Shown in pieces: positions 1 through 41,690 of a stretch of 41,690 bases of DNA. The notes under the pieces were generated by a model. That model did no database searches, was not told the origin of the DNA, and saw nothing but the letters and a program-made list of their open reading frames with translations. The DNA is taken from positions 1 to 41,690 of the IMG/VR virus record IMGVR_UViG_3300002461_000119; one strand, 5' to 3'. The position numbers and the translations under genes were made by a program. Within the stretch, counting starts at the first letter, position 1. Each line of letters begins with the position of its first letter. Source of the DNA: a virus.

Positions 1-94
1 CAAACTTAGGAACCTTTGTAGTGTCAAAGATACGGCTACCCATCGGAGTAAGGACACCATGAGGAGCGGTGTAAACTGTACGCCTATTACCACT
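1..94. repeat. terminal overlap, copy 1 (circular closure)
   Basis: Identical to 41597..41690. Lies inside the Sak4-like ORF. Confidence 0.9.
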
Positions 95-691
95 AGCAAG
101 CCCAACATAGTAAATCTCGCTCACGTTAAGGCCAAGAGGATTACGTACCTTTGCAGAAAGCATCATCGTCTGCCGGATGATTGATTTACCATCTTGAGCA
201 TACTCTGGATCATCAGCATGAGCAATGAAGAAACAGTGTTGTTTATTCTGACCTGTTGCACGAAGGATGCGAGTGATTACATCCATAGTGTGGCTATTGC
301 GAGCGCCCCAAGCAGCAAGGCCGGGAGCGTCGATCGAAGGAGTGAATGTGGCTGACTTACCAACTCCACGATTGATAGCATCAGTGATGCTAGCAGCAAC
401 AATGTTAGTGACGCTATCGACAATGACACTTTGATATGTATCCTTCTGTTGTACGATGAATGATGCAGCTTTCTTCGCTTGTTCGATCTGCTCACCAGCA
501 GGAAGAAGAGAGAAGTCAAGTAGATCGAAATCGTTACGGTGAGCTACGGAGAGGAAACCATCTGGGTCAAAGTTGATCAACAGTTTGCGACCCGGAAGGC
601 TCATTGCCCATGTTGTCTTGCCAGTCTTTGCATCACCCCAGATGACACCAGCAAGTCGGTGGACTAGATCAGCAGCACTAGTTGGTTGCAC
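1..691 (-). CDS. Sak4-like (AAA_24-type) RecA-fold ATPase, 5' part; ORF continues across the circular junction into 41690..41487
   Basis: Hand translation of the - strand: GTG at 691 with GGAG 7 nt upstream, no stop down to position 1 (checked codon by codon). N-terminal Walker A GDAKTGKTT. Absent from the ORF track only because it crosses the window edge. Confidence 0.7.
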   Translation of the reverse strand, partial: MQPTSAADLVHRLAGVIWGDAKTGKTTWAMSLPGRKLLINFDPDGFLSVAHRNDFDLLDFSLLPAGEQIEQAKKAASFIVQQKDTYQSVIVDSVTNIVAASITDAINRGVGKSATFTPSIDAPGLAAWGARNSHTMDVITRILRATGQNKQHCFFIAHADDPEYAQDGKSIIRQTMMLSAKVRNPLGLNVSEIYYVGLASGNRRTVYTAPHGVLTPMGSRIFDTTKVPKF

Positions 692-899
692 TTGGTTGCT
701 CCGTATCTGCTACATCGGATGTAATCATTTCAGCAAGTGCTTTTTGGATTTCATCTGAAAATTTTAAAAAGTTCTGCAAAACCTCGGGGTCGATAGAGAC
801 TGCGTGGTTCTCGTGATGGTTCACTGCAAGATTGATATGGTATCCATCGTAAGACGCATACACACCATCGCCAAGATAACGTGGTTCAGGAAGTGGCAT
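678..899 (-). CDS. hypothetical protein (73 aa)
   Basis: ORF track 678..923. Internal ATG at 899 preferred because AAGGAG lies 8 nt upstream. C-terminal ITSDVA is encoded by a P17 copy. Confidence 0.55.
   Translation of the reverse strand: MPLPEPRYLGDGVYASYDGYHINLAVNHHENHAVSIDPEVLQNFLKFSDEIQKALAEMITSDVADTEQPSATN
710..724. repeat. P17 palindrome copy
   Basis: CTACATCGGATGTAA, 1 mismatch. In CDS 678..899, read ITSDVA. 18 nt before GTG 691. Confidence 0.75.
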
Positions 900-904
900 G
901 ATTG

Positions 905-1069
905 TTACTCCTTTGCTTTCCAAGGACCGGCTTGTTCTTCGTTTTGGTGTAAACCTACAGAGTTACGAAACATTGCTCTTGAACGGCCTTCATCACCTTT
1001 TCCACCACGATGTTTAGTGATAATGTCGTCAATAAAGTCACAGAAAAGTTTGAATTGTTCTTCGGTCAT
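905..1069 (-). CDS. hypothetical small protein (54 aa)
   Basis: Below the ORF-track cutoff. Hand translation MTEEQFKLFCDFIDDIITKHRGGKGDEG... The ATG follows an AAGGAG that overlaps the stop of 1081..2193. Fills a gap in a tightly packed operon. Confidence 0.45.
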   Translation of the reverse strand: MTEEQFKLFCDFIDDIITKHRGGKGDEGRSRAMFRNSVGLHQNEEQAGPWKAKE

Positions 1070-1080
1070 TTGCACGACTG

Positions 1081-2193
1081 TTACTCCTTTCTCAAGAAAG
1101 CTTTGAACTCGCTTGGGGACATTTCTTCACTGATAATCATCTGTTCCCACATTACTTGTTGGTCTTCACGTTGTGCGGAACATAGATCAAGCAATGCACA
1201 AGGACGGAAGTATCGGTTACAAGAGTGCGTAAACATAGGTGCGTCAATTGCTGCCTCGTCACGATACTGTGCCATTACATCCAATGTAAAGAGCGCAGTT
1301 GTCAAGAAGTTACCAACTGCTTCTCTGTCACGATGGATGGGAAAGTGCATATTAGGTGCACTCGTCTTACGCACAGGTAAGGCACTACCTATCAAGATAC
1401 ACTCGTCAGCAACTTCTGGGAAGTATGCTTGGAGTGCACCAATGTATCCACTCTGTTGATGACGAGTACGAAACTGTTCACGCCAACCATCACCCATCGT
1501 GCTAGTCGTTTTGTATTCACCGAGTTTAACACGTTTAGTTTCGGGGTTTTGATAGAGAACGTCACCAAGACCGATGAAACGGATTTGTTCTTTGTAAGGA
1601 TTGTTAAACTCACCTATTACATCGCATGTAAAGATTACGTCCATACTCTTTTCTACACCGATAGTCTTGGTCGGATCGTTCTCATCTTCAATGTAAATTG
1701 GAAACCGAGACAGGTTTGACAAGAAATATCCTGCAAGCTCAAACGCACAATGCTCAAGGTTTGCAAGAGTACGATTGCGATCGTTCTCGTCGTCGTAGAA
1801 GTCACTCGTAGCGATGACATCAACAGCGAGTTTCTCCAAAGCACGAGACGGGTTCTGTTTATACAGTTCAAGATACTTGTCAAACGACAGAGCCTCAAAA
1901 CGATGCTCTCCATAGAGACTGACACCATGAAAGCGTCCATGATCAGGGAGGCCTTGAACCGCCGCAATCTGCATAAGATTGAATGCTGCGAATACATCGT
2001 GCATCACAGAGCCAGCTTCGAGAGCCATTTGACGATAGCCAGTGACAAAGCGTTTGTGTTGCACGTTGTGGATAATGCCCCATTTGGGACACGTAGTCAC
2101 TGCCTCAACGAGAGAGCTAGTAACATATGGCATGGATGTCTTCGTTACATCCGATGGGGTGCGTTGCACTCTCCAGTCGAGTACGCGGGTCAA
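1081..2193 (-). CDS. PD-(D/E)XK (Cas4/RecB-like) exonuclease
   Basis: 370 aa. GLGD-x14-EYK nuclease signature. One N-terminal Cys (TTCPKW) plus C-terminal CNRYFRPCALLDLC resemble a Cas4-type Fe-S cysteine set. Adjacent to the Sak4-like ATPase. Confidence 0.65.
   Translation of the reverse strand: MTRVLDWRVQRTPSDVTKTSMPYVTSSLVEAVTTCPKWGIIHNVQHKRFVTGYRQMALEAGSVMHDVFAAFNLMQIAAVQGLPDHGRFHGVSLYGEHRFEALSFDKYLELYKQNPSRALEKLAVDVIATSDFYDDENDRNRTLANLEHCAFELAGYFLSNLSRFPIYIEDENDPTKTIGVEKSMDVIFTCDVIGEFNNPYKEQIRFIGLGDVLYQNPETKRVKLGEYKTTSTMGDGWREQFRTRHQQSGYIGALQAYFPEVADECILIGSALPVRKTSAPNMHFPIHRDREAVGNFLTTALFTLDVMAQYRDEAAIDAPMFTHSCNRYFRPCALLDLCSAQREDQQVMWEQMIISEEMSPSEFKAFLRKE
1275..1289. repeat. P17 palindrome copy
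   Basis: TTACATCCAATGTAA, perfect. In the exonuclease CDS, read FTLDVM. Confidence 0.9.
1617..1631. repeat. P17 palindrome copy
   Basis: TTACATCGCATGTAA, perfect. In the exonuclease CDS, read FTCDVI. Confidence 0.9.
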
Positions 2194-2540
2194 TTCGGTT
2201 TTCCTTTCGGCTTGGAAGACATTTCGTCGATGAAAGCGTCTACGACTTTAGTCATTGTGTTCGTTGGTTTGATTGCTTCTTTGTTTTTCACAAGGAAAGC
2301 AACTTCTGTCCCAAGAATTGTTGCAGCTGTGTCAAGCATACCAGACATAAGACTGTTTATCTTTTCGGGTTGCTCTTGTACAATGGTATCGGCTACAAAA
2401 GCAAAGAGATAGTTCAAGAAGCACACAAGACAAAGGTCATGCTCTTCTGCTAACTCGATCAGCTTAGTGCCTACAATCATTCCATTGGTTGTGTAGTCAT
2501 CTATATGTTCAGGTTTTAGGTGTTTTAGCGTGGTTGTCAC
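2190..2540 (-). CDS. hypothetical protein (116 aa)
   Basis: ORF track. 4-nt overlaps with both neighbours. No recognisable motif. Confidence 0.6.
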   Translation of the reverse strand: MTTTLKHLKPEHIDDYTTNGMIVGTKLIELAEEHDLCLVCFLNYLFAFVADTIVQEQPEKINSLMSGMLDTAATILGTEVAFLVKNKEAIKPTNTMTKVVDAFIDEMSSKPKGKPN

Positions 2541-2959
2541 AGCATTTTCCTTTCCATTGCTCGTTGTTTATCTTCTTGTTTACCGCGATCGTGGTTACAC
2601 TTTTGACATGCTCCAACTTGACGGATCATTTCTTTGTTGATGTATGCACCACGACGGTTTGTGTTACGACTATCCAAGTGATCAATTGTGCATTCTGTTG
2701 GTGGTATCTTTCCATCTGGGAACATACCAAAGGTCATAGGTTGTTGACACCAGAAGCAGAAACCACGTTGAACCCACCAAAGACGGAAACGTTTAAGCAC
2801 TTTGTCACTTGGGTAGTGTGTGAAGTTCTTGTCACCCAACCGCTCCAACATCAATGCTTGTATCTCGTTGAGAGCGAATGGGTAGTCTTTAGGATTAAAG
2901 ATGTATTTTGTGTTACCATCTTTGATACGGATGTATTCTCGATCACGGCGGTTTGCCAT
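2537..2959 (-). CDS. HNH endonuclease
   Basis: 140 aa. CFWC ... IDHLDSRNTN ... CQKCNHDRG, i.e. CxxC / DH / N / CxxCNH. Confidence 0.8.
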   Translation of the reverse strand: MANRRDREYIRIKDGNTKYIFNPKDYPFALNEIQALMLERLGDKNFTHYPSDKVLKRFRLWWVQRGFCFWCQQPMTFGMFPDGKIPPTECTIDHLDSRNTNRRGAYINKEMIRQVGACQKCNHDRGKQEDKQRAMERKML

Positions 2960-2982
2960 AAAATAACTCCCATATTGCGATG

Positions 2983-2997
2983 TTACATTGGATGTAA
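2983..2997. repeat. P17 palindrome copy
   Basis: TTACATTGGATGTAA, perfect. Intergenic, 23 nt before HNH start 2959. Confidence 0.9.
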
Positions 2998-3066
2998 GAC
3001 AAGACCAGTAAGAGAATTAAGTAGTTTCCATAAAAATCATACATGGTCTTGTCTCCTCTGTTGTGT

Positions 3067-3399
3067 TTATTTGTACGGTCCAATGATTACGTCAGGATCA
3101 GTGATTTGACAGTGTTTCTTCTCACGAAGAATTAGACACTGTGCTCGTGCTGCTTGTTCACGAAACTCTTGTGTCTCAAAACCCCAAGCGACGCGAAACC
3201 TGTCGCAAGTGCAGATGGAGTAATACTGTCGAACATAATTAGAATAGACAGTATCACCATCATTCGGAGGAGTGGGCACTTCTGGTGGTTGCGTAGGTGG
3301 AGGAGGAGGAGGAGGAGGAGGAGGAGGCTCACAAGGTTGATCACCACAAGCCAAAGCAGGTGAAGCAATCAACAAGAGCAAGAATAGAAGTTGTTTCAT
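3067..3399 (-). CDS. putative lipoprotein with poly-proline linker
   Basis: ORF track 3067..3414. ATG 3399 preferred (AAAGGAA upstream). Signal peptide MKQLLFLLLLIASPALAC with a lipobox-like ALAC, then 11 consecutive Pro and a Cys-containing C-terminal domain. Confidence 0.7.
   Translation of the reverse strand: MKQLLFLLLLIASPALACGDQPCEPPPPPPPPPPPTQPPEVPTPPNDGDTVYSNYVRQYYSICTCDRFRVAWGFETQEFREQAARAQCLILREKKHCQITDPDVIIGPYK
3301..3327. repeat. (AGG)9 trinucleotide repeat, (CCT)9 on the coding strand
   Basis: Nine perfect AGG units. Encodes the poly-Pro run of the lipoprotein. Confidence 0.9.
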
Positions 3400-3417
3400 T
3401 GCTATTCCTTTCATTTG

Positions 3418-3432
3418 TTACACTGGATGTAA
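3418..3432. repeat. P17 palindrome copy
   Basis: TTACACTGGATGTAA, 1 mismatch. Intergenic, 18 nt before start 3399. Confidence 0.75.
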
Positions 3433-3436
3433 CAGG

Positions 3437-3736
3437 TTAGAGACGAGAGAGACGATTGTTTGTATCGTGAAGCTGGTCAGTAAGACGATCAACAGCAATC
3501 GCCGCGATTTTGATACGATCAATCGCCAAGAGTGAAGGACTGGTAGCATTCTTCGCTTCTGTTGGTTGCGGAGGTTGAGGCCCAAGAAGTCTGTCAGTAT
3601 TATCAATTGTACGATTTACAGCATGATGAAGTCTTGAGACATAATTCTCAAGCTCTCCAGCAAGTTGATCAAGCACACTTGGCTCTTGTTCTCTCATTGG
3701 TTGTGTTGCGACAGAACCAGCCATAAGTCCACTCAT
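3437..3736 (-). CDS. hypothetical protein (99 aa)
   Basis: ORF track. 4-nt overlap with the downstream ORF (3733..3942). Helical/coiled-coil-like composition. Confidence 0.6.
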   Translation of the reverse strand: MSGLMAGSVATQPMREQEPSVLDQLAGELENYVSRLHHAVNRTIDNTDRLLGPQPPQPTEAKNATSPSLLAIDRIKIAAIAVDRLTDQLHDTNNRLSRL

Positions 3737-3942
3737 TTTGTGTTTCCTTTCTGTTTCTTTACATCCGGTTTAAGGACATCGTGAAGTATTTTGACCGCAC
3801 CTTGGAGTGAGTAGAGCATAGTCCAAAGCTCATTCTTCGATAGCGGCCGCTCGACTTCGAGAGCAAGAGCGATCTTACCTCGAATGTTTTGTAGACGTTC
3901 GTCTACTTTAGGAAGAAATTCAGACTGACGCGGTGGTATCAT
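3733..3942 (-). CDS. hypothetical protein (69 aa)
   Basis: ORF track 3733..4008. ATG 3942 preferred (GGAG 7 nt upstream). The longer version would overlap the upstream gene by 89 nt. Confidence 0.5.
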   Translation of the reverse strand: MIPPRQSEFLPKVDERLQNIRGKIALALEVERPLSKNELWTMLYSLQGAVKILHDVLKPDVKKQKGNTK

Positions 3943-4252
3943 CAGGTTTCTCCGGTGCGAACAAGTCTTGAGGATTGTAGCCAAGACGGGTAGCAAGTGC
4001 GTCCACACCAGTCATGATTGCAGCAGTGACATCCGCACCACGAGCAGCAACAGTAGCAATCTGTAGCATAGATGAACGAAGTTCCTTGATTTCTCGCTCT
4101 TGCTCACGGAGAGAATGATGCTGGTTCATGATGACCTTAGCAAGATCAGGATGCACTTGCGCACTCTTGAGAGCTTTGTAGACATCTTCACCAACCATCA
4201 TTGTCAGTGATGATTGATTGATTGCTGTTTGTAGTGCGTCACGTTTCGTCAT
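3920..4252 (-). CDS. hypothetical protein (110 aa)
   Basis: ORF track 3920..4291, which starts at TTG. The first ATG is at 4252, 4 nt after the upstream stop. Confidence 0.55.
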   Translation of the reverse strand: MTKRDALQTAINQSSLTMMVGEDVYKALKSAQVHPDLAKVIMNQHHSLREQEREIKELRSSMLQIATVAARGADVTAAIMTGVDALATRLGYNPQDLFAPEKPDDTTASV

Positions 4253-4256
4253 GATG

Positions 4257-4565
4257 TTATAGCAGCCTTTCTTGGTTCTCAATGTTAGCAATGTTGGAGT
4301 TGCTACTTGAGAGGTTTTCGATTGCGTTCTCTAGTTTTTGTAGAGCCTCATTGACCTTGGCTTTTGCGTTCTCAACTCTCGTTACACGGGATGTAAAGAG
4401 GTCAAGTTCTTTACCTTTGAGGGATTGAAGCTTGCCTTCGGTCTTTTCCTTGTAAGATTGAACAAGGACGAGACGGCGAGAGCGCTTGATCTGGATAAAG
4501 GTTTCTGCATCTTGGATTGTTTGCTTGCGTAGGTCAGGTGAAGCATAGATATGTGGTTCGGTCAT
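4257..4565 (-). CDS. hypothetical coiled-coil protein (102 aa)
   Basis: ORF track. K/E/L-rich heptad-like sequence. 4-nt overlap with the upstream ORF. Confidence 0.6.
   Translation of the reverse strand: MTEPHIYASPDLRKQTIQDAETFIQIKRSRRLVLVQSYKEKTEGKLQSLKGKELDLFTSRVTRVENAKAKVNEALQKLENAIENLSSSNSNIANIENQERLL
4382..4396. repeat. P17 palindrome copy
   Basis: TTACACGGGATGTAA, 1 mismatch. In CDS 4257..4565, read FTSRVT. Confidence 0.75.
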
Positions 4566-4813
4566 GTCTCTTGTCCTTCTACAAGCATCGCACGGATTTG
4601 TGCATCACAATCTATTTGTGCAGAAATTCTAGCACTATCCATGAGAGGAAACACTTCTGTACTAACGCCATTCAGTTGTTGACCAATGAGACGAAACCAG
4701 CGCCATCCATCAAAGTCATGAGCAAGATAATAAGTATAGCCCATTACATGAGCTACAGCACTTTGTTTACTTTCTTCCCATACTAAAGATTTAACTTGAG
4801 AAGGAACGGTCAT
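4562..4813 (-). CDS. hypothetical protein (83 aa)
   Basis: ORF track. 4-nt overlaps on both sides. Confidence 0.6.
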   Translation of the reverse strand: MTVPSQVKSLVWEESKQSAVAHVMGYTYYLAHDFDGWRWFRLIGQQLNGVSTEVFPLMDSARISAQIDCDAQIRAMLVEGQET

Positions 4814-5229
4814 ACTTGGTTTCCTTGATAACTAGTAGACAAAGACACAGGAGGCTTTGACTTCTTGACTGTCTTCTCTGCCATCTTATGAAGCTCTTGA
4901 GCAGAGAGGTCAAACTTCTCTGCCACAGCTTTGATGAATGCGTCCTTGTCGAAGCTTTCACGAGGGTTGTTGACTTTGCCTTTAAGTGTTACACCGGATG
5001 TAACGAGTAGAGTAGTCTCTGGCATAGGTTCATTGAATTTATGTTCAAAGGCTTCTTTGATTTCTTCGGCTGATTTCTCAAAGCGTTTCGCCACACCGAG
5101 AAGAGTATGATGAATAAACAAGTCTTGGACTTGCTTTGCAATGACGTGATTACTTGGCGGAAAGATCAACTCAGTAGCAAGACGAGTGACATCACGACCA
5201 AGAGTTGCAGGTTCGAAGTGGTATTCCAT
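4810..5229 (-). CDS. hypothetical protein (139 aa)
   Basis: ORF track. GAAAGGAA upstream of the ATG. A P17 copy lies 16 nt upstream. Confidence 0.65.
   Translation of the reverse strand: MEYHFEPATLGRDVTRLATELIFPPSNHVIAKQVQDLFIHHTLLGVAKRFEKSAEEIKEAFEHKFNEPMPETTLLVTSGVTLKGKVNNPRESFDKDAFIKAVAEKFDLSAQELHKMAEKTVKKSKPPVSLSTSYQGNQV
4989..5003. repeat. P17 palindrome copy
   Basis: TTACACCGGATGTAA, 1 mismatch. In CDS 4810..5229, read VTSGVT. Confidence 0.75.
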
Positions 5230-5245
5230 GGAGTTGTTCCTTTCG

Positions 5246-5260
5246 TTACACTGGATGTAA
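5246..5260. repeat. P17 palindrome copy
   Basis: TTACACTGGATGTAA, 1 mismatch. Intergenic, 16 nt before start 5229. Confidence 0.75.
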
Positions 5261-5264
5261 GAGT

Positions 5265-5429
5265 TTATTGTTCGGACATTACGTCTTCAAAGTCTTCGGA
5301 CGGGATTGCTATGAAGAATTTAACTTCTACATCGCTGCCAAAAGCCGCAAGAGCATCTTCAAGATCATGTCCATCCATCCAGAAGACTTCGCCTTTTGCA
5401 TCTGTGACCTGCATTACAGGATTATGCAT
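5265..5429 (-). CDS. hypothetical small acidic protein (54 aa)
   Basis: Below the ORF-track cutoff. Hand translation MHNPVMQVTDAKGEVFWMDGHDLEDALAAF... GAGGAG 7 nt upstream. Starts 1 nt after the upstream stop. Confidence 0.45.
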   Translation of the reverse strand: MHNPVMQVTDAKGEVFWMDGHDLEDALAAFGSDVEVKFFIAIPSEDFEDVMSEQ

Positions 5430-5430
5430 G

Positions 5431-5670
5431 TTAAGTCTCCTCTGTCACATTGGGTGTATCGACGTGGTGTGTATTCAATACGTTCCAGTAAGCAGAAAAC
5501 TCATGGAAACGTTGTGTGATTGCTTCCACGTCGTCTCGTATATCACCAATGTCTACACCTTTTAGATGGTCAGGATCGGACATCAATTGAATGTTGAGTT
5601 TGCTTGACGCCTGTTTAAGTTGATTGTAAGCACCACGCATCGAACGTCTTACATGAGCTTTATCAATCAT
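5431..5670 (-). CDS. hypothetical protein (79 aa)
   Basis: ORF track. GGAGGAAAA upstream. 4-nt overlap with the upstream ORF. Confidence 0.6.
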   Translation of the reverse strand: MIDKAHVRRSMRGAYNQLKQASSKLNIQLMSDPDHLKGVDIGDIRDDVEAITQRFHEFSAYWNVLNTHHVDTPNVTEET

Positions 5671-5894
5671 GCTTTTCCTCCTTCCATATCTGTTACACTG
5701 GATGTAAAGTCTGGTTTGATTGTCACACGATGCAATTTGCCGTCGGGGTATAAATCAATATACGTCCCAAGCGTGAGTGTAGGATTATAAGCCGTCCACA
5801 AGCGCCAACGCCCGTGCTGCGGATCATAATGCAGCACGGGTGGTTTGCTTTGTGAAAAGACTTGAGCTAATCCTAAGCGGATTTCTTTTGTCAT
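5667..5894 (-). CDS. hypothetical protein (75 aa)
   Basis: ORF track. GAGGAAAA upstream. First gene after the strong sigma70-like promoter at 5978..6006. Confidence 0.6.
   Translation of the reverse strand: MTKEIRLGLAQVFSQSKPPVLHYDPQHGRWRLWTAYNPTLTLGTYIDLYPDGKLHRVTIKPDFTSSVTDMEGGKA
5693..5707. repeat. P17 palindrome copy
   Basis: TTACACTGGATGTAA, 1 mismatch. C-terminus of CDS 5667..5894, read FTSSVT. 22 nt before start 5670. Confidence 0.75.
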
Positions 5895-5977
5895 GTTTTC
5901 CTCGGTCTTTGGCGTGTATGTTGTTACTTATCGCCAAAAGTTGTGATCAGCACAACTACTGTAGTCTTGATTATGCA

Positions 5978-6006
5978 GTTATAACACAGAGAACAAACTG
6001 TGTCAA
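5978..6006 (-). promoter_or_regulatory. sigma70-type promoter (extended -10)
   Basis: On the - strand: TTGACA, 17-nt spacer ending TGT, TATAAC. Lies in the 108-nt gap between 6003..6209 and 5667..5894. Confidence 0.55.
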
Positions 6007-6209
6007 GCATTAATTTCTTCAGTCTCAGCCCTGTCAGTCGTAGACCAAGTAACAATAGCACCACTGTATTCTGTAACATCCACAACAGCTTGCTTGGGTG
6101 CATTAAAATGATCACGAATTATATCGCACAATTCAGCCGCACTAAGCTCACCTTTCATTGTAGTTGTGATTGTCTTGTCTATAAAGATAGTTTTCTTTGC
6201 CATTTTCAT
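6003..6209 (-). CDS. hypothetical protein (68 aa)
   Basis: ORF track. AAAGGAGAAA upstream. P17 copy 17 nt upstream. Confidence 0.6.
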   Translation of the reverse strand: MKMAKKTIFIDKTITTTMKGELSAAELCDIIRDHFNAPKQAVVDVTEYSGAIVTWSTTDRAETEEINA

Positions 6210-6226
6210 TTCTCCTTTGTGTTTCT

Positions 6227-6241
6227 TTACATTGGATGTAA
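6227..6241. repeat. P17 palindrome copy
   Basis: TTACATTGGATGTAA, perfect. Intergenic, 17 nt before start 6209. Confidence 0.9.
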
Positions 6242-6244
6242 GGA

Positions 6245-6592
6245 TTAAAATCGCAATTCTAATCCTGCAACAGCACCAACAATATCACCTTCTATCGCTG
6301 GTGCAACAAAAAGTGAAACCTTTTTCTTGATGTCTACGCCCGCACGAATAAATGGTAAAACGTCATGACCAGAGTAACCAGTAACAGCACCAATTTCAAG
6401 CCAGAGAGGACTTTGTTTGTCTTTTAGTTTGATGCCGCCATAAACAGAGACATTGCTTTCACTGTTATAGTAAACTCCAGCGATTAGACCTGTTTCTGTT
6501 ACATCGCATTTAACAGCTGGATGTACCTCGTTATACTCATTGGACAAACCAATGTGGTTAGACAGTGCGATTGCGAATAATATATTACACAT
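6245..6592 (-). CDS. hypothetical protein with outer-membrane beta-barrel-like C-terminus
   Basis: ORF track 6245..6712. ATG 6592 preferred (AAAGGA upstream, P17 16 nt upstream). Alternating hydrophobic pattern and terminal ...GLELRF resemble an OMP beta-signal. Confidence 0.5.
   Translation of the reverse strand: MCNILFAIALSNHIGLSNEYNEVHPAVKCDVTETGLIAGVYYNSESNVSVYGGIKLKDKQSPLWLEIGAVTGYSGHDVLPFIRAGVDIKKKVSLFVAPAIEGDIVGAVAGLELRF
6499..6513. repeat. P17 palindrome copy
   Basis: TTACATCGCATTTAA, 1 mismatch. In CDS 6245..6592, read VKCDVT. Confidence 0.7.
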
Positions 6593-6608
6593 TGGGTTGA
6601 TCCTTTCT

Positions 6609-6623
6609 TTACATCGGATGTAA
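6609..6623. repeat. P17 palindrome copy
   Basis: TTACATCGGATGTAA, perfect. 16 nt before start 6592. Lower edge of the non-coding island. Confidence 0.9.
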
Positions 6624-6668
6624 CGTTGTCTTCGCTTAACGTTATGACTTTTAGTCACAAGGTAAAGA

Positions 6669-6685
6669 GAAGTTGTAACAAGCGA
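6669..6685. repeat. 17-nt direct repeat, copy 1
   Basis: GAAGTTGTAACAAGCGA, identical to 6838..6854. Inside the non-coding island 6593..6887. Confidence 0.8.
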
Positions 6686-6837
6686 TCTTCTCTTACGTCT
6701 GCATTCTGTCACGTTTGCTTCAAATCGAGACGACTTAACGGCCTCACCTCAAAGCTGGTTATACCTCGACAGATAGGATCAGGCTAATCGTGGATTTTTC
6801 AATCCTACACCTGCTTTTGCCACATGCAGACGAAAGG

Positions 6838-6854
6838 GAAGTTGTAACAAGCGA
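6838..6854. repeat. 17-nt direct repeat, copy 2
   Basis: GAAGTTGTAACAAGCGA. Overlaps the hairpin AACAAGCG-N10-CGCTTGTT, which abuts a P17 copy. Confidence 0.8.
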
Positions 6855-6869
6855 CCTTGCGACCGCTTG

Positions 6870-6884
6870 TTACATTGGATGTAA
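6870..6884. repeat. P17 palindrome copy
   Basis: TTACATTGGATGTAA, perfect. 3 nt after the stop of 6888..7811. Upper edge of the non-coding island. Confidence 0.9.
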
Positions 6885-13375: not shown

Positions 13376-15335
13376 ACTCCAAGTAGCCCAAGAGGCTGGA
13401 GTTGTAGAAAGCGATAACGACTTTTACACAGTCTTTAACACAACACGTTTGCTAAATGAGAATGCTATTCCTGTTCCTCCTAAACTTGGAGAGCGTTTGA
13501 AGAAGCAGCATGATGCGACTGTTGCTGTGTATAAAGAATATCACGACGATTGGCGTAATGCTGTTAAGGTCTTCAACGAAGAAGGCTCTGTTGCTGATTT
13601 TGCAAAGACTGGTGTAACGAAAGACAATTATGTCCGTCAGAATGTGCAGTCATTGATCGATTTCACATATCTTCGCAACCCGAATGCTGAGTTCACTCCA
13701 CTTCGGGATGTTGAAGAGAACGAACCTGATGACCTTTTCGTAAAAGCACTCTCTGCTACATTGGATGTAGTAATTTCTGAAAACAACATTCATGGTATCG
13801 GCCTTCGTAAGTTCGTTCAACGTCAACTCGTTACATCCCATTTAACAAACCACGGAGTTGTGAAACTCGACTACGTTCCTAAGACAGGTAGTCTTGACGA
13901 TGTTCGTGAGCTTTATGCTCTTGCACAGAAAAAGATCAAAGAAGAAGAAGACCCAGATAAACAAGCTCATCTTTACAGTCTCCTCGAACGGCTGTCAGAA
14001 GAAATGCAAAACCGTCGTCCGATGGGTCTTCGGCTTAAGAACGTGTCAGCTTTTATGTTCTTTGCTGACCCTTTGACTACAAAGGACGATCTTAGCGACG
14101 CTAGTTTCACTTTTGAGTACGAATACCTCAAGGAAAGCTACATCCAGAGTGAATTTCTCACCTACGATGAGGCTGGCGAATGCTGGTACTATCGCTATGA
14201 CAAGTCAAAGAAATTTACAGGTGGTGCTTCTCGTTCGTCAGGCAATGCTCAAGATCGTGCAAAAGAAGCACTAGTTGATCAACTTATGCCAGAAGCTAAA
14301 GAGAAAGAAATTGAATACTACCGTACAGATACTATTCTCTGTGTCTGGTGGCATGACAAGATCACGAAACAGAAGTATCTTTATGTTGTAGACGATTGGG
14401 AAACGCCTCTCTGGGTGTACGAAGATGAGTTGGGTCTTTCTCAATTCTTTCCATATTTTCTGCTTGCGTTCTCTCCGTCGATTGGGAATATTCTCCGTTA
14501 CAGTGAGGCATCTTACTACATTCCTCACCAAAATCGCATCAATGAAAATGCAAAGCAGAAAGATTTCATCCGTCAAAATGGTTTCTCTACTCTTGTCTAT
14601 AATCCAACAGCTGTTGATCCTCAGGAGGTTACGAAGCTTCTTAATGCATTACGTAAGCCAAAGAAAGATGGTATCCGTGCATTGCCTTTGAAGCTTAAGA
14701 ACCCAGAGCAAAAACTAGTTGACGCTTTTGAGCCTTTGATACCTCCGACGGCACAGATGTCTGAAATGTTTGATGATCGCCACAGTGTTGAAATGATCCA
14801 ACGTGGAAGTCGTCTTAATAGTGCTGCTCAAGGTGGAGAGTTCAAAACGAATACTACGAATGACGCAGTTGCTGCGTATAATGAAGCAGCTGAGACAAAA
14901 TTCTCTTCTGTTACGGATATGATTGAAGAAACTACGGCTCGTCTCTTTTGGGCAATTACTGAGGTAATCGTCTCGAAGTTCGACAAAGATTACGTAACTA
15001 CAATTATTGGTGCGAAGAAAGGTGCTAACTTTCAACAGATGGCTATTGTTGACTTTAATAGTCAATACATTATGCGCATCGAAGCAGGGAGTAGTGAGAA
15101 ACCGAATAGTACAGCTAAGAAGAAAGAAGCTGTTCAGATCATTCAGATGCTTGGACAGTTTGGCACTGCAGCACCAATGACGATTATCTCAATCGTTGCG
15201 AAGCTGCTTAGAAAAGTCTTCTCACCGCATATGGTGACAGATGCAGAGCTTGATACTTTAAAACAAGAAGGCACGGCTGCGATGAACAAAGGCGTGTCAA
15301 CTACTCAACAACCGCAACAAGGACAACCACAATGA
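13356..15335 (+). CDS. portal protein
   Basis: 659 aa ORF directly after terL, overlapping it by 20 nt, and upstream of scaffold and capsid. Call rests on size and synteny. Confidence 0.75.
   Translation: MEDLDTKLQVAQEAGVVESDNDFYTVFNTTRLLNENAIPVPPKLGERLKKQHDATVAVYKEYHDDWRNAVKVFNEEGSVADFAKTGVTKDNYVRQNVQSLIDFTYLRNPNAEFTPLRDVEENEPDDLFVKALSATLDVVISENNIHGIGLRKFVQRQLVTSHLTNHGVVKLDYVPKTGSLDDVRELYALAQKKIKEEEDPDKQAHLYSLLERLSEEMQNRRPMGLRLKNVSAFMFFADPLTTKDDLSDASFTFEYEYLKESYIQSEFLTYDEAGECWYYRYDKSKKFTGGASRSSGNAQDRAKEALVDQLMPEAKEKEIEYYRTDTILCVWWHDKITKQKYLYVVDDWETPLWVYEDELGLSQFFPYFLLAFSPSIGNILRYSEASYYIPHQNRINENAKQKDFIRQNGFSTLVYNPTAVDPQEVTKLLNALRKPKKDGIRALPLKLKNPEQKLVDAFEPLIPPTAQMSEMFDDRHSVEMIQRGSRLNSAAQGGEFKTNTTNDAVAAYNEAAETKFSSVTDMIEETTARLFWAITEVIVSKFDKDYVTTIIGAKKGANFQQMAIVDFNSQYIMRIEAGSSEKPNSTAKKKEAVQIIQMLGQFGTAAPMTIISIVAKLLRKVFSPHMVTDAELDTLKQEGTAAMNKGVSTTQQPQQGQPQ
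13756..13770. repeat. P17 palindrome variant
   Basis: CTACATTGGATGTAG; both outer bases changed in a compensating way, so it is still a palindrome. Portal CDS, read ATLDVV. Confidence 0.6.
13831..13845. repeat. P17 palindrome copy
   Basis: TTACATCCCATTTAA, 1 mismatch. Portal CDS, read VTSHLT. Confidence 0.7.
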
Positions 15336-16429
15336 ACGACGATTTCCTCTCCGATGTGAGCACTGCTATCGAAACAGTGAACACGAATGTTCCTGCACCG
15401 ACTAATGTATCGGACCTTGAAACGCAGGAAAGTGTTCTCAATGTTCTAGAGGCTCATGAGAAAAAACCTGTAGAAAAGGCAAAAACGCCTCCTGCAAAAC
15501 CCGTTACACCCGATGTAAAGACCGGACAGGAAGAGCCAGACACTTCTAAACAGCAACAACCGAAATCTGACGCTAATCAACAACAGCAACAAAAGCCCGA
15601 CGAAAAGAACAAGAAGACTGTTCCTTACATGGATCGCTTCTTGCAACAAGATGACAAAAACAATCTTGTTACTGCTGATGGCACAATCATTGCTGCTGCT
15701 GGTGCGGCACGTACTTTCTTTGAAAAACTCAAGAGCGAAGCACGTACCGAGCGTGATAAGAACCGTGAATTGTCTTTCAAGACTATCCAACTCGGCGAGA
15801 AATTCGTTGAGCTTAACAATGCATATGAAGAGTTGAAAAAAGACCCAGCTCGTGAGAGCATAGAAAAACGTACTAACATGCAAGGTCAAGAGCTTGAAGA
15901 AGCAATTGATCTTATGCGTGAATATAAGGTTAATCCCGTAGGCGCGATCAAACGTATCTTGACACAAGCGCAACTACGTGGTATTAATCTTAAAGAGATT
16001 GGGATAAACAACGGTGGGCTTGATCCTGCGGCTGTTCGTTCGATGCTGGAAGAGATTATCAGCAAACAAAGTGGTCAAGAAAAAACCACTCAGATACAGC
16101 CTAATCAAGAAGCCGCAGTTCGAGAGGCGCAAACCTTCCTCGAAAACTTCCCAGAAGCAGCAGAGCATACCGAGACACTTGCCGCTGCAAGACGAAAATT
16201 CCCGAATAAGACGTATGCTGAGTTGTGGCACTCTTTCCAAATCTGGGAACAGCAGCAGCTTGAACAGCAGGAAACTGCTCAAGCACAAGAAGCTATCCAG
16301 AAACGTAAGACGCCGCCTCAACAGCAACGACAACAGCAACCCGGTCCTGTTACATCCGATGTAAAGGACTATTCGAAACTTTCCTTTAGCGACATTGCTA
16401 ATGGCCTCAAAAAGGACTTTGGAGTATGA
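15332..16429 (+). CDS. scaffolding protein
   Basis: 365 aa, Q/E/K-rich low-complexity and coiled-coil sequence between portal and capsid. 4-nt overlaps on both sides. Confidence 0.6.
   Translation: MNDDFLSDVSTAIETVNTNVPAPTNVSDLETQESVLNVLEAHEKKPVEKAKTPPAKPVTPDVKTGQEEPDTSKQQQPKSDANQQQQQKPDEKNKKTVPYMDRFLQQDDKNNLVTADGTIIAAAGAARTFFEKLKSEARTERDKNRELSFKTIQLGEKFVELNNAYEELKKDPARESIEKRTNMQGQELEEAIDLMREYKVNPVGAIKRILTQAQLRGINLKEIGINNGGLDPAAVRSMLEEIISKQSGQEKTTQIQPNQEAAVREAQTFLENFPEAAEHTETLAAARRKFPNKTYAELWHSFQIWEQQQLEQQETAQAQEAIQKRKTPPQQQRQQQPGPVTSDVKDYSKLSFSDIANGLKKDFGV
15504..15518. repeat. P17 palindrome copy
   Basis: TTACACCCGATGTAA, 1 mismatch. Scaffold CDS, read VTPDVK. Confidence 0.75.
16350..16364. 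repeat. P17 palindrome copy
   Basis: TTACATCCGATGTAA, perfect. Scaffold C-terminus, read VTSDVK. 61 nt before capsid ATG 16426. Confidence 0.9.
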
Positions 16430-17376
16430 CTGTTCCTACTGACATCATCCACGCGATGGCCGAACGTAGTATGAAGAAACTGCGTATCGCTGCTATCCTC
16501 CCCGGTGGTATCTATTCCTACCTTGCAGCTGCAAAGAGCATCAAGATGGAAGACGGTGGCCCGACCGTGGAAAACCCGTTGCTCGTTGGTGGTAACCCGA
16601 ACGTTGGTCCTGCCGTGTACTATGAAAAAGTGCCCGTCGCACGGACCCAAGAACTGACCACGGTGCTTTATACGCTTACTCGCGTTGTTGGCACCTACGT
16701 TATCTCTGATCAAGAGATTGACGAAAACGCTGGTACTGCTAAGATCGTTGATATTGCTGCTACTAAGATGCAAGCTCTTGAAATTGCGATCAAGAAATAC
16801 CAACGTAAGCAGGCTGCTTCGCTCACCACTGGCCGTAACCCTCTTGGCCTTGGAAACCTTGTGCCGTCTGTCAACACTTCTGGTACTATCGGTGGTATCA
16901 ACCTTGCTTCGGAACCGATGTTCCGTCCGAGTGTTTATGCCTTCGCAGGTACTCTCACAGCAATTAACATCGAAGCTACTTTCGATGATATTCTTCTCGA
17001 TATGAATACGGATGATGGCAAAGTCTCTGTCATTTTCCTTGGCCGTAACCTTTTCACTCTGCATCGTAACGCTGCACGAGCAAAAGGTACTACGCAGCTT
17101 CCTATCGGAGGCTTTGGCCAAACTCTTGCTAACCTTGGTCTGGTTGCGACCACGCACCAAGGCATTCCGATCATCTATGATGAAGAACTGAACGTTAACC
17201 AAGGTTATTTCATTAATGAGAAAGAACTGATGGTTCACATTCTGAAATCTGCGAACATGAAGATGAAAGACCTTACTGCTCCATACGATCAAGACGTGAT
17301 CGGTAAGCGGTACATCATGGAGTACCAAATGTGCTCTTGGAAAGGCTTCCGTACTCATGCTTTCATCAGCAACTGA
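16426..17376 (+). CDS. major capsid protein
   Basis: 316 aa. Position after the scaffold. Visibly G/C-richer, codon-biased gene; its 329-aa antisense ORF is an artefact. Confidence 0.7.
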   Translation: MTVPTDIIHAMAERSMKKLRIAAILPGGIYSYLAAAKSIKMEDGGPTVENPLLVGGNPNVGPAVYYEKVPVARTQELTTVLYTLTRVVGTYVISDQEIDENAGTAKIVDIAATKMQALEIAIKKYQRKQAASLTTGRNPLGLGNLVPSVNTSGTIGGINLASEPMFRPSVYAFAGTLTAINIEATFDDILLDMNTDDGKVSVIFLGRNLFTLHRNAARAKGTTQLPIGGFGQTLANLGLVATTHQGIPIIYDEELNVNQGYFINEKELMVHILKSANMKMKDLTAPYDQDVIGKRYIMEYQMCSWKGFRTHAFISN

Positions 17377-17392
17377 TAGGAGCTAATGAGAA

Positions 17393-17839
17393 ATGTTTGG
17401 TCAAGACAATGCCGGTGCAACTCTTTCCCACGTTACACGCCGTGTAATAGGAGAGGTTCTCACCGAAGTCACCAAGTTTAACACTGATACTGAGAAGAAC
17501 GAAAAGAAATACGTTCCTCTTGCAGACCCTGTCATTGTGTTCCTTCCTAGCGGTAGTGTCGTGCTTCTTAGTGAAGCTGAGGCAGAGCGCCGTGGACTTA
17601 TGGAAGAACCTGACATCCTCGGCATTGCCGAAGTCAATGACACCAAAAGTGCAGCTGGCAAGTGGAAATTTGCCATGAATGATAAACAACGTCATGCGGC
17701 GTGGTTGATCATGGAAAAAGCTGTTATTCGCGCTTGTACTTCTCGTGGTGGTTATCCTTTGGATGCTACTAAAGCAAAGTTCAGCGAAGACAGCATCTTC
17801 TATGAACAGCCCGTCACCAAGAAGAAGGAAGTGGCATAA
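17393..17839 (+). CDS. hypothetical structural-module protein (148 aa)
   Basis: ORF track. AGGAG upstream. Between the capsid gene and the next head gene. Confidence 0.6.
   Translation: MFGQDNAGATLSHVTRRVIGEVLTEVTKFNTDTEKNEKKYVPLADPVIVFLPSGSVVLLSEAEAERRGLMEEPDILGIAEVNDTKSAAGKWKFAMNDKQRHAAWLIMEKAVIRACTSRGGYPLDATKAKFSEDSIFYEQPVTKKKEVA
17433..17447. repeat. P17 palindrome variant
   Basis: TTACACGCCGTGTAA; compensated inner change, still a palindrome. CDS 17393..17839, read VTRRVI. Confidence 0.6.
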
Positions 17840-18480
17840 TGCGGATTAACCCTGTTGTTTTTATTGATGGCTTCAGTTCGGCATACGTGCTGAATATGTT
17901 TGATCATCACGCACTAGACGAAACTATGGAAGGTCTGGTTGATTTCGGTGCTCCTGTTGTGGCAGCAAACAGCACTCTTTTGGTGCCTACTGCTATCGTC
18001 GCAGGTCAGCGGATCACTCCAACTGTCCCAATCGTCATTCCTGAACCGTTTGGCCGTACTCTTAACATTACTGGCTCCGCTGCTGGTACTGTTACTATCA
18101 TCGGTCGAGATTACCTGAACCAAGTAATTACTCAGCTGGTCACTCTTGCGACTAACACTGTTGCGACGCTTAAAGCGTTCAAGATTGTGGATGCTGTGTT
18201 GTCTGGTACCTTCGCCGGTAACGTGTCGATTGGTCCGGGCACTGGTCTTGGTTTGCCGTTTGCTGCTTCTGCAATCGGTATGCAGTACAACGATGGTGCT
18301 GCTGTTGCTGCTCCTACCCTGACCGCTCCTGTGCAGACTGATCCTGCAACTAGCGCAACGGGTGACCCGCGTGGTACTGTTGTTCCTACTGGTACTCTCA
18401 ACGGTGTCATGAACGTACAAATGACTGTCCGCTTCCGTCAGGAAAATGCAGGTGGTTTGTACGGCGTCAAAGGCGCATAA
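17839..18480 (+). CDS. hypothetical virion protein, possibly capsid-associated (213 aa)
   Basis: ORF track. A/G/T/V-rich sequence. Same codon bias as the capsid gene. Followed by a P17 copy and a 10-bp hairpin. Confidence 0.55.
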   Translation: MRINPVVFIDGFSSAYVLNMFDHHALDETMEGLVDFGAPVVAANSTLLVPTAIVAGQRITPTVPIVIPEPFGRTLNITGSAAGTVTIIGRDYLNQVITQLVTLATNTVATLKAFKIVDAVLSGTFAGNVSIGPGTGLGLPFAASAIGMQYNDGAAVAAPTLTAPVQTDPATSATGDPRGTVVPTGTLNGVMNVQMTVRFRQENAGGLYGVKGA

Positions 18481-18485
18481 GATTG

Positions 18486-18500
18486 TTACATCCAATGTAA
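18486..18500. repeat. P17 palindrome copy
   Basis: TTACATCCAATGTAA; the 17-mer 18485..18501 is perfect. Intergenic, followed by hairpin 18503..18528. Confidence 0.9.
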
Positions 18501-18502
18501 CA

Positions 18503-18528
18503 GCAGTGGCAGTGAAAGCTGCCACTGC
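18503..18528 (+). other. 10-bp stem-loop after the head genes (attenuator or RNA-stability hairpin)
   Basis: GCAGTGGCAG-TGAAAG-CTGCCACTGC, no U-tract. Directly follows a P17 copy. Confidence 0.45.
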
Positions 18529-18543
18529 ATTCTCATAAAGGAC

Positions 18544-19203
18544 ATGGCCATGATCTTCGATACCGTCGAGAATATCACACAAAACGTTTTGATCGAGCTT
18601 GGTCTTGTTAATGGGACAGGCACACAGATTTATACAGAACCGCAGATTACGCTTGCGATCCGTACTGCGTTTAATACGTTGTACACGATGCGTTTTTGGC
18701 CACATTTGACGAAGACTACTAGTCACACTCTTGATGGTGTAGCAGGCGTGATCACTGATGCATCGCTTGTAGGTGTGAAATCATTCGAAGACATTGCTTG
18801 GATAAGGTTCGAACCTTATACACAACGAGAACAATTGTCTCGGTTGAATGGTCGTGAATACGAGACTGCGTGGCGTGAAGCCTTTGACCGTATTCCTTAT
18901 AATGAAACTCATTGGGATACCAAAATCTTCAAAGTGTATCCTGAAACGTTTGCACTGCCGATTAGGGTACGAGCACGTCGTCATCCCGGAGAATTACTCA
19001 CTGGTATTGTACCATTCGACGAAATCGCTCTTCGTCACTTAACTGCGGCGACAATTCTTGCTGCGGATGGTATGAACCCCGGTAACCAACAACGTCAACA
19101 AGCTCTGTTCGAGAGCCGCTTTGAAACGCTTGTTTCGTCTGAACAACCGGATGTGGATGACGCTAATCCAATCTATTCTGACTACTTCACGGTGGCACCA
19201 TGA
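18544..19203 (+). CDS. putative head-tail adaptor / tail tubular protein A-like
   Basis: 219 aa. Synteny only (after the head genes, before the large tail protein). The second ATG at 18550 has better SD spacing. Confidence 0.4.
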   Translation: MAMIFDTVENITQNVLIELGLVNGTGTQIYTEPQITLAIRTAFNTLYTMRFWPHLTKTTSHTLDGVAGVITDASLVGVKSFEDIAWIRFEPYTQREQLSRLNGREYETAWREAFDRIPYNETHWDTKIFKVYPETFALPIRVRARRHPGELLTGIVPFDEIALRHLTAATILAADGMNPGNQQRQQALFESRFETLVSSEQPDVDDANPIYSDYFTVAP

Positions 19204-20852
19204 AAGCTTTTCCTAAACTTGAAGGTCTTCAAAGTCCGCGAGTTGCTACACAGGATGTAACGCTTAAAGACTTTTCAGGTGGATTGAAACTTACTGACGC
19301 GAACGCAATCCTTAATAGTAGATTTGCTGTTGTACTTTCTAATATGTTCGTCGAAGAGGACTTTGCTCAACAGCTTCGTTATGGAACAAAGCTTCGTAGG
19401 AATTATACATCAGCAATCATTGATGCGTATTACTTTTCTGGTAATATCCTAACGTTCCATGCAGATGGGACGATTTTTGCATTTGATAACGTGAATACTC
19501 CTGTCGCTATCTGGAATGACGCCATCGCTGCAACTTTGCCCGGCTCTCCTCTTTCGTGGGCAACAGGTGTTACACATATTGATCATGCTGAGCAAGATGG
19601 TAAGTTGATTGTTCATAACGATCGGGACAAGCCCATCATTATTGGTGACGATCTTACTGTTGATTATCTTCAAGATTTGGCAACGAATACAAACATCAAT
19701 ACGCCGATCGGTCGTCATTGTGCGACTGTTGATAAGTATCATGTCATCGCTTCTGGCACAGAACCTGATTTGTTTATCAGTGCTACAGGAGCATCGGGTA
19801 CTTACGTTGGCGATCCTATTCCGAACGACAGCTTGATTTACAGTCTTGGCTCGTACGCGCCAACACGTAACCGCAAGATCGTAGCATGTAAAGCTTTCAA
19901 AGGTTTGCTGTTTGTGTTCTTCGTTACATCCATTGTAATCGTTCGTCTTGGCAAGATCAGTGACACAGGTGATCATACACCAGAAGTTGTTGATGTTCTC
20001 GACAGTATTGGTGCTATCAGCCACCGTTCGATATTCACAACAGAGAAAGATATTGTTGTCTATACGCGTAAAGGTGTATATCGTATTCGTCGTAACAGCC
20101 TTGGCACAGCATTTGAGCCTATCCAACTGACGAGCGATATTGATCCTCTGCTCAGCAAAAACCTTCCCAAAGTAGGTAGTGCTGCTGGGTATTCATTTGC
20201 TTTACAAGACAACATTGCGAAAAAGTCGTTCTTCTTTGTTCGCACAGAAGCAGATGCTAAAATCGTTCTTGCTTGTTCAAGTGATAGTGAGTTTAAGAAA
20301 ACAGCTTGGTCGCCCATTGATGGGTGGGATTTTGACGGTGGTTGTTTTACTGAGAATGACAGAGTGTTCTTCTTCAAAGGTACAAAGCTGTACCAGTATG
20401 GGAATAAAGCATTCACTGGAGAAGACTACTATAGTGATTTTCTAGCTGACGCAACTGTTAATGGTGGTCTTGGCACACCGATCACGTTTGATTGGGAAAG
20501 CTCTTGGCTCGATGCAAATGCGCGGTTAAGGACTAAAGACATCCTCAAAGTTACTGGTGATACTATAGGAGAAGCAGATTTCTTCCTTGACATATTCGTC
20601 GATAACATATATAAAGATAGTGAAGGAAACTATGACCCTGCTGTAAGCTTAGAGCTTCGTGCGGGTTCTGTCGGTGGTTATGGCACTCCATCCGTAGGTT
20701 ATGGTGGTGGTCGCCGTTTCTCTGATGAGAGATACTTCGGGTTTCCAGTTCGCTGCAAAATCTTCAAATTCCGTGTCCATGGATCAGCTACTAAGAAGCT
20801 GACTATTGGAGCGTTGTCCTTTATCTATCGCACAGGGACTTATCACAGATGA
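19200..20852 (+). CDS. putative tail tubular / nozzle protein
   Basis: 550 aa. 4-nt overlaps with neighbours. Synteny with podovirus tail genes; no motif recognised. Confidence 0.4.
19924..19938. repeat. P17 palindrome copy
   Basis: TTACATCCATTGTAA, 1 mismatch. CDS 19200..20852, read VTSIVI. Confidence 0.7.
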
Positions 20853-22306
20853 GTGATGCCTTCACACCGCGACTAAATCTTACGTTGCCGGACTTTAACA
20901 TTAGTCCTTGGCACGATAAGGTGAATAACAACTTTCGTCTTATGGACGCTGCGATCTATTCAATCCTTGGACTTGCAGGGATCAAAGGCGCATTTGTGAA
21001 CAGCACACTTGTAAACGTTGGAGAGAAATACTTTGATAGTCAGACAAGTGTCTTTTACGAAGTCGTTACATCGTATGTAACAAGTCCAGCACCTACAACT
21101 TTTGCTCAAGAACGTGTTTTGTTTCCCACACGCTGGGCAGTGCTTGAAGTTGCTACTATTGCTGGAGCAGTTGGTATTGTGCTCGATGCACAAGCAGCTG
21201 TGCTAGCTGCAGAGACTGCTGTTGCTGCTGATGAAGTAGCTGTTGAAGCAGATCGTGTTGCTGTAGCTGCTGATCGTGTAGCTGTAGCGGCAGACAGGGC
21301 TAACGTTCAATCAAACAAAGACAGCGTTGACGCAAGCGTTGTTGCTATTAACGGAGCAATATCAACAGCACTTGTACCTGTAAATGCTGATATTGCTGCA
21401 AGACAATTGGCTTCAAATATTCTTTCAGCACTTGCTGGATTGACAGGTGTAGCTAATGGATTGCCGTATTTTACCGGTGCCACGACTATGGCACTAACTA
21501 CTCTTACAACGTTTGCGAGACAAATTCTGGATGATACTGATGCTGCTGCTGTTAGAGCAACACTTCAAGTTCCTGATGAGTTCTTCAGCTTTCGATCAAG
21601 ACAAACAGCTATCGTGCGTGCTGATGGAGGAAGCTCAACACTAAACTCGATAGGGCTTAACTTCACTTTCACAGGAACCGTCGTTCTTTTCGTTTCAGCA
21701 CCTGCATTTGATCTGACAACTCGATACGGACGTTATCCTAAACATTGTTTAAGACAACCAGCAGCAATAAATGCGATCGCCGCATATAATGGTTCAGACA
21801 TTTTACTTACTGTTGGATCATCAATTGCTAATGTTGGAGGATTTAATATTGAGTATATTTGGGGACCGGGAGAAGGTTCAACAAATGCAACTCAAAGAGC
21901 TTTTGTCGGACTAGGTACAGGACTGATTACTGATGTAGAGCCTTCTTCTCGCATAAACTGCGTTGGAATGGGATGGGACGCAGCTGATACCAATGTGCAA
22001 ATTATGCATAATGATGGTACAGGTGTTTGTACAAAAATCGATCTAGGTGCTTCTTTTCCGGTACCGTCAGCAGACTTTACAACACTGTATAAATTTACAA
22101 TCACTAGTCCTCCCGGAACAACTCAATCAGTTACATATCGAGTAGAGAATATTATTACAGGCGCAGTAGCCACAGGAACAATTACAACAAATCTTCCTTC
22201 TACGTCACAAGGTCTTACAAACAGACTTATTGTTACTTCTGGAGGAACATCTGCAGTAGCTGCTGTGATTTTGTCACAGGTTTTGATAGACACTCCGTGG
22301 CCGTAA
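20849..22306 (+). CDS. tail fibre protein 1
   Basis: 485 aa. Four in-frame heptad repeats ([28 protein letters not shown]). C-terminal ~115 aa paralogous to the C-terminus of 22725..23912. Confidence 0.65.
21066..21080. repeat. P17 palindrome copy
   Basis: TTACATCGTATGTAA; the 17-mer 21065..21081 is perfect. Fibre 1 CDS, read VTSYVT. Confidence 0.9.
21221..21304 (+). repeat. 4 x 21-nt in-frame tandem repeat in fibre gene 1
   Basis: Units at 21221, 21242, 21263 and 21284 encode [28 protein letters not shown]. Confidence 0.75.
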
Positions 22307-22328
22307 AAAGATAAAAGGAACAAAACAA

Positions 22329-22583
22329 ATGAGTACAACAATCCGTGAATTTGTTAACGCTCCTACTACATGGCAACTTGCTGCGACAGGTCCTGTGACC
22401 GTGATCTTGTCTAGTACAAATGGTCCGGGTTTGTTCATCCACACTACAGCAAGTACACCACCACTAACACAAGAAGGACACCCAATCAAAGAAGGCGAAA
22501 ACGTTACATTCAATGTAAAGACCGGTGAGTTCTTGCATGTCAAAGCTGATCGTCCTGACACAAAGATAATCGTGACAGATTGA
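22329..22583 (+). CDS. hypothetical protein (84 aa)
   Basis: ORF track. Between the two fibre genes. Confidence 0.55.
   Translation: MSTTIREFVNAPTTWQLAATGPVTVILSSTNGPGLFIHTTASTPPLTQEGHPIKEGENVTFNVKTGEFLHVKADRPDTKIIVTD
22504..22518. repeat. P17 palindrome copy
   Basis: TTACATTCAATGTAA, perfect. CDS 22329..22583, read VTFNVK. Confidence 0.9.
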
Positions 22584-22584
22584 T

Positions 22585-22725
22585 ATGACAAAACTCGCTG
22601 TAGATATATCGCTCAGACTTCACGCTTTCATGCTTAACAGTGGTACCATCAGCGAGCTTTTCTCTGGTGGTGTTCTTCAAGGCACAGGCACTCTCACAGC
22701 AACAACAATACTTGGACAACCGTAA
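22585..22725 (+). CDS. hypothetical small protein (46 aa)
   Basis: Below cutoff. Hand translation MTKLAVDISLRLHAFMLNSGTISELFSGGVLQGTGTLTATTILGQP. Its TAA overlaps the ATG of the next gene by 1 nt. Confidence 0.35.
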   Translation: MTKLAVDISLRLHAFMLNSGTISELFSGGVLQGTGTLTATTILGQP

Positions 22726-23912
22726 TGGCATGGATTGTAGACGTAACTACTGGCGCGACTATGGCTACAGAGTTTAACGCTCTACAGTCCGCCTTTACCA
22801 CTCTTGATGGAGACTTTGACACTTTCCTTGCAGGATTTAACGCTAGTGTTGATGCACGAATTGCTCTTGCTAATCTTGACAATCTTGTTGATGTTACGAT
22901 TACCGCTCCTGCAAATAATGATGTACTAACTTATGAAACATCGAGTGGTCTCTGGAAGAATAAGCCTGCTACAGGTGGAGGAGGTTCTCCCGGAGGATCA
23001 ACAGGTGAAATTCAATATAACAATGGTGGAGTTTTTGCCGGAGCAGCGGATGTAGAAATTGAAGGAGGACAACTTCGACTTCCGTCAATTGCTACACCAG
23101 CAACACCCGCAGCTGGAGGTATTAAACTTTTTACCAATGGTTATGGTAACAAGATTGAGCCCGCTTTTCTTGGACCTGATGCTCTAAAATATGGATTACA
23201 GGCTAAGTTAGGCCAAATTGCTCACTCTTGGTGGCAAGCAACAGGGAACAACGGTGCCGATAGCCAAAGTGGTATGGTTGCTGGTTCGACAGGTACATCA
23301 AGTTCTGTTTTATGGGCAGCTACTAACTTTCGCACACGGATGCAGTGGCGTGAGTGGCTTGTTACTGTTGCTGCAACAACAGCCGTTGCGGGTTGGAGAG
23401 GCGATGCTCTACGACACACTGTAGGTGGTGGTACGGGAACTGGTGGATTTGATTGTTGTCTTACTTGGTCGCCTGCAACTGGCGTTATTTCAACGCACCG
23501 TGGTTTTGCTGGGATGATGGCCAGCGTCAGTGCACCAACTGATGTAAACCCTTCCACCATCCTAAATATGGTAGGTATGGGTTACGATGCTGCTGATGCC
23601 AATATCCAGTTTATGCACAACGATGGGTCTGGTGCTGCAACGAAGATTGATCTTGGTGCTAGCTTTCCAAAACCGACTGCCGACCGCACGAAGGTTTATC
23701 GTATTTGTATGTATTCACCGCCCGGAACAACACAAGAGGTCAGCTATAAAATTGAAGACCTTGAAACGGGCGCAGTTGTAACTGGAGTAGTAAACACAAA
23801 TCTACCATCTACGACAACAGCAATCGGACCTTATGCTTATGTAAGTGTTGGAGGTATTTCGTCCGTAATTGGTCTTGGTGTTCGTCGGTGGGACATCTTC
23901 ACACGCTTCTAA
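22725..23912 (+). CDS. tail fibre protein 2
   Basis: 395 aa. Gly-rich N-terminal part. C-terminal domain (VGMGYDAADANIQFMHNDGSG...KIDLGASFP...SPPGTTQ...TNLPST) homologous to fibre 1. Confidence 0.65.
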   Translation: MAWIVDVTTGATMATEFNALQSAFTTLDGDFDTFLAGFNASVDARIALANLDNLVDVTITAPANNDVLTYETSSGLWKNKPATGGGGSPGGSTGEIQYNNGGVFAGAADVEIEGGQLRLPSIATPATPAAGGIKLFTNGYGNKIEPAFLGPDALKYGLQAKLGQIAHSWWQATGNNGADSQSGMVAGSTGTSSSVLWAATNFRTRMQWREWLVTVAATTAVAGWRGDALRHTVGGGTGTGGFDCCLTWSPATGVISTHRGFAGMMASVSAPTDVNPSTILNMVGMGYDAADANIQFMHNDGSGAATKIDLGASFPKPTADRTKVYRICMYSPPGTTQEVSYKIEDLETGAVVTGVVNTNLPSTTTAIGPYAYVSVGGISSVIGLGVRRWDIFTRF

Positions 23913-23926
23913 AGGATTAAACGAAC

Positions 23927-24178
23927 ATGCCTACAATGCACCTGAAATTCGGCGACCCTACAGTGAACCAAGAAACCGGAAAGCTTTGTATTGCTGCCAC
24001 ATTCTTTGTAACACAAACTCCTGTGCCTGCACAAGGCATTCAGATTGATTTTGAAGGTGATCCAACTCCTTCACAAATTATCAATGCTATACGTTCAAAA
24101 GCTTTGCAGGAGGCGAATTCTTACTTGACACAACAGATACCACAAGGGTCTGTTATCATGTATTGCCAACCACAGTAA
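23927..24178 (+). CDS. hypothetical protein (83 aa)
   Basis: ORF track. Follows the fibre gene, so possibly a fibre accessory protein. Confidence 0.5.
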   Translation: MPTMHLKFGDPTVNQETGKLCIAATFFVTQTPVPAQGIQIDFEGDPTPSQIINAIRSKALQEANSYLTQQIPQGSVIMYCQPQ

Positions 24179-24188
24179 AGGATTACCT

Positions 24189-24353
24189 ATGCTCTGGTTT
24201 AAAAAACTTTTAGGCATCGTTCCTCATAAGGAACAAGCATCAACCAAAGAAACGAAGGCAAAACTCGCAGCAATGTCTCCTGTAGAAAAATTGATCATGG
24301 AGCGGTCTGCTAGGAAAGACATCATTACATCCGATGTAACAGGTGATCCATGA
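24189..24353 (+). CDS. hypothetical small protein (54 aa)
   Basis: Below cutoff. Hand translation MLWFKKLLGIVPHKEQASTKETKAKLAAMSPVEKLIMERSARKDIITSDVTGDP. ATGA overlap with the next ORF. Confidence 0.4.
   Translation: MLWFKKLLGIVPHKEQASTKETKAKLAAMSPVEKLIMERSARKDIITSDVTGDP
24325..24339. repeat. P17 palindrome copy
   Basis: TTACATCCGATGTAA, perfect. C-terminus of small ORF 24189..24353, read ITSDVT. 10 nt before ATG 24350. Confidence 0.9.
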
Positions 24354-24655
24354 CACTTAAACCAGAGTTCACAATGCAAATCAACTTGGGTACGTTGGTG
24401 CCTATAGGTATTGCACTTGTTGGTCTTGCTAGTTGGACAGGTTCTCTTGGAAACCAAGTGGACAATCTTGAACAAGACGTAGAACAAGTTCAACAAACTG
24501 TTCAAGGTTATGATGCTCGTCTTCGTGCCATTGAGGCTGTTCAAAGCGGTGTCAATGTTCGACTAGATAATATAGGCAGCGCGATACAGGAATTGAAAGA
24601 AACAGCTAAAGACACAAACACAATCCTGAGAGAGTTATCAAGGAAAACACCATGA
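24350..24655 (+). CDS. membrane-anchored coiled-coil protein (possible holin or lysis regulator)
   Basis: 101 aa. Single N-terminal TM segment LGTLVPIGIALVGLASW followed by a coiled coil. 4-nt overlap with the endolysin gene. Confidence 0.4.
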   Translation: MTLKPEFTMQINLGTLVPIGIALVGLASWTGSLGNQVDNLEQDVEQVQQTVQGYDARLRAIEAVQSGVNVRLDNIGSAIQELKETAKDTNTILRELSRKTP

Positions 24656-25128
24656 ACAATTGGCCGAGACAAAACACAGCTGATTTAACTCGTTTCTATG
24701 GGACACCCGGAGCACCAAAACTTGCACGTGTTGATGTGCCATGGACTTTGCGATTAGCGTGGGACACTTCACAGAAGATGAACCATATTAGTTGTAATAT
24801 AAAGGTTGCTGAAAGCTTAAGCCGTGTTCTACATACCGTACACGATCATTACGGTACGAAAGAATTGACCAAACTTCGTCTTGACTTATTCGGTGGTTGC
24901 TTCGCGCCTCGTAAAAAACGTGGAGGCACATCTTGGTCAACTCATGCTTGGGCAGTAGCGCTTGATTGGGACCCAGAAAGGAACCAATTGAAATGGGGCC
25001 GTGACCGTGCTTCGTTAGCATCTGTTGCTTATGACTTTTGGTGGAATGCGTGGGAGGAAGAAGGATGGGTTAGTCTGGGCCGTGCACGTAATTTCGATTG
25101 GATGCATGTTCAAGCAGCGAGGTTGTGA
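24652..25128 (+). CDS. endolysin, peptidase M15 (LAS-type zinc peptidase) family
   Basis: 158 aa. STHAWAVALD (SxHxxxAxD) and FDWMHVQ (DxxH) zinc-ligand motifs. Followed by an intrinsic terminator. Confidence 0.7.
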   Translation: MNNWPRQNTADLTRFYGTPGAPKLARVDVPWTLRLAWDTSQKMNHISCNIKVAESLSRVLHTVHDHYGTKELTKLRLDLFGGCFAPRKKRGGTSWSTHAWAVALDWDPERNQLKWGRDRASLASVAYDFWWNAWEEEGWVSLGRARNFDWMHVQAARL

Positions 25129-25164
25129 TGAAGAACAAGCATAAGAAAAACCAATCTTCGAGTG

Positions 25165-25196
25165 GGTATCCTGCCTTCTGGCCGGAATACCTTTTT
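25165..25196 (+). terminator. Rho-independent terminator after the endolysin gene
   Basis: Imperfect stem GGTATCCTGCC/GGCCGGAATACC (one bulge, one mismatch), TTCT loop, then TTTTT. Confidence 0.5.
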
Positions 25197-25204
25197 CTGT
25201 AACA

Positions 25205-25219
25205 TTACATTCGATGTAA
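25205..25219. repeat. P17 palindrome copy
   Basis: TTACATTCGATGTAA, perfect. Intergenic, just after terminator 25165..25196. 21 nt before start 25241. Confidence 0.9.
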
Positions 25220-25240
25220 CACAACTGAAAGGACTGAAAA

Positions 25241-25477
25241 GTGGGAAAATCCCAAGCTACTCAAAATGAAGAAGCTGATAAGCAACAGAACCAAGAGACG
25301 CAAGAAGTTGCTTCGACGGAAGAAGAGGAAGCTTCTGTTGGCGATCCTGCTCCAGCAGTTGTTGACCCTTTTCTCGATAGAAAAGCGCAACGACTAGCCG
25401 CTGTTCAACTTCAAGTAGACGGCCCTAAACGTGAACCCGTTACATCGGATGTAACCGAAGAAGAGAAGGAAGAATAA
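25241..25477 (+). CDS. hypothetical highly acidic protein (78 aa)
   Basis: ORF track (GTG start, AAAGGA 7 nt upstream). E/D/Q-rich. C-terminal VTSDVTEEEKEE contains a P17 copy. Confidence 0.5.
   Translation: MGKSQATQNEEADKQQNQETQEVASTEEEEASVGDPAPAVVDPFLDRKAQRLAAVQLQVDGPKREPVTSDVTEEEKEE
25440..25454. repeat. P17 palindrome copy
   Basis: TTACATCGGATGTAA; the 17-mer 25439..25455 is perfect. C-terminus of the acidic protein, read VTSDVT. 24 nt before ATG 25479. Confidence 0.9.
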
Positions 25478-25478
25478 C

Positions 25479-25721
25479 ATGCTTACTGGTTGGGCAAAAG
25501 CTCGTCAATCTTTCTATATCATTCTATTTGTTTCAGCGCTTGTCGGGTTGTTGCAGTTGTTTGGTGTAGCAACCGTCGAAGGTAATGTTCTGGTTCTTCG
25601 TATCAATATCGAAAACTGGTTCAACCCTGCATATCTTGCTACAATTTCAGCTGTTCTCGGTCCGCTGGTTCCTGCTCTTTCCAATGCACTTGGATGGAAA
25701 GTACGACAAACCGATGGTTGA
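25479..25721 (+). CDS. putative holin (two TM segments)
   Basis: 80 aa. TM1 FYIILFVSALVGLLQLFGVATV, TM2 AYLATISAVLGPLVPALSNAL. Immediately upstream of the spanin pair. Confidence 0.5.
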   Translation: MLTGWAKARQSFYIILFVSALVGLLQLFGVATVEGNVLVLRINIENWFNPAYLATISAVLGPLVPALSNALGWKVRQTDG

Positions 25722-25911
25722 AATCGTGGTGGGTATTCTTGGTATCCTTGTTGCTTTAGCAATAGCAGTGGTAAGGATACGTAGCAAGAAGCAAACAAAT
25801 ATTGAACAGGAACTTCGTGATGCTGAAAACGCGAATGATATTCTTACTAAGTCTATCACTCGCAAGCCTGAGCGGGTGCAGCGACTTGACAAAGCAGGAT
25901 ACAGAGACTAA
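25714..25911 (+). CDS. putative i-spanin
   Basis: ORF track 25585..25911. ATG 25714 preferred (8-nt overlap with the holin end). N-terminal TM MVEIVVGILGILVALAIAVV, then a charged helical tail. Short for an i-spanin. Confidence 0.45.
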   Translation: MVEIVVGILGILVALAIAVVRIRSKKQTNIEQELRDAENANDILTKSITRKPERVQRLDKAGYRD

Positions 25912-26077
25912 AAAGGCTTTCTGTATTGTCTTTGGCGACAAGCTTCCAACTCGAAGTAGCAAAGACACTGAAATCACTCGGTATGAGATACAACAACTCT
26001 ATGCCGAGTATATTGATCAATGTCCTGAACAAGCGGCTGAAATTCCATGGCTGTCACAATTCGTCGATACGAAGTAA
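25820..26077 (+). CDS. putative o-spanin lipoprotein
   Basis: ORF track 25802..26077 (TTG). ATG 25820 has AGGAA 7 nt upstream. MLKTRMIFLLSLSLASLSGC with lipobox LSGC. Starts inside the i-spanin gene in another frame (Rz/Rz1-like overlap). Confidence 0.6.
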   Translation: MLKTRMIFLLSLSLASLSGCSDLTKQDTETKKAFCIVFGDKLPTRSSKDTEITRYEIQQLYAEYIDQCPEQAAEIPWLSQFVDTK

Positions 26078-26520
26078 AAGACATTGACGCAATACTTGAC
26101 TTGGTGGAGAGTTTTCTCCACCAAGATCGAGCAGGCGTCGTTAATCACTTTAACTACCTTGACTTTGATCGTACAAAAGTGTACGATATTCTAAATCGCA
26201 GAGTTAGTGACAAAGACTTCTTCTGTTCTGTCGTCGTAGAAGACGGTGCAATAGTTGGCGGTCTGGCTGGCTCTGTAGACGAGTTGATCTTCTCAAGACA
26301 ACTCTTTGCCGTAGAATGGCTCCTCTACTTCACACCGTCATTTTCGAGTGTAAGGGTCGTGCTACGGCTCATTATATCCTTTGTAACGTGGGCAAAATCT
26401 CGAAATGCTGTAGAAGTTCAGATAGCGAACTCTTCTGGTTTCAAACAGGAAAAGTTTGCTTCGTTAATGAAACTTGCTGGCTTTGAGCAGACAACAGTCG
26501 GCTTTTCTAGGAGAACCTAA
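26047..26520 (+). CDS. GNAT-like acetyltransferase fold protein (weak)
   Basis: 157 aa. N-terminal IRRYEVKDIDAILDL and overall length and pattern resemble GNAT. The canonical R/Q-x-x-G-x-G/A CoA loop is not evident. Confidence 0.4.
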   Translation: MAVTIRRYEVKDIDAILDLVESFLHQDRAGVVNHFNYLDFDRTKVYDILNRRVSDKDFFCSVVVEDGAIVGGLAGSVDELIFSRQLFAVEWLLYFTPSFSSVRVVLRLIISFVTWAKSRNAVEVQIANSSGFKQEKFASLMKLAGFEQTTVGFSRRT

Positions 26521-26523
26521 AGG

Positions 26524-27432
26524 ATGTGTGGTCCTAAAATCCAAGACAATAGTGACAGAGTTGCTTCAATTGAAGCACAACGTGCTAGAGAAGAACGTGA
26601 GGCTGCTGAGAGAGAACGCTTGCGCAGAGAGCAAGAGTTTAGCTCTAGTCTAGACAGTAGCTATCGTAGTGCTATCGAAGAAGCGAGACGGTACTTCTCT
26701 GATCATGGTCTTGATCCTGAACAGTATGCTTCTGCTATTGAGAGTGCTGCACAAGCTAAGCGTGGTGCTGTTCCTAAGCTTGATGCTAATCCGGGAGCGT
26801 ATTTCTCTGGACTTGGCGGCTCTGTCAAAGATCAGCTAACAGAAGCACGTCGTAGTAAAGCGATGCGCGACCTTAACAGTTTTGCTCGTGATGGCTTCAC
26901 TCGTGATAGGATTGCTGATACTGCGGATGATAGCTTTGTCAATTCGACAGTAGAGGAACAATTCCTTGAAGCATTGACACGTCTTGAAGGACAAAAAGCT
27001 CGTGGCAGTTTAAATGACTATGGTTTTAGTAAAGCCATGGACGCTTTGACACGTCAGAAAACTCGTGCAAGTGATGAGCTTCAAGGCGTTGGTCAAGCTA
27101 TCCTTGAAAAAGGTAGGACTAATCTTAGCAACATCGCTAACACCGGCAAGAGTGCAATCAGCAGCCTTGACCTTGGTGATGTGTTTGATCCGTTCAAGTA
27201 TAGCACTGACATTGATAACGAGACAAGCAACTTCTTCTCTTCTCTTGGTGATCGTATCAAAAGCTCTGCTCCTTCTGACTTGTTCGACGTTGGTGCTGCT
27301 TATCAACGTGGCGGACAATCTCAAGGTGTTCGGAATAGTCCATACGATCGCGAAGCAAGCACAGGTTTCTTTAGCTTCCTCGACCAAGAAGAAGAAGATA
27401 AGAAGAAAAAGCAACCACAATCAGCGTTCTAA
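26524..27432 (+). CDS. putative internal virion protein (302 aa)
   Basis: ORF track. Charged, low-complexity sequence with a basic/acidic C-terminal tail. Position upstream of the giant ejection protein. Confidence 0.45.
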   Translation: MCGPKIQDNSDRVASIEAQRAREEREAAERERLRREQEFSSSLDSSYRSAIEEARRYFSDHGLDPEQYASAIESAAQAKRGAVPKLDANPGAYFSGLGGSVKDQLTEARRSKAMRDLNSFARDGFTRDRIADTADDSFVNSTVEEQFLEALTRLEGQKARGSLNDYGFSKAMDALTRQKTRASDELQGVGQAILEKGRTNLSNIANTGKSAISSLDLGDVFDPFKYSTDIDNETSNFFSSLGDRIKSSAPSDLFDVGAAYQRGGQSQGVRNSPYDREASTGFFSFLDQEEEDKKKKQPQSAF

Positions 27433-27438
27433 TCGCCA

Positions 27439-27453
27439 TTACATAGGATGTAA
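27439..27453. repeat. P17 palindrome copy
   Basis: TTACATAGGATGTAA, perfect. Intergenic, ends 3 nt before ATG 27457. Confidence 0.9.
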
Positions 27454-27456
27454 CAC

Positions 27457-28416
27457 ATGGCTTTTCCATTCGCAGCTATGGCTGGCCTTGTTAATGGCAT
27501 CATGGGCATTGGTCAGACAGGTGCTAACAATCAACTACTTGGGATGCAAATCTCCGAAGCTAAGGATGGTCGCCGTAAATCTGAGCGTCTTGCTCGTGCA
27601 AGTACGACAGATGCTAACGGTAACACTATCCGTTACAACGAAGGCATGAATGCGTGGGAGACAGAAGTTGCACCACTCATCAAAGCAATTCTTGATGCAC
27701 AAAACCAAGAACAATACAAGTCTCTTACCGAAGACGCACCTAAGCAACGAGAAGCACGCAATCGCAAAGACGCTCGCAGCCGTAGTGCAGGAGTAGAATA
27801 CGATGAACAATTCACTAAGCGGACCAATCGGAATGATCGCAGCGAAGGCGATTTTCAAGCTGATGCTGTTCTGTCTGCTGCTCGGAAGCGGTCTAGCATT
27901 CCTCCTTCTCTATATACTGCTGCTGTCAGAACCGGGAACCCAAAAGCACTCGAACAGCTTGTTGCAGCATCTAGAAACCAAGAAACTAGTCTGTCAGATG
28001 ATCTTGTCGCCGCAAGAGAAGCTGGCACCGGAAGCTACCTTAAAGATCGAGCAATGCGCGATCAGGTTGATTTTAGCGAATTGGGGCAGCTTAGAGCAAT
28101 AGCGGACGACACTGACAGTCCCGGGATTGCTCAGAACAATTCTGCTGAAATGTTGGCAGGTCGTCAACAAAACGCTATGGCTCAATTGATCCAAGCAATT
28201 CAACAAGGTAGTGGTAGTGTTTCAAATGCTCTCGGTAATGCTGCTGGAAAAGTTCAGGCTCCTAACTTTGGTGCGCTGATCGAAAGTATTGGAGGATTTT
28301 TCCCTGAAAAAGAAGACCCGAATGCTGTTGCTCTGGCGAAGGCTATTCAAGAAAGCCAGTTGGCAGAAGCACAGTACAAAACGAAAGATTATCGGACGCG
28401 TATGAGCCAGTTTTAG
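27457..28416 (+). CDS. putative internal virion protein (319 aa)
   Basis: ORF track. Hydrophobic N-terminus MAFPFAAMAGLVNGIMGIG. The P17 copy ends 3 nt before the ATG and supplies the only SD-like AGGA. Confidence 0.45.
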   Translation: MAFPFAAMAGLVNGIMGIGQTGANNQLLGMQISEAKDGRRKSERLARASTTDANGNTIRYNEGMNAWETEVAPLIKAILDAQNQEQYKSLTEDAPKQREARNRKDARSRSAGVEYDEQFTKRTNRNDRSEGDFQADAVLSAARKRSSIPPSLYTAAVRTGNPKALEQLVAASRNQETSLSDDLVAAREAGTGSYLKDRAMRDQVDFSELGQLRAIADDTDSPGIAQNNSAEMLAGRQQNAMAQLIQAIQQGSGSVSNALGNAAGKVQAPNFGALIESIGGFFPEKEDPNAVALAKAIQESQLAEAQYKTKDYRTRMSQF

Positions 28417-28427
28417 GAGAAACTGAA

Positions 28428-28766
28428 ATGAACGATATGGCAAAGAGCTACTATGAAATTGCTAGTGAAGAGTTTAACAAAAGTAAAGGTGCAGCTGATG
28501 CTGCTCGTGGTACGAAGGAACGTCCACAAGACAAAGCAGATGCTGTTCCTGATAAACAAGGCACAGCTGATCCTACTAAAGAAATTGTTGCACAACTAAC
28601 TGCCATTCTTGCTGAGCAAGGTATCCAGCCCGGAACACCTGAATTTGATAAATGGTTGATGGATGCTATGGGTCAAGGTGATGATCCTGAGGATGTAGCC
28701 TCCGAAGAAGAAGAAATGATGGATGCTGAACAAGCTATCCAATCAAAGATGATGAAAGAGAAATAA
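28428..28766 (+). CDS. hypothetical acidic protein (112 aa)
   Basis: ORF track. GGAGAAA upstream. D/E-rich. Confidence 0.55.
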   Translation: MNDMAKSYYEIASEEFNKSKGAADAARGTKERPQDKADAVPDKQGTADPTKEIVAQLTAILAEQGIQPGTPEFDKWLMDAMGQGDDPEDVASEEEEMMDAEQAIQSKMMKEK

Positions 28767-28770
28767 ACTC

Positions 28771-28785
28771 TTACATCCGATGTAA
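28771..28785. repeat. P17 palindrome copy
   Basis: TTACATCCGATGTAA, perfect. Intergenic, 12 nt before ATG 28798. Confidence 0.9.
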
Positions 28786-28797
28786 CAGGAGACGCAA

Positions 28798-31700
28798 ATG
28801 ACGCCACAAGAAGCGCGGGCAGAAGTCGATCGACTGCTCAAGGCTGGAGAAATCGACCAAGAAGTCGCACAAACAATGCTTGCCCGTTACGCTGTGACGG
28901 GCAGTATTTATATGCAAGAACCTGAACAAGAAATCATGCCTGAGATTGCTGCTGCTAGTGAAGCGGCGGCTGAGGCGATCGACAGTAAAAAAGAGCGTAA
29001 GGCAGCTCTTCAAGACGTTACATCTAATGTAACCTCAAAGAGTGAACGTGATCTTAGCCATATTGCAAATTATCCAGATCAGTATAATCCTGCTATTGTA
29101 GAAGCTGCTCAAGCGGAAATCGAAGAACGTGCCCGTATCCGTGGACAATCTTTCTTTGAAGCATTGACTGATCCCGCAGCACTTTCTCGTATGGGTAAAG
29201 CTGCACTTAAAGGTCCTGCACAAACAGCTAATGCTATTCAATCCGCTCTTCCTGGACTTGTTCTTGGAGGAGTTGGTGCTGTTACTGGTAGCGAAACTGC
29301 CGAAGACGCAGCACTAAACCTTTTTGAGCAGAATATGGAAACTAACCAAGGGATCAACGAACTTTTTGGCACTAGTGATGCTCTTACTCCAATGGAAAGT
29401 ATTATGGAGACTGTGTCTTCTGCTGCTGTTCCCGGCGGTTCATTGGTCAGAGCAGCAACAGTTGCTACTGATTTCTCGGTAGATCAAACTATTCGAGAAT
29501 TGACCGACAACCCAGATGATCCTTACAACACAATCTTTGATCGTAGTGGTGTACTTTCTCCTGAAATGGAAGCAATTACTATCTCTCCTTATATCGCTGC
29601 ACCAATAGCGATTGTTGCGACCGGTATGATTGCTCCTAAAATGGTTAGTGTGCTTAAAGGTTCAGCAGCTGTTCCTACTCCGAAGTTGAGTGATGTAAAC
29701 GACTTCGACAAGTTTGCACCGACTGATCTACAAACCCTTGAAACGAGCGGTGATGCTCTTAAAGCGTATGTTGTTAGTGAAACCACAGCGCTTAAAGATA
29801 TTGTCGAACGTGCTGGCGTAGGTAACATAGACGAAATTGAGAAAACGCTCACTCTTAACAGTCACGCAAGTGGCGCTGTTCGTGCAAGAGAAGCGATGAA
29901 CTCTGGTATTGCTGAGATTAATGGCAAAACTTATAAAGTACCTGTACCTGTTAGGACCATCTACGAAGCTGCACAGAGATTACCTTTTGAGGTTCGTAAG
30001 AAACTTGAAAAATATCTCAACGCAAAAGACTTGCTTGACGATGTTCGCATTGCCAAGGCTAAAGGCTTGCCCGGTAATCATATTGCTACTGAGGCAAGGC
30101 TGCTGAGAGATATTGCTATCAACGCTCAAGGTATTCCGGGACTGAAACAATTCGAAACAGCCTTCCAAGCAGCCACAGAAGCTACTCGGAAGCTGCTTGG
30201 TCATGACTTTTTGGAACCTGCACAGTTGAATTACCTCAACGCTAATAGAGTTCACTATGTTCCGCGTAACCTTAGCACTGTTGATCCCGAAGCACCGTTT
30301 ATGTCGCGGATGATCCAGACACAGAAAGAAGGTATGCCGGAAATTGATGATTGGTTCTTGATGGATCGAGGCGGTGCTGGTGGCCTTGACCTCGAAGCGA
30401 TGGGCAATCCATTTGAACAACTCGCTGCGTATACAGAAGCGGCTCTAACAACTGTGATGAAGAATGACGCTCGTAAAGCTGTCGTTGACGCTGTAATGAA
30501 TAGCTCTTTCGGTAAGACAACGATGAGACTTCTCGATCCTGATAAGGATGTTGTAGAAGGCAATGTTGATCGTCTTGTCAGCGTGTATCGTAATGGAAAG
30601 AAAGAGACTTATATTACTAGTGCTCTACAAGCACAGTTGTTGAAGTTTGATCCGTATGTAGCGAAGCATCCAACGTTGTTCGCGATTAAACGTATCCAAG
30701 AATGGAACATGGCAGGGCTTGGCAGTGTTGTCTTTGCTCCTGTGACCGCTATTCGTGATACGATTGGTGGACTTGTTCTTCGTCAAGATGGTATCACAGC
30801 TGGTAATCCGTTGCAAGTTGCTGCTGCGGTTCCGAAACAACTTTGGGCAAGAGCACAACAAGGGATTGCTACGAATATCTACGCAGGTCTTGCAAGTGGA
30901 AAGACTTTAATTCCTGAAAGCGTTGTACCTCGTGCAGCACAAAAGGCATATGCAGATAAGATCAGTAATCAATATTTGAACAGTCTGTATCATCTAGCCA
31001 ACCAAAGTGGAGGCTTTGATGGTAGCATCATGCGCAGTAACGTTGAGTTTGCTAAGAATGCAATAGGAGAGATTAAGCGCACTTTGAATGAGAGCGCTGC
31101 TCTACATCATCCAGCACTTGATAACATGGTGACCAGATTTGGTTATCGTGGCGCTTCTGCTATTTTTGATGGTTTCGCTGCTTTGTTCGATGCTGTCCAG
31201 AATGCTCCTCGCTATGCGGCTCTTGAACAAACTGTCAAAAGTGGTAAAAAAGTTCAAGATGCTGTCATGGGTGCAAGAGGCATCACTGGTGACGTGGCTC
31301 AAAGTGGTCGAGTGTTTCGTCCTGATGGACGTGTTATGCGTGGTGATTACGCTGATCAAGGCGTTACATCCTATGTAACACCGATGGCCGGTAAAGTTGT
31401 CGATTTTGCAAGGGAGACTGTGCCTTTTGTCAACCCAATGATCCAAGGTACGAGGAACCTAATTCGCAGCTTTAGAGAAGACCCTGCTGGCACAATGGGA
31501 CGTGCTTGGCTTTATGTCGGTCTTCCGTCTATCGCCGCATATTCTTGGAACGAAATGCTTGGTGAAGAATACAACGATTATTCAATGTCTCGCCGTAGTT
31601 CTACGGATGTTGCAATGAATATGTACATCGGTATTCCTGGTAGACCACCAGAAGAAGGTGTAGAAATACCTCAAATCCACGAACTGTTGTTGTTTAGTAG

Positions 31701-32847
31701 TCCTTTCACACGAATGCTACACGGTATTACCGAAGGTGAAAATCGTAGCCAAATGAGTGCAGCAATGCAAGACCTTGGCGCGACTATTATGAGCAACAGT
31801 CTTGAGGTAGGTGTACCTACAATCGGATCGTTGTATAGTAACTTGACTGGCAACTATGCTCCTGATGGGATTTTCTCGTTGGGAGATACTGGTGCTATTC
31901 AGGAGGATCATGTTGGGTTCTTGCCACAGAATATCGAACAGATGGTGCGGACATTGTTCGCAGCCAACGGTGACACTGTGTTACAAGTTGCACAAGCTAT
32001 GAGTGGAGAGAGTGATGAGCCGTTCAATGACTTTGTGACGAACGTTTACGATGGCTTTAAGAAACGTACGGTTATTGCGAAAAACTTGACTGGTAGTAAA
32101 ACAGCGAACGTTTCGTTTAGTCTTCCTGCGGAGTACGATCGTCAACTTGAAGCAAGCATGGGTGAGTTTATGACTTACTTCCGTGACAGCTTCTTGAGTG
32201 TGAACAGTGACGGTCTTCAAGCAATGGGAACAACAAGTGAAAACGAAGAAGGTCGTTTTGCTCCAAATTACACCAAAGATGAAGGAACGAAAAAGTCACG
32301 CGAGAAGTATCCTGATCTTCCTCAAGACAACTTGATGAATGGTCAACCTGATCTGCCAAGACTGATGCCCGGTCCATCGCAAATGGATGAGCCTGTTAAT
32401 CCGTTATTTCCTATTATTGGACAATTGCTGTATGACACTGTGCAGACTAATGGGATTGGTATCAGTGGTCTTGATGATAGAAATAATACGTATAAAGAGT
32501 ATGTCCAACGATTGCGGAAATATAACGCTGGCGATCGTGCAGCAATTGCTGAGTGGCAACAACAAGTTGCTGATCTTGAGAACCCTGTTGACGACGCAAG
32601 TCAAGAGTTGAAGGATTGGATTGAGAAGTTTGATCTTGATCTGACGAAGTACACAGACCGAGTTAAGCTGATCAATATCATTGAGAATGAGCGCAGTTAT
32701 GTCATTCGTCAAAAGCAAGAAGCAGTCCTTGCGGTTGAGCAAAAGGCTACAGAAATGTTGCGTGAGCAAGGAATGATCGGACCAGAGGAGACATTTGAAA
32801 TCCGTAAACATATGAACCCAATGGATGACAATCCGTTTGGCCACTGA
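28798..32847 (+). CDS. giant internal virion / DNA-ejection protein
   Basis: 1,349-aa ORF closing the structural arm, as in podoviruses with gp16-like core proteins. AGGAG upstream. No catalytic motif recognised by eye. Confidence 0.6.
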   Translation: MTPQEARAEVDRLLKAGEIDQEVAQTMLARYAVTGSIYMQEPEQEIMPEIAAASEAAAEAIDSKKERKAALQDVTSNVTSKSERDLSHIANYPDQYNPAIVEAAQAEIEERARIRGQSFFEALTDPAALSRMGKAALKGPAQTANAIQSALPGLVLGGVGAVTGSETAEDAALNLFEQNMETNQGINELFGTSDALTPMESIMETVSSAAVPGGSLVRAATVATDFSVDQTIRELTDNPDDPYNTIFDRSGVLSPEMEAITISPYIAAPIAIVATGMIAPKMVSVLKGSAAVPTPKLSDVNDFDKFAPTDLQTLETSGDALKAYVVSETTALKDIVERAGVGNIDEIEKTLTLNSHASGAVRAREAMNSGIAEINGKTYKVPVPVRTIYEAAQRLPFEVRKKLEKYLNAKDLLDDVRIAKAKGLPGNHIATEARLLRDIAINAQGIPGLKQFETAFQAATEATRKLLGHDFLEPAQLNYLNANRVHYVPRNLSTVDPEAPFMSRMIQTQKEGMPEIDDWFLMDRGGAGGLDLEAMGNPFEQLAAYTEAALTTVMKNDARKAVVDAVMNSSFGKTTMRLLDPDKDVVEGNVDRLVSVYRNGKKETYITSALQAQLLKFDPYVAKHPTLFAIKRIQEWNMAGLGSVVFAPVTAIRDTIGGLVLRQDGITAGNPLQVAAAVPKQLWARAQQGIATNIYAGLASGKTLIPESVVPRAAQKAYADKISNQYLNSLYHLANQSGGFDGSIMRSNVEFAKNAIGEIKRTLNESAALHHPALDNMVTRFGYRGASAIFDGFAALFDAVQNAPRYAALEQTVKSGKKVQDAVMGARGITGDVAQSGRVFRPDGRVMRGDYADQGVTSYVTPMAGKVVDFARETVPFVNPMIQGTRNLIRSFREDPAGTMGRAWLYVGLPSIAAYSWNEMLGEEYNDYSMSRRSSTDVAMNMYIGIPGRPPEEGVEIPQIHELLLFSSPFTRMLHGITEGENRSQMSAAMQDLGATIMSNSLEVGVPTIGSLYSNLTGNYAPDGIFSLGDTGAIQEDHVGFLPQNIEQMVRTLFAANGDTVLQVAQAMSGESDEPFNDFVTNVYDGFKKRTVIAKNLTGSKTANVSFSLPAEYDRQLEASMGEFMTYFRDSFLSVNSDGLQAMGTTSENEEGRFAPNYTKDEGTKKSREKYPDLPQDNLMNGQPDLPRLMPGPSQMDEPVNPLFPIIGQLLYDTVQTNGIGISGLDDRNNTYKEYVQRLRKYNAGDRAAIAEWQQQVADLENPVDDASQELKDWIEKFDLDLTKYTDRVKLINIIENERSYVIRQKQEAVLAVEQKATEMLREQGMIGPEETFEIRKHMNPMDDNPFGH
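29018..29032. repeat. P17 palindrome copy
   Basis: TTACATCTAATGTAA; the 17-mer 29017..29033 is perfect. Giant protein CDS, read VTSNVT. Confidence 0.9.
31364..31378. repeat. P17 palindrome copy
   Basis: TTACATCCTATGTAA; the 17-mer 31363..31379 is perfect. Giant protein CDS, read VTSYVT. Confidence 0.9.
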
Positions 32848-32853
32848 AAGTTG

Positions 32854-32868
32854 TTACATCCTATGTAA
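32854..32868. repeat. P17 palindrome copy
   Basis: TTACATCCTATGTAA; the 17-mer 32853..32869 is identical to 31363..31379. Between stop 32847 and the bidirectional terminator. Confidence 0.9.
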
Positions 32869-32875
32869 CGAGAAA

Positions 32876-32906
32876 GGCCCCGGAGAAATCCGGGGCCGTT
32901 TTATTT
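32876..32906. terminator. bidirectional terminator between the convergent arms
   Basis: 9-bp G/C stem GGCCCCGGA/TCCGGGGCC, GAAA loop, GTTTTATTT on the + side, and AGAAA before the stem (T-rich when read on the - strand). Confidence 0.75.
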
Positions 32907-33165
32907 ACAGTCGTTCAGTTAAGATCAAACGTGTCGCTCGCCAAATCATAACAGGTTTCTTTGAGTGATCTTTCTTCACTTCAAAGCATTGTACGAGTTG
33001 ACGAGTGTTCCAGTCTTGTAGAATGTTGCGTATCTCTTCTGCTGGAAAGGCACGAGTGCGACACTTGTCAATCAGGGTAGTATGCATCATACCTTCTTGT
33101 TCTGCATTGACGAGGAGAAGCTTGATTTTATTTTTCAACCTCGATCGGTCTCGTATTTGGTTCAT
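32905..33165 (-). CDS. small winged-helix-like DNA-binding protein (tentative)
   Basis: 86 aa, last gene of the minus arm. Pattern LLLVNAEQEGMMHTTLIDKCR...IRNILQDW...LV resembles a wHTH. Start uncertain (38-nt overlap with the upstream ORF). Confidence 0.4.
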   Translation of the reverse strand: MNQIRDRSRLKNKIKLLLVNAEQEGMMHTTLIDKCRTRAFPAEEIRNILQDWNTRQLVQCFEVKKDHSKKPVMIWRATRLILTERL

Positions 33166-33409
33166 CGTCTTCTGTCTCCGTTTGTTTCTCCTTATCTAAG
33201 ATTGCTCCTCTTGCAGAAACGTATTCATATACTTGCTCTGGATACAAGTGGAGGATGTCGTAAAAGTCGTCTAAGTCTACAGAGAGTTGTTTTATTCCAC
33301 CTTTAATTGCTTCGGTGAGTGATAGTTTCGCGTCTTCGAGACGACAAAGATCGAAGTCTTCATAGAAGCGTCCGTCTTTAGTGAGATAGCCAGATACTTT
33401 TTCAGGCAT
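33128..33409 (-). CDS. hypothetical acidic protein (93 aa)
   Basis: ORF track 33128..33457. ATG 33409 preferred (AAGGAGAAAA upstream; ATGCCTGA overlap with the upstream stop). Confidence 0.55.
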   Translation of the reverse strand: MPEKVSGYLTKDGRFYEDFDLCRLEDAKLSLTEAIKGGIKQLSVDLDDFYDILHLYPEQVYEYVSARGAILDKEKQTETEDDEPNTRPIEVEK

Positions 33410-33599
33410 TTGTTTTCTCCTTGTTCTTTTGAAACCAATGAAACCTCGCAGCAACAAGCGCAGTATAGGCTATGTTTCTTGCTTGTTGTTCTCCAATAAC
33501 AGAACCATAATCTCGGAGTATTGCAGCACCAGCGAAGTTTACTTCTTCTGTTGAAACTGTGACAGGTTGTTCTGGCCATCCGTCTTTAGTGTCCATCAC
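33402..33599 (-). CDS. hypothetical protein (65 aa)
   Basis: ORF track. AAGGAGGAC upstream. 4-nt overlap with the upstream ORF. Confidence 0.55.
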   Translation of the reverse strand: MMDTKDGWPEQPVTVSTEEVNFAGAAILRDYGSVIGEQQARNIAYTALVAARFHWFQKNKEKTNA

Positions 33600-33817
33600 A
33601 AGTCCTCCTTCTTACAAAACCAATCTACAACTTGGATCGTCGTTACATCGAATGTAAGGTTTTCAAGTTTCTTGTCGCATTGGTAAGAGAGACAAGATCG
33701 TGGAATTGATTTTGTCTCTCCGTCAAGCATGTAGACAATGACTGACTTCTCTCGGAGACTTTTGATCCCCGAGATTGTCACATCTTTGTAGTTTAAACGG
33801 TCGATGTCGTTGTTCAT
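33596..33817 (-). CDS. hypothetical protein (73 aa)
   Basis: ORF track. 4-nt overlaps on both sides. Confidence 0.55.
   Translation of the reverse strand: MNNDIDRLNYKDVTISGIKSLREKSVIVYMLDGETKSIPRSCLSYQCDKKLENLTFDVTTIQVVDWFCKKEDL
33643..33657. repeat. P17 palindrome copy
   Basis: TTACATCGAATGTAA, perfect. CDS 33596..33817, read LTFDVT. Confidence 0.9.
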
Positions 33818-34353
33818 GAGAGGAAGTCCAACACATAAGCGTCCAGTTTCATTTTGAAGTTACTCGTGCTGTCGTTGTAAACAGTCACACGTTTCACACG
33901 AGGATCAGTGATGTAATAACGGATGTCATTATCAAATGAACAACCATCACGGAAGATTTGAACGATGAGGATATTCCTCGCACCGAAGGCTTTGATCAGT
34001 GGTTCGATCTCTTCGTCACGTCCAGCATCACTAACGATGATTGTGTTCGTGTCAAGTTTCTTGATCTTCCGTGTCATTGCTTGCCCAAGCCAGCTTTTGG
34101 TGAAGGCTTGTGCAATGCTTTCAAACAACATGATCTGAACATCACGATACGAGACACCGAAGTCAAGTGTCTGCTCTTTGATCTTCTCAAGGTCTTCACA
34201 ACTTTCAGCAAGGATTTCGCTTGCCATGATCTTGAGAGGAGAAGAGAGTTTTAGGTGTACAGGATCATCGTCTTTAGTTGCATCCATTAGGTGTGCTGCT
34301 GCGAAGTCTTTACCACTTCGAGCAGGACCATTGAGAAGGATGATTTTAGGCAT
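33814..34353 (-). CDS. deoxynucleoside monophosphate (dNMP) kinase
   Basis: 179 aa. N-terminal P-loop ILLNGPARSGKDF, matching the T4 gp1-type GxxRSGKD signature. Confidence 0.65.
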   Translation of the reverse strand: MPKIILLNGPARSGKDFAAAHLMDATKDDDPVHLKLSSPLKIMASEILAESCEDLEKIKEQTLDFGVSYRDVQIMLFESIAQAFTKSWLGQAMTRKIKKLDTNTIIVSDAGRDEEIEPLIKAFGARNILIVQIFRDGCSFDNDIRYYITDPRVKRVTVYNDSTSNFKMKLDAYVLDFLS

Positions 34354-34591
34354 GTTCTTTGTCCTTGTTTTCGATAAGCCAATCAGTGCTTTCTCGTTTT
34401 AGGTATTCTGGACAGTTTGTCCAGAGACGACGTGCTTGATGAAAAGCTTTCACAACTTCAAACTCTGAAGTGTTTGGAGGAAGTTGTTTTCTTGCCCATG
34501 AAACATCAGAGTTGAGAAACGCTTTATCTCGTTCAGCAATGAAACGGTCTATTTTACGAGTAGTCCACCAATCTTTGAGTTTCTGGATCAT
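34346..34591 (-). CDS. hypothetical protein (81 aa)
   Basis: ORF track. 8-nt overlap with the dNMP kinase start. Confidence 0.55.
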   Translation of the reverse strand: MIQKLKDWWTTRKIDRFIAERDKAFLNSDVSWARKQLPPNTSEFEVVKAFHQARRLWTNCPEYLKRESTDWLIENKDKEHA

Positions 34592-34728
34592 TGCTGTTTC
34601 TCCGCAGGAATTTTTAAGAGTGCCTCGTCTCTTTCATAGGCAATATCTACGATGATCTTAATAAGCTCTGTCTTTTTATAGGTCTTAAGCTTACGACCAC
34701 CATAGACACGATCTTCATCTTTGGTCAT
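34588..34728 (-). CDS. hypothetical small protein (46 aa)
   Basis: Below cutoff. Hand translation MTKDEDRVYGGRKLKTYKKTELIKIIVDIAYERDEALLKIPAEKQQ. ATGA overlaps at both ends. Confidence 0.4.
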   Translation of the reverse strand: MTKDEDRVYGGRKLKTYKKTELIKIIVDIAYERDEALLKIPAEKQQ

Positions 34729-34967
34729 TCCTCTTCCTTTACATCCGATGTAACGGTGATTTCCGTCACAGTGAAGTCACAGTCTTTGAGAGCAAAAGTA
34801 CGGAACGCTTGTTTATCAAGATCGAACGCGTAAAGCATCCACTGATCTTCTGGGTGCCAAGCACTGTGTGTCCAGATGATTTCTTTTGGCTGTACACGTC
34901 GGATAGTTACTTTACCGACATAGTTTGTGTATTTGAATTTCAGTTCGCTGTTATATGCTTCACCCAT
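34725..34967 (-). CDS. hypothetical protein (80 aa)
   Basis: ORF track. C-terminal TVTSDVKEEE contains a P17 copy. Confidence 0.55.
   Translation of the reverse strand: MGEAYNSELKFKYTNYVGKVTIRRVQPKEIIWTHSAWHPEDQWMLYAFDLDKQAFRTFALKDCDFTVTEITVTSDVKEEE
34739..34753. repeat. P17 palindrome copy
   Basis: TTACATCCGATGTAA, perfect. C-terminus of 34725..34967, read VTSDVK. 10 nt before ATG 34728. Confidence 0.9.
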
Positions 34968-34969
34968 GA

Positions 34970-35419
34970 TTAAAACTTTTTACCTCCGTCTTTCATCCGG
35001 TTCTCAAGTTTGTGATCTGCACGACTTGCGTTATATTTAAGCTTTTCAAAGATTGCGTCTCCAATAGGAAGCTTAAATCCTGCGCAGTAATCAAGAATAC
35101 GAATGACACAGTCAGCAAGCTCGACGACTTCATTTTTAAACTCAGGAAGGTGATCATCTTGTCTATCTTTTCGCAATCCTTCAAGGGCTTCGGAAAGCTC
35201 ACTGTGCATAAGAGCAATTGCTTCACCTTTGTTTCGGATAGGCTTACCATCCTCACCACGCTTCCACCATTTCTGATTAAGTTTATGAATGTCATCTGCA
35301 AGGTCTTGCACTTCTTCACAGTGCTGCATGATACATTCACGCAAACCATCAAAGATAGTCTCTGTTACATTGGATGTAACGTCAAGCTGCAAGTCTTGCT
35401 TTTCTGTATGATCCGGCAT
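34970..35419 (-). CDS. MazG-like nucleoside triphosphate pyrophosphohydrolase
   Basis: 149 aa. All-alpha NTP-PPase pattern ALMHSELSEALEGLRK ... EVVELADCVIRILDY ... KLKYNASRADH. Confidence 0.65.
   Translation of the reverse strand: MPDHTEKQDLQLDVTSNVTETIFDGLRECIMQHCEEVQDLADDIHKLNQKWWKRGEDGKPIRNKGEAIALMHSELSEALEGLRKDRQDDHLPEFKNEVVELADCVIRILDYCAGFKLPIGDAIFEKLKYNASRADHKLENRMKDGGKKF
35365..35379. repeat. P17 palindrome copy
   Basis: TTACATTGGATGTAA; the 17-mer 35364..35380 is perfect. MazG-like N-terminus, read VTSNVT. Confidence 0.9.
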
Positions 35420-35603
35420 GTTTCAACTCCTTCGGATTGATTGTGGGAAGTTCCATAGTCCCGGTTACGACATCAACATTAAAGCCACAACGACAGTACC
35501 ATACGAATATGAAGTGATCATCTTTACTTACTGTCATTTGTAGAGGTCTATCACAACATGGACATTTTGGCTTATTGATGTGACTTCGTGGAACGAGTGT
35601 CAT
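35382..35603 (-). CDS. zinc-ribbon protein (73 aa)
   Basis: ORF track. CPCC ... CRC cysteine pairs. 4-nt overlap with the polymerase gene end. Confidence 0.5.
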   Translation of the reverse strand: MTLVPRSHINKPKCPCCDRPLQMTVSKDDHFIFVWYCRCGFNVDVVTGTMELPTINPKELKHAGSYRKARLAA

Positions 35604-38026
35604 ATCTTTGCAGCCTCCAACTTGATCGAAACCATGTTCTCCATGTTGCGAATTTCTTTCTCAGGGTCGCTGATTTTGAGGTCAGCGGGGATGATCATGG
35701 GATTTGTCTTTCCCGTTACAATGGATGTAACCATGATAGGTTTTTCGGCATAGGCTTTTGCAATGGACAAAGCTTTATGTGCGAACTCTGGAGTTGCTAC
35801 ACCCCAGAGAGCGTCGTGAACGTTAGCAACAACTCGCCCATAACGCATGTCCCATCGTTCGTCTTCTTGGGTTTGGTACCAAACTTGAGACACCTTATCG
35901 CCGATTGTGGATTGAGGACGAAAAGCAACGACTGATTTGAGAGCTTCTTCGTCATCAAGGCGATTAAGGAATTGGAGCCTGCGTCCAAGACTGTTAAAAA
36001 GTTGCCTTTTCTTTCTCGCTTCACTTTCTAGTTTCTCCCACCAAACTTTCAGTTCTGGGTTTACTCTGTGATAGGCATAATAGTTCTTGGCAGCGTTACC
36101 AAGAGAAAGACCTGTTGTTTGGGCGAGACGTGCAATCTGCATCCGGTAATTAAGCCCGTGACGACAACGTTTTGCGATATACCGAATAGTGAACTCACCA
36201 TTGATTTCGTCCTTCTTGGGAACTTCATCGTAAGGAACGTTGAACATGGTACTTGCCAAGCTTCTATGTGCGTCGAACTCACCATCCATACGCGCTTTCT
36301 CGAAGTCTTCGACCCACTTTTCGATCCACGCATCCCATCCGACATAACGAGCCTCCGCTTGTGCTAGGTCAAAGTACCAGAAGACGCAGTTGTCATCTGC
36401 GAGGTACATAGCTCTAGCCCGTCGCGGTTGATTTTGCGCATTTCCTCCAGAACCCCAGAGCGTCTGTCCAGAAGAAAGGCGTCCCGGAGCAGAAGTTGTG
36501 CCGAATTGTCTATATTCTGCACGGAAACGGCCGTCTGGGTCAATCTTTGTTTCGACATAAGTGCTAAAGAACTTATGCTCACGAGCGTAGTTGTTGAGAG
36601 CAATGATGACATTCTTGACACTTTCACTCACCCTTGGGTCTTTGAGCCAGTTTTCACGGACCGGTTCCGCCGTGGAACGAGAGGGACTTGAGCAACCGAG
36701 CTTCTCGTAGAAGAGTTGTTTGAGTTGCTTAGGGCTATTTGGATTGACAACCAACTCGTGGTCACCAGTAGCAACGCTAATCGCTCTCTGGAATTTATCG
36801 TATAGGTCTGTGACATCTTTAGAAAGTTCCTTATGTAGACGAAGTTTCTCGTTCATGTCAACCTTGATACCGTCAACAGTTGACTGTGTTAAATGAGGAT
36901 GAAGTCTCATTACATGGGATGTAAAGAATTCGAGAAGGTTCTGCTGTTGCAACTCGACACGAAGTTTGTTTGCAATCGCAAGAGTGATCGCAGCATCTTT
37001 ACAGTTGTATCGCCAAAAACCTTCGATGTCTCCACCTTCTTTGAACACGTCTTTTTCATCCTTGTAGTAAGGATGATCAGTGTATTGTGAAGTTAAGAAG
37101 CCAAGGTTATGAGGAAGGCTAGGATACAAAGTATGATGGGCAAGGAGAGTATCAAAACTAACTCTAAATCGCGCATGATCTTTGAACCCCATGAAGTAAC
37201 TGTCAAAGTTGCCATTTTGTGCGATGACTTCAACGGATTTGTCATCCGTGACTTCAAGGAACTTGCGAAGGATTAGAAACTCTTCTTCTGGTGTATAGAC
37301 ATTGGTGCTTTTGTCGCGGAAAGCGATACACATCGCCTCGTCTTCTTTATACGCAACGCCGATGCAAGCTGTCTCCATACCGATGACTTCGATGTCAACG
37401 GAGATTGTTTTATGTAAACGACATTGTTCAAGATAATTGAGTGCCTCGTCACAGGTCGGGTAAAGGATCGAGTGTATAACCGGGACATGAAAGTCTCCAT
37501 CAAGAACACGTTTTGCTTTGTCCATGTCCATGAGAAAGACAATCTCAAGGGATGGATCACGAAGGATCATAGCGGGATTGTTAGATACCAGTACAGGAAT
37601 GTCACCGTAACTATAGACAGAACCACGAAGAGTTGATACGCCCTCAGTACCCAAGAGCGCTGCGATAGCCGTGTTGCCAAGAGCAATAATAAGCTTGCAA
37701 TTATGAAGGTGACTAAGCTCATATTGCAGTGCCTCCTTCCATAGTTCAAACTCAACTTGATTGACACTTGTATTCGGTGTAACGCGACGCTTGATGACAT
37801 TCGTCACGTAGCAATGAGTACGAAGAATGCCAAAGCGACGAAGGGCATTCCACAAATGTTTACCAGCAGCACCCATAAACGGTTTGTTGTAAGCAACTTC
37901 TTGCTCACCTGGATACTCGGATACGATAACGATTTCTGCATCATCATCGCCATCCATAGCGCATTGAATATCTAGTCCGTACGATGCTGTGTGTTCAGCG
38001 AAACGAATGAATTGCGATGTTGACAT
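35600..38026 (-). CDS. family-A DNA polymerase with N-terminal family-4-UDG-like domain and 3'-5' exonuclease
   Basis: ORF track 35600..38110. ATG 38026 preferred (AAGGAG 7 nt upstream). UDG-like SEYPGEQE...PFMGAAGKHL...NPAMILR. Exo motif ISVDIEV. Pol motifs FDLAQAEARY (A), RYIAKRCRHGLNY (B), VANVHDAL (C). Confidence 0.85.
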   Translation of the reverse strand: MSTSQFIRFAEHTASYGLDIQCAMDGDDDAEIVIVSEYPGEQEVAYNKPFMGAAGKHLWNALRRFGILRTHCYVTNVIKRRVTPNTSVNQVEFELWKEALQYELSHLHNCKLIIALGNTAIAALLGTEGVSTLRGSVYSYGDIPVLVSNNPAMILRDPSLEIVFLMDMDKAKRVLDGDFHVPVIHSILYPTCDEALNYLEQCRLHKTISVDIEVIGMETACIGVAYKEDEAMCIAFRDKSTNVYTPEEEFLILRKFLEVTDDKSVEVIAQNGNFDSYFMGFKDHARFRVSFDTLLAHHTLYPSLPHNLGFLTSQYTDHPYYKDEKDVFKEGGDIEGFWRYNCKDAAITLAIANKLRVELQQQNLLEFFTSHVMRLHPHLTQSTVDGIKVDMNEKLRLHKELSKDVTDLYDKFQRAISVATGDHELVVNPNSPKQLKQLFYEKLGCSSPSRSTAEPVRENWLKDPRVSESVKNVIIALNNYAREHKFFSTYVETKIDPDGRFRAEYRQFGTTSAPGRLSSGQTLWGSGGNAQNQPRRARAMYLADDNCVFWYFDLAQAEARYVGWDAWIEKWVEDFEKARMDGEFDAHRSLASTMFNVPYDEVPKKDEINGEFTIRYIAKRCRHGLNYRMQIARLAQTTGLSLGNAAKNYYAYHRVNPELKVWWEKLESEARKKRQLFNSLGRRLQFLNRLDDEEALKSVVAFRPQSTIGDKVSQVWYQTQEDERWDMRYGRVVANVHDALWGVATPEFAHKALSIAKAYAEKPIMVTSIVTGKTNPMIIPADLKISDPEKEIRNMENMVSIKLEAAKI
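35716..35730. repeat. P17 palindrome copy
   Basis: TTACAATGGATGTAA, 1 mismatch. Polymerase C-terminal tail, read VTSIVT. Confidence 0.75.
36910..36924. repeat. P17 palindrome copy
   Basis: TTACATGGGATGTAA, perfect. Polymerase CDS, read FTSHVM. Confidence 0.9.
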
Positions 38027-38198
38027 GTTTTGGCTCCTTAAGTTTTGTCTTGAAGAAGGCGATACGATGAACAGGTATCTTGAGTTTTGTTGATGTAGCA
38101 ACTTCACCAACGAATGCAGAATAACGAAGCACTTCGTTGATGTCGTAACAACCGTAGCTGTCTACTTTCGGCGGGTCTGGAATTGCCAATTGTGGCAT
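37995..38198 (-). CDS. hypothetical protein (67 aa)
   Basis: ORF track. AAAGGAG 8 nt upstream. Overlaps both neighbours out of frame. Confidence 0.45.
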   Translation of the reverse strand: MPQLAIPDPPKVDSYGCYDINEVLRYSAFVGEVATSTKLKIPVHRIAFFKTKLKEPKHVNIAIHSFR

Positions 38199-38476
38199 CT
38201 TGCATACTCCTTTCGAGTGTCATCTTTATGACGTTTGATTACATCGGATGTAGTGTGTCGAGAAAGTCCAGTAAGCTCCATTAACTGTTTCGGTGTTGCA
38301 AAATATGGAGCAGAAAGGACAATTCTACAAAACTCGTACATGATCTTTGAAGAATGATCCTTTGGAATGTCATAACGAGCGATGTCCTCTTGGAAGTAAA
38401 TGGTGGCAGCAGCACGGAATAACCGTGCTGCCTCCGCATTGTTGAGGTTAAAGGAGATTGGGCTTTTTGTCAACAA
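38162..38476 (-). CDS. helix-turn-helix DNA-binding protein
   Basis: 104 aa (TTG start after GGAGAG). Classic HTH TPKQLMELTGLSRHTTSDVIKR. The recognition-helix codons are themselves a P17 copy. Confidence 0.6.
   Translation of the reverse strand: MLTKSPISFNLNNAEAARLFRAAATIYFQEDIARYDIPKDHSSKIMYEFCRIVLSAPYFATPKQLMELTGLSRHTTSDVIKRHKDDTRKEYARCHNWQFQTRRK
38239..38253. repeat. P17 palindrome copy
   Basis: TTACATCGGATGTAG, 1 mismatch. Codons of the HTH recognition helix, read TTSDVI. Confidence 0.75.
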
Positions 38477-38726
38477 TTTGCTCTCCTTTGAAAGCAGCTT
38501 TTAGTTTCGCCACTTCGTCGTCGATGTATTTGCCCATCTTTTCTACTTGTTCAGGTGTGTATTCGTAAGAAGGGCCTGCGCAATTGCGAAGGACCTGCAA
38601 CGATTTAAGCACATTCTCAAGACGAGAAGACGCGATGCGAGAGAATTTTTGTGCAGGACTTTCGCTCGTGGTAGCCAAGTCTTCTGCCGCTTCAAGCTCT
38701 TCTTTAGTGTGTCCATCATTAGCCAT
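38448..38726 (-). CDS. hypothetical protein (92 aa)
   Basis: ORF track 38448..38852. ATG 38726 preferred (GAGGAGAAC upstream, 10 nt after the upstream stop). Confidence 0.55.
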   Translation of the reverse strand: MANDGHTKEELEAAEDLATTSESPAQKFSRIASSRLENVLKSLQVLRNCAGPSYEYTPEQVEKMGKYIDDEVAKLKAAFKGEQIVDKKPNLL

Positions 38727-38736
38727 TTTGTTCTCC

Positions 38737-39057
38737 TCATTTGATGGGCCATATTTGGTCAGGCCACAGTTTCTCTTTACTGTCCAAGCCGGTGTCATCC
38801 AGTTGACCCGCCTCAATCGCGATTTTCTTAGCTTCAACATTATGCACCACACGTCCGTGGTTTGTGATAAATTGGATGTCTTCTTCGAGGAACTTTCTAA
38901 GTCGTGGTGTTTCCTTTAACAGTTGGTTGTAGTAATCCATTACATGCGATGTAACGGGGATTGGGATAGTGACTTTACAATGCAAGTCTTCTCGAAAAGC
39001 ATAACCTTCGAGCACGAAACATGCACATGAAAGCCGTTCTTTATGAATAGGTTTCAC
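38737..39057 (-). CDS. hypothetical protein (106 aa; start uncertain)
   Basis: ORF track (GTG start overlapping the helicase end by 17 nt). The alternative ATG at 38940 lies inside a P17 copy but has no SD. Confidence 0.45.
   Translation of the reverse strand: MKPIHKERLSCACFVLEGYAFREDLHCKVTIPIPVTSHVMDYYNQLLKETPRLRKFLEEDIQFITNHGRVVHNVEAKKIAIEAGQLDDTGLDSKEKLWPDQIWPIK
38940..38954. repeat. P17 palindrome copy
   Basis: TTACATGCGATGTAA, perfect. In ORF 38737..39057, read VTSHVM. Confidence 0.9.
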
Positions 39058-40336
39058 GTTCGATGTCCACCAATGTATCCAGTGCGTAGGTCAACGATCC
39101 TGCGACGTTGAGGATGATGAGCTTTTCTTTTGCTCGGGTGACGGCGGTGTAAACGTTTTGACGGTTTGCGGCACGAGTACGAGAGCATACGAATAGAACA
39201 ACATCGAATTGTGAACCTTGAGATTTGTGTGTCGAAATAGCATACCCAAGATTGAGATAATGCCGAGGATCGTAGACATATTTTTCTCCTGTGGTTGGAT
39301 TAAACGCTTCCATCTGTGCAGAGATTTCGATGTCTCGGTCATCCATGTGAAGCCACATGGTGCCTTTTTCTGGATCAAAATCAAGCACACGTCCGATAGA
39401 ACCATTCATCAAGTTAAGGTTGTAGTCGTTCTGTGTCCAGATTACTTTGTCGTTCTTCTTAAAAGATCGTACGGTCATAGAGCCGTCTTTTTCTTTCTTG
39501 AAGATAGTAATCTTCGCTCTTTCAGGATTGAACCGTTGTTGAATAGCCTTGTTAAGGTTCTCCGTTCCGTGAACAGTCTTGTTGGTTGGGCAAATGATCT
39601 GCGCTTTGTCAGTCGTGAAGTCAATGTCTTGTGCAATAGTCAAGACACGGTTTTGAGTGTCAACGTTACCGATACGTAGAATTGAAACTTGATCGTTAGC
39701 CATAGGCATCTTGTTACGAATGACACGATCAGCGAGTTCAATGATACCGTCGGTTGAACGAAAGTTCTTTGTTAGTGTTACAGAAGGAAAGGTCTTGAGG
39801 TCCTTAGCGAACGGAGAGAAGTTAGGGTTCTTTCTGCCAGAGCTATCGTAAGTCCCGATAGGTGGAAGCTGGTTGATGTCTCCAAAGAAACGAATGATGC
39901 TGCCTCTTTTCATTGCATCAATGAGAGCACGACGCAAGTCTTCTGCAATCATAGATGCTTCGTCGATGAGGATAGCGTCAAATGGCATTGGGTTCATCTT
40001 CGAGTATGCGGGTAGTCCAAAATCGTCGTCGTCTTTAGGAACAGTGAAGCGTAACATCCGATGTGCCGTTGACGCTCGCAGTCCTGTAGCTTCTTGGATA
40101 CGCTTTGCTGCTCGACCAGTTGGAGCAGCAAGAGCGATGGAGAATTGTGGATCACCTGCAGGAGAATAACCTTTGGTGATTTCGAGTTCTTCTGTTAGTT
40201 TTTCATGTGACTTCTTAAGGATCGTTGTCTTACCTGTACCAGCTTGACCAGTCACACAAGCGATGCGAATGGATGTGTCGGCACAGAGTTCAACTGCTTC
40301 TTCCTGTTCCTTGGAGAGGATGATTTCAGTTTGCAT
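39041..40336 (-). CDS. RecD/Dda-like SF1 DNA helicase
   Basis: 431 aa. Motif I VTGQAGTGKTT, motif II ILIDEASM, GDINQLPPIG, C-terminal ISTHKSQGSQFDVV. Confidence 0.85.
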   Translation of the reverse strand: MQTEIILSKEQEEAVELCADTSIRIACVTGQAGTGKTTILKKSHEKLTEELEITKGYSPAGDPQFSIALAAPTGRAAKRIQEATGLRASTAHRMLRFTVPKDDDDFGLPAYSKMNPMPFDAILIDEASMIAEDLRRALIDAMKRGSIIRFFGDINQLPPIGTYDSSGRKNPNFSPFAKDLKTFPSVTLTKNFRSTDGIIELADRVIRNKMPMANDQVSILRIGNVDTQNRVLTIAQDIDFTTDKAQIICPTNKTVHGTENLNKAIQQRFNPERAKITIFKKEKDGSMTVRSFKKNDKVIWTQNDYNLNLMNGSIGRVLDFDPEKGTMWLHMDDRDIEISAQMEAFNPTTGEKYVYDPRHYLNLGYAISTHKSQGSQFDVVLFVCSRTRAANRQNVYTAVTRAKEKLIILNVAGSLTYALDTLVDIERETYS

Positions 40337-40550
40337 GTTTGACCTCGTCAGGGAAGAAAATTTGTTTTAGTGTTACAATGTCAACATTGTCAAACTGTTC
40401 CTCGGTGATGAAGTATTTGCTGATGATGCGTCGTTTTCCTCCACCGTTTACACTGGTTGTAACGGGTTCACCACGACACTTTGCATAAGCAACACGTCCA
40501 AGAAATGAGTAATACGAATAGAAGTAGAAGTCTTCTTGTTTTCCAGTCAT
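40326..40550 (-). CDS. hypothetical protein (74 aa)
   Basis: ORF track. AAAGGAAC upstream. 11-nt overlap with the helicase start. Confidence 0.55.
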   Translation of the reverse strand: MTGKQEDFYFYSYYSFLGRVAYAKCRGEPVTTSVNGGGKRRIISKYFITEEQFDNVDIVTLKQIFFPDEVKHAN

Positions 40551-40563
40551 TGCTTTTTGTTCC

Positions 40564-40597
40564 TTTTAAAAGTGGTGGTGGTCTTTCAACCACCACC
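40564..40597 (-). terminator. hairpin with short U-tract after the DUF669-like gene
   Basis: On the - strand: GGTGGTGG-TTGAAAGA-CCACCACC, then ACTTTTAAAA. Confidence 0.4.
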
Positions 40598-40600
40598 GAG

Positions 40601-40615
40601 TTACATCGGATGTAA
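40601..40615. repeat. P17 palindrome copy
   Basis: TTACATCGGATGTAA; the 17-mer 40600..40616 is perfect. Between the stop of 40628..41053 and hairpin 40574..40597. Confidence 0.9.
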
Positions 40616-40627
40616 CGTTTCTTATTG

Positions 40628-41053
40628 TTACACCGTTGCGAGAGCCGACACAGTCTCGACGTTGTTCACCGGAGCGTTCTGATAAACACTGGTGGACAGG
40701 AGGAGTTGTGCTTCCTTACCGATCCAGTCTTTCGGATCGAAGGTCGAGCCTTTCACTTCCACACCGAGGGCTTTCAGCAGTGCCTTGTACGGTGCAACAG
40801 TCCGACGGTTGTTCGGGTCGGGCAGCGCAACGCGAGAGTACACCACGTTAAGGCCATCAGGCGCGTTTGCAGCATCGTAGTCAGCCGGGAAGTCCGACGG
40901 ATCAATACGAAACTGCATGTACAGGTAACCTTGCGGTACTTTCTCAGAGTGGCGAATTTCAATGTCGCGCACTTCCGCACGGTAGGGTCCCGCAGGAAGC
41001 GGGGTGTATTCCACCATGTCTTCAATGTTACCTGCGAGTTGAATAACGTCCAT
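40628..41053 (-). CDS. DUF669-like protein (putative ssDNA-binding)
   Basis: 141 aa. N-terminal YTPLPAGPYRAEVRDIEIRHSEK...YLYMQFRI resembles DUF669-type phage proteins that accompany AAA_24 ATPases. Visibly G/C-richer gene, followed by a hairpin. Confidence 0.45.
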   Translation of the reverse strand: MDVIQLAGNIEDMVEYTPLPAGPYRAEVRDIEIRHSEKVPQGYLYMQFRIDPSDFPADYDAANAPDGLNVVYSRVALPDPNNRRTVAPYKALLKALGVEVKGSTFDPKDWIGKEAQLLLSTSVYQNAPVNNVETVSALATV

Positions 41054-41100
41054 GTTAGTCTCCTAGATTGCGAGGATTGGCTACCTCTGGTTGACGGGTG

Positions 41101-41115
41101 TTACATTGGATGTAA
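41101..41115. repeat. P17 palindrome copy
   Basis: TTACATTGGATGTAA; the 17-mer 41100..41116 is perfect. Intergenic, 47 nt before ATG 41053. Confidence 0.9.
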
Positions 41116-41145
41116 CAACCCGGTAGTATAACAAGGCTCGGCTTG

Positions 41146-41490
41146 TTATTGCGGGGCGCTTTCATCACCGGTGAAATGCGCAATTGTTTCGTGAAGCTTT
41201 TGCATAGCGTCGGGATCGTTGAGATTGATTTCTACAATGTCAAGACCTGTAGCATCATAGTTCTCTTCATCAAATTCAAATACCTTGAACACTGTCATGA
41301 CTTCGTTAGCAGCAAAGCTTTTCATGGTGTCTGAGACACCTTCAAGTCTGTGAACAGCAGTCATTGCGTCCCACATATTGAGAGGAGTGGCTTCAAGGCA
41401 AGAAACCGCAACCTGTAAATGATGGACAAAAAGTTTGATTGCGTCATCTTGCAAAATCATTAGTGGTGTGGTGGCTAACTCTTTATTCAT
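41146..41490 (-). CDS. hypothetical protein (114 aa)
   Basis: ORF track. ATGA overlap with the end of the Sak4-like gene. Confidence 0.6.
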   Translation of the reverse strand: MNKELATTPLMILQDDAIKLFVHHLQVAVSCLEATPLNMWDAMTAVHRLEGVSDTMKSFAANEVMTVFKVFEFDEENYDATGLDIVEINLNDPDAMQKLHETIAHFTGDESAPQ

Positions 41491-41690
41491 TTCGGAACCT
41501 CCGTTAGTTTACTACGTTTCGCTTTGAAAGCGTCGAATATCTTTACAAGACTTGTAGGTTGTTCTTCGTCAGGCTTTTCGATTGAGTATGGTAACTCAAA
41601 CTTAGGAACCTTTGTAGTGTCAAAGATACGGCTACCCATCGGAGTAAGGACACCATGAGGAGCGGTGTAAACTGTACGCCTATTACCACT
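41487..41690 (-). CDS. Sak4-like ATPase, 3' part of the ORF that starts at 691 (41597..41690 duplicates 1..94)
   Basis: Frame continuity checked by hand: ...KVPKF|ELPYSIEKPDEEQPTSLVKIFDAFKAKRSKLTEVPK, stop TGA at 41489..41487. Confidence 0.7.
   Translation of the reverse strand, partial: SGNRRTVYTAPHGVLTPMGSRIFDTTKVPKFELPYSIEKPDEEQPTSLVKIFDAFKAKRSKLTEVPK
41597..41690. repeat. terminal overlap, copy 2 (circular closure)
   Basis: Identical to 1..94. Confidence 0.9.

Follow-up and report, generated by a model that had tools for sequence, protein, structure and literature searches.

Distribution of P17 in the phage genome

The window analysed, the whole 41,690-nt stretch, is the complete, circularly assembled 41.6-kb genome of an uncultivated phage that has no cultured relatives; its relatives all come from metagenomes. 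A 17-bp palindrome, GTTACAT-N3-ATGTAAC (P17), occurs between and within its genes (Table 1) at about one copy per kb, as does a version of it in all known relatives. Exact TTACAT-N3-ATGTAA cores numbered 35, compared with an average of 0.01 over 100 dinucleotide-shuffled sequences, and 49 cores had at most one mismatch, compared with 0.05 expected and a highest shuffle value of 1. Twelve copies were perfect 17-mers, and two were compensated variants (13755-13771, GCTACAT..ATGTAGT; 17432-17448, GTTACAC..GTGTAAT). The enrichment claimed in an earlier note on this DNA thus withstood the shuffle control, and our recount reproduced its total of 51 copies (35 exact, 14 with one mismatch and two compensated). 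Its split into 24 intergenic and 27 in-gene copies shifted by one, to 25 between ORFs and 26 inside ORFs on the present ORF map.

P17 spacing was more even than random (CV 0.71 vs 0.97, p=0.009), with 2346 bp as the longest interval without a copy. As that note had also described, P17 is densest in the control region and early arm (10 copies within 8092-11226) and absent from terL (11885-13375) and the helicase gene (39041-40336). Intergenic copies are placed directly 3' of stop codons or 5' of ribosome-binding sites.

The P17 word is under strong nucleotide-level selection in both intergenic and in-gene copies. The proteome contains 14 motif-compatible hexapeptides, compared with 0.19 in residue shuffles, and all 14 use the exact core codons, whereas the codon-shuffled control that the earlier note had suggested, run with synonymous codons, gave 0.30 in-gene cores (maximum 3); the proteins have therefore been shaped to host sites. 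These copies are not insertions, and relatives have the homologous residues.

Table 1 P17 copies and associated features of the window.
Feature	Position	Strand	Context
P17 ATTACATCCGATGTAGC	709..725	.	in ORF 678-899(-), codon frame 0; sense reading; 1 core mismatch
P17 TTTACATTGGATGTAAT	1274..1290	.	in ORF 1081-2193(-), frame 0; exact core
P17 TTTACATGCGATGTAAT	1616..1632	.	in ORF 1081-2193(-), frame 0; exact core
P17 CTTACATCCAATGTAAC	2982..2998	.	intergenic, start codon 22 nt on; exact core
P17 GTTACATCCAGTGTAAC	3417..3433	.	intergenic, stop +3 nt, start 17 nt on; 1 core mismatch
P17 TTTACATCCCGTGTAAC	4381..4397	.	in ORF 4257-4565(-), frame 0; 1 core mismatch
P17 GTTACATCCGGTGTAAC	4988..5004	.	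in ORF 4810-5229(-), frame 0; position kept in L136, L138, L133
P17 CTTACATCCAGTGTAAC	5245..5261	.	intergenic, stop +3 nt, start 15 nt on; edge of homology block with L136/L139
P17 TTTACATCCAGTGTAAC	5692..5708	.	3' end of ORF 5667-5894(-), frame 0; kept in 6/8 relatives
P17 CTTACATCCAATGTAAA	6226..6242	.	intergenic, stop +2 nt, start 22 nt on
P17 GTTAAATGCGATGTAAC	6498..6514	.	in ORF 6245-6592(-), frame 0; 1 core mismatch
P17 GTTACATCCGATGTAAA	6608..6624	.	intergenic, start 15 nt on
P17 CTTACATCCAATGTAAC	6869..6885	.	stop of ORF 6888-7811 +2 nt, then hairpin 6843-6874 reusing its right arm; kept 3' of homologous gene in L136, L138, L139, L143, L144, L145
ORF, orphan 307-aa protein	6888..7811	-	candidate P17-binding protein
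P17 TTTACATCCAATGTAAA	7872..7888	.	in ORF 7823-8035(-), frame 0; 60 nt before ORF 6888-7811 start; kept in 6/7 relatives
P17 GCTACATCCAATGTAAT	8092..8108	.	intergenic, just 5' of TTGACA promoter-like element; kept in 7/7 relatives
P17 GTTACATCGTATGTAAC	8562..8578	.	stop +4 nt, then long hairpin
P17 GTTACATACGATGTAAT	9043..9059	.	intergenic
P17 GTTACACTGGATGTAAT	9499..9515	.	9 nt 5' of promoter-like TTGACT-16-TATGAT (9489-9462, minus strand)
P17 GTTACATTCGATGTAAC	9645..9661	.	intergenic, then hairpin
Control region	10236..11245	.	non-coding; separates divergent early (-) and late (+) arms
P17 GTTACATTGAATGTAAC	10260..10276	.	24 nt before first early ORF
P17 ATTACATGGGATGTAAG	10497..10513	.	non-coding control region, 5' of early promoter
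P17 ATTACATCGAATGTAAC	10864..10880	.	non-coding control region
P17 CTTACATCTAATGTAAT	11177..11193	.	pair member 1, late (+) operon leader
P17 GTTACATCCAATGTAAG	11210..11226	.	pair member 2, terS-like ORF 19 nt on; kept in 7/9 relatives
P17 GTTACATCCGATGTAAG	11858..11874	.	stop +3 nt, terL start 10 nt on; kept in 7/9 relatives
P17 GCTACATTGGATGTAGT	13755..13771	.	compensated C2/G16; in portal ORF, frame 0
P17 GTTACATCCCATTTAAC	13830..13846	.	in portal ORF, frame 0
P17 GTTACACCCGATGTAAA	15503..15519	.	in ORF 15332-16429(+), frame 0
P17 GTTACATCCGATGTAAA	16349..16365	.	3' end of ORF 15332-16429; 60 nt before major capsid start; kept in 5/9 relatives
P17 GTTACACGCCGTGTAAT	17432..17448	.	compensated C7/G11; N-terminus of ORF 17393-17839, frame 0; site at matching protein position in 4/5 relatives
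P17 GTTACATCCAATGTAAC	18485..18501	.	stop +4 nt, then GC-rich hairpin
P17 GTTACATCCATTGTAAT	19923..19939	.	in ORF 19200-20852, frame 0
P17 GTTACATCGTATGTAAC	21065..21081	.	in tail-fibre-like ORF 20849-22306, frame 0 (VTSYVT)
P17 GTTACATTCAATGTAAA	22503..22519	.	in ORF 22329-22583, frame 0
P17 ATTACATCCGATGTAAC	24324..24340	.	3' end of ORF 24189-24353, next start 9 nt on
P17 ATTACATTCGATGTAAC	25204..25220	.	intergenic, start 20 nt on
P17 GTTACATCGGATGTAAC	25439..25455	.	3' end of ORF 25241-25477, next start 23 nt on
P17 ATTACATAGGATGTAAC	27438..27454	.	stop +5 nt, start 2 nt on; sole Shine-Dalgarno-like sequence is AGGA in P17 centre
P17 CTTACATCCGATGTAAC	28770..28786	.	stop +3 nt; then AGGAG and start of 1349-aa ORF
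P17 GTTACATCTAATGTAAC	29017..29033	.	in ORF 28798-32847, frame 0
P17 GTTACATCCTATGTAAC	31363..31379	.	in ORF 28798-32847, frame 0
P17 GTTACATCCTATGTAAC	32853..32869	.	last + arm stop +5 nt; directly 5' of terminator-like hairpin with T run
P17 CTTACATTCGATGTAAC	33642..33658	.	in ORF 33596-33817(-), frame 0
P17 GTTACATCGGATGTAAA	34738..34754	.	3' end of ORF 34725-34967(-), next start 9 nt on
P17 GTTACATCCAATGTAAC	35364..35380	.	in ORF 34970-35419(-), frame 0
P17 GTTACATCCATTGTAAC	35715..35731	.	in UDG-exo-PolA ORF, frame 0
P17 TTTACATCCCATGTAAT	36909..36925	.	in UDG-exo-PolA ORF, frame 0
P17 ACTACATCCGATGTAAT	38238..38254	.	in ORF 38162-38476(-), frame 0
P17 GTTACATCGCATGTAAT	38939..38955	.	intergenic
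P17 GTTACATCCGATGTAAC	40600..40616	.	stop +11 nt, then terminator-like hairpin with T run, next start 49 nt on
P17 GTTACATCCAATGTAAC	41100..41116	.	intergenic, start 46 nt on

Motif versions, centre and strand polarity

Every relative has a lineage-specific version of the dyad at 1.0-1.8 sites/kb. The window, L136 and L139 share GTTACAT-N3-ATGTAAC, whereas the versions are GTTACAA-N3-TTGTAAC in L133, GTTACAAG-S-CTTGTAAC in L138, TTACAAWGCWTTGTAA in L141 and L135 (half-sites one bp wider apart), TTAAA-N5-TTTAA in L125 and L126, and CTACAG-N3-CTGTAG in L145. Instead of the decay without positional conservation that the earlier note had set against a function, relatives showed about the same motif density, and several positions were conserved despite unalignable DNA. 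Density kept while motif sequence and half-site spacing drift by lineage is as expected of a co-evolving protein-DNA pair.

The dyad reaches one position further out (Y at -1, R at +18). Its 3-nt centre, which had been described as free, is not so in this genome: on the sense strand, 28 copies have CCN and 8 have NGG (p=0.001), and the ratio is 13:1 among intergenic copies outside the control region. In relatives, the TATAA arm of L142/L143 sites lies on the 3' side in a 19:6 ratio, the A7..A11 polarity of L122 sites is about 7:2, and L138 sites have GGC and GCC centres on the sense strand at 9:8. Sense strands of short spacers contain A 137, T 50, C 68 and G 70; this composition is consistent with the A-over-T biases and fits the window's C-over-G centre bias less well (spacer C 68 vs G 70). 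Strand bias at weakly specified positions may be a secondary imprint of this A-rich, T-poor sense strand; the imprinted positions would be those that the protein reads loosely, and the bias would then not be evidence of a strand-specific mechanism.

P17 could alternatively act as an RNA hairpin with a 7-bp stem and 3-nt loop, a possibility to which the earlier note gave equal weight. This reading is weakened and now disfavoured, as the TTAAA-N5-TTTAA version forms no structure (0 kcal/mol), the L142/L143 version, read from its sequence, would have a C.A mismatch in mid-stem, and no pair covariation was found at the outer positions (-1,18) and (1,17). Also against it are the L138 and L141 versions, palindromic right through the centre, the 9:8 ratio of L138 centres, and the location of the copies at 10497 and 10864, and of 3-7 copies per relative, in non-coding DNA 5' of promoters.

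Control region and candidate binding protein

The control region combines five P17 copies and additional half-sites with promoter-like sites, a parS consensus and a GC-rich block that is conserved, and the control regions of relatives have 3-7 motif copies each. The copy at 10260..10276 overlaps the conserved early promoter TTGACT-16-TACATT (minus strand, 10296-10269), whose -10, TACATT, is formed by the left arm of this copy, and a conserved -35 (TTGACT/TAGACA) lies 16-18 bp before the left-arm TACA in the window, L136, L139 and L143. L136 and L138 likewise retain the pair of sites ahead of the late operon, in its leader. Readings of P17 as a promoter or as a terminator are disfavoured, and sigma-70 promoter, intrinsic terminator, CRISPR and att/cos all fail to fit, in agreement with the earlier view that no ordinary class explains the array.

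Pfam, PHROG and NCBIfam searches recognised no DNA-binding domain in the phage proteins, and the "phage HTH proteins" of the earlier note were not identifiable by these domains. The best candidate for the P17-binding protein would be the 307-aa protein, the most conserved early protein (38-89% identity across all relatives), with only 43 clusters among 1.8 billion representatives. Its AF2 model (pLDDT 81) had no significant fold match, with winged-helix matches at probability 0.1-0.4 only. The protein has an invariant basic Arg/Asn-rich helix (residues 143-161), whose few variable residues differ among T-type, A-type and CTACAG-type lineages, a co-variation confounded by phylogeny. Positionally conserved P17 copies flank its ORF, and motif sites flank the gene even in L145, a distant relative. 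The proteins scanned included no integrase and no other lysogeny gene, and stoperator-type silencing is therefore without an obvious life-cycle context.

Discussion

We tentatively read the P17 array, with slightly less than even confidence, as an array of dsDNA operators bound by a sequence-specific protein that the phage encodes and that is probably dimeric; among the readings in the earlier note, this one agrees best with the comparative data. Clustering in the control region, overlap with the early -10 and the late-leader pair argue for it, whereas a symmetric dimer alone does not predict the observed strand polarity. The bound protein would control transcription, repressing the early promoter by occlusion, and between cistrons it would act as a punctuating roadblock or an architectural anchor, while in-gene copies of long genes may be fill-in sites that hold the spacing below about 2.3 kb. 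Against transcriptional control, the majority of sites lie away from promoters, and elongating RNA polymerase is poorly blocked by ordinary DNA-bound dimers.

The authors describing the Cluster O mycobacteriophage repeats judged a transcriptional role unlikely on the same grounds (PMC4351075). These 17-bp repeats share the 7-3-7 architecture of P17, and stoperators resemble it more loosely; both stand as the closest precedents, as proposed earlier (PMC4351075, PMC9283540). New here are the family-wide lineage-specific dyads, codon-exact hexapeptides, even spacing, promoter overlap and strand-biased centre. The P17 array resembles a few unexplained repeat arrays of other phages.

Abundance, anatomy and placement of P17

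The 17-bp palindrome GTTACAT-N3-ATGTAAC (P17; GTTACATNNNATGTAAC in the window) was strongly enriched. Its core, TTACAT-N3-ATGTAA, occurred 35 times exactly, where dinucleotide shuffles averaged 0.01, and 49 times with at most one mismatch (35 exact and 14 one-mismatch copies; 0.05 expected). Twelve copies were perfect 17-mers and two more were compensated, which bears out both the enrichment and the total of 51 copies claimed in the earlier note. Twenty-five copies lay between ORFs and 26 within them, and the genome also contained 26 solitary half-sites. Spacing was more even than random (CV 0.71 vs 0.97, p = 0.009), with a mean gap of 817 bp and gaps from 33 to 2346 bp, the largest being shorter than the 3679 bp expected.

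Copies were oriented by the local direction of transcription for the analysis of their anatomy. Information content was 1.6–2.0 bits at arm positions 2–7 and 12–16 and 1.25 bits at position 11, and the dyad extended one base further outward (Y at −1, R at +18), giving a site of 17–19 bp. The 3-nt centre, described in the earlier note as free, proved to be biased on the sense strand: position 8 was C in 36 of the 51 copies, position 9 was C in 36 and G in 13, and CCN outnumbered NGG centres 28:8 overall and 13:1 among intergenic copies outside the control region (p = 0.002), the control region being the non-coding stretch between the divergent early and late gene arms.

Fifteen copies ended 0–30 nt ahead of a start codon (2.6 expected), and 12 began 0–12 nt past a stop codon (1.1 expected). 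The usual order was stop codon, P17, an optional terminator-like hairpin or sigma-70-like promoter, Shine-Dalgarno sequence and start codon. Coordinates are collected in the table below.

Coordinates of features in the window and in other metagenomic contigs (L-numbered)
Contig	Position	Strand	Feature
Window	1–94; 41597–41690		Exact 94-bp direct repeat at both ends
Window	1–10.2 kb; 32.9–41.7 kb		Leftward genes
Window	11.2–32.8 kb		Rightward genes
Window	724; 5246/5261; 6869; 9498; 10497		P17 sites at which homology blocks with L136/L139 start or stop
Window	5998; 8191; 11022 and others		Word TTGACACAGTTTG(TT), also in L136, L138 and L139
Window	6843–6874	−	14-pair hairpin of the right arm of the 6869 copy and a solitary GTTACA 20 nt downstream, enclosing AAGCGGTCGCAAGGTCGCTT; similar arrangement in L139
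Window	6869; 18485; 32853; 40600		P17 copies flanked by a stop codon and a terminator-like hairpin
Window	6888–7811	−	307-aa orphan early protein
Window	8583–8933	−	Conserved early protein with a signal-peptide-like N-terminus, MNIKQTVLAMATVFAFPMIAQAQE (by eye), which suggests export
Window	10236–11245		Non-coding control region
Window	10260		Only P17 copy coinciding with a −10 element
Window	10539–10554		Perfect 16-bp parS consensus TGTTTCACGTGAAACA (chromosomal ParB/Spo0J site)
Window	~10640–10790	+	AT-rich promoter-like TTTACA..TATAAA, then, ~70–100 nt on, strong terminator-like hairpin GGCGGTAGTGAGAAATCACTGCCGCC TTTTTT (10750–10785)
Window	11101–11125	+	GC-rich block CCGCCACGCCCGG(N2)CCCAGCCT
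Window	13755; 17432		Compensated P17 copies
Window	35600–38110	−	DNA polymerase fusion: family-4-like uracil-DNA-glycosylase domain, 3'-5' exonuclease, PolA
L143	7041–7056		TGTTTCACGTGAAACA parS in the control region
L007	3056–3106		2–3 close TTACAT-N3-ATGTAA copies
L037	852–1175		2–3 close TTACAT-N3-ATGTAA copies
L097	8569–8891		2–3 close TTACAT-N3-ATGTAA copies

The claim that no ordinary annotation class explains P17 held for terminators, sigma-70 promoters and CRISPR arrays. A Rho-independent terminator was ruled out by a stem that is 5/7 A/T, by T-poor downstream sequence and by the separate terminator-like hairpins that follow some copies. A sigma-70 promoter was ruled out by arms 3 bp apart rather than 16–18 and by the coincidence of a single copy with a −10 element; promoter-like sites were not enriched (27 vs 32.5 in shuffles). 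The gaps, irregular over the whole genome, differ from the ~30-bp spacers at fixed period of a CRISPR array. A REP/RAYT system does not fit a phage genome with no HUH or transposase match and half of the copies intragenic, nor does an N4-type DNA-hairpin promoter fit 51 copies in all gene classes and no RNA polymerase homologue. Several similar words, namely the integron attC core (GTTRRRY), the PAR-bZIP site (GTTACGTAAC), the Bdellovibrio LexA box (TTAC-N3-GTAA) and TyrR boxes, were dropped since spacing or arm order differs.

Genome organisation and control region

The exact terminal direct repeat shows the window to be a complete genome of ~41.6 kb that assembled as a circle, with an AAA_24-type (Sak4-like) ORF crossing the junction of its ends. 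Recognisable genes included terL, portal, major capsid, tail fibres, the UDG-exonuclease-PolA fusion, an SF1B helicase and a dNMP kinase. Megablast (25 kb) and capsid tblastn searches of 50,697 phage records and 72,556 plasmids found no related isolate; matches to terL and PolA reached only 22–28% identity. A capsid-alignment search of GTDB genomes returned no relatives, PolA peptide patterns picked out no viral contig, and Rfam and tRNA scans gave no match.

The control region held several other elements. The parS consensus was absent from the control regions of relatives other than L143; it could recruit host ParB, which might point to plasmid-like carriage or interference with host segregation. 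The ORF-less stretch between the promoter-like sequence and the terminator-like hairpin is a candidate small RNA with no Rfam match. The GC-rich block, kept in the window, L136 and L138 amid unalignable DNA, might regulate late genes or serve as a pac site or an origin; in the window and L138 it is followed, within the late-operon leader, by (G)ACACAGTTTGTT, where L136 has another sequence. Recurring within and outside the control region, the word TTGACACAGTTTG(TT) in places opens sigma-70-like promoters (−35 plus spacer) and elsewhere follows a TATAAT/TATAAA box, and is a second conserved regulatory word of the phage family.

Coding sequence bent to the motif

All 26 in-gene copies were in one codon frame, GTT ACA Tnn nAT GTA ACn, encoding V-T-S-D/N-V-T. 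Of the hexapeptides in the proteome, 14 are compatible with the core at the codon level, and each of these carries it exactly. Enrichment persisted in the codon-shuffle control proposed in the earlier note, in which synonymous shuffles gave 0.30 in-gene cores (maximum 3) against the 14 observed. Core-compatible hexapeptides were themselves ~75-fold over-represented (14 vs 0.19 in residue shuffles), so both codon and amino-acid choice have been shaped by the DNA word. The single frame was considered and rejected as a sign of translation-linked function: in residue shuffles the frame-0 peptide is ~31 times likelier a priori (0.188 vs 0.006), and the rule follows from amino-acid availability, since the other stop-free frame requires Y-I/M-x-C-N. 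An "ATG-TAA" start-stop mini-ORF in the right arm was also rejected, because no Shine-Dalgarno sequence precedes it and it is absent from the TTAAA and CTGTAG versions of the dyad found in relatives.

Relatives have homologous residues at the in-gene sites (e.g. VTSYVT vs VVDYVT and VTTYVT), with gapless alignments and unchanged lengths, so in-frame insertion of a mobile element was rejected. Palindromic miniature elements such as REP and RPE spread in bacterial genomes and can sit in frame within genes. By analogy, P17 might be a selfish or neutral repeat that does nothing for the phage, either a small mobile palindrome or a product of biased mutation. This explanation is highly improbable and largely refuted: in-gene copies replace homologous residues, codons and amino acids are both bent to the motif, density and several positions are kept across relatives with unalignable DNA, and no transposase or HUH gene was found.

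Lineage versions of the dyad

About twenty related contigs were recovered from IMG/VR, JGI, ENA and Logan assemblies by capsid and early-protein searches. Capsid identity was 67–92% and gene order was kept, while the DNA was mostly unalignable. Every relative recovered carried 1.0–1.8 sites per kb of its own lineage version of the dyad.

Versions of the dyad in the window and related contigs
Contigs	Version	Remarks
Window, L136, L139	GTTACAT-N3-ATGTAAC	
L123, L133	GTTACAA-CCA-TTGTAAC	
L138	GTTACAAG-S-CTTGTAAC	Perfect 17-mer
L142, L143	TTACAA-N3-WTATAA	Asymmetric
L141, L135	TTACAAWGCWTTGTAA	16-bp even palindrome; half-sites 1 bp farther apart
L125, L126	TTAAA-N5-TTTAA	Centre often AGGA directly ahead of start codon
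L145 (distant)	CTACAG-N3-CTGTAG	6 copies in 3 kb

Positions kept among relatives were those upstream of and within the small ORF preceding the 307-aa orphan gene, directly past the stop codon of that gene, the pair ahead of a terS-like gene, the terS/terL junction, the end of a scaffold-like gene and the N-terminus of the ORF following the capsid gene. Most sites deep in genes turned over. Because several positions are conserved and density is maintained, the relatives do not show the neutral decay, unaccompanied by positional conservation, that the earlier note had named as evidence against a function.

An exact 17-mer scan of IMG/VR returned single chance matches only, apart from a few contigs with 2–3 core copies. 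The three listed in the table (L007, L037 and L097) were unrelated to the window by tblastx, and in two of them, L037 and L097, the copies are separated by the same distances (235 and 73 bp). A second viral lineage may employ this word too.

Duplex DNA, transcript hairpin or promoter

The densest P17 copies lay in the non-coding divergent control region in every genome, including DNA upstream of promoters. One copy in each of four genomes (the window, L136, L139 and L143) has a conserved −35, TTGACT or TAGACA, 16–18 bp ahead of its TACA; this spacing makes its left arm the −10 of the first early promoter, a classic operator position.

This placement favours recognition of duplex DNA, and two further observations do too: the versions of L138 and L141 are palindromic through the centre, and L138 uses GGC and GCC centres 9:8 on the sense strand, that is, with no polarity. 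Alternatively, a sequence-specific protein might recognise a short hairpin formed by the mRNA, or by sense DNA while it is briefly single-stranded. Such hairpins would punctuate polycistronic mRNAs by marking points of processing, by stabilising 3' or 5' ends, or as translational operators by the ribosome-binding site. We consider this unlikely. The 7-bp stem with 3-nt loop proposed in the earlier note did form from the window version (z about −5 to −7, in a fold that included two extra flanking pairs added by hand), and the excess of copies by starts and stops, a polarity that tracks transcription, the two compensated copies and a 5:3 ratio of T7.G11 wobble to C.A variants on the sense strand all fit such a structure; the arginine-rich helix of the candidate protein described below could also bind RNA equally well. 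Some lineage versions, however, lack hairpin potential. The TTAAA-N5-TTTAA version folded at 0 kcal/mol, and the TTACAA-N3-TTATAA version, as read from its sequence, would have a stem of A/U pairs interrupted midway by a C.A mismatch. Within the window no pair covariation was seen at the outer positions (−1,18) and (1,17), and the core varied too little to show any. The G.U wobble was rejected as evidence of an RNA stem, since the G11 variants reflect NGT at codon 4 of conserved in-gene sites. The equal use of two loops in L138 also argues against a hairpin, as do ~17 copies deep in long genes, where cleavage or a ribosome block would be harmful, and copies in apparently untranscribed control DNA.

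A compact promoter for phage-specific machinery (an unrecognised RNA polymerase, a sigma-like factor, or an N4-type polymerase on an extruded DNA hairpin) would suit the many copies directly upstream of T-poor leaders with a Shine-Dalgarno sequence, the Y/R step at positions 17/18 and the change of the right arm to TATAA(C/T) in L142/L143. N4 hairpin promoters require a central loop purine, and the template-strand loop of P17 would read YGG, which is purine-rich; a 1349-aa virion-module protein with no assigned function is also present. Such a promoter is nevertheless improbable. Protein scans found no RNA polymerase or sigma homologue, and the early genes already possess strong sigma-70-like promoters. 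Transcripts begun at several of the copies would lack a Shine-Dalgarno sequence, because those copies are only 2–11 nt from the start codon or else adjoin or contain that sequence. The copies between stop codons and terminator-like hairpins, and those deep within genes, are equally hard to place as promoters.

Polarity and possible roles in DNA metabolism

Polarity, which speaks against a purely symmetric reading, was seen in other lineages as well: the TATAA arm of L142/L143 was on the 3' side in 19:6 sites, A7..A11 sites of L122 were biased ~7:2, and L135 and L141 preferred AAGCAT over ATGCTT. These biases, at weakly specified positions, favour A or avoid G and T on the sense strand, and short spacers are A-rich and T-poor (A 137 vs T 50). 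The compositional imprint of translation-initiation regions is therefore sufficient for most of the polarity, and less clearly so for the C-over-G bias of the window. P17 polarity reverses where the gene arms do, in the control region and where the arms converge, and does not follow one physical strand; in T5- and LUZ24-type virion DNA, single-strand interruptions at a consensus are all in one physical strand.

The same flip fits bidirectional replication as much as transcription. The sites might be evenly spaced signals for loading or priming on the lagging-strand template of forks that set out from an origin within the control region; they might anchor a chromatin-like coat, or be hot spots of short-homology recombination at which the phage's exonuclease, AAA_24/Sak4-like ATPase and SSB-like protein shuffle gene cassettes. 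The even spacing, with fill-in sites in long genes, suits such roles, and Pfam, PHROG and NCBIfam scans identified no primase beside PolA and the SF1B helicase. Where the window aligns with L136/L139, the homology blocks start or stop at P17 sites, and recombination between the 17-bp repeats of Cluster O mycobacteriophages gave indels (PMC4351075). We judge a role in DNA metabolism to be unlikely. It has no need of the tight placement by stop codons, ribosome-binding sites and the early promoter; no origin was mapped, and GC skew of the window gave no clear origin or terminus signal. The block boundaries may simply reflect conserved islands at gene ends. A palindromic recombination target would, moreover, also favour deletions and inversions.

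A candidate binding protein and the preferred reading

No DNA-binding domain, and no HTH, repressor or integrase, was found in ~45 of the roughly 68 predicted proteins by Pfam, PHROG and NCBIfam searches. The 307-aa orphan protein was the most conserved early protein and occurred in every relative, its gene bracketed by conserved sites even in the distant L145. A profile search of 1.8 billion representatives recovered 43 clusters, all full-length and of the same orphan family, with no Pfam, PHROG or NCBIfam match. Its AF2 model was confident (pLDDT 81) and had no significant PDB or BFVD match, only weak, partial winged-helix matches at probability 0.1–0.4. The best-conserved segment is an Arg/Asn-rich helix, RRRAQRNALNNRLARCCK, whose few variable residues differ among the lineages with T-type, A-type and CTACAG-type arms. 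This co-variation of helix and motif type is suggestive only, as it is confounded with phylogeny.

Taken with caution, our preferred reading is that P17 is an array of operators in duplex DNA. They would be bound by a protein of the phage itself, probably a dimer, with transcription as its most likely target. What the data show is selection on the sites, co-evolution of their variants, a concentration of copies in the control region and one copy that overlaps a promoter. The orphan protein would be the binder, presumably as a dimer, and at sites away from promoters it would have a roadblock or architectural effect. A bolder and rather unlikely extension is that the orphan proteins are a previously unseen family with a new fold that reads a lineage-specific dyad code. 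On the genome of a lytic phage they would build a polar nucleoprotein scaffold by which transcription and/or replication is organised. The code would then be written about once per kilobase over the chromosome, including the sequences of structural and replication proteins, and would amount to a kind of "chromatin punctuation" in phages, set apart from immunity repressors.

Comparison with known arrays

The closest known system is the repeat of Cluster O mycobacteriophages, TGTTCGG-N3-CCGAACA (5'-TGTTCGGNNNCCGAACA), which is 17 bp long with 7-3-7 architecture and has 34 copies in Corndog (PMC4351075). It is intergenic and intragenic and found in short gaps, with most positions common to relatives, and is absent from other genomes; its centre is compositionally biased and its orientation is weak at most (PMC4351075). 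Recombination between copies was linked to gene gain and loss and to indels, and a dimeric DNA-binding protein was proposed (PMC4351075). P17 is likewise a 17-bp, 7-3-7 element with nearly invariant arms and more than 30 copies between and within genes, in line with the choice of precedent in the earlier note. As for positions common to relatives and indels flanked by copies, several P17 junction sites were conserved and homology blocks ended at sites, and no clean two-copy vs one-copy indel was demonstrated. It differs in lacking TGTTCGGNNNCCGAACA, in having no nucleotide or capsid similarity to any deposited phage and a presumably unrelated host, and in being ~2.5 times denser (1.2 vs ~0.5 per kb). 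Cluster O genomes are mutually close, whereas the P17 family is deeply diverged, with specificity variants, a spacing change and polar versions. Codon and peptide selection was demonstrated for P17 and is apparently unreported for the Cluster O repeat.

A further comparison is with the stoperators of Cluster A phages, the sites of L5 gp71-type immunity repressors, present in tens of copies genome-wide at promoters and in short intergenic gaps (PMC9283540, PMC6550527). Their orientation correlates with transcription, their sequence co-evolves with the phage lineage, and the repressor blocks both initiation and elongation, which makes them the only mechanistically understood genome-wide array (PMC9283540, PMC6550527). 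The sites are 13 bp long and asymmetric, each occupied by a single repressor molecule that has an HTH and one more domain, and they serve lysogeny maintenance in temperate phages (PMC9283540, PMC6550527). P17, by contrast, is a dyad of 17–19 bp in a genome whose scanned proteins included no HTH, repressor or integrase, and the parS consensus is the sole lysogeny-compatible hint in the window. As to orientation, the window arms are symmetric and only the centre is polar (13:1 intergenic), against 19:6 in L142/L143 and 9:8 in L138, and the bias may be compositional. By analogy, P17 may work like stoperators, though without the features that define them.

Other systems offered further comparisons. 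KorB OB sites of IncP plasmids, C1 operators of P1 and the dispersed SopB sites of N15 are each a palindromic or fixed word read by one protein at many places in the replicon, some at promoters and, like P17, some far from any; they number only ~4–20 sites, are read by proteins of known families (ParB, C1) and are not known to be coded into genes at P17 density. REP/BIME and T4-type PeSL elements are repeated palindromes at cistron 3' ends involved in mRNA stability or modular gene shuffling, but they are longer (20–40 nt or more), imperfect and conserved in structure above sequence; REP is chromosomal and linked to RAYT transposases, and PeSL contains a promoter. The inner part of most family versions, ACAA-N3/4-TTGT, offers no more than a lead towards the operators of phage 434 and of the C repressor of Rhizobium phage 16-3, which accepts two spacings. 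Those spacings are N4/N6, however, with few operators per genome and a known HTH repressor. We rate P17 as a variant of a known and still unexplained kind of array, new in sequence, lineage and diverged variants.

Significance

Arrays of short palindromes in tens of copies have been known in phages since the Cluster O mycobacteriophages, and their function was never explained. The P17 family is a much richer comparative system, with at least six specificity versions in deeply diverged relatives, including a 1-bp spacing change and polar variants, measurable bending of codons and amino acids, and a single conserved orphan protein bracketed by sites in every genome. It also carries a warning for annotation, in that strong nucleotide-level constraint can reside within phage structural genes. 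If the binder is confirmed, the family would provide a new DNA-binding fold, a set of orthogonal protein-operator pairs and a novel means of marking and organising the chromosome of a small virus.

Follow-up and report, generated by a model that had tools for sequence, protein, structure and literature searches.

A frame-biased palindrome repeated throughout an uncultured phage genome: candidate operator sites for a dimeric DNA-binding protein

The window analysed here, a 41,690-nucleotide stretch of viral DNA, covers one complete phage genome (41,596 bp) plus a 94-bp assembly overlap. About 55 copies of one palindrome are found in this 41.6-kb genome of an uncultured phage, and they share the dyad consensus Y-GTTACAT-YCR-ATGTAAC-R, a 17-bp palindrome core with a fixed 3-bp centre. 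The exact pattern GTTACAT-NNN-ATGTAAC (GTTACATNNNATGTAAC) has 12 matches where 0 are expected, rising to 49 at up to two mismatches and to 59 at up to three, against 2.19 expected and a shuffle maximum of 5. The spacer is strictly 3 nt: TTACAT-N3-ATGTAA occurs exactly 35 times, the same arms at other spacings from 0 to 11 give no exact match, and isolated half-sites show no excess over chance. Half-site centres lie 10 bp apart, with invariant arms and a free centre (the less conserved positions are 1, 8-10 and 17). The copies are listed below with strand and mismatches (mm; those with 3 mm are degenerate); peptides are frame-1 readings, and relatives carry labels such as L021.

709-725 (-), 2 mm, ITSDVA: in the C-terminal portion of small ORF 678-923, with GTG start 691 of the AAA_24 gene 17 nt downstream; kept in L021
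1274-1290 (-), 2 mm, FTLDVM: exonuclease residue 302; lost in L021, shifted in L022
1616-1632 (-), 2 mm, FTCDVI: exonuclease residue 188; 4-codon indel relative to L022/L025
2982-2998 (-), 1 mm: intergenic, 22 nt before ATG 2959 (HNH-like gene)
3417-3433 (-), 1 mm: occupies the 22-nt gap from stop 3437 to start 3414
4381-4397 (-), 2 mm, FTSRVT: intragenic
4988-5004 (-), 1 mm, VTSGVT: intragenic; kept in L021
5245-5261 (-), 2 mm: intergenic, with a ribosome-binding site next and ATG 5229 15 nt downstream
5444-5460 (-), 3 mm, DTPNVT: next start just downstream; L021 copy one codon away
5692-5708 (-), 2 mm, FTSSVT: intragenic, ATG 5670 21 nt downstream; identical in L021
6226-6242 (-), 2 mm: intergenic, PagP-like stop 2 nt before, ATG 6209 16 nt after
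6498-6514 (-), 1 mm, VKCDVT: inside the PagP-like gene
6608-6624 (-), 1 mm: intergenic, 15 nt upstream of true ATG 6592
6869-6885 (-), 1 mm: stop 6888 ends 2 nt before; right arm TGTAAC also pairs with downstream GTTACA, the base of terminator-like hairpin 6874-6843; same layout at the homologous place in L021
7872-7888 (-), 2 mm, FTSNVN: ATG 7811 60 nt downstream
8092-8108 (-), 2 mm: intergenic, with the -35 hexamer (TTGACA) of a putative early promoter 6 nt downstream
8437-8453 (-), 3 mm: intergenic, past predicted promoter 8516-8488, with ATG 8421 15 nt downstream
8562-8578 (-), exact: 4 nt past stop 8583, within a longer 12-bp dyad
9043-9059 (-), 1 mm: leader of minus-strand gene 8583-8933
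9499-9515 (no strand assigned), 2 mm: the -35 of predicted minus-strand promoter 9489-9462 lies 9 nt downstream
9645-9661 (no strand assigned), exact: early region, transcription direction ambiguous
10260-10276 (no strand assigned), exact: overlaps the -10 (TACATT) of predicted minus-strand promoter 10296-10269; ATG 10235 24 nt downstream; surrounding DNA conserved in L017/L018
10497-10513 (no strand assigned), 2 mm: non-coding region
10864-10880 (no strand assigned), 1 mm: non-coding region, downstream of strong terminator 10750-10775
11177-11193 (+), 2 mm: first of a tandem pair in the leader from promoter 11022-11050 to TerS
11210-11226 (+), 1 mm: second of the leader pair, TerS ATG 11247 20 nt downstream
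11858-11874 (+), 1 mm: intergenic, TerS stop 3 nt before, TerL ATG 10 nt after
13755-13771 (+), 3 mm, ATLDVV: portal residue 134
13830-13846 (+), 1 mm, VTSHLT: portal residue 159
15503-15519 (+), 2 mm, VTPDVK: scaffold residue 58
16349-16365 (+), 1 mm, VTSDVK: scaffold residue 340, capsid-gene ATG 60 nt downstream; L019/L020 have their own TTAAA-type palindrome in this alignment column
17432-17448 (+), 3 mm, VTRRVI: residue 14; copy in L015-L018, F-V-T-R without palindrome in L019/L020
18485-18501 (+), exact: 4 nt past stop 18480, GC-rich hairpin directly 3'
19245-19261 (+), 2 mm, ATQDVT: residue 16
19923-19939 (+), 2 mm, VTSIVI: residue 242, hydrophobic strand-like segment; copy in L018, substitution in L016/L020
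21065-21081 (+), exact, VTSYVT: fibre residue 73; L018 VTTYVT with its own motif, L020 VVDYVT without palindrome
22503-22519 (+), 1 mm, VTFNVK: intragenic
24324-24340 (+), 1 mm, ITSDVT: C-terminal end of a probable small ORF that closes with ATGA at 24350, the ATG of which lies 9 nt downstream
25204-25220 (+), 1 mm: intergenic, start 25241 20 nt downstream
25439-25455 (+), exact, VTSDVT: within the acidic tail at the C-terminus, ATG 25479 23 nt downstream
27438-27454 (+), 1 mm: intergenic, separated by 2 nt from ATG 27457 downstream; the AGG of its centre acts as the ribosome-binding site
28770-28786 (+), 1 mm: intergenic, stop 3 nt before, ATG 28798 11 nt after
29017-29033 (+), exact, VTSNVT: residue 74 of a 1349-aa protein; relatives without copy
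31363-31379 (+), exact, VTSYVT: residue 856 of the 1349-aa protein; kept in L021, VTSLVT with Ser AGC in L022
32853-32869 (+), exact: 5 nt past stop 32847 at a convergent junction, GC-rich terminator hairpin directly 3'
33642-33658 (-), 1 mm, LTFDVT: next start 62 nt downstream; kept in L021
34738-34754 (-), 1 mm, VTSDVK: acidic tail of a stand-alone WYL-domain protein; centre flipped CGG to CCG in L021, synonymous
35364-35380 (-), exact, VTSNVT: MazG-like gene, residue 14; kept in L021
35715-35731 (-), 1 mm, VTSIVT: DNA polymerase, C-terminus ~42 aa away; L022 VTSTVT with Ser AGC, L025 VTSIMT without palindrome
36909-36925 (-), 2 mm, FTSHVM: conserved polymerase segment FFTSHVMRLHPH; Ser codon TCC in this phage and L021, AGC in L022
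38238-38254 (-), 3 mm, TTSDVI: falls in the putative recognition helix of a weak HTH protein (38162-38476); L021 keeps it
38939-38955 (-), 1 mm, VTSHVM: VTTLVM with the lineage's own version of the motif in L022; lost from L021
40447-40463 (-), 3 mm, VTTSVN: kept in L021
40600-40616 (-), exact: intergenic, GC-rich hairpin directly 3'; same layout in L022
41100-41116 (-), exact: intergenic, SSB-like gene ATG 41053 46 nt downstream

The original prediction dealt with the intragenic copies. These are real, but the intergenic half was overlooked: on the corrected gene map, the copies with up to two mismatches divide into 24 intragenic and 25 intergenic, an intergenic share (25/49) far above the 11% of sequence that is non-coding (p=6e-12). 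The palindrome sequence is the same in both classes, and intergenic copies usually fall after a stop codon and before the next ribosome-binding site. The description of intragenic copies as lying in tails or linkers holds for part of the set: 8/24 fall in the 100 nt preceding the next start, a zone that makes up 10.7% (p=0.003), whereas others sit in conserved cores such as the polymerase segment noted above.

All 27 hexapeptides originally listed were reproduced, every one reading x-T-x-x-V-x, 12 in plus-strand and 15 in minus-strand genes, and among copies with up to two mismatches 24/24 are in frame 1. The only two apparent frame-3 copies became intergenic once the gene map was corrected: the ORF at 9043 is a spurious plus-strand frame where the conserved genes are on the minus strand, and 6608 precedes the true start of the PagP-like gene. 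The 11210 copy (VTSNV.), absent from the original list, belongs to the TerS leader and not to a gene. Other-frame matches are limited to 23005 and 40051, at three mismatches each and at chance level. Nulls based on codon usage and on codon shuffling give a frame 1 to frame 3 ratio of only ~2-2.6 : 1; with a frame-3 expectation of ~0.28, the probability is ~4e-4 for 24:0 and ~1e-4 for 27:0 (hand arithmetic). A frame bias of 24-27:0 beyond codon usage is therefore real. It is a strong bias and not an absolute lock, because the relatives hold 3 frame-3 copies against ~114 in frame 1.

The explanation for this bias is in part demonstrated and in part inferred. Read in frame 1, the conserved core TACA..TGTA gives Thr..Val; frame 2 contains a stop (TAA or TAG), and frame 3 gives Tyr..Cys and would impose Tyr-Ile/Met-x-Cys-Asn. 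In frame 1 the less conserved positions also fall on residues that can vary conservatively (V/I/L/F first, S/L/F followed by D/N/H/Y centrally, T/K/I last). With a stop in frame 2 and Tyr/Cys in frame 3, a DNA signal would therefore be met almost only in frame 1. In the lineage with TTAAA..TTTAA arms, frames 2 and 3 both contain stops. By contrast, the 17-bp repeat of Corndog is stop-free in every frame and its copies are spread over all three (11/6/3).

Selection at the nucleotide level maintains the copies, both in genes and between them. Third-codon-position identity with L021, which keeps 12-13/17 sites, is 69% in copies versus 48% elsewhere (p=3e-5), despite an amino-acid identity that is lower inside copies than outside. 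At three conserved sites this phage encodes a Ser by TCC where L022 encodes the same Ser by AGC, in exact agreement with each lineage's motif, and at one scaffold-gene site each lineage has its own palindrome while the peptide varies (VTSDVK / VKRVLN / IKPVLK). The codon switch and the third-position conservation thus indicate that DNA, not peptide, is selected. Together with the intergenic identity and the scaffold site, they bear out the earlier proposal of a nucleic-acid-level signal of which only the V-T-S-D-V-T-type reading is tolerated.

The competing proposal, spread as an in-frame 15-18-nt insertion, fails since the six codons align ungapped with homologue residues in the portal, fibre, polymerase, 1349-aa protein and others; only exonuclease FTCDVI coincides with an indel (4-codon). 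In the portal, VTSHLT aligns with LYTHLT / IQAHLT / ALAHLT of relatives and is therefore a substitution. Unlike Rickettsia palindromic elements, which insert in frame, the copies replace existing residues, and the alignments show that they arise by point substitution and codon choice, without insertion, where the protein already resembles x-T-x-x-V-x. It had also been argued that homologues with the peptide but lacking the palindrome would mark the peptide as the selected object. A few such sites do exist (PolA VTSIMT in L025; F-V-T-R in L019/L020), but they do not show the peptide to be the object of selection; they show instead that copies are built on pre-adapted peptides.

Eight related phage lineages each have their own palindrome version, including TTACAA..TTGTAA, CTACAG..CTGTAG and TTAAA..TTTAA. 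Counted enrichments across the lineages are 24 vs 0.03, 10 vs 0.09 and 6 vs 0.04 expected. Between lineages the arms change on both sides together. The motif is a family-wide system with lineage-specific arms.

Most likely the palindromes serve a dimeric DNA-binding protein as its binding sites. Against this, the enrichment of intragenic copies just before the next start (8/24) and the position of most intergenic copies just ahead of a ribosome-binding site would also suit an mRNA-level role, and the 6869 right arm can join an alternative terminator stem. Against hairpins, the arms do not change while the centre varies, and the L022 palindrome extends into the centre (8+1+8), where it would be unusable. 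Sense-strand mismatches comprise 44 G·U, 61 A·C and 133 others, with no G·U-compatible excess; predicted folding of TTAAA-type copies yields only 0 to -2.2 kcal/mol; and the centre doubles as a ribosome-binding site where a copy abuts a start codon. Because the arms are invariant, the centre free, the spacer strict, G·U pairs not in excess and the hairpins of one lineage unstable, we favour duplex-DNA sites for a dimeric protein over an RNA hairpin.

Other observations also count against this dimer-operator reading. The sense-strand central base is C in ~17/20 intergenic copies of clear transcription direction (hand count), a bias that a symmetric dimer does not explain. The bias is absent from the intergenic copies of L022 (5:4). 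As its source, avoidance of sequences resembling GGA-type ribosome-binding sites has only partial support: AGGA and GGAT are depleted relative to their complements, whereas GGA and TGGA show no such depletion. In addition, ~55 sites, many of them deep in genes, far exceed what a promoter regulator needs.

In relation to promoters, copies precede -35 hexamers by 6-10 nt, one overlaps a -10, and two are in the late leader. The explanation that best accommodates the whole, which we would accept with moderate confidence, is that these DNA-selected, frame-locked dyads are candidate dimer operator sites controlling transcription. They would act as operator-like duplex sites for a homodimeric sequence-specific protein, probably phage-encoded and co-evolving with them, which would bind at gene boundaries, beside or inside early promoters, in the late-operon leader and just upstream of terminators. 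The likely effect would be genome-wide control of host RNA polymerase transcription, whether by roadblock, by insulation or by control of promoters and read-through.

Searches of Pfam and PHROG for the binding protein gave no DNA-binding domain above threshold. Two candidates can be put forward, for which the structural leads are limited to non-significant winged-helix-like matches.

32905-33165 (-): 86-aa protein, a purely inferred candidate reader; present in 7/7 relatives covering the region; predicted topology H-H-H-beta-beta (winged-helix-like), with conserved basic wing HSKKPVxIWRAT; Foldseek matches of the model (pLDDT 55) not significant
6888-7811 (-): 307-aa conserved early protein, a second and weak candidate; the model (pLDDT 81), with long helices and two helix/beta-hairpin modules, has no significant structural match

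Such genome-wide palindrome sets are already known from other phages. The action would resemble that of stoperators, from which the present site differs in being symmetric. The nearest known parallel is the 17-bp repeat of Cluster O mycobacteriophages, for whose 7-3-7 architecture 'dimeric DNA binding proteins' were inferred (PMC4351075).

Throughout the window, the palindrome GTTACATNNNATGTAAC is found 12 times exactly, 49 times with up to two mismatches and 59 times with up to three, where 2.2 occurrences are expected. Copies, named here by their start coordinate, are present in both gene blocks with a mean spacing of ~0.75 kb. The geometry is strict: TTACAT-N3-ATGTAA has 35 exact occurrences, other spacings have none, and half-sites on their own are as frequent as expected by chance. 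The logo and the spacing scan resolve nearly invariant 7-bp inverted arms around a variable 3-bp centre. The dyad extends beyond 17 bp, with Y at -1, R at +1, Y at position 8 and R at position 10, the central base being its sole asymmetric position. Judged from sequence comparison, the copies are most likely genome-wide operator-like sites for a dimeric DNA-binding protein.

The window is a JGI metagenome contig, the first 94 bp of which are repeated exactly at its end (1-94 = 41597-41690), so that it represents a complete phage genome of 41,596 bp, either circular or terminally redundant. Its genes are arranged as follows:

~32,900 through the junction to ~10,300, minus strand: replication and early block, with genes for a family-A DNA polymerase, a Dda-like helicase, MazG, a dNMP kinase, an exonuclease, a Sak4-like AAA_24 protein and an SSB-like protein
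spanning the junction, start GTG 691, minus strand: the Sak4-like AAA_24 gene
2537-2959, minus strand: HNH/endonuclease-VII-like protein of 140 aa (phrog_33554, 2e-5; Pfam Endonuclease_7, E=0.07)
35600-38026, minus strand: the family-A DNA polymerase (PolA), with an embedded family-4 uracil-DNA-glycosylase (UDG-4) domain, PF03167
11,247 to 32,847, plus strand: structural block, with TerS, TerL, portal, scaffold, capsid, fibres and a 1349-aa protein

The true start of the polymerase probably lies ~28 codons downstream of TTG 38110. The UDG-4 domain is also embedded in the many homologues of this protein (1045 at E<=1e-30, many from contigs of 40-45 kb), which place the phage in a very large uncultured family. 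Searches of cultured phages by megablast and tblastn returned no close relative (PolA at most 28% identical, no match for the capsid protein). Since an IMG/VR scan with the exact motif gave single-copy chance matches only, relatives were sought through proteins. Locus scans with PolA or with the portal as single proteins gave no result, and syntenic uncultured relatives were recovered via the capsid protein (L015-L020) and via the polymerase (L021-L025 and L028-L031). Among the PHROG and Pfam matches of the ORFs searched, which cover the small ORFs in part, there is no RNA polymerase, integrase or repressor; integrase and repressor are likewise absent from the gene tables of the relatives, and no partition genes were detected in the window.

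Twenty-five of the 49 copies with up to two mismatches lie in non-coding DNA, which constitutes 11% of the genome (p=6e-12), a preference that went unnoticed in the original prediction. The typical intergenic copy occupies the space from a stop codon to the following ribosome-binding site, 0-24 nt ahead of the start codon, and the distance from copy to ATG ranges from 0 to >100 nt. Of the intragenic copies, 8 of 24 fall within the 100 nt preceding the next start, an enrichment over the 10.7% expected (p=0.003). Sigma-70-like promoters are concentrated in the divergent region at ~8,000-11,050, where copies 8092 and 9499 lie 6-10 nt upstream of the -35 elements of predicted early promoters and copy 10260 overlaps a -10; the late-operon leader holds two tandem copies, 11177 and 11210. 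GC-rich terminator-like hairpins directly follow copies 6869, 18485, 32853 and 40600. At the first of these (6843-6885, minus strand), the right arm TGTAAC can pair with a GTTACA 20 nt downstream, and this pairing forms the base of the 14-bp terminator-like stem and excludes the motif's own hairpin, an antiterminator/terminator-like layout seen at that site only. Among the window's intergenic copies of clear direction, ~17 of 20 have C as the central base of the sense strand; among those of the relative L022 the split is 5:4. Avoidance of GGA-like ribosome-binding sequences could cause this bias, but such avoidance has mixed compositional support. Copies 0-2 nt from a start codon place their purine-rich centre where the ribosome-binding site should be, and the centre is used as such at 27438-27459 (AGG) and, as GGA, GGAG and GGG, in start-abutting copies of L028 (18630), L029 (18810) and L031 (9028 and 19333).

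The original prediction held that all 27 intragenic copies are locked in one reading frame, and this is confirmed: every hexapeptide was reproduced, 12 in plus-strand and 15 in minus-strand genes, and each copy is read GTT ACA TNN NAT GTA ACN, giving x-T-x-x-V-x (frame 1; VTSDVT, for example). Two candidate exceptions in frame 3 were rejected. Copy 9043 falls in the plus-strand ORF 8544-9086, for which no homologue exists; on the minus strand, by contrast, ORFs 8583-8933 and 9189-9482 (true ATG 9428) are conserved in L017, so that the copy sits in a leader. Copy 6608 lies only within a GTG-extended version of the PagP-like ORF, the real start of which is ATG 6592, with a ribosome-binding site and a hydrophobic N-terminus, and therefore the copy is 15 nt upstream of the gene. 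Both plus-strand ORFs of this region, 8074-8472 and 8544-9086, are spurious, the conserved genes lying on the opposite strand. The genes concerned are:

6245-6592, minus strand: PagP-like (lipid A acylation) accessory gene, absent from the relatives
8209-8421, minus strand: conserved gene opposite a spurious ORF
8583-8933, minus strand: conserved gene opposite a spurious ORF
9189-9428, minus strand: conserved gene opposite a spurious ORF

After correction of the gene map, 24 intragenic copies remain at up to two mismatches, and every one is in frame 1. The ratio of frame 1 to frame 3 expected from codon usage and from codon shuffles within genes is only 2-2.6 : 1, and the observed 24-27 : 0 (probability ~1e-4 to 4e-4) means that the frame lock is real and not a trivial effect of codon frequency. 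For all lineages, frame 1 of the conserved core gives ACA..GTA (Thr..Val), frame 2 holds TAA or TAG, and frame 3 gives TAC..TGT (Tyr..Cys). The variable positions of the motif fall where frame 1 permits V/I/L/F, S/L/F, D/N/H/Y and T/K/I, and in the lineage with TTAAA arms there are stops in both other frames. Across six genomes there are ~114 copies in frame 1, 3 in frame 3 and 6 in frame 2, the stop being destroyed in the latter, a count that is descriptive because some sites are homologous between genomes and mismatch thresholds differ. Two of the frame-3 copies are bona fide, namely L021 5043-5059 (RYNACN in the exonuclease, lineage-specific and of the A7/T11 type within a T7/A11 genome) and L028 7660-7676 (YKGCK in the polymerase); the third is in L029. 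Frame 3 is avoided ~15-fold beyond the codon-frequency prediction, which would reflect what a Tyr-Ile-x-Cys-Asn block costs the protein. The lock is a strong bias set by protein tolerance, a by-product of writing a DNA code into proteins, and no separate mechanism is indicated. As a control, the 7-3-7 repeat of mycobacteriophage Corndog, unlike that of the window, is found in all three frames (11/6/3), because it presents no stop or Cys codon in any of them.

The suggestion of the original prediction that a nucleic-acid signal is under selection proves right, on the strength of the intergenic copies, synonymous conservation and serine codon switches. For the synonymous test, sites were ascertained in the window only and compared with L021, the version restricted to shared sites being circular by ascertainment. 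Between 12 and 13 of 17 intragenic sites are retained in L021, and third-codon-position identity is 68.6% in motif codons versus 47.7% elsewhere (p=3e-5), with amino-acid identity lower in motif codons (64% versus 73%). At three conserved sites (FFTSHVM and VTS[IT]VT in PolA and VDQGVTS[YL]VT in the 1349-aa protein) the same serine is encoded by TCC in the window and L021 and by AGC in L022, in each case exactly the codon demanded by the motif of that lineage. Similarly, close to where the scaffold gene ends, 60-75 nt ahead of the capsid gene, one and the same alignment column holds a different palindrome for each of the window, L019 and L020, and here the peptide changes from VTSDVK to IKPVLK and VKRVLN. 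With its switches between serine codon families (TCC to AGC) and its conserved synonymous sites, the motif offers a clean textbook example of constraints that overlap: genes carry the DNA signal only in the frame that spells an innocuous peptide. DNA uptake sequences of Haemophilus and Neisseria likewise are DNA-level signals that accumulate in genes preferentially in the frames and protein positions of least cost; they are bacterial, are not dyads by themselves and are gained through biased uptake and recombination.

Each lineage of relatives has its own over-represented dyad, and at least six arm sequences occur within the family (counted enrichments include 24 versus 0.03, 10 versus 0.09 and 6 versus 0.04 expected):

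Window and L021 (PolA identity 85%): GTTACAT-N3-ATGTAAC
L022/L023 (PolA identity 69%): GTTACAAG-C-CTTGTAAC, a perfect 8+1+8 palindrome
L017/L018: GTTACAA-N3-TTGTAAC
L028 (PolA identity 63%): [AT]TTACAA-N3-TTGTAA[AT]
L019/L020/L025 (PolA identity 59%): xTTAAA-N5-TTTAAx
L029 (PolA identity 58%): GATACAA-N3-TTGTA[AT]C
L030 (PolA identity 54%): a different 16-bp palindrome, 5 copies only
L031 (PolA identity 49%): GCTACAG-N3-CTGTAGC, 26 copies in 22 kb

The core TACA..TGTA is retained in most lineages, and the two arms change jointly, from T..A to C..G at positions 2/16, from T..A to A..T or G..C at 7/11 and from C..G to A..T at 5/13. L030 is without the 17-bp dyad and has instead the even palindrome T[GA]ACAACG·CGTTGT[CT]A at 225, 915, 11214, 20409 and 21460, which shares the ACAA..TTGT core at a different spacing. 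A concerted, symmetric change of both arms across whole genomes points to a twofold-symmetric, sequence-specific reader protein, or to base pairing.

It is on balance probable that the sites are bound as duplex DNA by a protein that the phage itself would encode. The half-site centres are one helical turn apart with strict spacing, which counts for duplex recognition by a dimer, and the symmetry of the L022 palindrome runs through positions 8 and 10, which are unable to pair in a 1-nt loop. An alternative to be taken seriously, although we regard it as unlikely, is that the palindrome acts as an RNA hairpin (7-bp stem, 3-nt loop) at cistron boundaries in polycistronic transcripts, where it would direct processing, affect stability, or work as a translational operator or antiterminator. 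A phage RNA-binding protein, for instance the stand-alone WYL-domain protein encoded at 34725-34967, might bind it. Such a role would suit the copies that lie in 5' leaders or that follow a stop codon and precede the next ribosome-binding site, the enrichment of intragenic copies just upstream of the next start, the bias of the window's central base to sense-strand C and the position of at least four copies immediately 5' of terminator hairpins, as well as the alternative terminator-stem pairing possible at 6869 and a predicted hairpin energy of -5.4 kcal/mol in the window. However, an invariant stem with a free loop is the reverse of usual RNA-protein recognition, and the symmetry in L022 reaches into what would be the loop. 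Mismatches on the sense strand show no G·U preference (G·U 44, A·C 61, other 133), and the TTAAA-type units, at 0 to -2.2 kcal/mol, would not fold. Start-abutting copies in which the loop is the ribosome-binding site would need to be melted for translation, and conservation extends to copies far inside the polymerase, portal and 1349-aa genes. Moreover, the WYL gene is missing in several lineages, and there is no Rfam match.

Three related candidates were rejected. A sense-RNA hairpin, prompted by the CCR centre and apparent U·G variants, shows no wobble excess and is unfolded in the TTAAA lineage. REP-like RNA elements do not match, since pairing is not kept by G·U or compensatory change and the fold is not stable in all lineages. 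Hairpin promoters like those of N4 (7-bp stem, 3-nt loop, purine-centred template loop) are a misfit to ~55 copies, many of them before terminators. Neither the 1349-aa protein nor the other large proteins have a PHROGs, Pfam or PDB sequence match to a phage single-subunit RNA polymerase, of which a very remote homologue is possible.

The duplex-DNA evidence applies equally to a host DNA-binding protein, be it a regulator, a nucleoid protein or a defence factor, that is recruited or titrated by phage-borne sites, the arm differences between lineages then reflecting different hosts. Dyad architecture is typical of bacterial operators, and searches yielded no phage-encoded reader. We nevertheless consider a host protein improbable: relatives as close as 69-85% polymerase identity already differ in their arms, which a fast co-evolving phage pair fits better than usually conserved host regulators do, and we know of no operator consensus that matches the palindrome.

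Quite improbable, too, is a signal in single-stranded or cruciform DNA for replication or recombination, for example in lagging-strand priming or as the target of the HNH/endonuclease-VII-like nuclease, which would feed a recombination module of the Sak4-like protein, exonuclease and SSB. Both the module and the nuclease gene are present, the mean spacing is ~0.75 kb, and the orientation of transcription is also that of bidirectional replication from the divergent region. Against this, spacing tracks gene density with no regular interval, priming has no need of gene boundaries, and stems of 6-7 A/T-rich bp are too weak to extrude (those of the TTAAA lineage would not fold). The HNH gene is restricted to the window and L021, and wobble or structure-only conservation is absent.

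The second explanation in the original prediction, a mobile mini-element spreading by in-frame insertion of 15-18 nt, is largely refuted and has a very low probability. Rickettsia palindromic elements, with which it was compared, are ~100-150 bp long, lie in frame inside genes and add residues by insertion, whereas the six codons of the window motif replace existing residues and align without a gap at all but one of the alignable sites. The portal has VTSHLT where homologues have LYTHLT, IQAHLT or ALAHLT; FFVTSIVIV in a 550-aa protein corresponds to FFYNAIVIV, and VVTSYVT in the fibre to VVVDYVT. In all, the places with gap-free substitution are portal, fibre, g17393, g19200, two PolA sites and the 1349-aa protein; the protein encoded after the capsid gene keeps F-V-T-R whether or not the palindrome is present. 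Point mutation and codon choice thus produced the copies, on peptides with a prior resemblance to x-T-x-x-V-x, as they occur in relatives without the palindrome. A 4-codon indel at exonuclease FTCDVI is the one site in keeping with insertion, and no extended conserved flank, target duplication or transposase accompanies the copies. Accessory genes flanked by copies would also suit such an element: the PagP-like gene is bracketed by copies 6608 and 6226, and the gene at 3067-3414 by copies 3417 and 2982. Such pairs may mark cassette boundaries. Selection for the peptide x-T-S-D-V-T itself, as a protein tag or cleavage site with the palindrome as by-product, would suit a few palindrome-free homologues that keep the peptide (VTSIMT in PolA of L025, F-V-T-R in L019/L020) and is refuted by the non-coding half of the copies, the conserved synonymous positions and a peptide that shifts wholesale from one lineage motif to another (to ATEPVV in L031 and VKxxLN in L020) over a persisting dyad.

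The proteins that came up in the search for a reader, together with the WYL-domain protein named above for the RNA hairpin, are:

32905-33165: candidate reader of 86 aa, the sole small protein in all seven relatives covering the region
6888-7811: weak second candidate reader, an early protein of 307 aa
38162-38476, minus strand: weak helix-turn-helix (HTH) protein of 104 aa, with sub-threshold matches at residues 52-87 to MarR_2, HTH_23 and phrog_534 'DNA binding protein'
34725-34967, minus strand: stand-alone WYL-domain protein of 80 aa (Pfam E=4e-5, above the curated cut-off; phrog_3715, 2e-19)

The 86-aa protein has a predicted helix-helix-helix-hairpin topology and a conserved basic wing, HSKKPVxIWRAT. 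Its single-sequence model has a pLDDT of 55, and a Foldseek comparison with known structures gave winged-helix matches (ORC2, Fur/Zur, kleisin), none of them significant; PDB profile searches with this and three conserved small proteins found no match. For the 307-aa protein, an AlphaFold model with a pLDDT of 81 likewise had no significant structural match in Foldseek. Pfam and PHROGs searches of ~45 ORFs for a reader gave only the sub-threshold HTH matches of the 38162-38476 protein, the putative recognition helix of which, SRHTTSDVIKRH, is itself encoded by motif copy 38238; its orthologues precede the polymerase gene in L021, L022 and L025 and are absent from several lineages. The acidic tail of the WYL-domain protein also contains a motif copy, and its gene is found in L021, L029 and L031 but not in all lineages. 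A third homologue search for the reader was weakened by an alignment that mixed two families. A tentative and rather unlikely extension is that the palindrome and a small universal phage protein, for which the 86-aa protein is the candidate, form a fast-evolving 'self-marking' code, in which each lineage would have an orthogonal pair of site and reader that coats or punctuates its own DNA roughly once per gene. A virulent phage would thereby gain lineage-specific transcription control, or the means to exclude related phages or be immune to them, and selection on a DNA-protein code would visibly shape the proteome (x-T-x-x-V-x).

Dispersed dyad repeats have already been described in a few cultured phages, in Cluster O (2015) and Cluster EG (2020). 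Cluster O mycobacteriophages such as Corndog have >30 copies of the 17-bp repeat TGTTCGG-NNN-CCGAACA genome-wide, ~40% in short intergenic gaps and about one third inside genes; a few are near predicted SigA promoters and most are not, the repeat has no orientation, there is no integrase, and the authors infer a dimeric DNA-binding protein (PMC4351075). Our recount gave 34 copies, 14 of them intergenic. Both repeats have 7-bp inverted arms around a 3-bp variable centre, 17 bp in total, and occur in tens of copies across the whole genome as a mixture of intergenic and intragenic sites (25 and 24 in the window), with no integrase found. The sequences are unrelated, Corndog being a 70-kb siphovirus of an actinobacterial host, and the repeats occur at ~1 per 2 kb there and at 1 per 0.75 kb in the window. 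Arm variation between lineages could not show among the five genomes of Cluster O, which are nearly identical. The window motif fits the Cluster O kind on every testable feature, with orientation less clear (symmetric arms, but a central base biased to sense-strand C in the window and split 5:4 in L022) and binding by a dimeric protein a deduction in both.

Other systems are less alike. Microbacterium phages of Cluster EG have an 18-bp inverted repeat, GATCAACC-NN-GGTTGATC, that is start-proximal and conserved amid diverging surrounding DNA, with no repressor or integrase (PMC7302621). The intergenic copies of the window, 0-24 nt upstream of starts, are similarly placed, whereas the EG repeat has 8-10 copies at one genome end, all intergenic, and an even 2-bp spacer. 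Stoperators of Cluster A mycobacteriophages (L5, Bxb1) are repressor-binding sites scattered in number across the genome in one predominant orientation relative to transcription, and their lineage consensus co-varies with the repressor (PMC6550527, PMC9283540). A lineage-specific consensus is also a feature of the window family, but the stoperator is an asymmetric 13-bp site bound by a monomeric repressor for prophage silencing in temperate phages, whereas the window site is a dyad with no repressor or integrase found and half of its copies inside genes. The 22-bp repeats of T1-like phages (T1, Stevie), which are virulent and infect Gram-negative hosts, number 16-20 copies, predominantly intergenic and oriented with transcription (PMC4319613); in contrast to the window motif they are asymmetric and not reported inside genes. 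Start-associated sequences of Cluster K mycobacteriophages are asymmetric, include the ribosome-binding site and keep a fixed distance from the start codon, unlike a dyad that lies 0 to >100 nt from the ATG and is intragenic in half of its copies. What the window and its relatives add is a Gram-negative-type uncultured phage family, a higher density, lineage-specific arm changes and a frame lock with codon-level footprints. The arm variation makes the reader protein computationally testable, via covariation between residues and half-site bases, and likewise the strength of the constraint that the DNA code imposes on protein sequence. The motif is also of use in annotation, as a marker of gene boundaries and a means of recognising spurious ORFs and misassigned start codons.

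Several minor observations concern the divergent region and the accessory genes. Between 10300 and 11190 there is ~0.9 kb without a convincing gene, in which Rfam and tRNA scans gave no match and which could be a small RNA or an origin. The features in and beside it are:

9729-10235, minus strand: three translationally coupled small ORFs of 70, 52 and 44 aa
~10560-10650: GC-rich segment
10660-10700: A/T-rich promoter-like stretch
10750-10775: strong terminator, 11-bp stem and T run
11022-11050: late promoter TTGACA-17-TAGTAT, its surroundings conserved in L017/L018

The three small ORFs, which were missed by a 60-aa cut-off, carry the early block to ~10,300, and the last of them (44 aa) is a predicted membrane peptide. 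The 8583-8933 product has a signal peptide ending in AQA, which suggests a Gram-negative host. Among the relatives, genes with the Acb2/Tad1-hairpin domain (anti-CBASS/Thoeris sponges) are found at L028 3632-3865 and L031 6623-6871, and L030 has ribonucleotide reductase, ThyX and dCMP deaminase genes at 12503-16718; these are variable accessory modules within the same backbone.

Follow-up and report, generated by a model that had tools for sequence, protein, structure and literature searches.

Why does a short palindrome recur directly upstream of so many start codons in this genome, and does it act there as an RNA hairpin? The window, i.e. the whole stretch of DNA that was analysed, is a complete circular podovirus-like genome of 41.6 kb. 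A sequence-only reading of it had listed 16 copies of the core TTACAT-NNN-ATGTAA ending 3-25 nt upstream of a start codon and had proposed an RNA-level role for them. The start-linked "hairpin" is one face of a genome-wide set of palindromes, half of which are intragenic.

A palindrome dispersed over the whole genome

About 54 copies of the 17-bp palindrome GTTACAT-NNN-ATGTAAC are present across the entire circular genome. Scanning the window with TTACANNGGATGTAA, allowing up to two mismatches, yielded 96 strand matches compared to 1.0 expected; the dispersed palindrome is real and far above chance. The 3-bp spacer is strict, as TACA-N5-TGTA was found 52 times and each other spacing from N0 to N11 zero to three times, and the centres of the half-sites lie 10 bp apart, corresponding to one helical turn. 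The copies, on average one per ~770 bp, are distributed more regularly than expected for random placement (CV 0.72 vs 0.98, P 0.007), and the largest interval without a copy is 2346 bp. The copies, to which no strand is assigned, are as follows ((-), minus strand; entries are copies unless called degenerate).

710-724, copy CTACATCGGATGTAA, 3' end of ORF 678-899(-), 18 nt before start 691
1275-1289, within ORF 1081-2193(-), common frame
1617-1631, within ORF 1081-2193(-), common frame
2983-2997, intergenic, 23 nt before start 2959
3418-3432, intergenic, 4 nt past stop, 18 nt before start 3399
3759-3773, degenerate, TTTAA arm, within ORF 3733-3942(-), 22 nt before start 3736
4382-4396, within ORF 4257-4565(-)
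4989-5003, within ORF 4810-5229(-), kept in relative L105
5246-5260, intergenic, 4 nt past stop, 16 nt before start 5229
5693-5707, 3' end of ORF 5667-5894(-), 22 nt before start 5670, L105 identical
6227-6241, intergenic, 3 nt past stop, 17 nt before ATG 6209 or 23 before ATG 6203
6499-6513, degenerate, within ORF 6245-6592(-)
6609-6623, start-proximal edge of 295-nt gap, 16 nt before start 6592
6870-6884, 3 nt past stop 6888, right arm shared with 14-bp terminator-like stem
7873-7887, within ORF 7823-8035(-), degenerate orthologous copies in L096 and L102
8093-8107, TTGACA hexamer (minus strand) 6 nt downstream
8438-8452, degenerate, leader of promoter TTGTCT-17-TGnTATAAT (8516-8488), 16 nt before start 8421
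8563-8577, 5 nt past stop 8583, extended to 12-bp palindrome
9044-9058, intergenic
9500-9514, ~10 nt upstream of -35 TTGACT, promoter 9489-9462(-)
9646-9660, intergenic
10261-10275, overlaps -10 (TACATT) of promoter-like site 10296-10269(-), 25 nt before start 10235
10498-10512, 1-kb divergent noncoding region, adjoins 18-bp palindrome and parS site
10865-10879, divergent noncoding region
11178-11192, leader of + promoter 11022-11050
11211-11225, leader of + promoter 11022-11050, 20 nt before TerS start 11246
11859-11873, TerS/TerL gap, 4 nt past stop, 11 nt before start 11885
13831-13845, degenerate, within portal ORF
15504-15518, within ORF 15332-16429, orthologous copies in L096 and L103
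16350-16364, within ORF 15332-16429, MCP start 61 nt downstream
17433-17447, within ORF 17393-17839, orthologous in five genomes, each with its own lineage arm variant
18486-18500, 5 nt past stop, then GC-rich hairpin
19246-19260, CTACAC arm, within ORF 19200-20852, orthologous in L103
19924-19938, hybrid arms TTACAT / TTGTAA, within ORF 19200-20852, orthologous in L096 and L102
21066-21080, within ORF 20849-22306, orthologous in L102
22504-22518, within ORF 22329-22583
24325-24339, last codons of ORF 24189-24353, 10 nt before start 24350
25205-25219, intergenic, 21 nt before GTG 25241
25440-25454, last codons of ORF 25241-25477, 24 nt before start 25479
27439-27453, 3 nt before ATG 27457
28771-28785, 4 nt past stop, 12 nt before start 28798
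29018-29032, within 1349-aa ORF
31364-31378, within 1349-aa ORF, L105 identical
32854-32868, 6 nt past stop 32847, directly before bidirectional terminator 32876-32897
33643-33657, within ORF 33596-33817(-)
34739-34753, last codons of ORF 34725-34967(-), 10 nt before start 34728
35365-35379, within MazG-like ORF 34970-35419(-)
35716-35730, within PolA ORF, kept in L105
36910-36924, within PolA ORF, kept in L105 and L106
38239-38253, within HTH-protein ORF 38162-38476(-), codons of putative recognition helix
38940-38954, in frame within unlisted ORF 38737-39057(-), homologue of 106-aa L105 protein
40448-40462, TTACAC / TTGTAA, within ORF 40326-40550(-)
40601-40615, 12 nt past stop 40628, adjoins GC-rich hairpin
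41101-41115, intergenic

Gene boundaries and gene interiors

Distances between copies and start codons were measured on a heuristic gene map built for this analysis, and all 16 distances of the sequence-only reading were reproduced on this independent map. The map also placed the copies at 710, 5693, 24325, 25440 and 34739 within the last codons of the upstream gene, as had been described, and the AGGA of the centre of copy 27439 is indeed the only SD-like sequence, 8 nt before ATG 27457. Start 691 was counted as real because a Sak4/AAA_24-like gene, which crosses the ends of the circular assembly, begins there. The degenerate copies 3759 and 8438 likewise lie near starts (22 and 16 nt).

Compared with randomised placement, start proximity held up against both general expectations: a start codon follows within 3-25 nt for 17 of the 54 copies, whereas uniform placement predicts 2.0 and none of 2000 shuffles gave more than 8; among the 26 intergenic copies there are 12 such cases vs 2.8 expected (p 6e-6). 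Much of the effect shrank when each copy was shuffled inside its own intergenic interval, where 7.6 start-proximal copies are expected (p 0.014), because copies occupy spacers of only 24-41 nt. Equally strong is a post-stop signal that had not been stressed: 10 of the 26 intergenic copies begin 0-8 nt past a stop codon (1.3 expected, p 2e-7). The proposed association with gene boundaries in general thus stands, both after stops and before SD sequences. Copies 18486, 32854 and 40601 were confirmed to follow stop codons beside hairpins (by 5, 6 and 12 nt), and including 6870 at least four copies directly adjoin terminator-like hairpins past stops. Beside 8093 and 9500, which had been placed upstream of -35 boxes, the -35-like hexamers TTGACA and TTGACT were found; at the best sigma-70-like promoters, copies overlap the -10, precede the -35 or occupy the leader.

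An RNA element with a 7-bp stem and a 3-nt loop, acting as processing site, end protection, standby or coupling element or as operator of an RNA-binding regulator, would account for the 17 copies directly 5' of an SD and the 10 directly 3' of a stop, and the copies beside post-stop terminator-like hairpins also suit a role at RNA 3' ends. However, about half of all copies (28-29) are intragenic, ~20 of them at least 40 nt from any start, and many are distant from any gene boundary. All 28 coding copies of the window are read in a single frame, as are nearly all coding copies of the relatives L096, L100, L105 and L106. In this common frame the palindrome encodes x-Thr-x-x-Val-x, and at orthologous sites the protein sequence is altered to fit the DNA motif.

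Arms and centre in related phages

In related uncultured phages the element recurs with altered arms (TTACAA..TTGTAA, CTACAG..CTGTAG and TTAAA..TTTAA). These symmetric changes are lineage-specific (TTACAT, TTACAA, TTACAY, CTACAG, TTAAA), the rest of the core being near-invariant, and at orthologous codons the variant was switched in situ between lineages. The relative L104 possesses an unrelated 7-1-7 palindrome instead. In every relative the divergent noncoding region holds 5-7 copies. The window and L105 share 71% nucleotide identity; in their orthologous copies the arms are 90.6% identical, compared to 70.8% for the centre and 69.6% for the flanks. A stem-loop would likewise show symmetric arm changes and arms that are conserved around a free centre.

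Pairing of the arms was tested on ten related genome segments with about 270 copies. Watson-Crick counts at positions ±2, ±7, ±8 and ±9 equalled the independence expectation (seven genomes), i.e. the half-sites vary independently; in L103 the arm pairs were C/A 6, T/A 6, C/G 5 and T/G 3, and in L100 A/C 6 vs A/T 1. At variable arm positions of the sense strand no excess of G·U (64) over A·C (80) was observed. As judged from the copies compared, the pairing counts give no RNA-pairing signature, and the stem sequence is invariant although an element defined by shape only could covary. The RNA hairpin is of marginal stability (-3.9 kcal/mol), reaching p>0.5 in only 30 of 54 mRNA contexts. For the functionally analogous palindrome of L104, -1.4 kcal/mol is too weak for a useful hairpin, although its order SD-palindrome-ATG could, if folded, shorten an over-long SD spacing. 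RNase III needs about 20 bp of double-stranded RNA, for which the stem is too short; no Rfam family matches the palindrome, and several copies lie on or upstream of promoter hexamers. The loop evolves neutrally, and a loop-reading RNA-binding protein is unlikely because the centre changes at background rate. Intragenic copies, lack of covariation, the drifting centre, the weak hairpin and the overlap with promoters have thus weakened, but not refuted, the RNA-level role, which we now consider rather unlikely.

One feature in favour of RNA is a strand bias of the central base, which is not predicted by a perfectly symmetric duplex reader. C prevails over G on the sense strand in the window (37:12), L105 (23:7) and L106 (18:7), over all genomes (133 vs 77) and also among intergenic copies (15:3). 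The bias may arise because SD-like GGA/AGG is avoided in mRNA; the sole start-proximal G-type copy, 27439, indeed serves as SD. On the circular map the central base forms two orientation blocks, which are shifted by 1-2 kb relative to the points where transcription switches; in the L096 phage there are four blocks. The centre of copy 9500-9514 is oriented opposite to those of the neighbouring copies.

A proposed reading of duplex DNA and a candidate reader

Architecture, distribution, frame lock, conservation pattern, absence of pairing covariation, lineage-specific arm variants and a conserved winged-helix gene argue for a putative operator-like site recognised in its duplex form by a symmetric dimeric, sequence-specific protein, a reading to which we assign a probability of about 0.5; we infer from them that a protein binds, which one it may be and what its binding would do. 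Each monomer would read one 7-bp half-site, the 3-bp centre not being read base-specifically. Selection would maintain about one site per 770 bp genome-wide, and sites would therefore accumulate wherever sequence is tolerated: in short stop-to-SD spacers, giving the association with starts, in the terminal codons of genes, on and near early promoters and in the late-operon leader. Within genes, they would be tolerated in the one frame that gives a harmless peptide. The closest known analogue, of the same architecture, is an unexplained 17-bp 7-3-7 repeat of Cluster O mycobacteriophages, for which a dimeric DNA-binding protein was inferred by the authors (PMC4351075). If the sites are bound, the likely consequence is genome-wide occupancy. 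Such occupancy could, as at stoperators, switch transcription units off or insulate them, promoters being occluded and elongation blocked at gene boundaries beside terminators; another possibility is that it labels or organises the phage DNA for replication and packaging.

The dimer reading the duplex might instead be a nucleoid-associated or regulatory protein of the host, recruited or titrated by the phage, with arm variants tracking hosts. In favour, the lineages that differ in their arms probably have different hosts, and the noncoding region that holds some of the copies also contains a perfect host-type parS, showing that the phage does carry sites for host proteins; the phage-encoded binder is itself a candidate only. 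On the other hand, the window has no tRNAs and a single, unclassified MAG match as pointers to a host, the exact 17-mer is iterated in no IMG/VR contig, and a conserved phage winged-helix protein exists. We regard a host reader as quite unlikely.

Very unlikely is a hairpin in single-stranded DNA serving a strand-specific transaction, either as N4-type promoter or as a signal for priming or loading on the template of the lagging strand. N4-type hairpin promoters have a 5-7-bp stem, a 3-nt loop and a central purine on the template strand, and the palindrome matches this geometry, with a central G on the template strand in 37 of 52 copies; the two orientation blocks, an even spacing of Okazaki-fragment order and the lack of a recognised primase among the proteins scanned also fit. 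Nevertheless, the search for a phage RNA polymerase found none; the 1349-aa virion protein matched nothing in Pfam, PHROG or PDB and showed none of the polymerase motifs for which it was searched, and good sigma-70-like promoters are present in the early region. To our knowledge, ~54 sites by far exceed the number in any hairpin-promoter set. The DNA fold reaches only -3.4 kcal/mol and lacks covariation, the orientation blocks are inconsistent among relatives, and the central base is not conserved from one orthologous copy to another.

Least probable is a border repeat promoting cassette exchange or insertion, or the footprint or target of a selfish nuclease: copies are enriched at both gene edges, flank longer intergenic inserts (6609/6870, 8438/8563, 10261/11211) and lie beside varying gene content (an HNH gene in the window only, ThyX in L105 only), but the ~20 intragenic copies far from starts, some syntenic over long divergence, purifying selection on arms at fixed positions and the even spacing speak against it, as do the failure to find an element-specific recombinase, the absence of the HNH gene from relatives bearing the element and the Cluster O repeats, for which no link to rearrangements was seen (PMC4351075).

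If a dimeric protein reads the duplex, it is probably phage-encoded, since the half-site sequence changes between lineages while the sites stay at orthologous positions. The leading, unproven candidate, for which the case is circumstantial, is the last gene of the early/replication operon:

32905-33165, minus strand, 86-aa winged-helix protein, candidate palindrome reader

A covariation of Arg36 to Lys with the C-to-A change in the core was considered and is contradicted by L110. The protein is conserved in L105, L106, L108, L109 and L110, and a small winged-helix protein is present in every palindrome-bearing relative whose corresponding genome region was retrieved, a co-occurrence that is confounded by phylogeny. 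Its AF2 model (pLDDT 85) has the topology H1-S1-H2-H3-S2-wing-S3, and Foldseek returned PadR, MarR and RTP matches with TM 0.5-0.67.

Placement of the palindrome on a complete phage genome

The first 94 nt of the window (1-94) were found to be an exact repeat of the last 94 (41597-41690) when both ends were compared. The window is therefore a circular assembly, and the terminal repeat is where the assembly overlaps itself; the complete genome, circular or circularly permuted, measures 41,596 bp. A heuristic gene map, built from ORFs, Shine-Dalgarno (SD) scoring and strand coherence, comprises two blocks:

11246-32847, plus strand: structural block with TerS, TerL, portal, major capsid protein (MCP), tail fibres and a 1349-aa virion protein
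from 10235 leftwards across the coordinate origin to 32905, minus strand: early/replication block

The blocks point away from each other across 1 kb of noncoding DNA (10236-11245) and meet at a bidirectional terminator (32876-32897). The early block encodes PolA with a fused UDG-like domain, a RecD-like helicase, an exonuclease-like protein, a MazG-like protein, a dNMP kinase-like protein, an HNH nuclease and a Sak4/AAA_24-like protein, the gene of which, join(41487..41596, 1..691) on the minus strand, spans the assembly junction. No close DNA relatives were detected among GenBank phages by blastn, the window MCP gave no tblastn match, and PolA and TerL reached at best 28% identity to any named phage; the clade is one without a cultured member. 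Neither a tRNA search nor an Rfam search of the window returned anything. No integrase or RNA polymerase was found among the window proteins scanned, and Pfam and PHROG scans of the proteins tested gave no integrase or CI-like repressor; the phage looks lytic. Searching IMG/VR with PolA yielded nothing, and a scan of genome contigs gave a single match, an unclassified MAG contig.

The palindrome, as a duplex the 17-mer GTTACATCCGATGTAAC, consists of 7-bp inverted arms separated by an exact 3-bp spacer, the arms being near-invariant and the centre variable in the sequence logo, and its half-site centres lie 10 bp apart, one turn of B-DNA. The core TACA-N5-TGTA occurs 52 times in the window, compared to at most three occurrences for each other spacing from N0 to N11. 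Allowing one mismatch in (Y)GTTACAT-NNN-ATGTAAC(R), 54 credible copies were counted where approximately one is expected. They occupy both genome halves at a density of 1 per 0.77 kb and are evenly spaced, with a mean gap of 770 bp, a coefficient of variation of 0.72 (0.98±0.12 for random placement, P 0.007) and a largest gap of 2346 bp compared to a random mean of 3537 bp. Across IMG/VR the exact 17-mer gave only single chance matches.

Copies (named by their start coordinate) were divided between intergenic DNA (25-26 of the 54) and ORFs (28-29), and about 20 of the ORF-internal ones lie at least 40 nt from the next start. All 28 ORF-internal copies share one frame, GTT ACA xxx xAT GTA ACn, encoding V/F/I/L-T-x-x-V-T/K/I/N. 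The second frame contains TAA, and the third is open and would force Tyr and Cys; if both open frames were equally used, the probability of such a lock would be ~4e-9. The same frame prevails in relatives, for example in 32 of 33 copies of the related phage L100.

From the sequence alone, 16 copies had been placed 3-25 nt upstream of start codons, and every distance quoted was reproduced on our gene map, including the 18 nt of copy 710, for which the downstream start (691) opens the junction-crossing Sak4-like gene. Copy 27439, a G-type copy (see below), itself forms the SD of ATG 27457, as had been observed. In our count, a start lies 3-25 nt beyond the end of 17 of the 54 copies, with 2.0 expected under uniform placement. 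When each intergenic copy was shuffled within its own gap, 12 start-proximal copies were observed against 7.6 expected (p 0.014); most of the start association thus follows from gene spacers that are only 24-41 nt long. The association is real, and as a description of placement it is incomplete, given the large ORF-internal share and the copies that directly follow stops. Of the 26 intergenic copies, ten directly follow a stop codon, at 0-8 nt (1.3 expected, p 2e-7), and the element therefore hugs both gene edges. Longer gaps carry copies at both ends (6609/6870, 8438/8563, 10261/11211).

Strong sigma-70-like promoters were found only between 8 and 11 kb. The copies at promoters and terminators, among which the positions of 8093 and 9500 near -35 hexamers and of 18486, 32854 and 40601 behind stops beside hairpins had been noted correctly beforehand, are as follows:

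10261: on the -10 of a promoter-like site before the first early gene
9500: ~10 nt upstream of a -35
8093: 6 nt upstream of a TTGACA hexamer
8438: inside a leader
11178 and 11211: in the leader of a rightward TTGACA-17-TAGTAT promoter before TerS
6870, 18486, 32854 and 40601: behind a stop codon and ahead of a GC-rich terminator-like hairpin

The order of stop, copy and terminator-like hairpin recurs in the related phages L105 and L106.

Evolution of the arms among related phages

Metagenomic contigs of 40-47 kb with MCP and PolA homologues number in the hundreds. Down to 59% MCP identity, an iterated palindrome with a TACA-N5-TGTA core and lineage-specific arms is present in every relative. 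The arm types, including two palindromes that lack this core, are distributed as follows (L numbers are loci of related uncultured phages; L096 and L106 represent one phage):

Arm types of the iterated palindrome
TTACAT arms: L105, L107
TTACAA arms: L096/L106, L098, L099, L102, L108, L110
TTACAY-NNN-RTGTAA: L103
CTACAG-NNN-CTGTAG: L100, 2 copies per kb, mostly inside genes
TTAAA-N5-TTTAA: L109, departing from the core; locus found via the winged-helix protein described below
TGATTAA-N-TTAATCA: L104 (52% MCP identity), an unrelated palindrome with 19 copies in 21 kb, mostly intergenic

The L104 palindrome often overlaps stop and start codons (e.g., 3453, 10954, 12112, 12813), frequently providing the TAA stop of one gene and abutting the next ATG, with the SD upstream of the palindrome. 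Relatives obtained from IMG/VR via TerL (L086-L095, 44-59% identity) showed no iterated palindrome in stretches of 4-12 kb, nor did L111 (MCP 43%) in the stretch examined.

Several copies occupy orthologous codons in as many as five genomes, and there each genome shows the arms of its own lineage; sites therefore persist and are re-tuned in place, with the protein sequence yielding to the DNA motif. The site in the gene after MCP, for instance, reads VTRRVI, VTRLVK, VTRVVI, VTRAVS and VTRDVI, and copy 19924 is a half-converted hybrid in which an Ile codon holds conversion back. Between the window and L105, which share 71% nucleotide identity, orthologous arms are 90.6% identical, compared to 70.8% for the centre and 69.6% for the flanks. 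The array thus consists of evenly spaced sites under purifying selection that are tolerated in one reading frame and carry lineage-specific half-sites, and it is denser where the DNA is unconstrained, at the edges of genes and near promoters.

Duplex DNA site or RNA hairpin, and candidate readers

The sequence-only reading had proposed for the copies before starts a role at the RNA level, as hairpins at the edge of ribosome-binding sites. Arm conservation, an unconstrained centre and symmetric arm changes from lineage to lineage agree with such a stem-loop and with a duplex DNA site alike, and a bias of the central base relative to gene direction speaks for the stem-loop. Nevertheless, the stem-loop was supported by no test that could be run. 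At the variable arm positions (±2, ±7, ±8, ±9) Watson-Crick pairs occurred as often as expected under independence in seven genomes; in L103 the pairs at ±2 were C/A (6), T/A (6), C/G (5) and T/G (3), and in L100 A/C (6) exceeded A/T (1). A selected RNA stem is expected to tolerate G·U and to avoid A·C. Counts over ten genome segments (~270 copies), read on the sense strand, gave 64 G·U and 80 A·C. Thus, neither covariation nor an excess of wobble over mismatch on the transcribed strand, by which a structured RNA would be recognized, was seen for the element. The predicted hairpin is also of marginal stability, with an energy for the 17-mer of -3.9 kcal/mol as RNA and -3.4 as DNA (-1.4 for the L104 palindrome with its 1-nt centre), and its pairing probability exceeded 0.5 in 30 of 54 mRNA contexts. 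Independent arm variation and the G·U and A·C counts make the proposed RNA-level role less probable.

A distance of 10 bp between half-site centres is that of classical operators of dimeric helix-turn-helix proteins. The contrast in conservation between arms and centre, the independence of the half-sites, the missing G·U excess, the weak hairpin and the strict spacing favour a model in which two identical protein subunits would read two half-sites on duplex DNA. The centre drifts like the flanks, which suggests that it is not read base-specifically. Overall, binding of a dimeric protein to the sites in duplex DNA has, in our estimate, a probability of about 0.5.

The bias of the central base is pronounced. 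On the sense strand the ratio of C to G at the centre was 37:12 in the window, 23:7 in L105, 18:7 in L106 and 133:77 overall (p 1e-4), and intergenic copies share it (15:3); in 37 of 52 copies the template strand accordingly carries G. Read on the plus strand of the circular map, G-type copies form a block from 35365 through the origin to 8438 and C-type copies one from 9500 to 34739, the block borders lying 1-2 kb away from the points at which transcription switches. The L096/L106 phage has four such blocks, and L100 has no bias. Codon usage was rejected as the cause, as Ser codons TCC (60) and TCG (63) are used about equally, and so was base composition, the GC skew being opposite in sense between the two arms. 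A possible trivial cause is that SD-like GGA/AGG is avoided in mRNA.

A protein reading the sites as duplex DNA would probably be encoded by the phage. Few small early proteins are common to the window, L105 and L106; one of them is the 86-aa product of 32905-33165 (minus strand), the last gene of the early operon; the family of this protein comprises 23 representative clusters. AF2 with a 27-sequence alignment predicted a canonical winged-helix topology (H1-S1-H2-H3-S2-wing-S3) at pLDDT 85; the model from a 4-sequence alignment was unusable (pLDDT 47). Foldseek neighbours were PadR (5h20), MarR/MepR/ZitR (ZitR 6fi9), ArsR and B. subtilis RTP (1j0r/1bm9), with TM 0.5-0.67, E 0.01-0.1 and 10-20% identity, a match at fold level only. 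Among Pfam and PDB sequences, profile searches with the family detected nothing significant. PadR and MarR dimers, and RTP at Ter, are winged-helix dimers on dyad sites of 15-20 bp; the 86-aa candidate would share its predicted fold with polar roadblocks such as RTP at Ter and with PadR/MarR operator-binding proteins. All loci found via the winged-helix protein (L108, L109, L110) carry an iterated palindrome, but this association is confounded by phylogeny because all three belong to the same clade. Covariation of residue 36 (Arg/Lys) with the C/A change in the core was considered and is contradicted by L110. By its conservation and predicted fold, the 86-aa protein is the leading candidate for the binder, though one that we regard as more likely wrong than right.

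The 104-aa product of 38162-38476 has a clear C-terminal helix-turn-helix (…LMELTGLSRHTTSDVIKRH…), and copy 38239 coincides exactly with codons of the putative recognition helix, as does a copy in the L105 orthologue (…SREATYNVIKRH…). Among the window, L105 and L106, it is present in the first two only, and it is the weaker candidate because it is absent from L106, a phage of the TTACAA type.

Known systems, possible action and further features

The closest analogue is the 17-bp dyad repeat of Cluster O mycobacteriophages, 5'-TGTTCGGNNNCCGAACA, which has the same 7-3-7 geometry, invariant arms and a variable centre and occurs in 34 copies in Corndog, 14 of them intergenic, 10 near gene 5' ends and 10 deep in genes (Cresawn et al. 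2015, PMC4351075). A dimeric DNA-binding protein was the inference of its authors, who were sceptical that the repeat acts in transcription initiation and assigned it no function; these phages, too, are without integrase (PMC4351075). Apart from the strand bias of its centre, the present element fits this account. Both systems thus have more than 30 copies, many of them intergenic, a third to half in ORFs and some near gene starts, and both phages appear to be lytic; a dimeric DNA-binding protein would suit either one. The differences are that Cluster O comprises prolate siphoviruses of Mycobacterium whereas ours is an uncultured 41.6-kb podovirus-like phage with an unrelated repeat sequence, that the density there is ~1 per 2 kb compared to 1 per 0.77 kb, and that little evidence of orientation was reported there whereas here the centre is biased to gene direction. 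Arms that differ between lineages, the lock to one frame and a statistically strong proximity to stops and starts were found only here.

Cluster A stoperators, bound by L5 gp71 and its relatives, are asymmetric 13-14-bp sites of a monomeric immunity repressor of temperate phages (PMC9283540, PMC6550527). They resemble the array in being dozens of genome-wide repressor-type sites, often at gene boundaries, with an orientation correlated with transcription and a specificity that evolves between related phages. They serve as the best model for the possible action of genome-wide sites, through elongation block and silencing. Identity with stoperators was rejected as the element is symmetric and only its centre is biased; unlike stoperator phages, moreover, this phage yielded no integrase or immunity module among the proteins scanned and looks lytic.

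SAS and ESAS of Cluster K mycobacteriophages are short repeats beside many translation starts; SAS, an asymmetric 13-mer with the SD inside it, keeps to a single orientation at 3-7 bp from starts and is confined to non-structural genes (Pope et al. 2011, PMC3203893). The position beside starts of many genes and the absence from unrelated genomes are common to both, and for the ESAS inverted repeats RNA pairing likewise found no support (PMC3203893). The element cannot be equated with SAS, being palindromic, 3-25 nt from starts with the SD downstream in 15 of 16 cases, and half in ORFs; unlike SAS it is located upstream of the SD (except at 27439) and in both genome halves.

Other systems agree less well. 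The hairpin geometry of the 7-bp stem and 3-nt loop, with G at the template-strand centre in the majority of copies, matches that of N4-type hairpin promoters, which have a 5-7-bp stem, a 3-nt loop and a central purine on the template strand, are read by a phage (virion) RNA polymerase and number only a few, each upstream of early genes. This origin was rejected since no RNA polymerase was detected among the proteins scanned and the 54 sites, half in ORFs, are spread over early and late regions; an N4-like virion RNA polymerase in the 1349-aa protein found no support. CsrA/RsmA binds GGA in an mRNA hairpin loop, with the SELEX consensus RUACARGGAUGU; here the GGA strand is antisense for most copies, and the ACA-GGA spacing is off by 1 nt. 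REP/BIME elements (extragenic only, 30-40-nt imperfect palindromes of host chromosomes) differ from a 17-bp, phage-lineage-specific element with half of its copies in ORFs, and RNase III sites were dismissed because at least one of their defining features is missing.

The element is therefore best filed as another case of the dispersed dyad-symmetric phage repeats, a kind already known and functionally unexplained. The phenomenon has a precedent; what appears to be new is the comparative evidence for a selected, co-evolving, genome-wide array, namely that the sites are individually under selection and kept at orthologous codons at the protein's expense, that half-sites switch in concert between lineages and that spacing is even.

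If the sites are bound as duplex DNA, the ~54 sites might become occupied late in the early phase. Occupancy would then occlude early promoters (10261, 9500, 8093) and set up roadblocks at operon junctions beside terminators, as with Cluster A stoperators (PMC9283540); alternatively, it might organise or mark the phage DNA. Extending this, we tentatively propose, with the odds against us, that this widespread clade of uncultured podophages has a self-contained "site array plus reader" system, in which ~50 even sites per genome, pushed even into coding sequence in a single frame, would be read by a small winged-helix dimer that co-evolves in specificity with all of them at once. As a genome-wide insulator or a polar roadblock, the array would keep transcription units apart and bring transcription into step with replication; alternatively, it would be a self-mark on the phage DNA. 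If true, this would provide a function for dispersed phage palindromes including the Cluster O repeats, which have been without one for a decade. If confirmed, the array would be a genome-wide regulatory or architectural layer in a phage clade common in the environment, and would provide a natural setting in which to study how a DNA-binding specificity and ~50 targets co-evolve; the clade makes the function of the array directly testable and offers a concrete candidate reader. For annotation, a palindrome beside ribosome-binding sites is not necessarily an RNA element.

Several further features were observed. The divergent noncoding region holds a perfect host-type parS site, TGTTTCACGTGAAACA at 10539-10554 (consensus TGTTNCACGTGAAACA); the identical 16-mer is present in the same region of L099 (4149-4164) and was not found in L096, L102, L103, L100 or L104, and no ParB domain was seen among the window proteins scanned. 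Between the parS site and copy 10498 lies an 18-bp perfect palindrome, TGAATGAACGTTCATTCA (~10514-10531), and a strong intrinsic terminator is located on the plus strand at 10750-10785; with these two, the 1-kb gap looks like a control or origin region. A direct repeat of ~21 nt, GCTTGTTACAACTTC(C/T)CTTT, occurs at 6837-6858 and 6661-6683, the former forming the 3' half of a 14-bp terminator-like stem, the 5' half of which is shared with copy 6870. A small RNA might be encoded in the surrounding 295-nt gap (6593-6887), which is bounded on either side by a motif copy.

The 1349-aa virion protein (28798-32847) at the end of the structural operon gave no Pfam, PHROG or PDB sequence match, keeps its size in relatives (1235-1349 aa) and is, judged by position, probably a T7 gp16-like ejected core protein. 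A nucleotide-metabolism cluster at 33814-35419 encodes dNMP kinase-like, WYL-domain and MazG-like pyrophosphatase proteins and adjoins PolA with its N-terminal UDG-like domain; the L105 counterpart of the cluster is at 12611-13339. ThyX is additionally present in L105, and the HNH endonuclease (2537-2959) in the window alone. ORF 3067-3399 encodes a predicted lipoprotein with a signal peptide, a Cys lipobox and a run of 11 prolines, the latter encoded by a GGAGGAGG… repeat at 3297-3330. ORF 6245-6592, not far away, is similar to the C-terminal portion of a PHROG family carrying the annotation PagP (lipid A acylation), a hint of a Gram-negative host.
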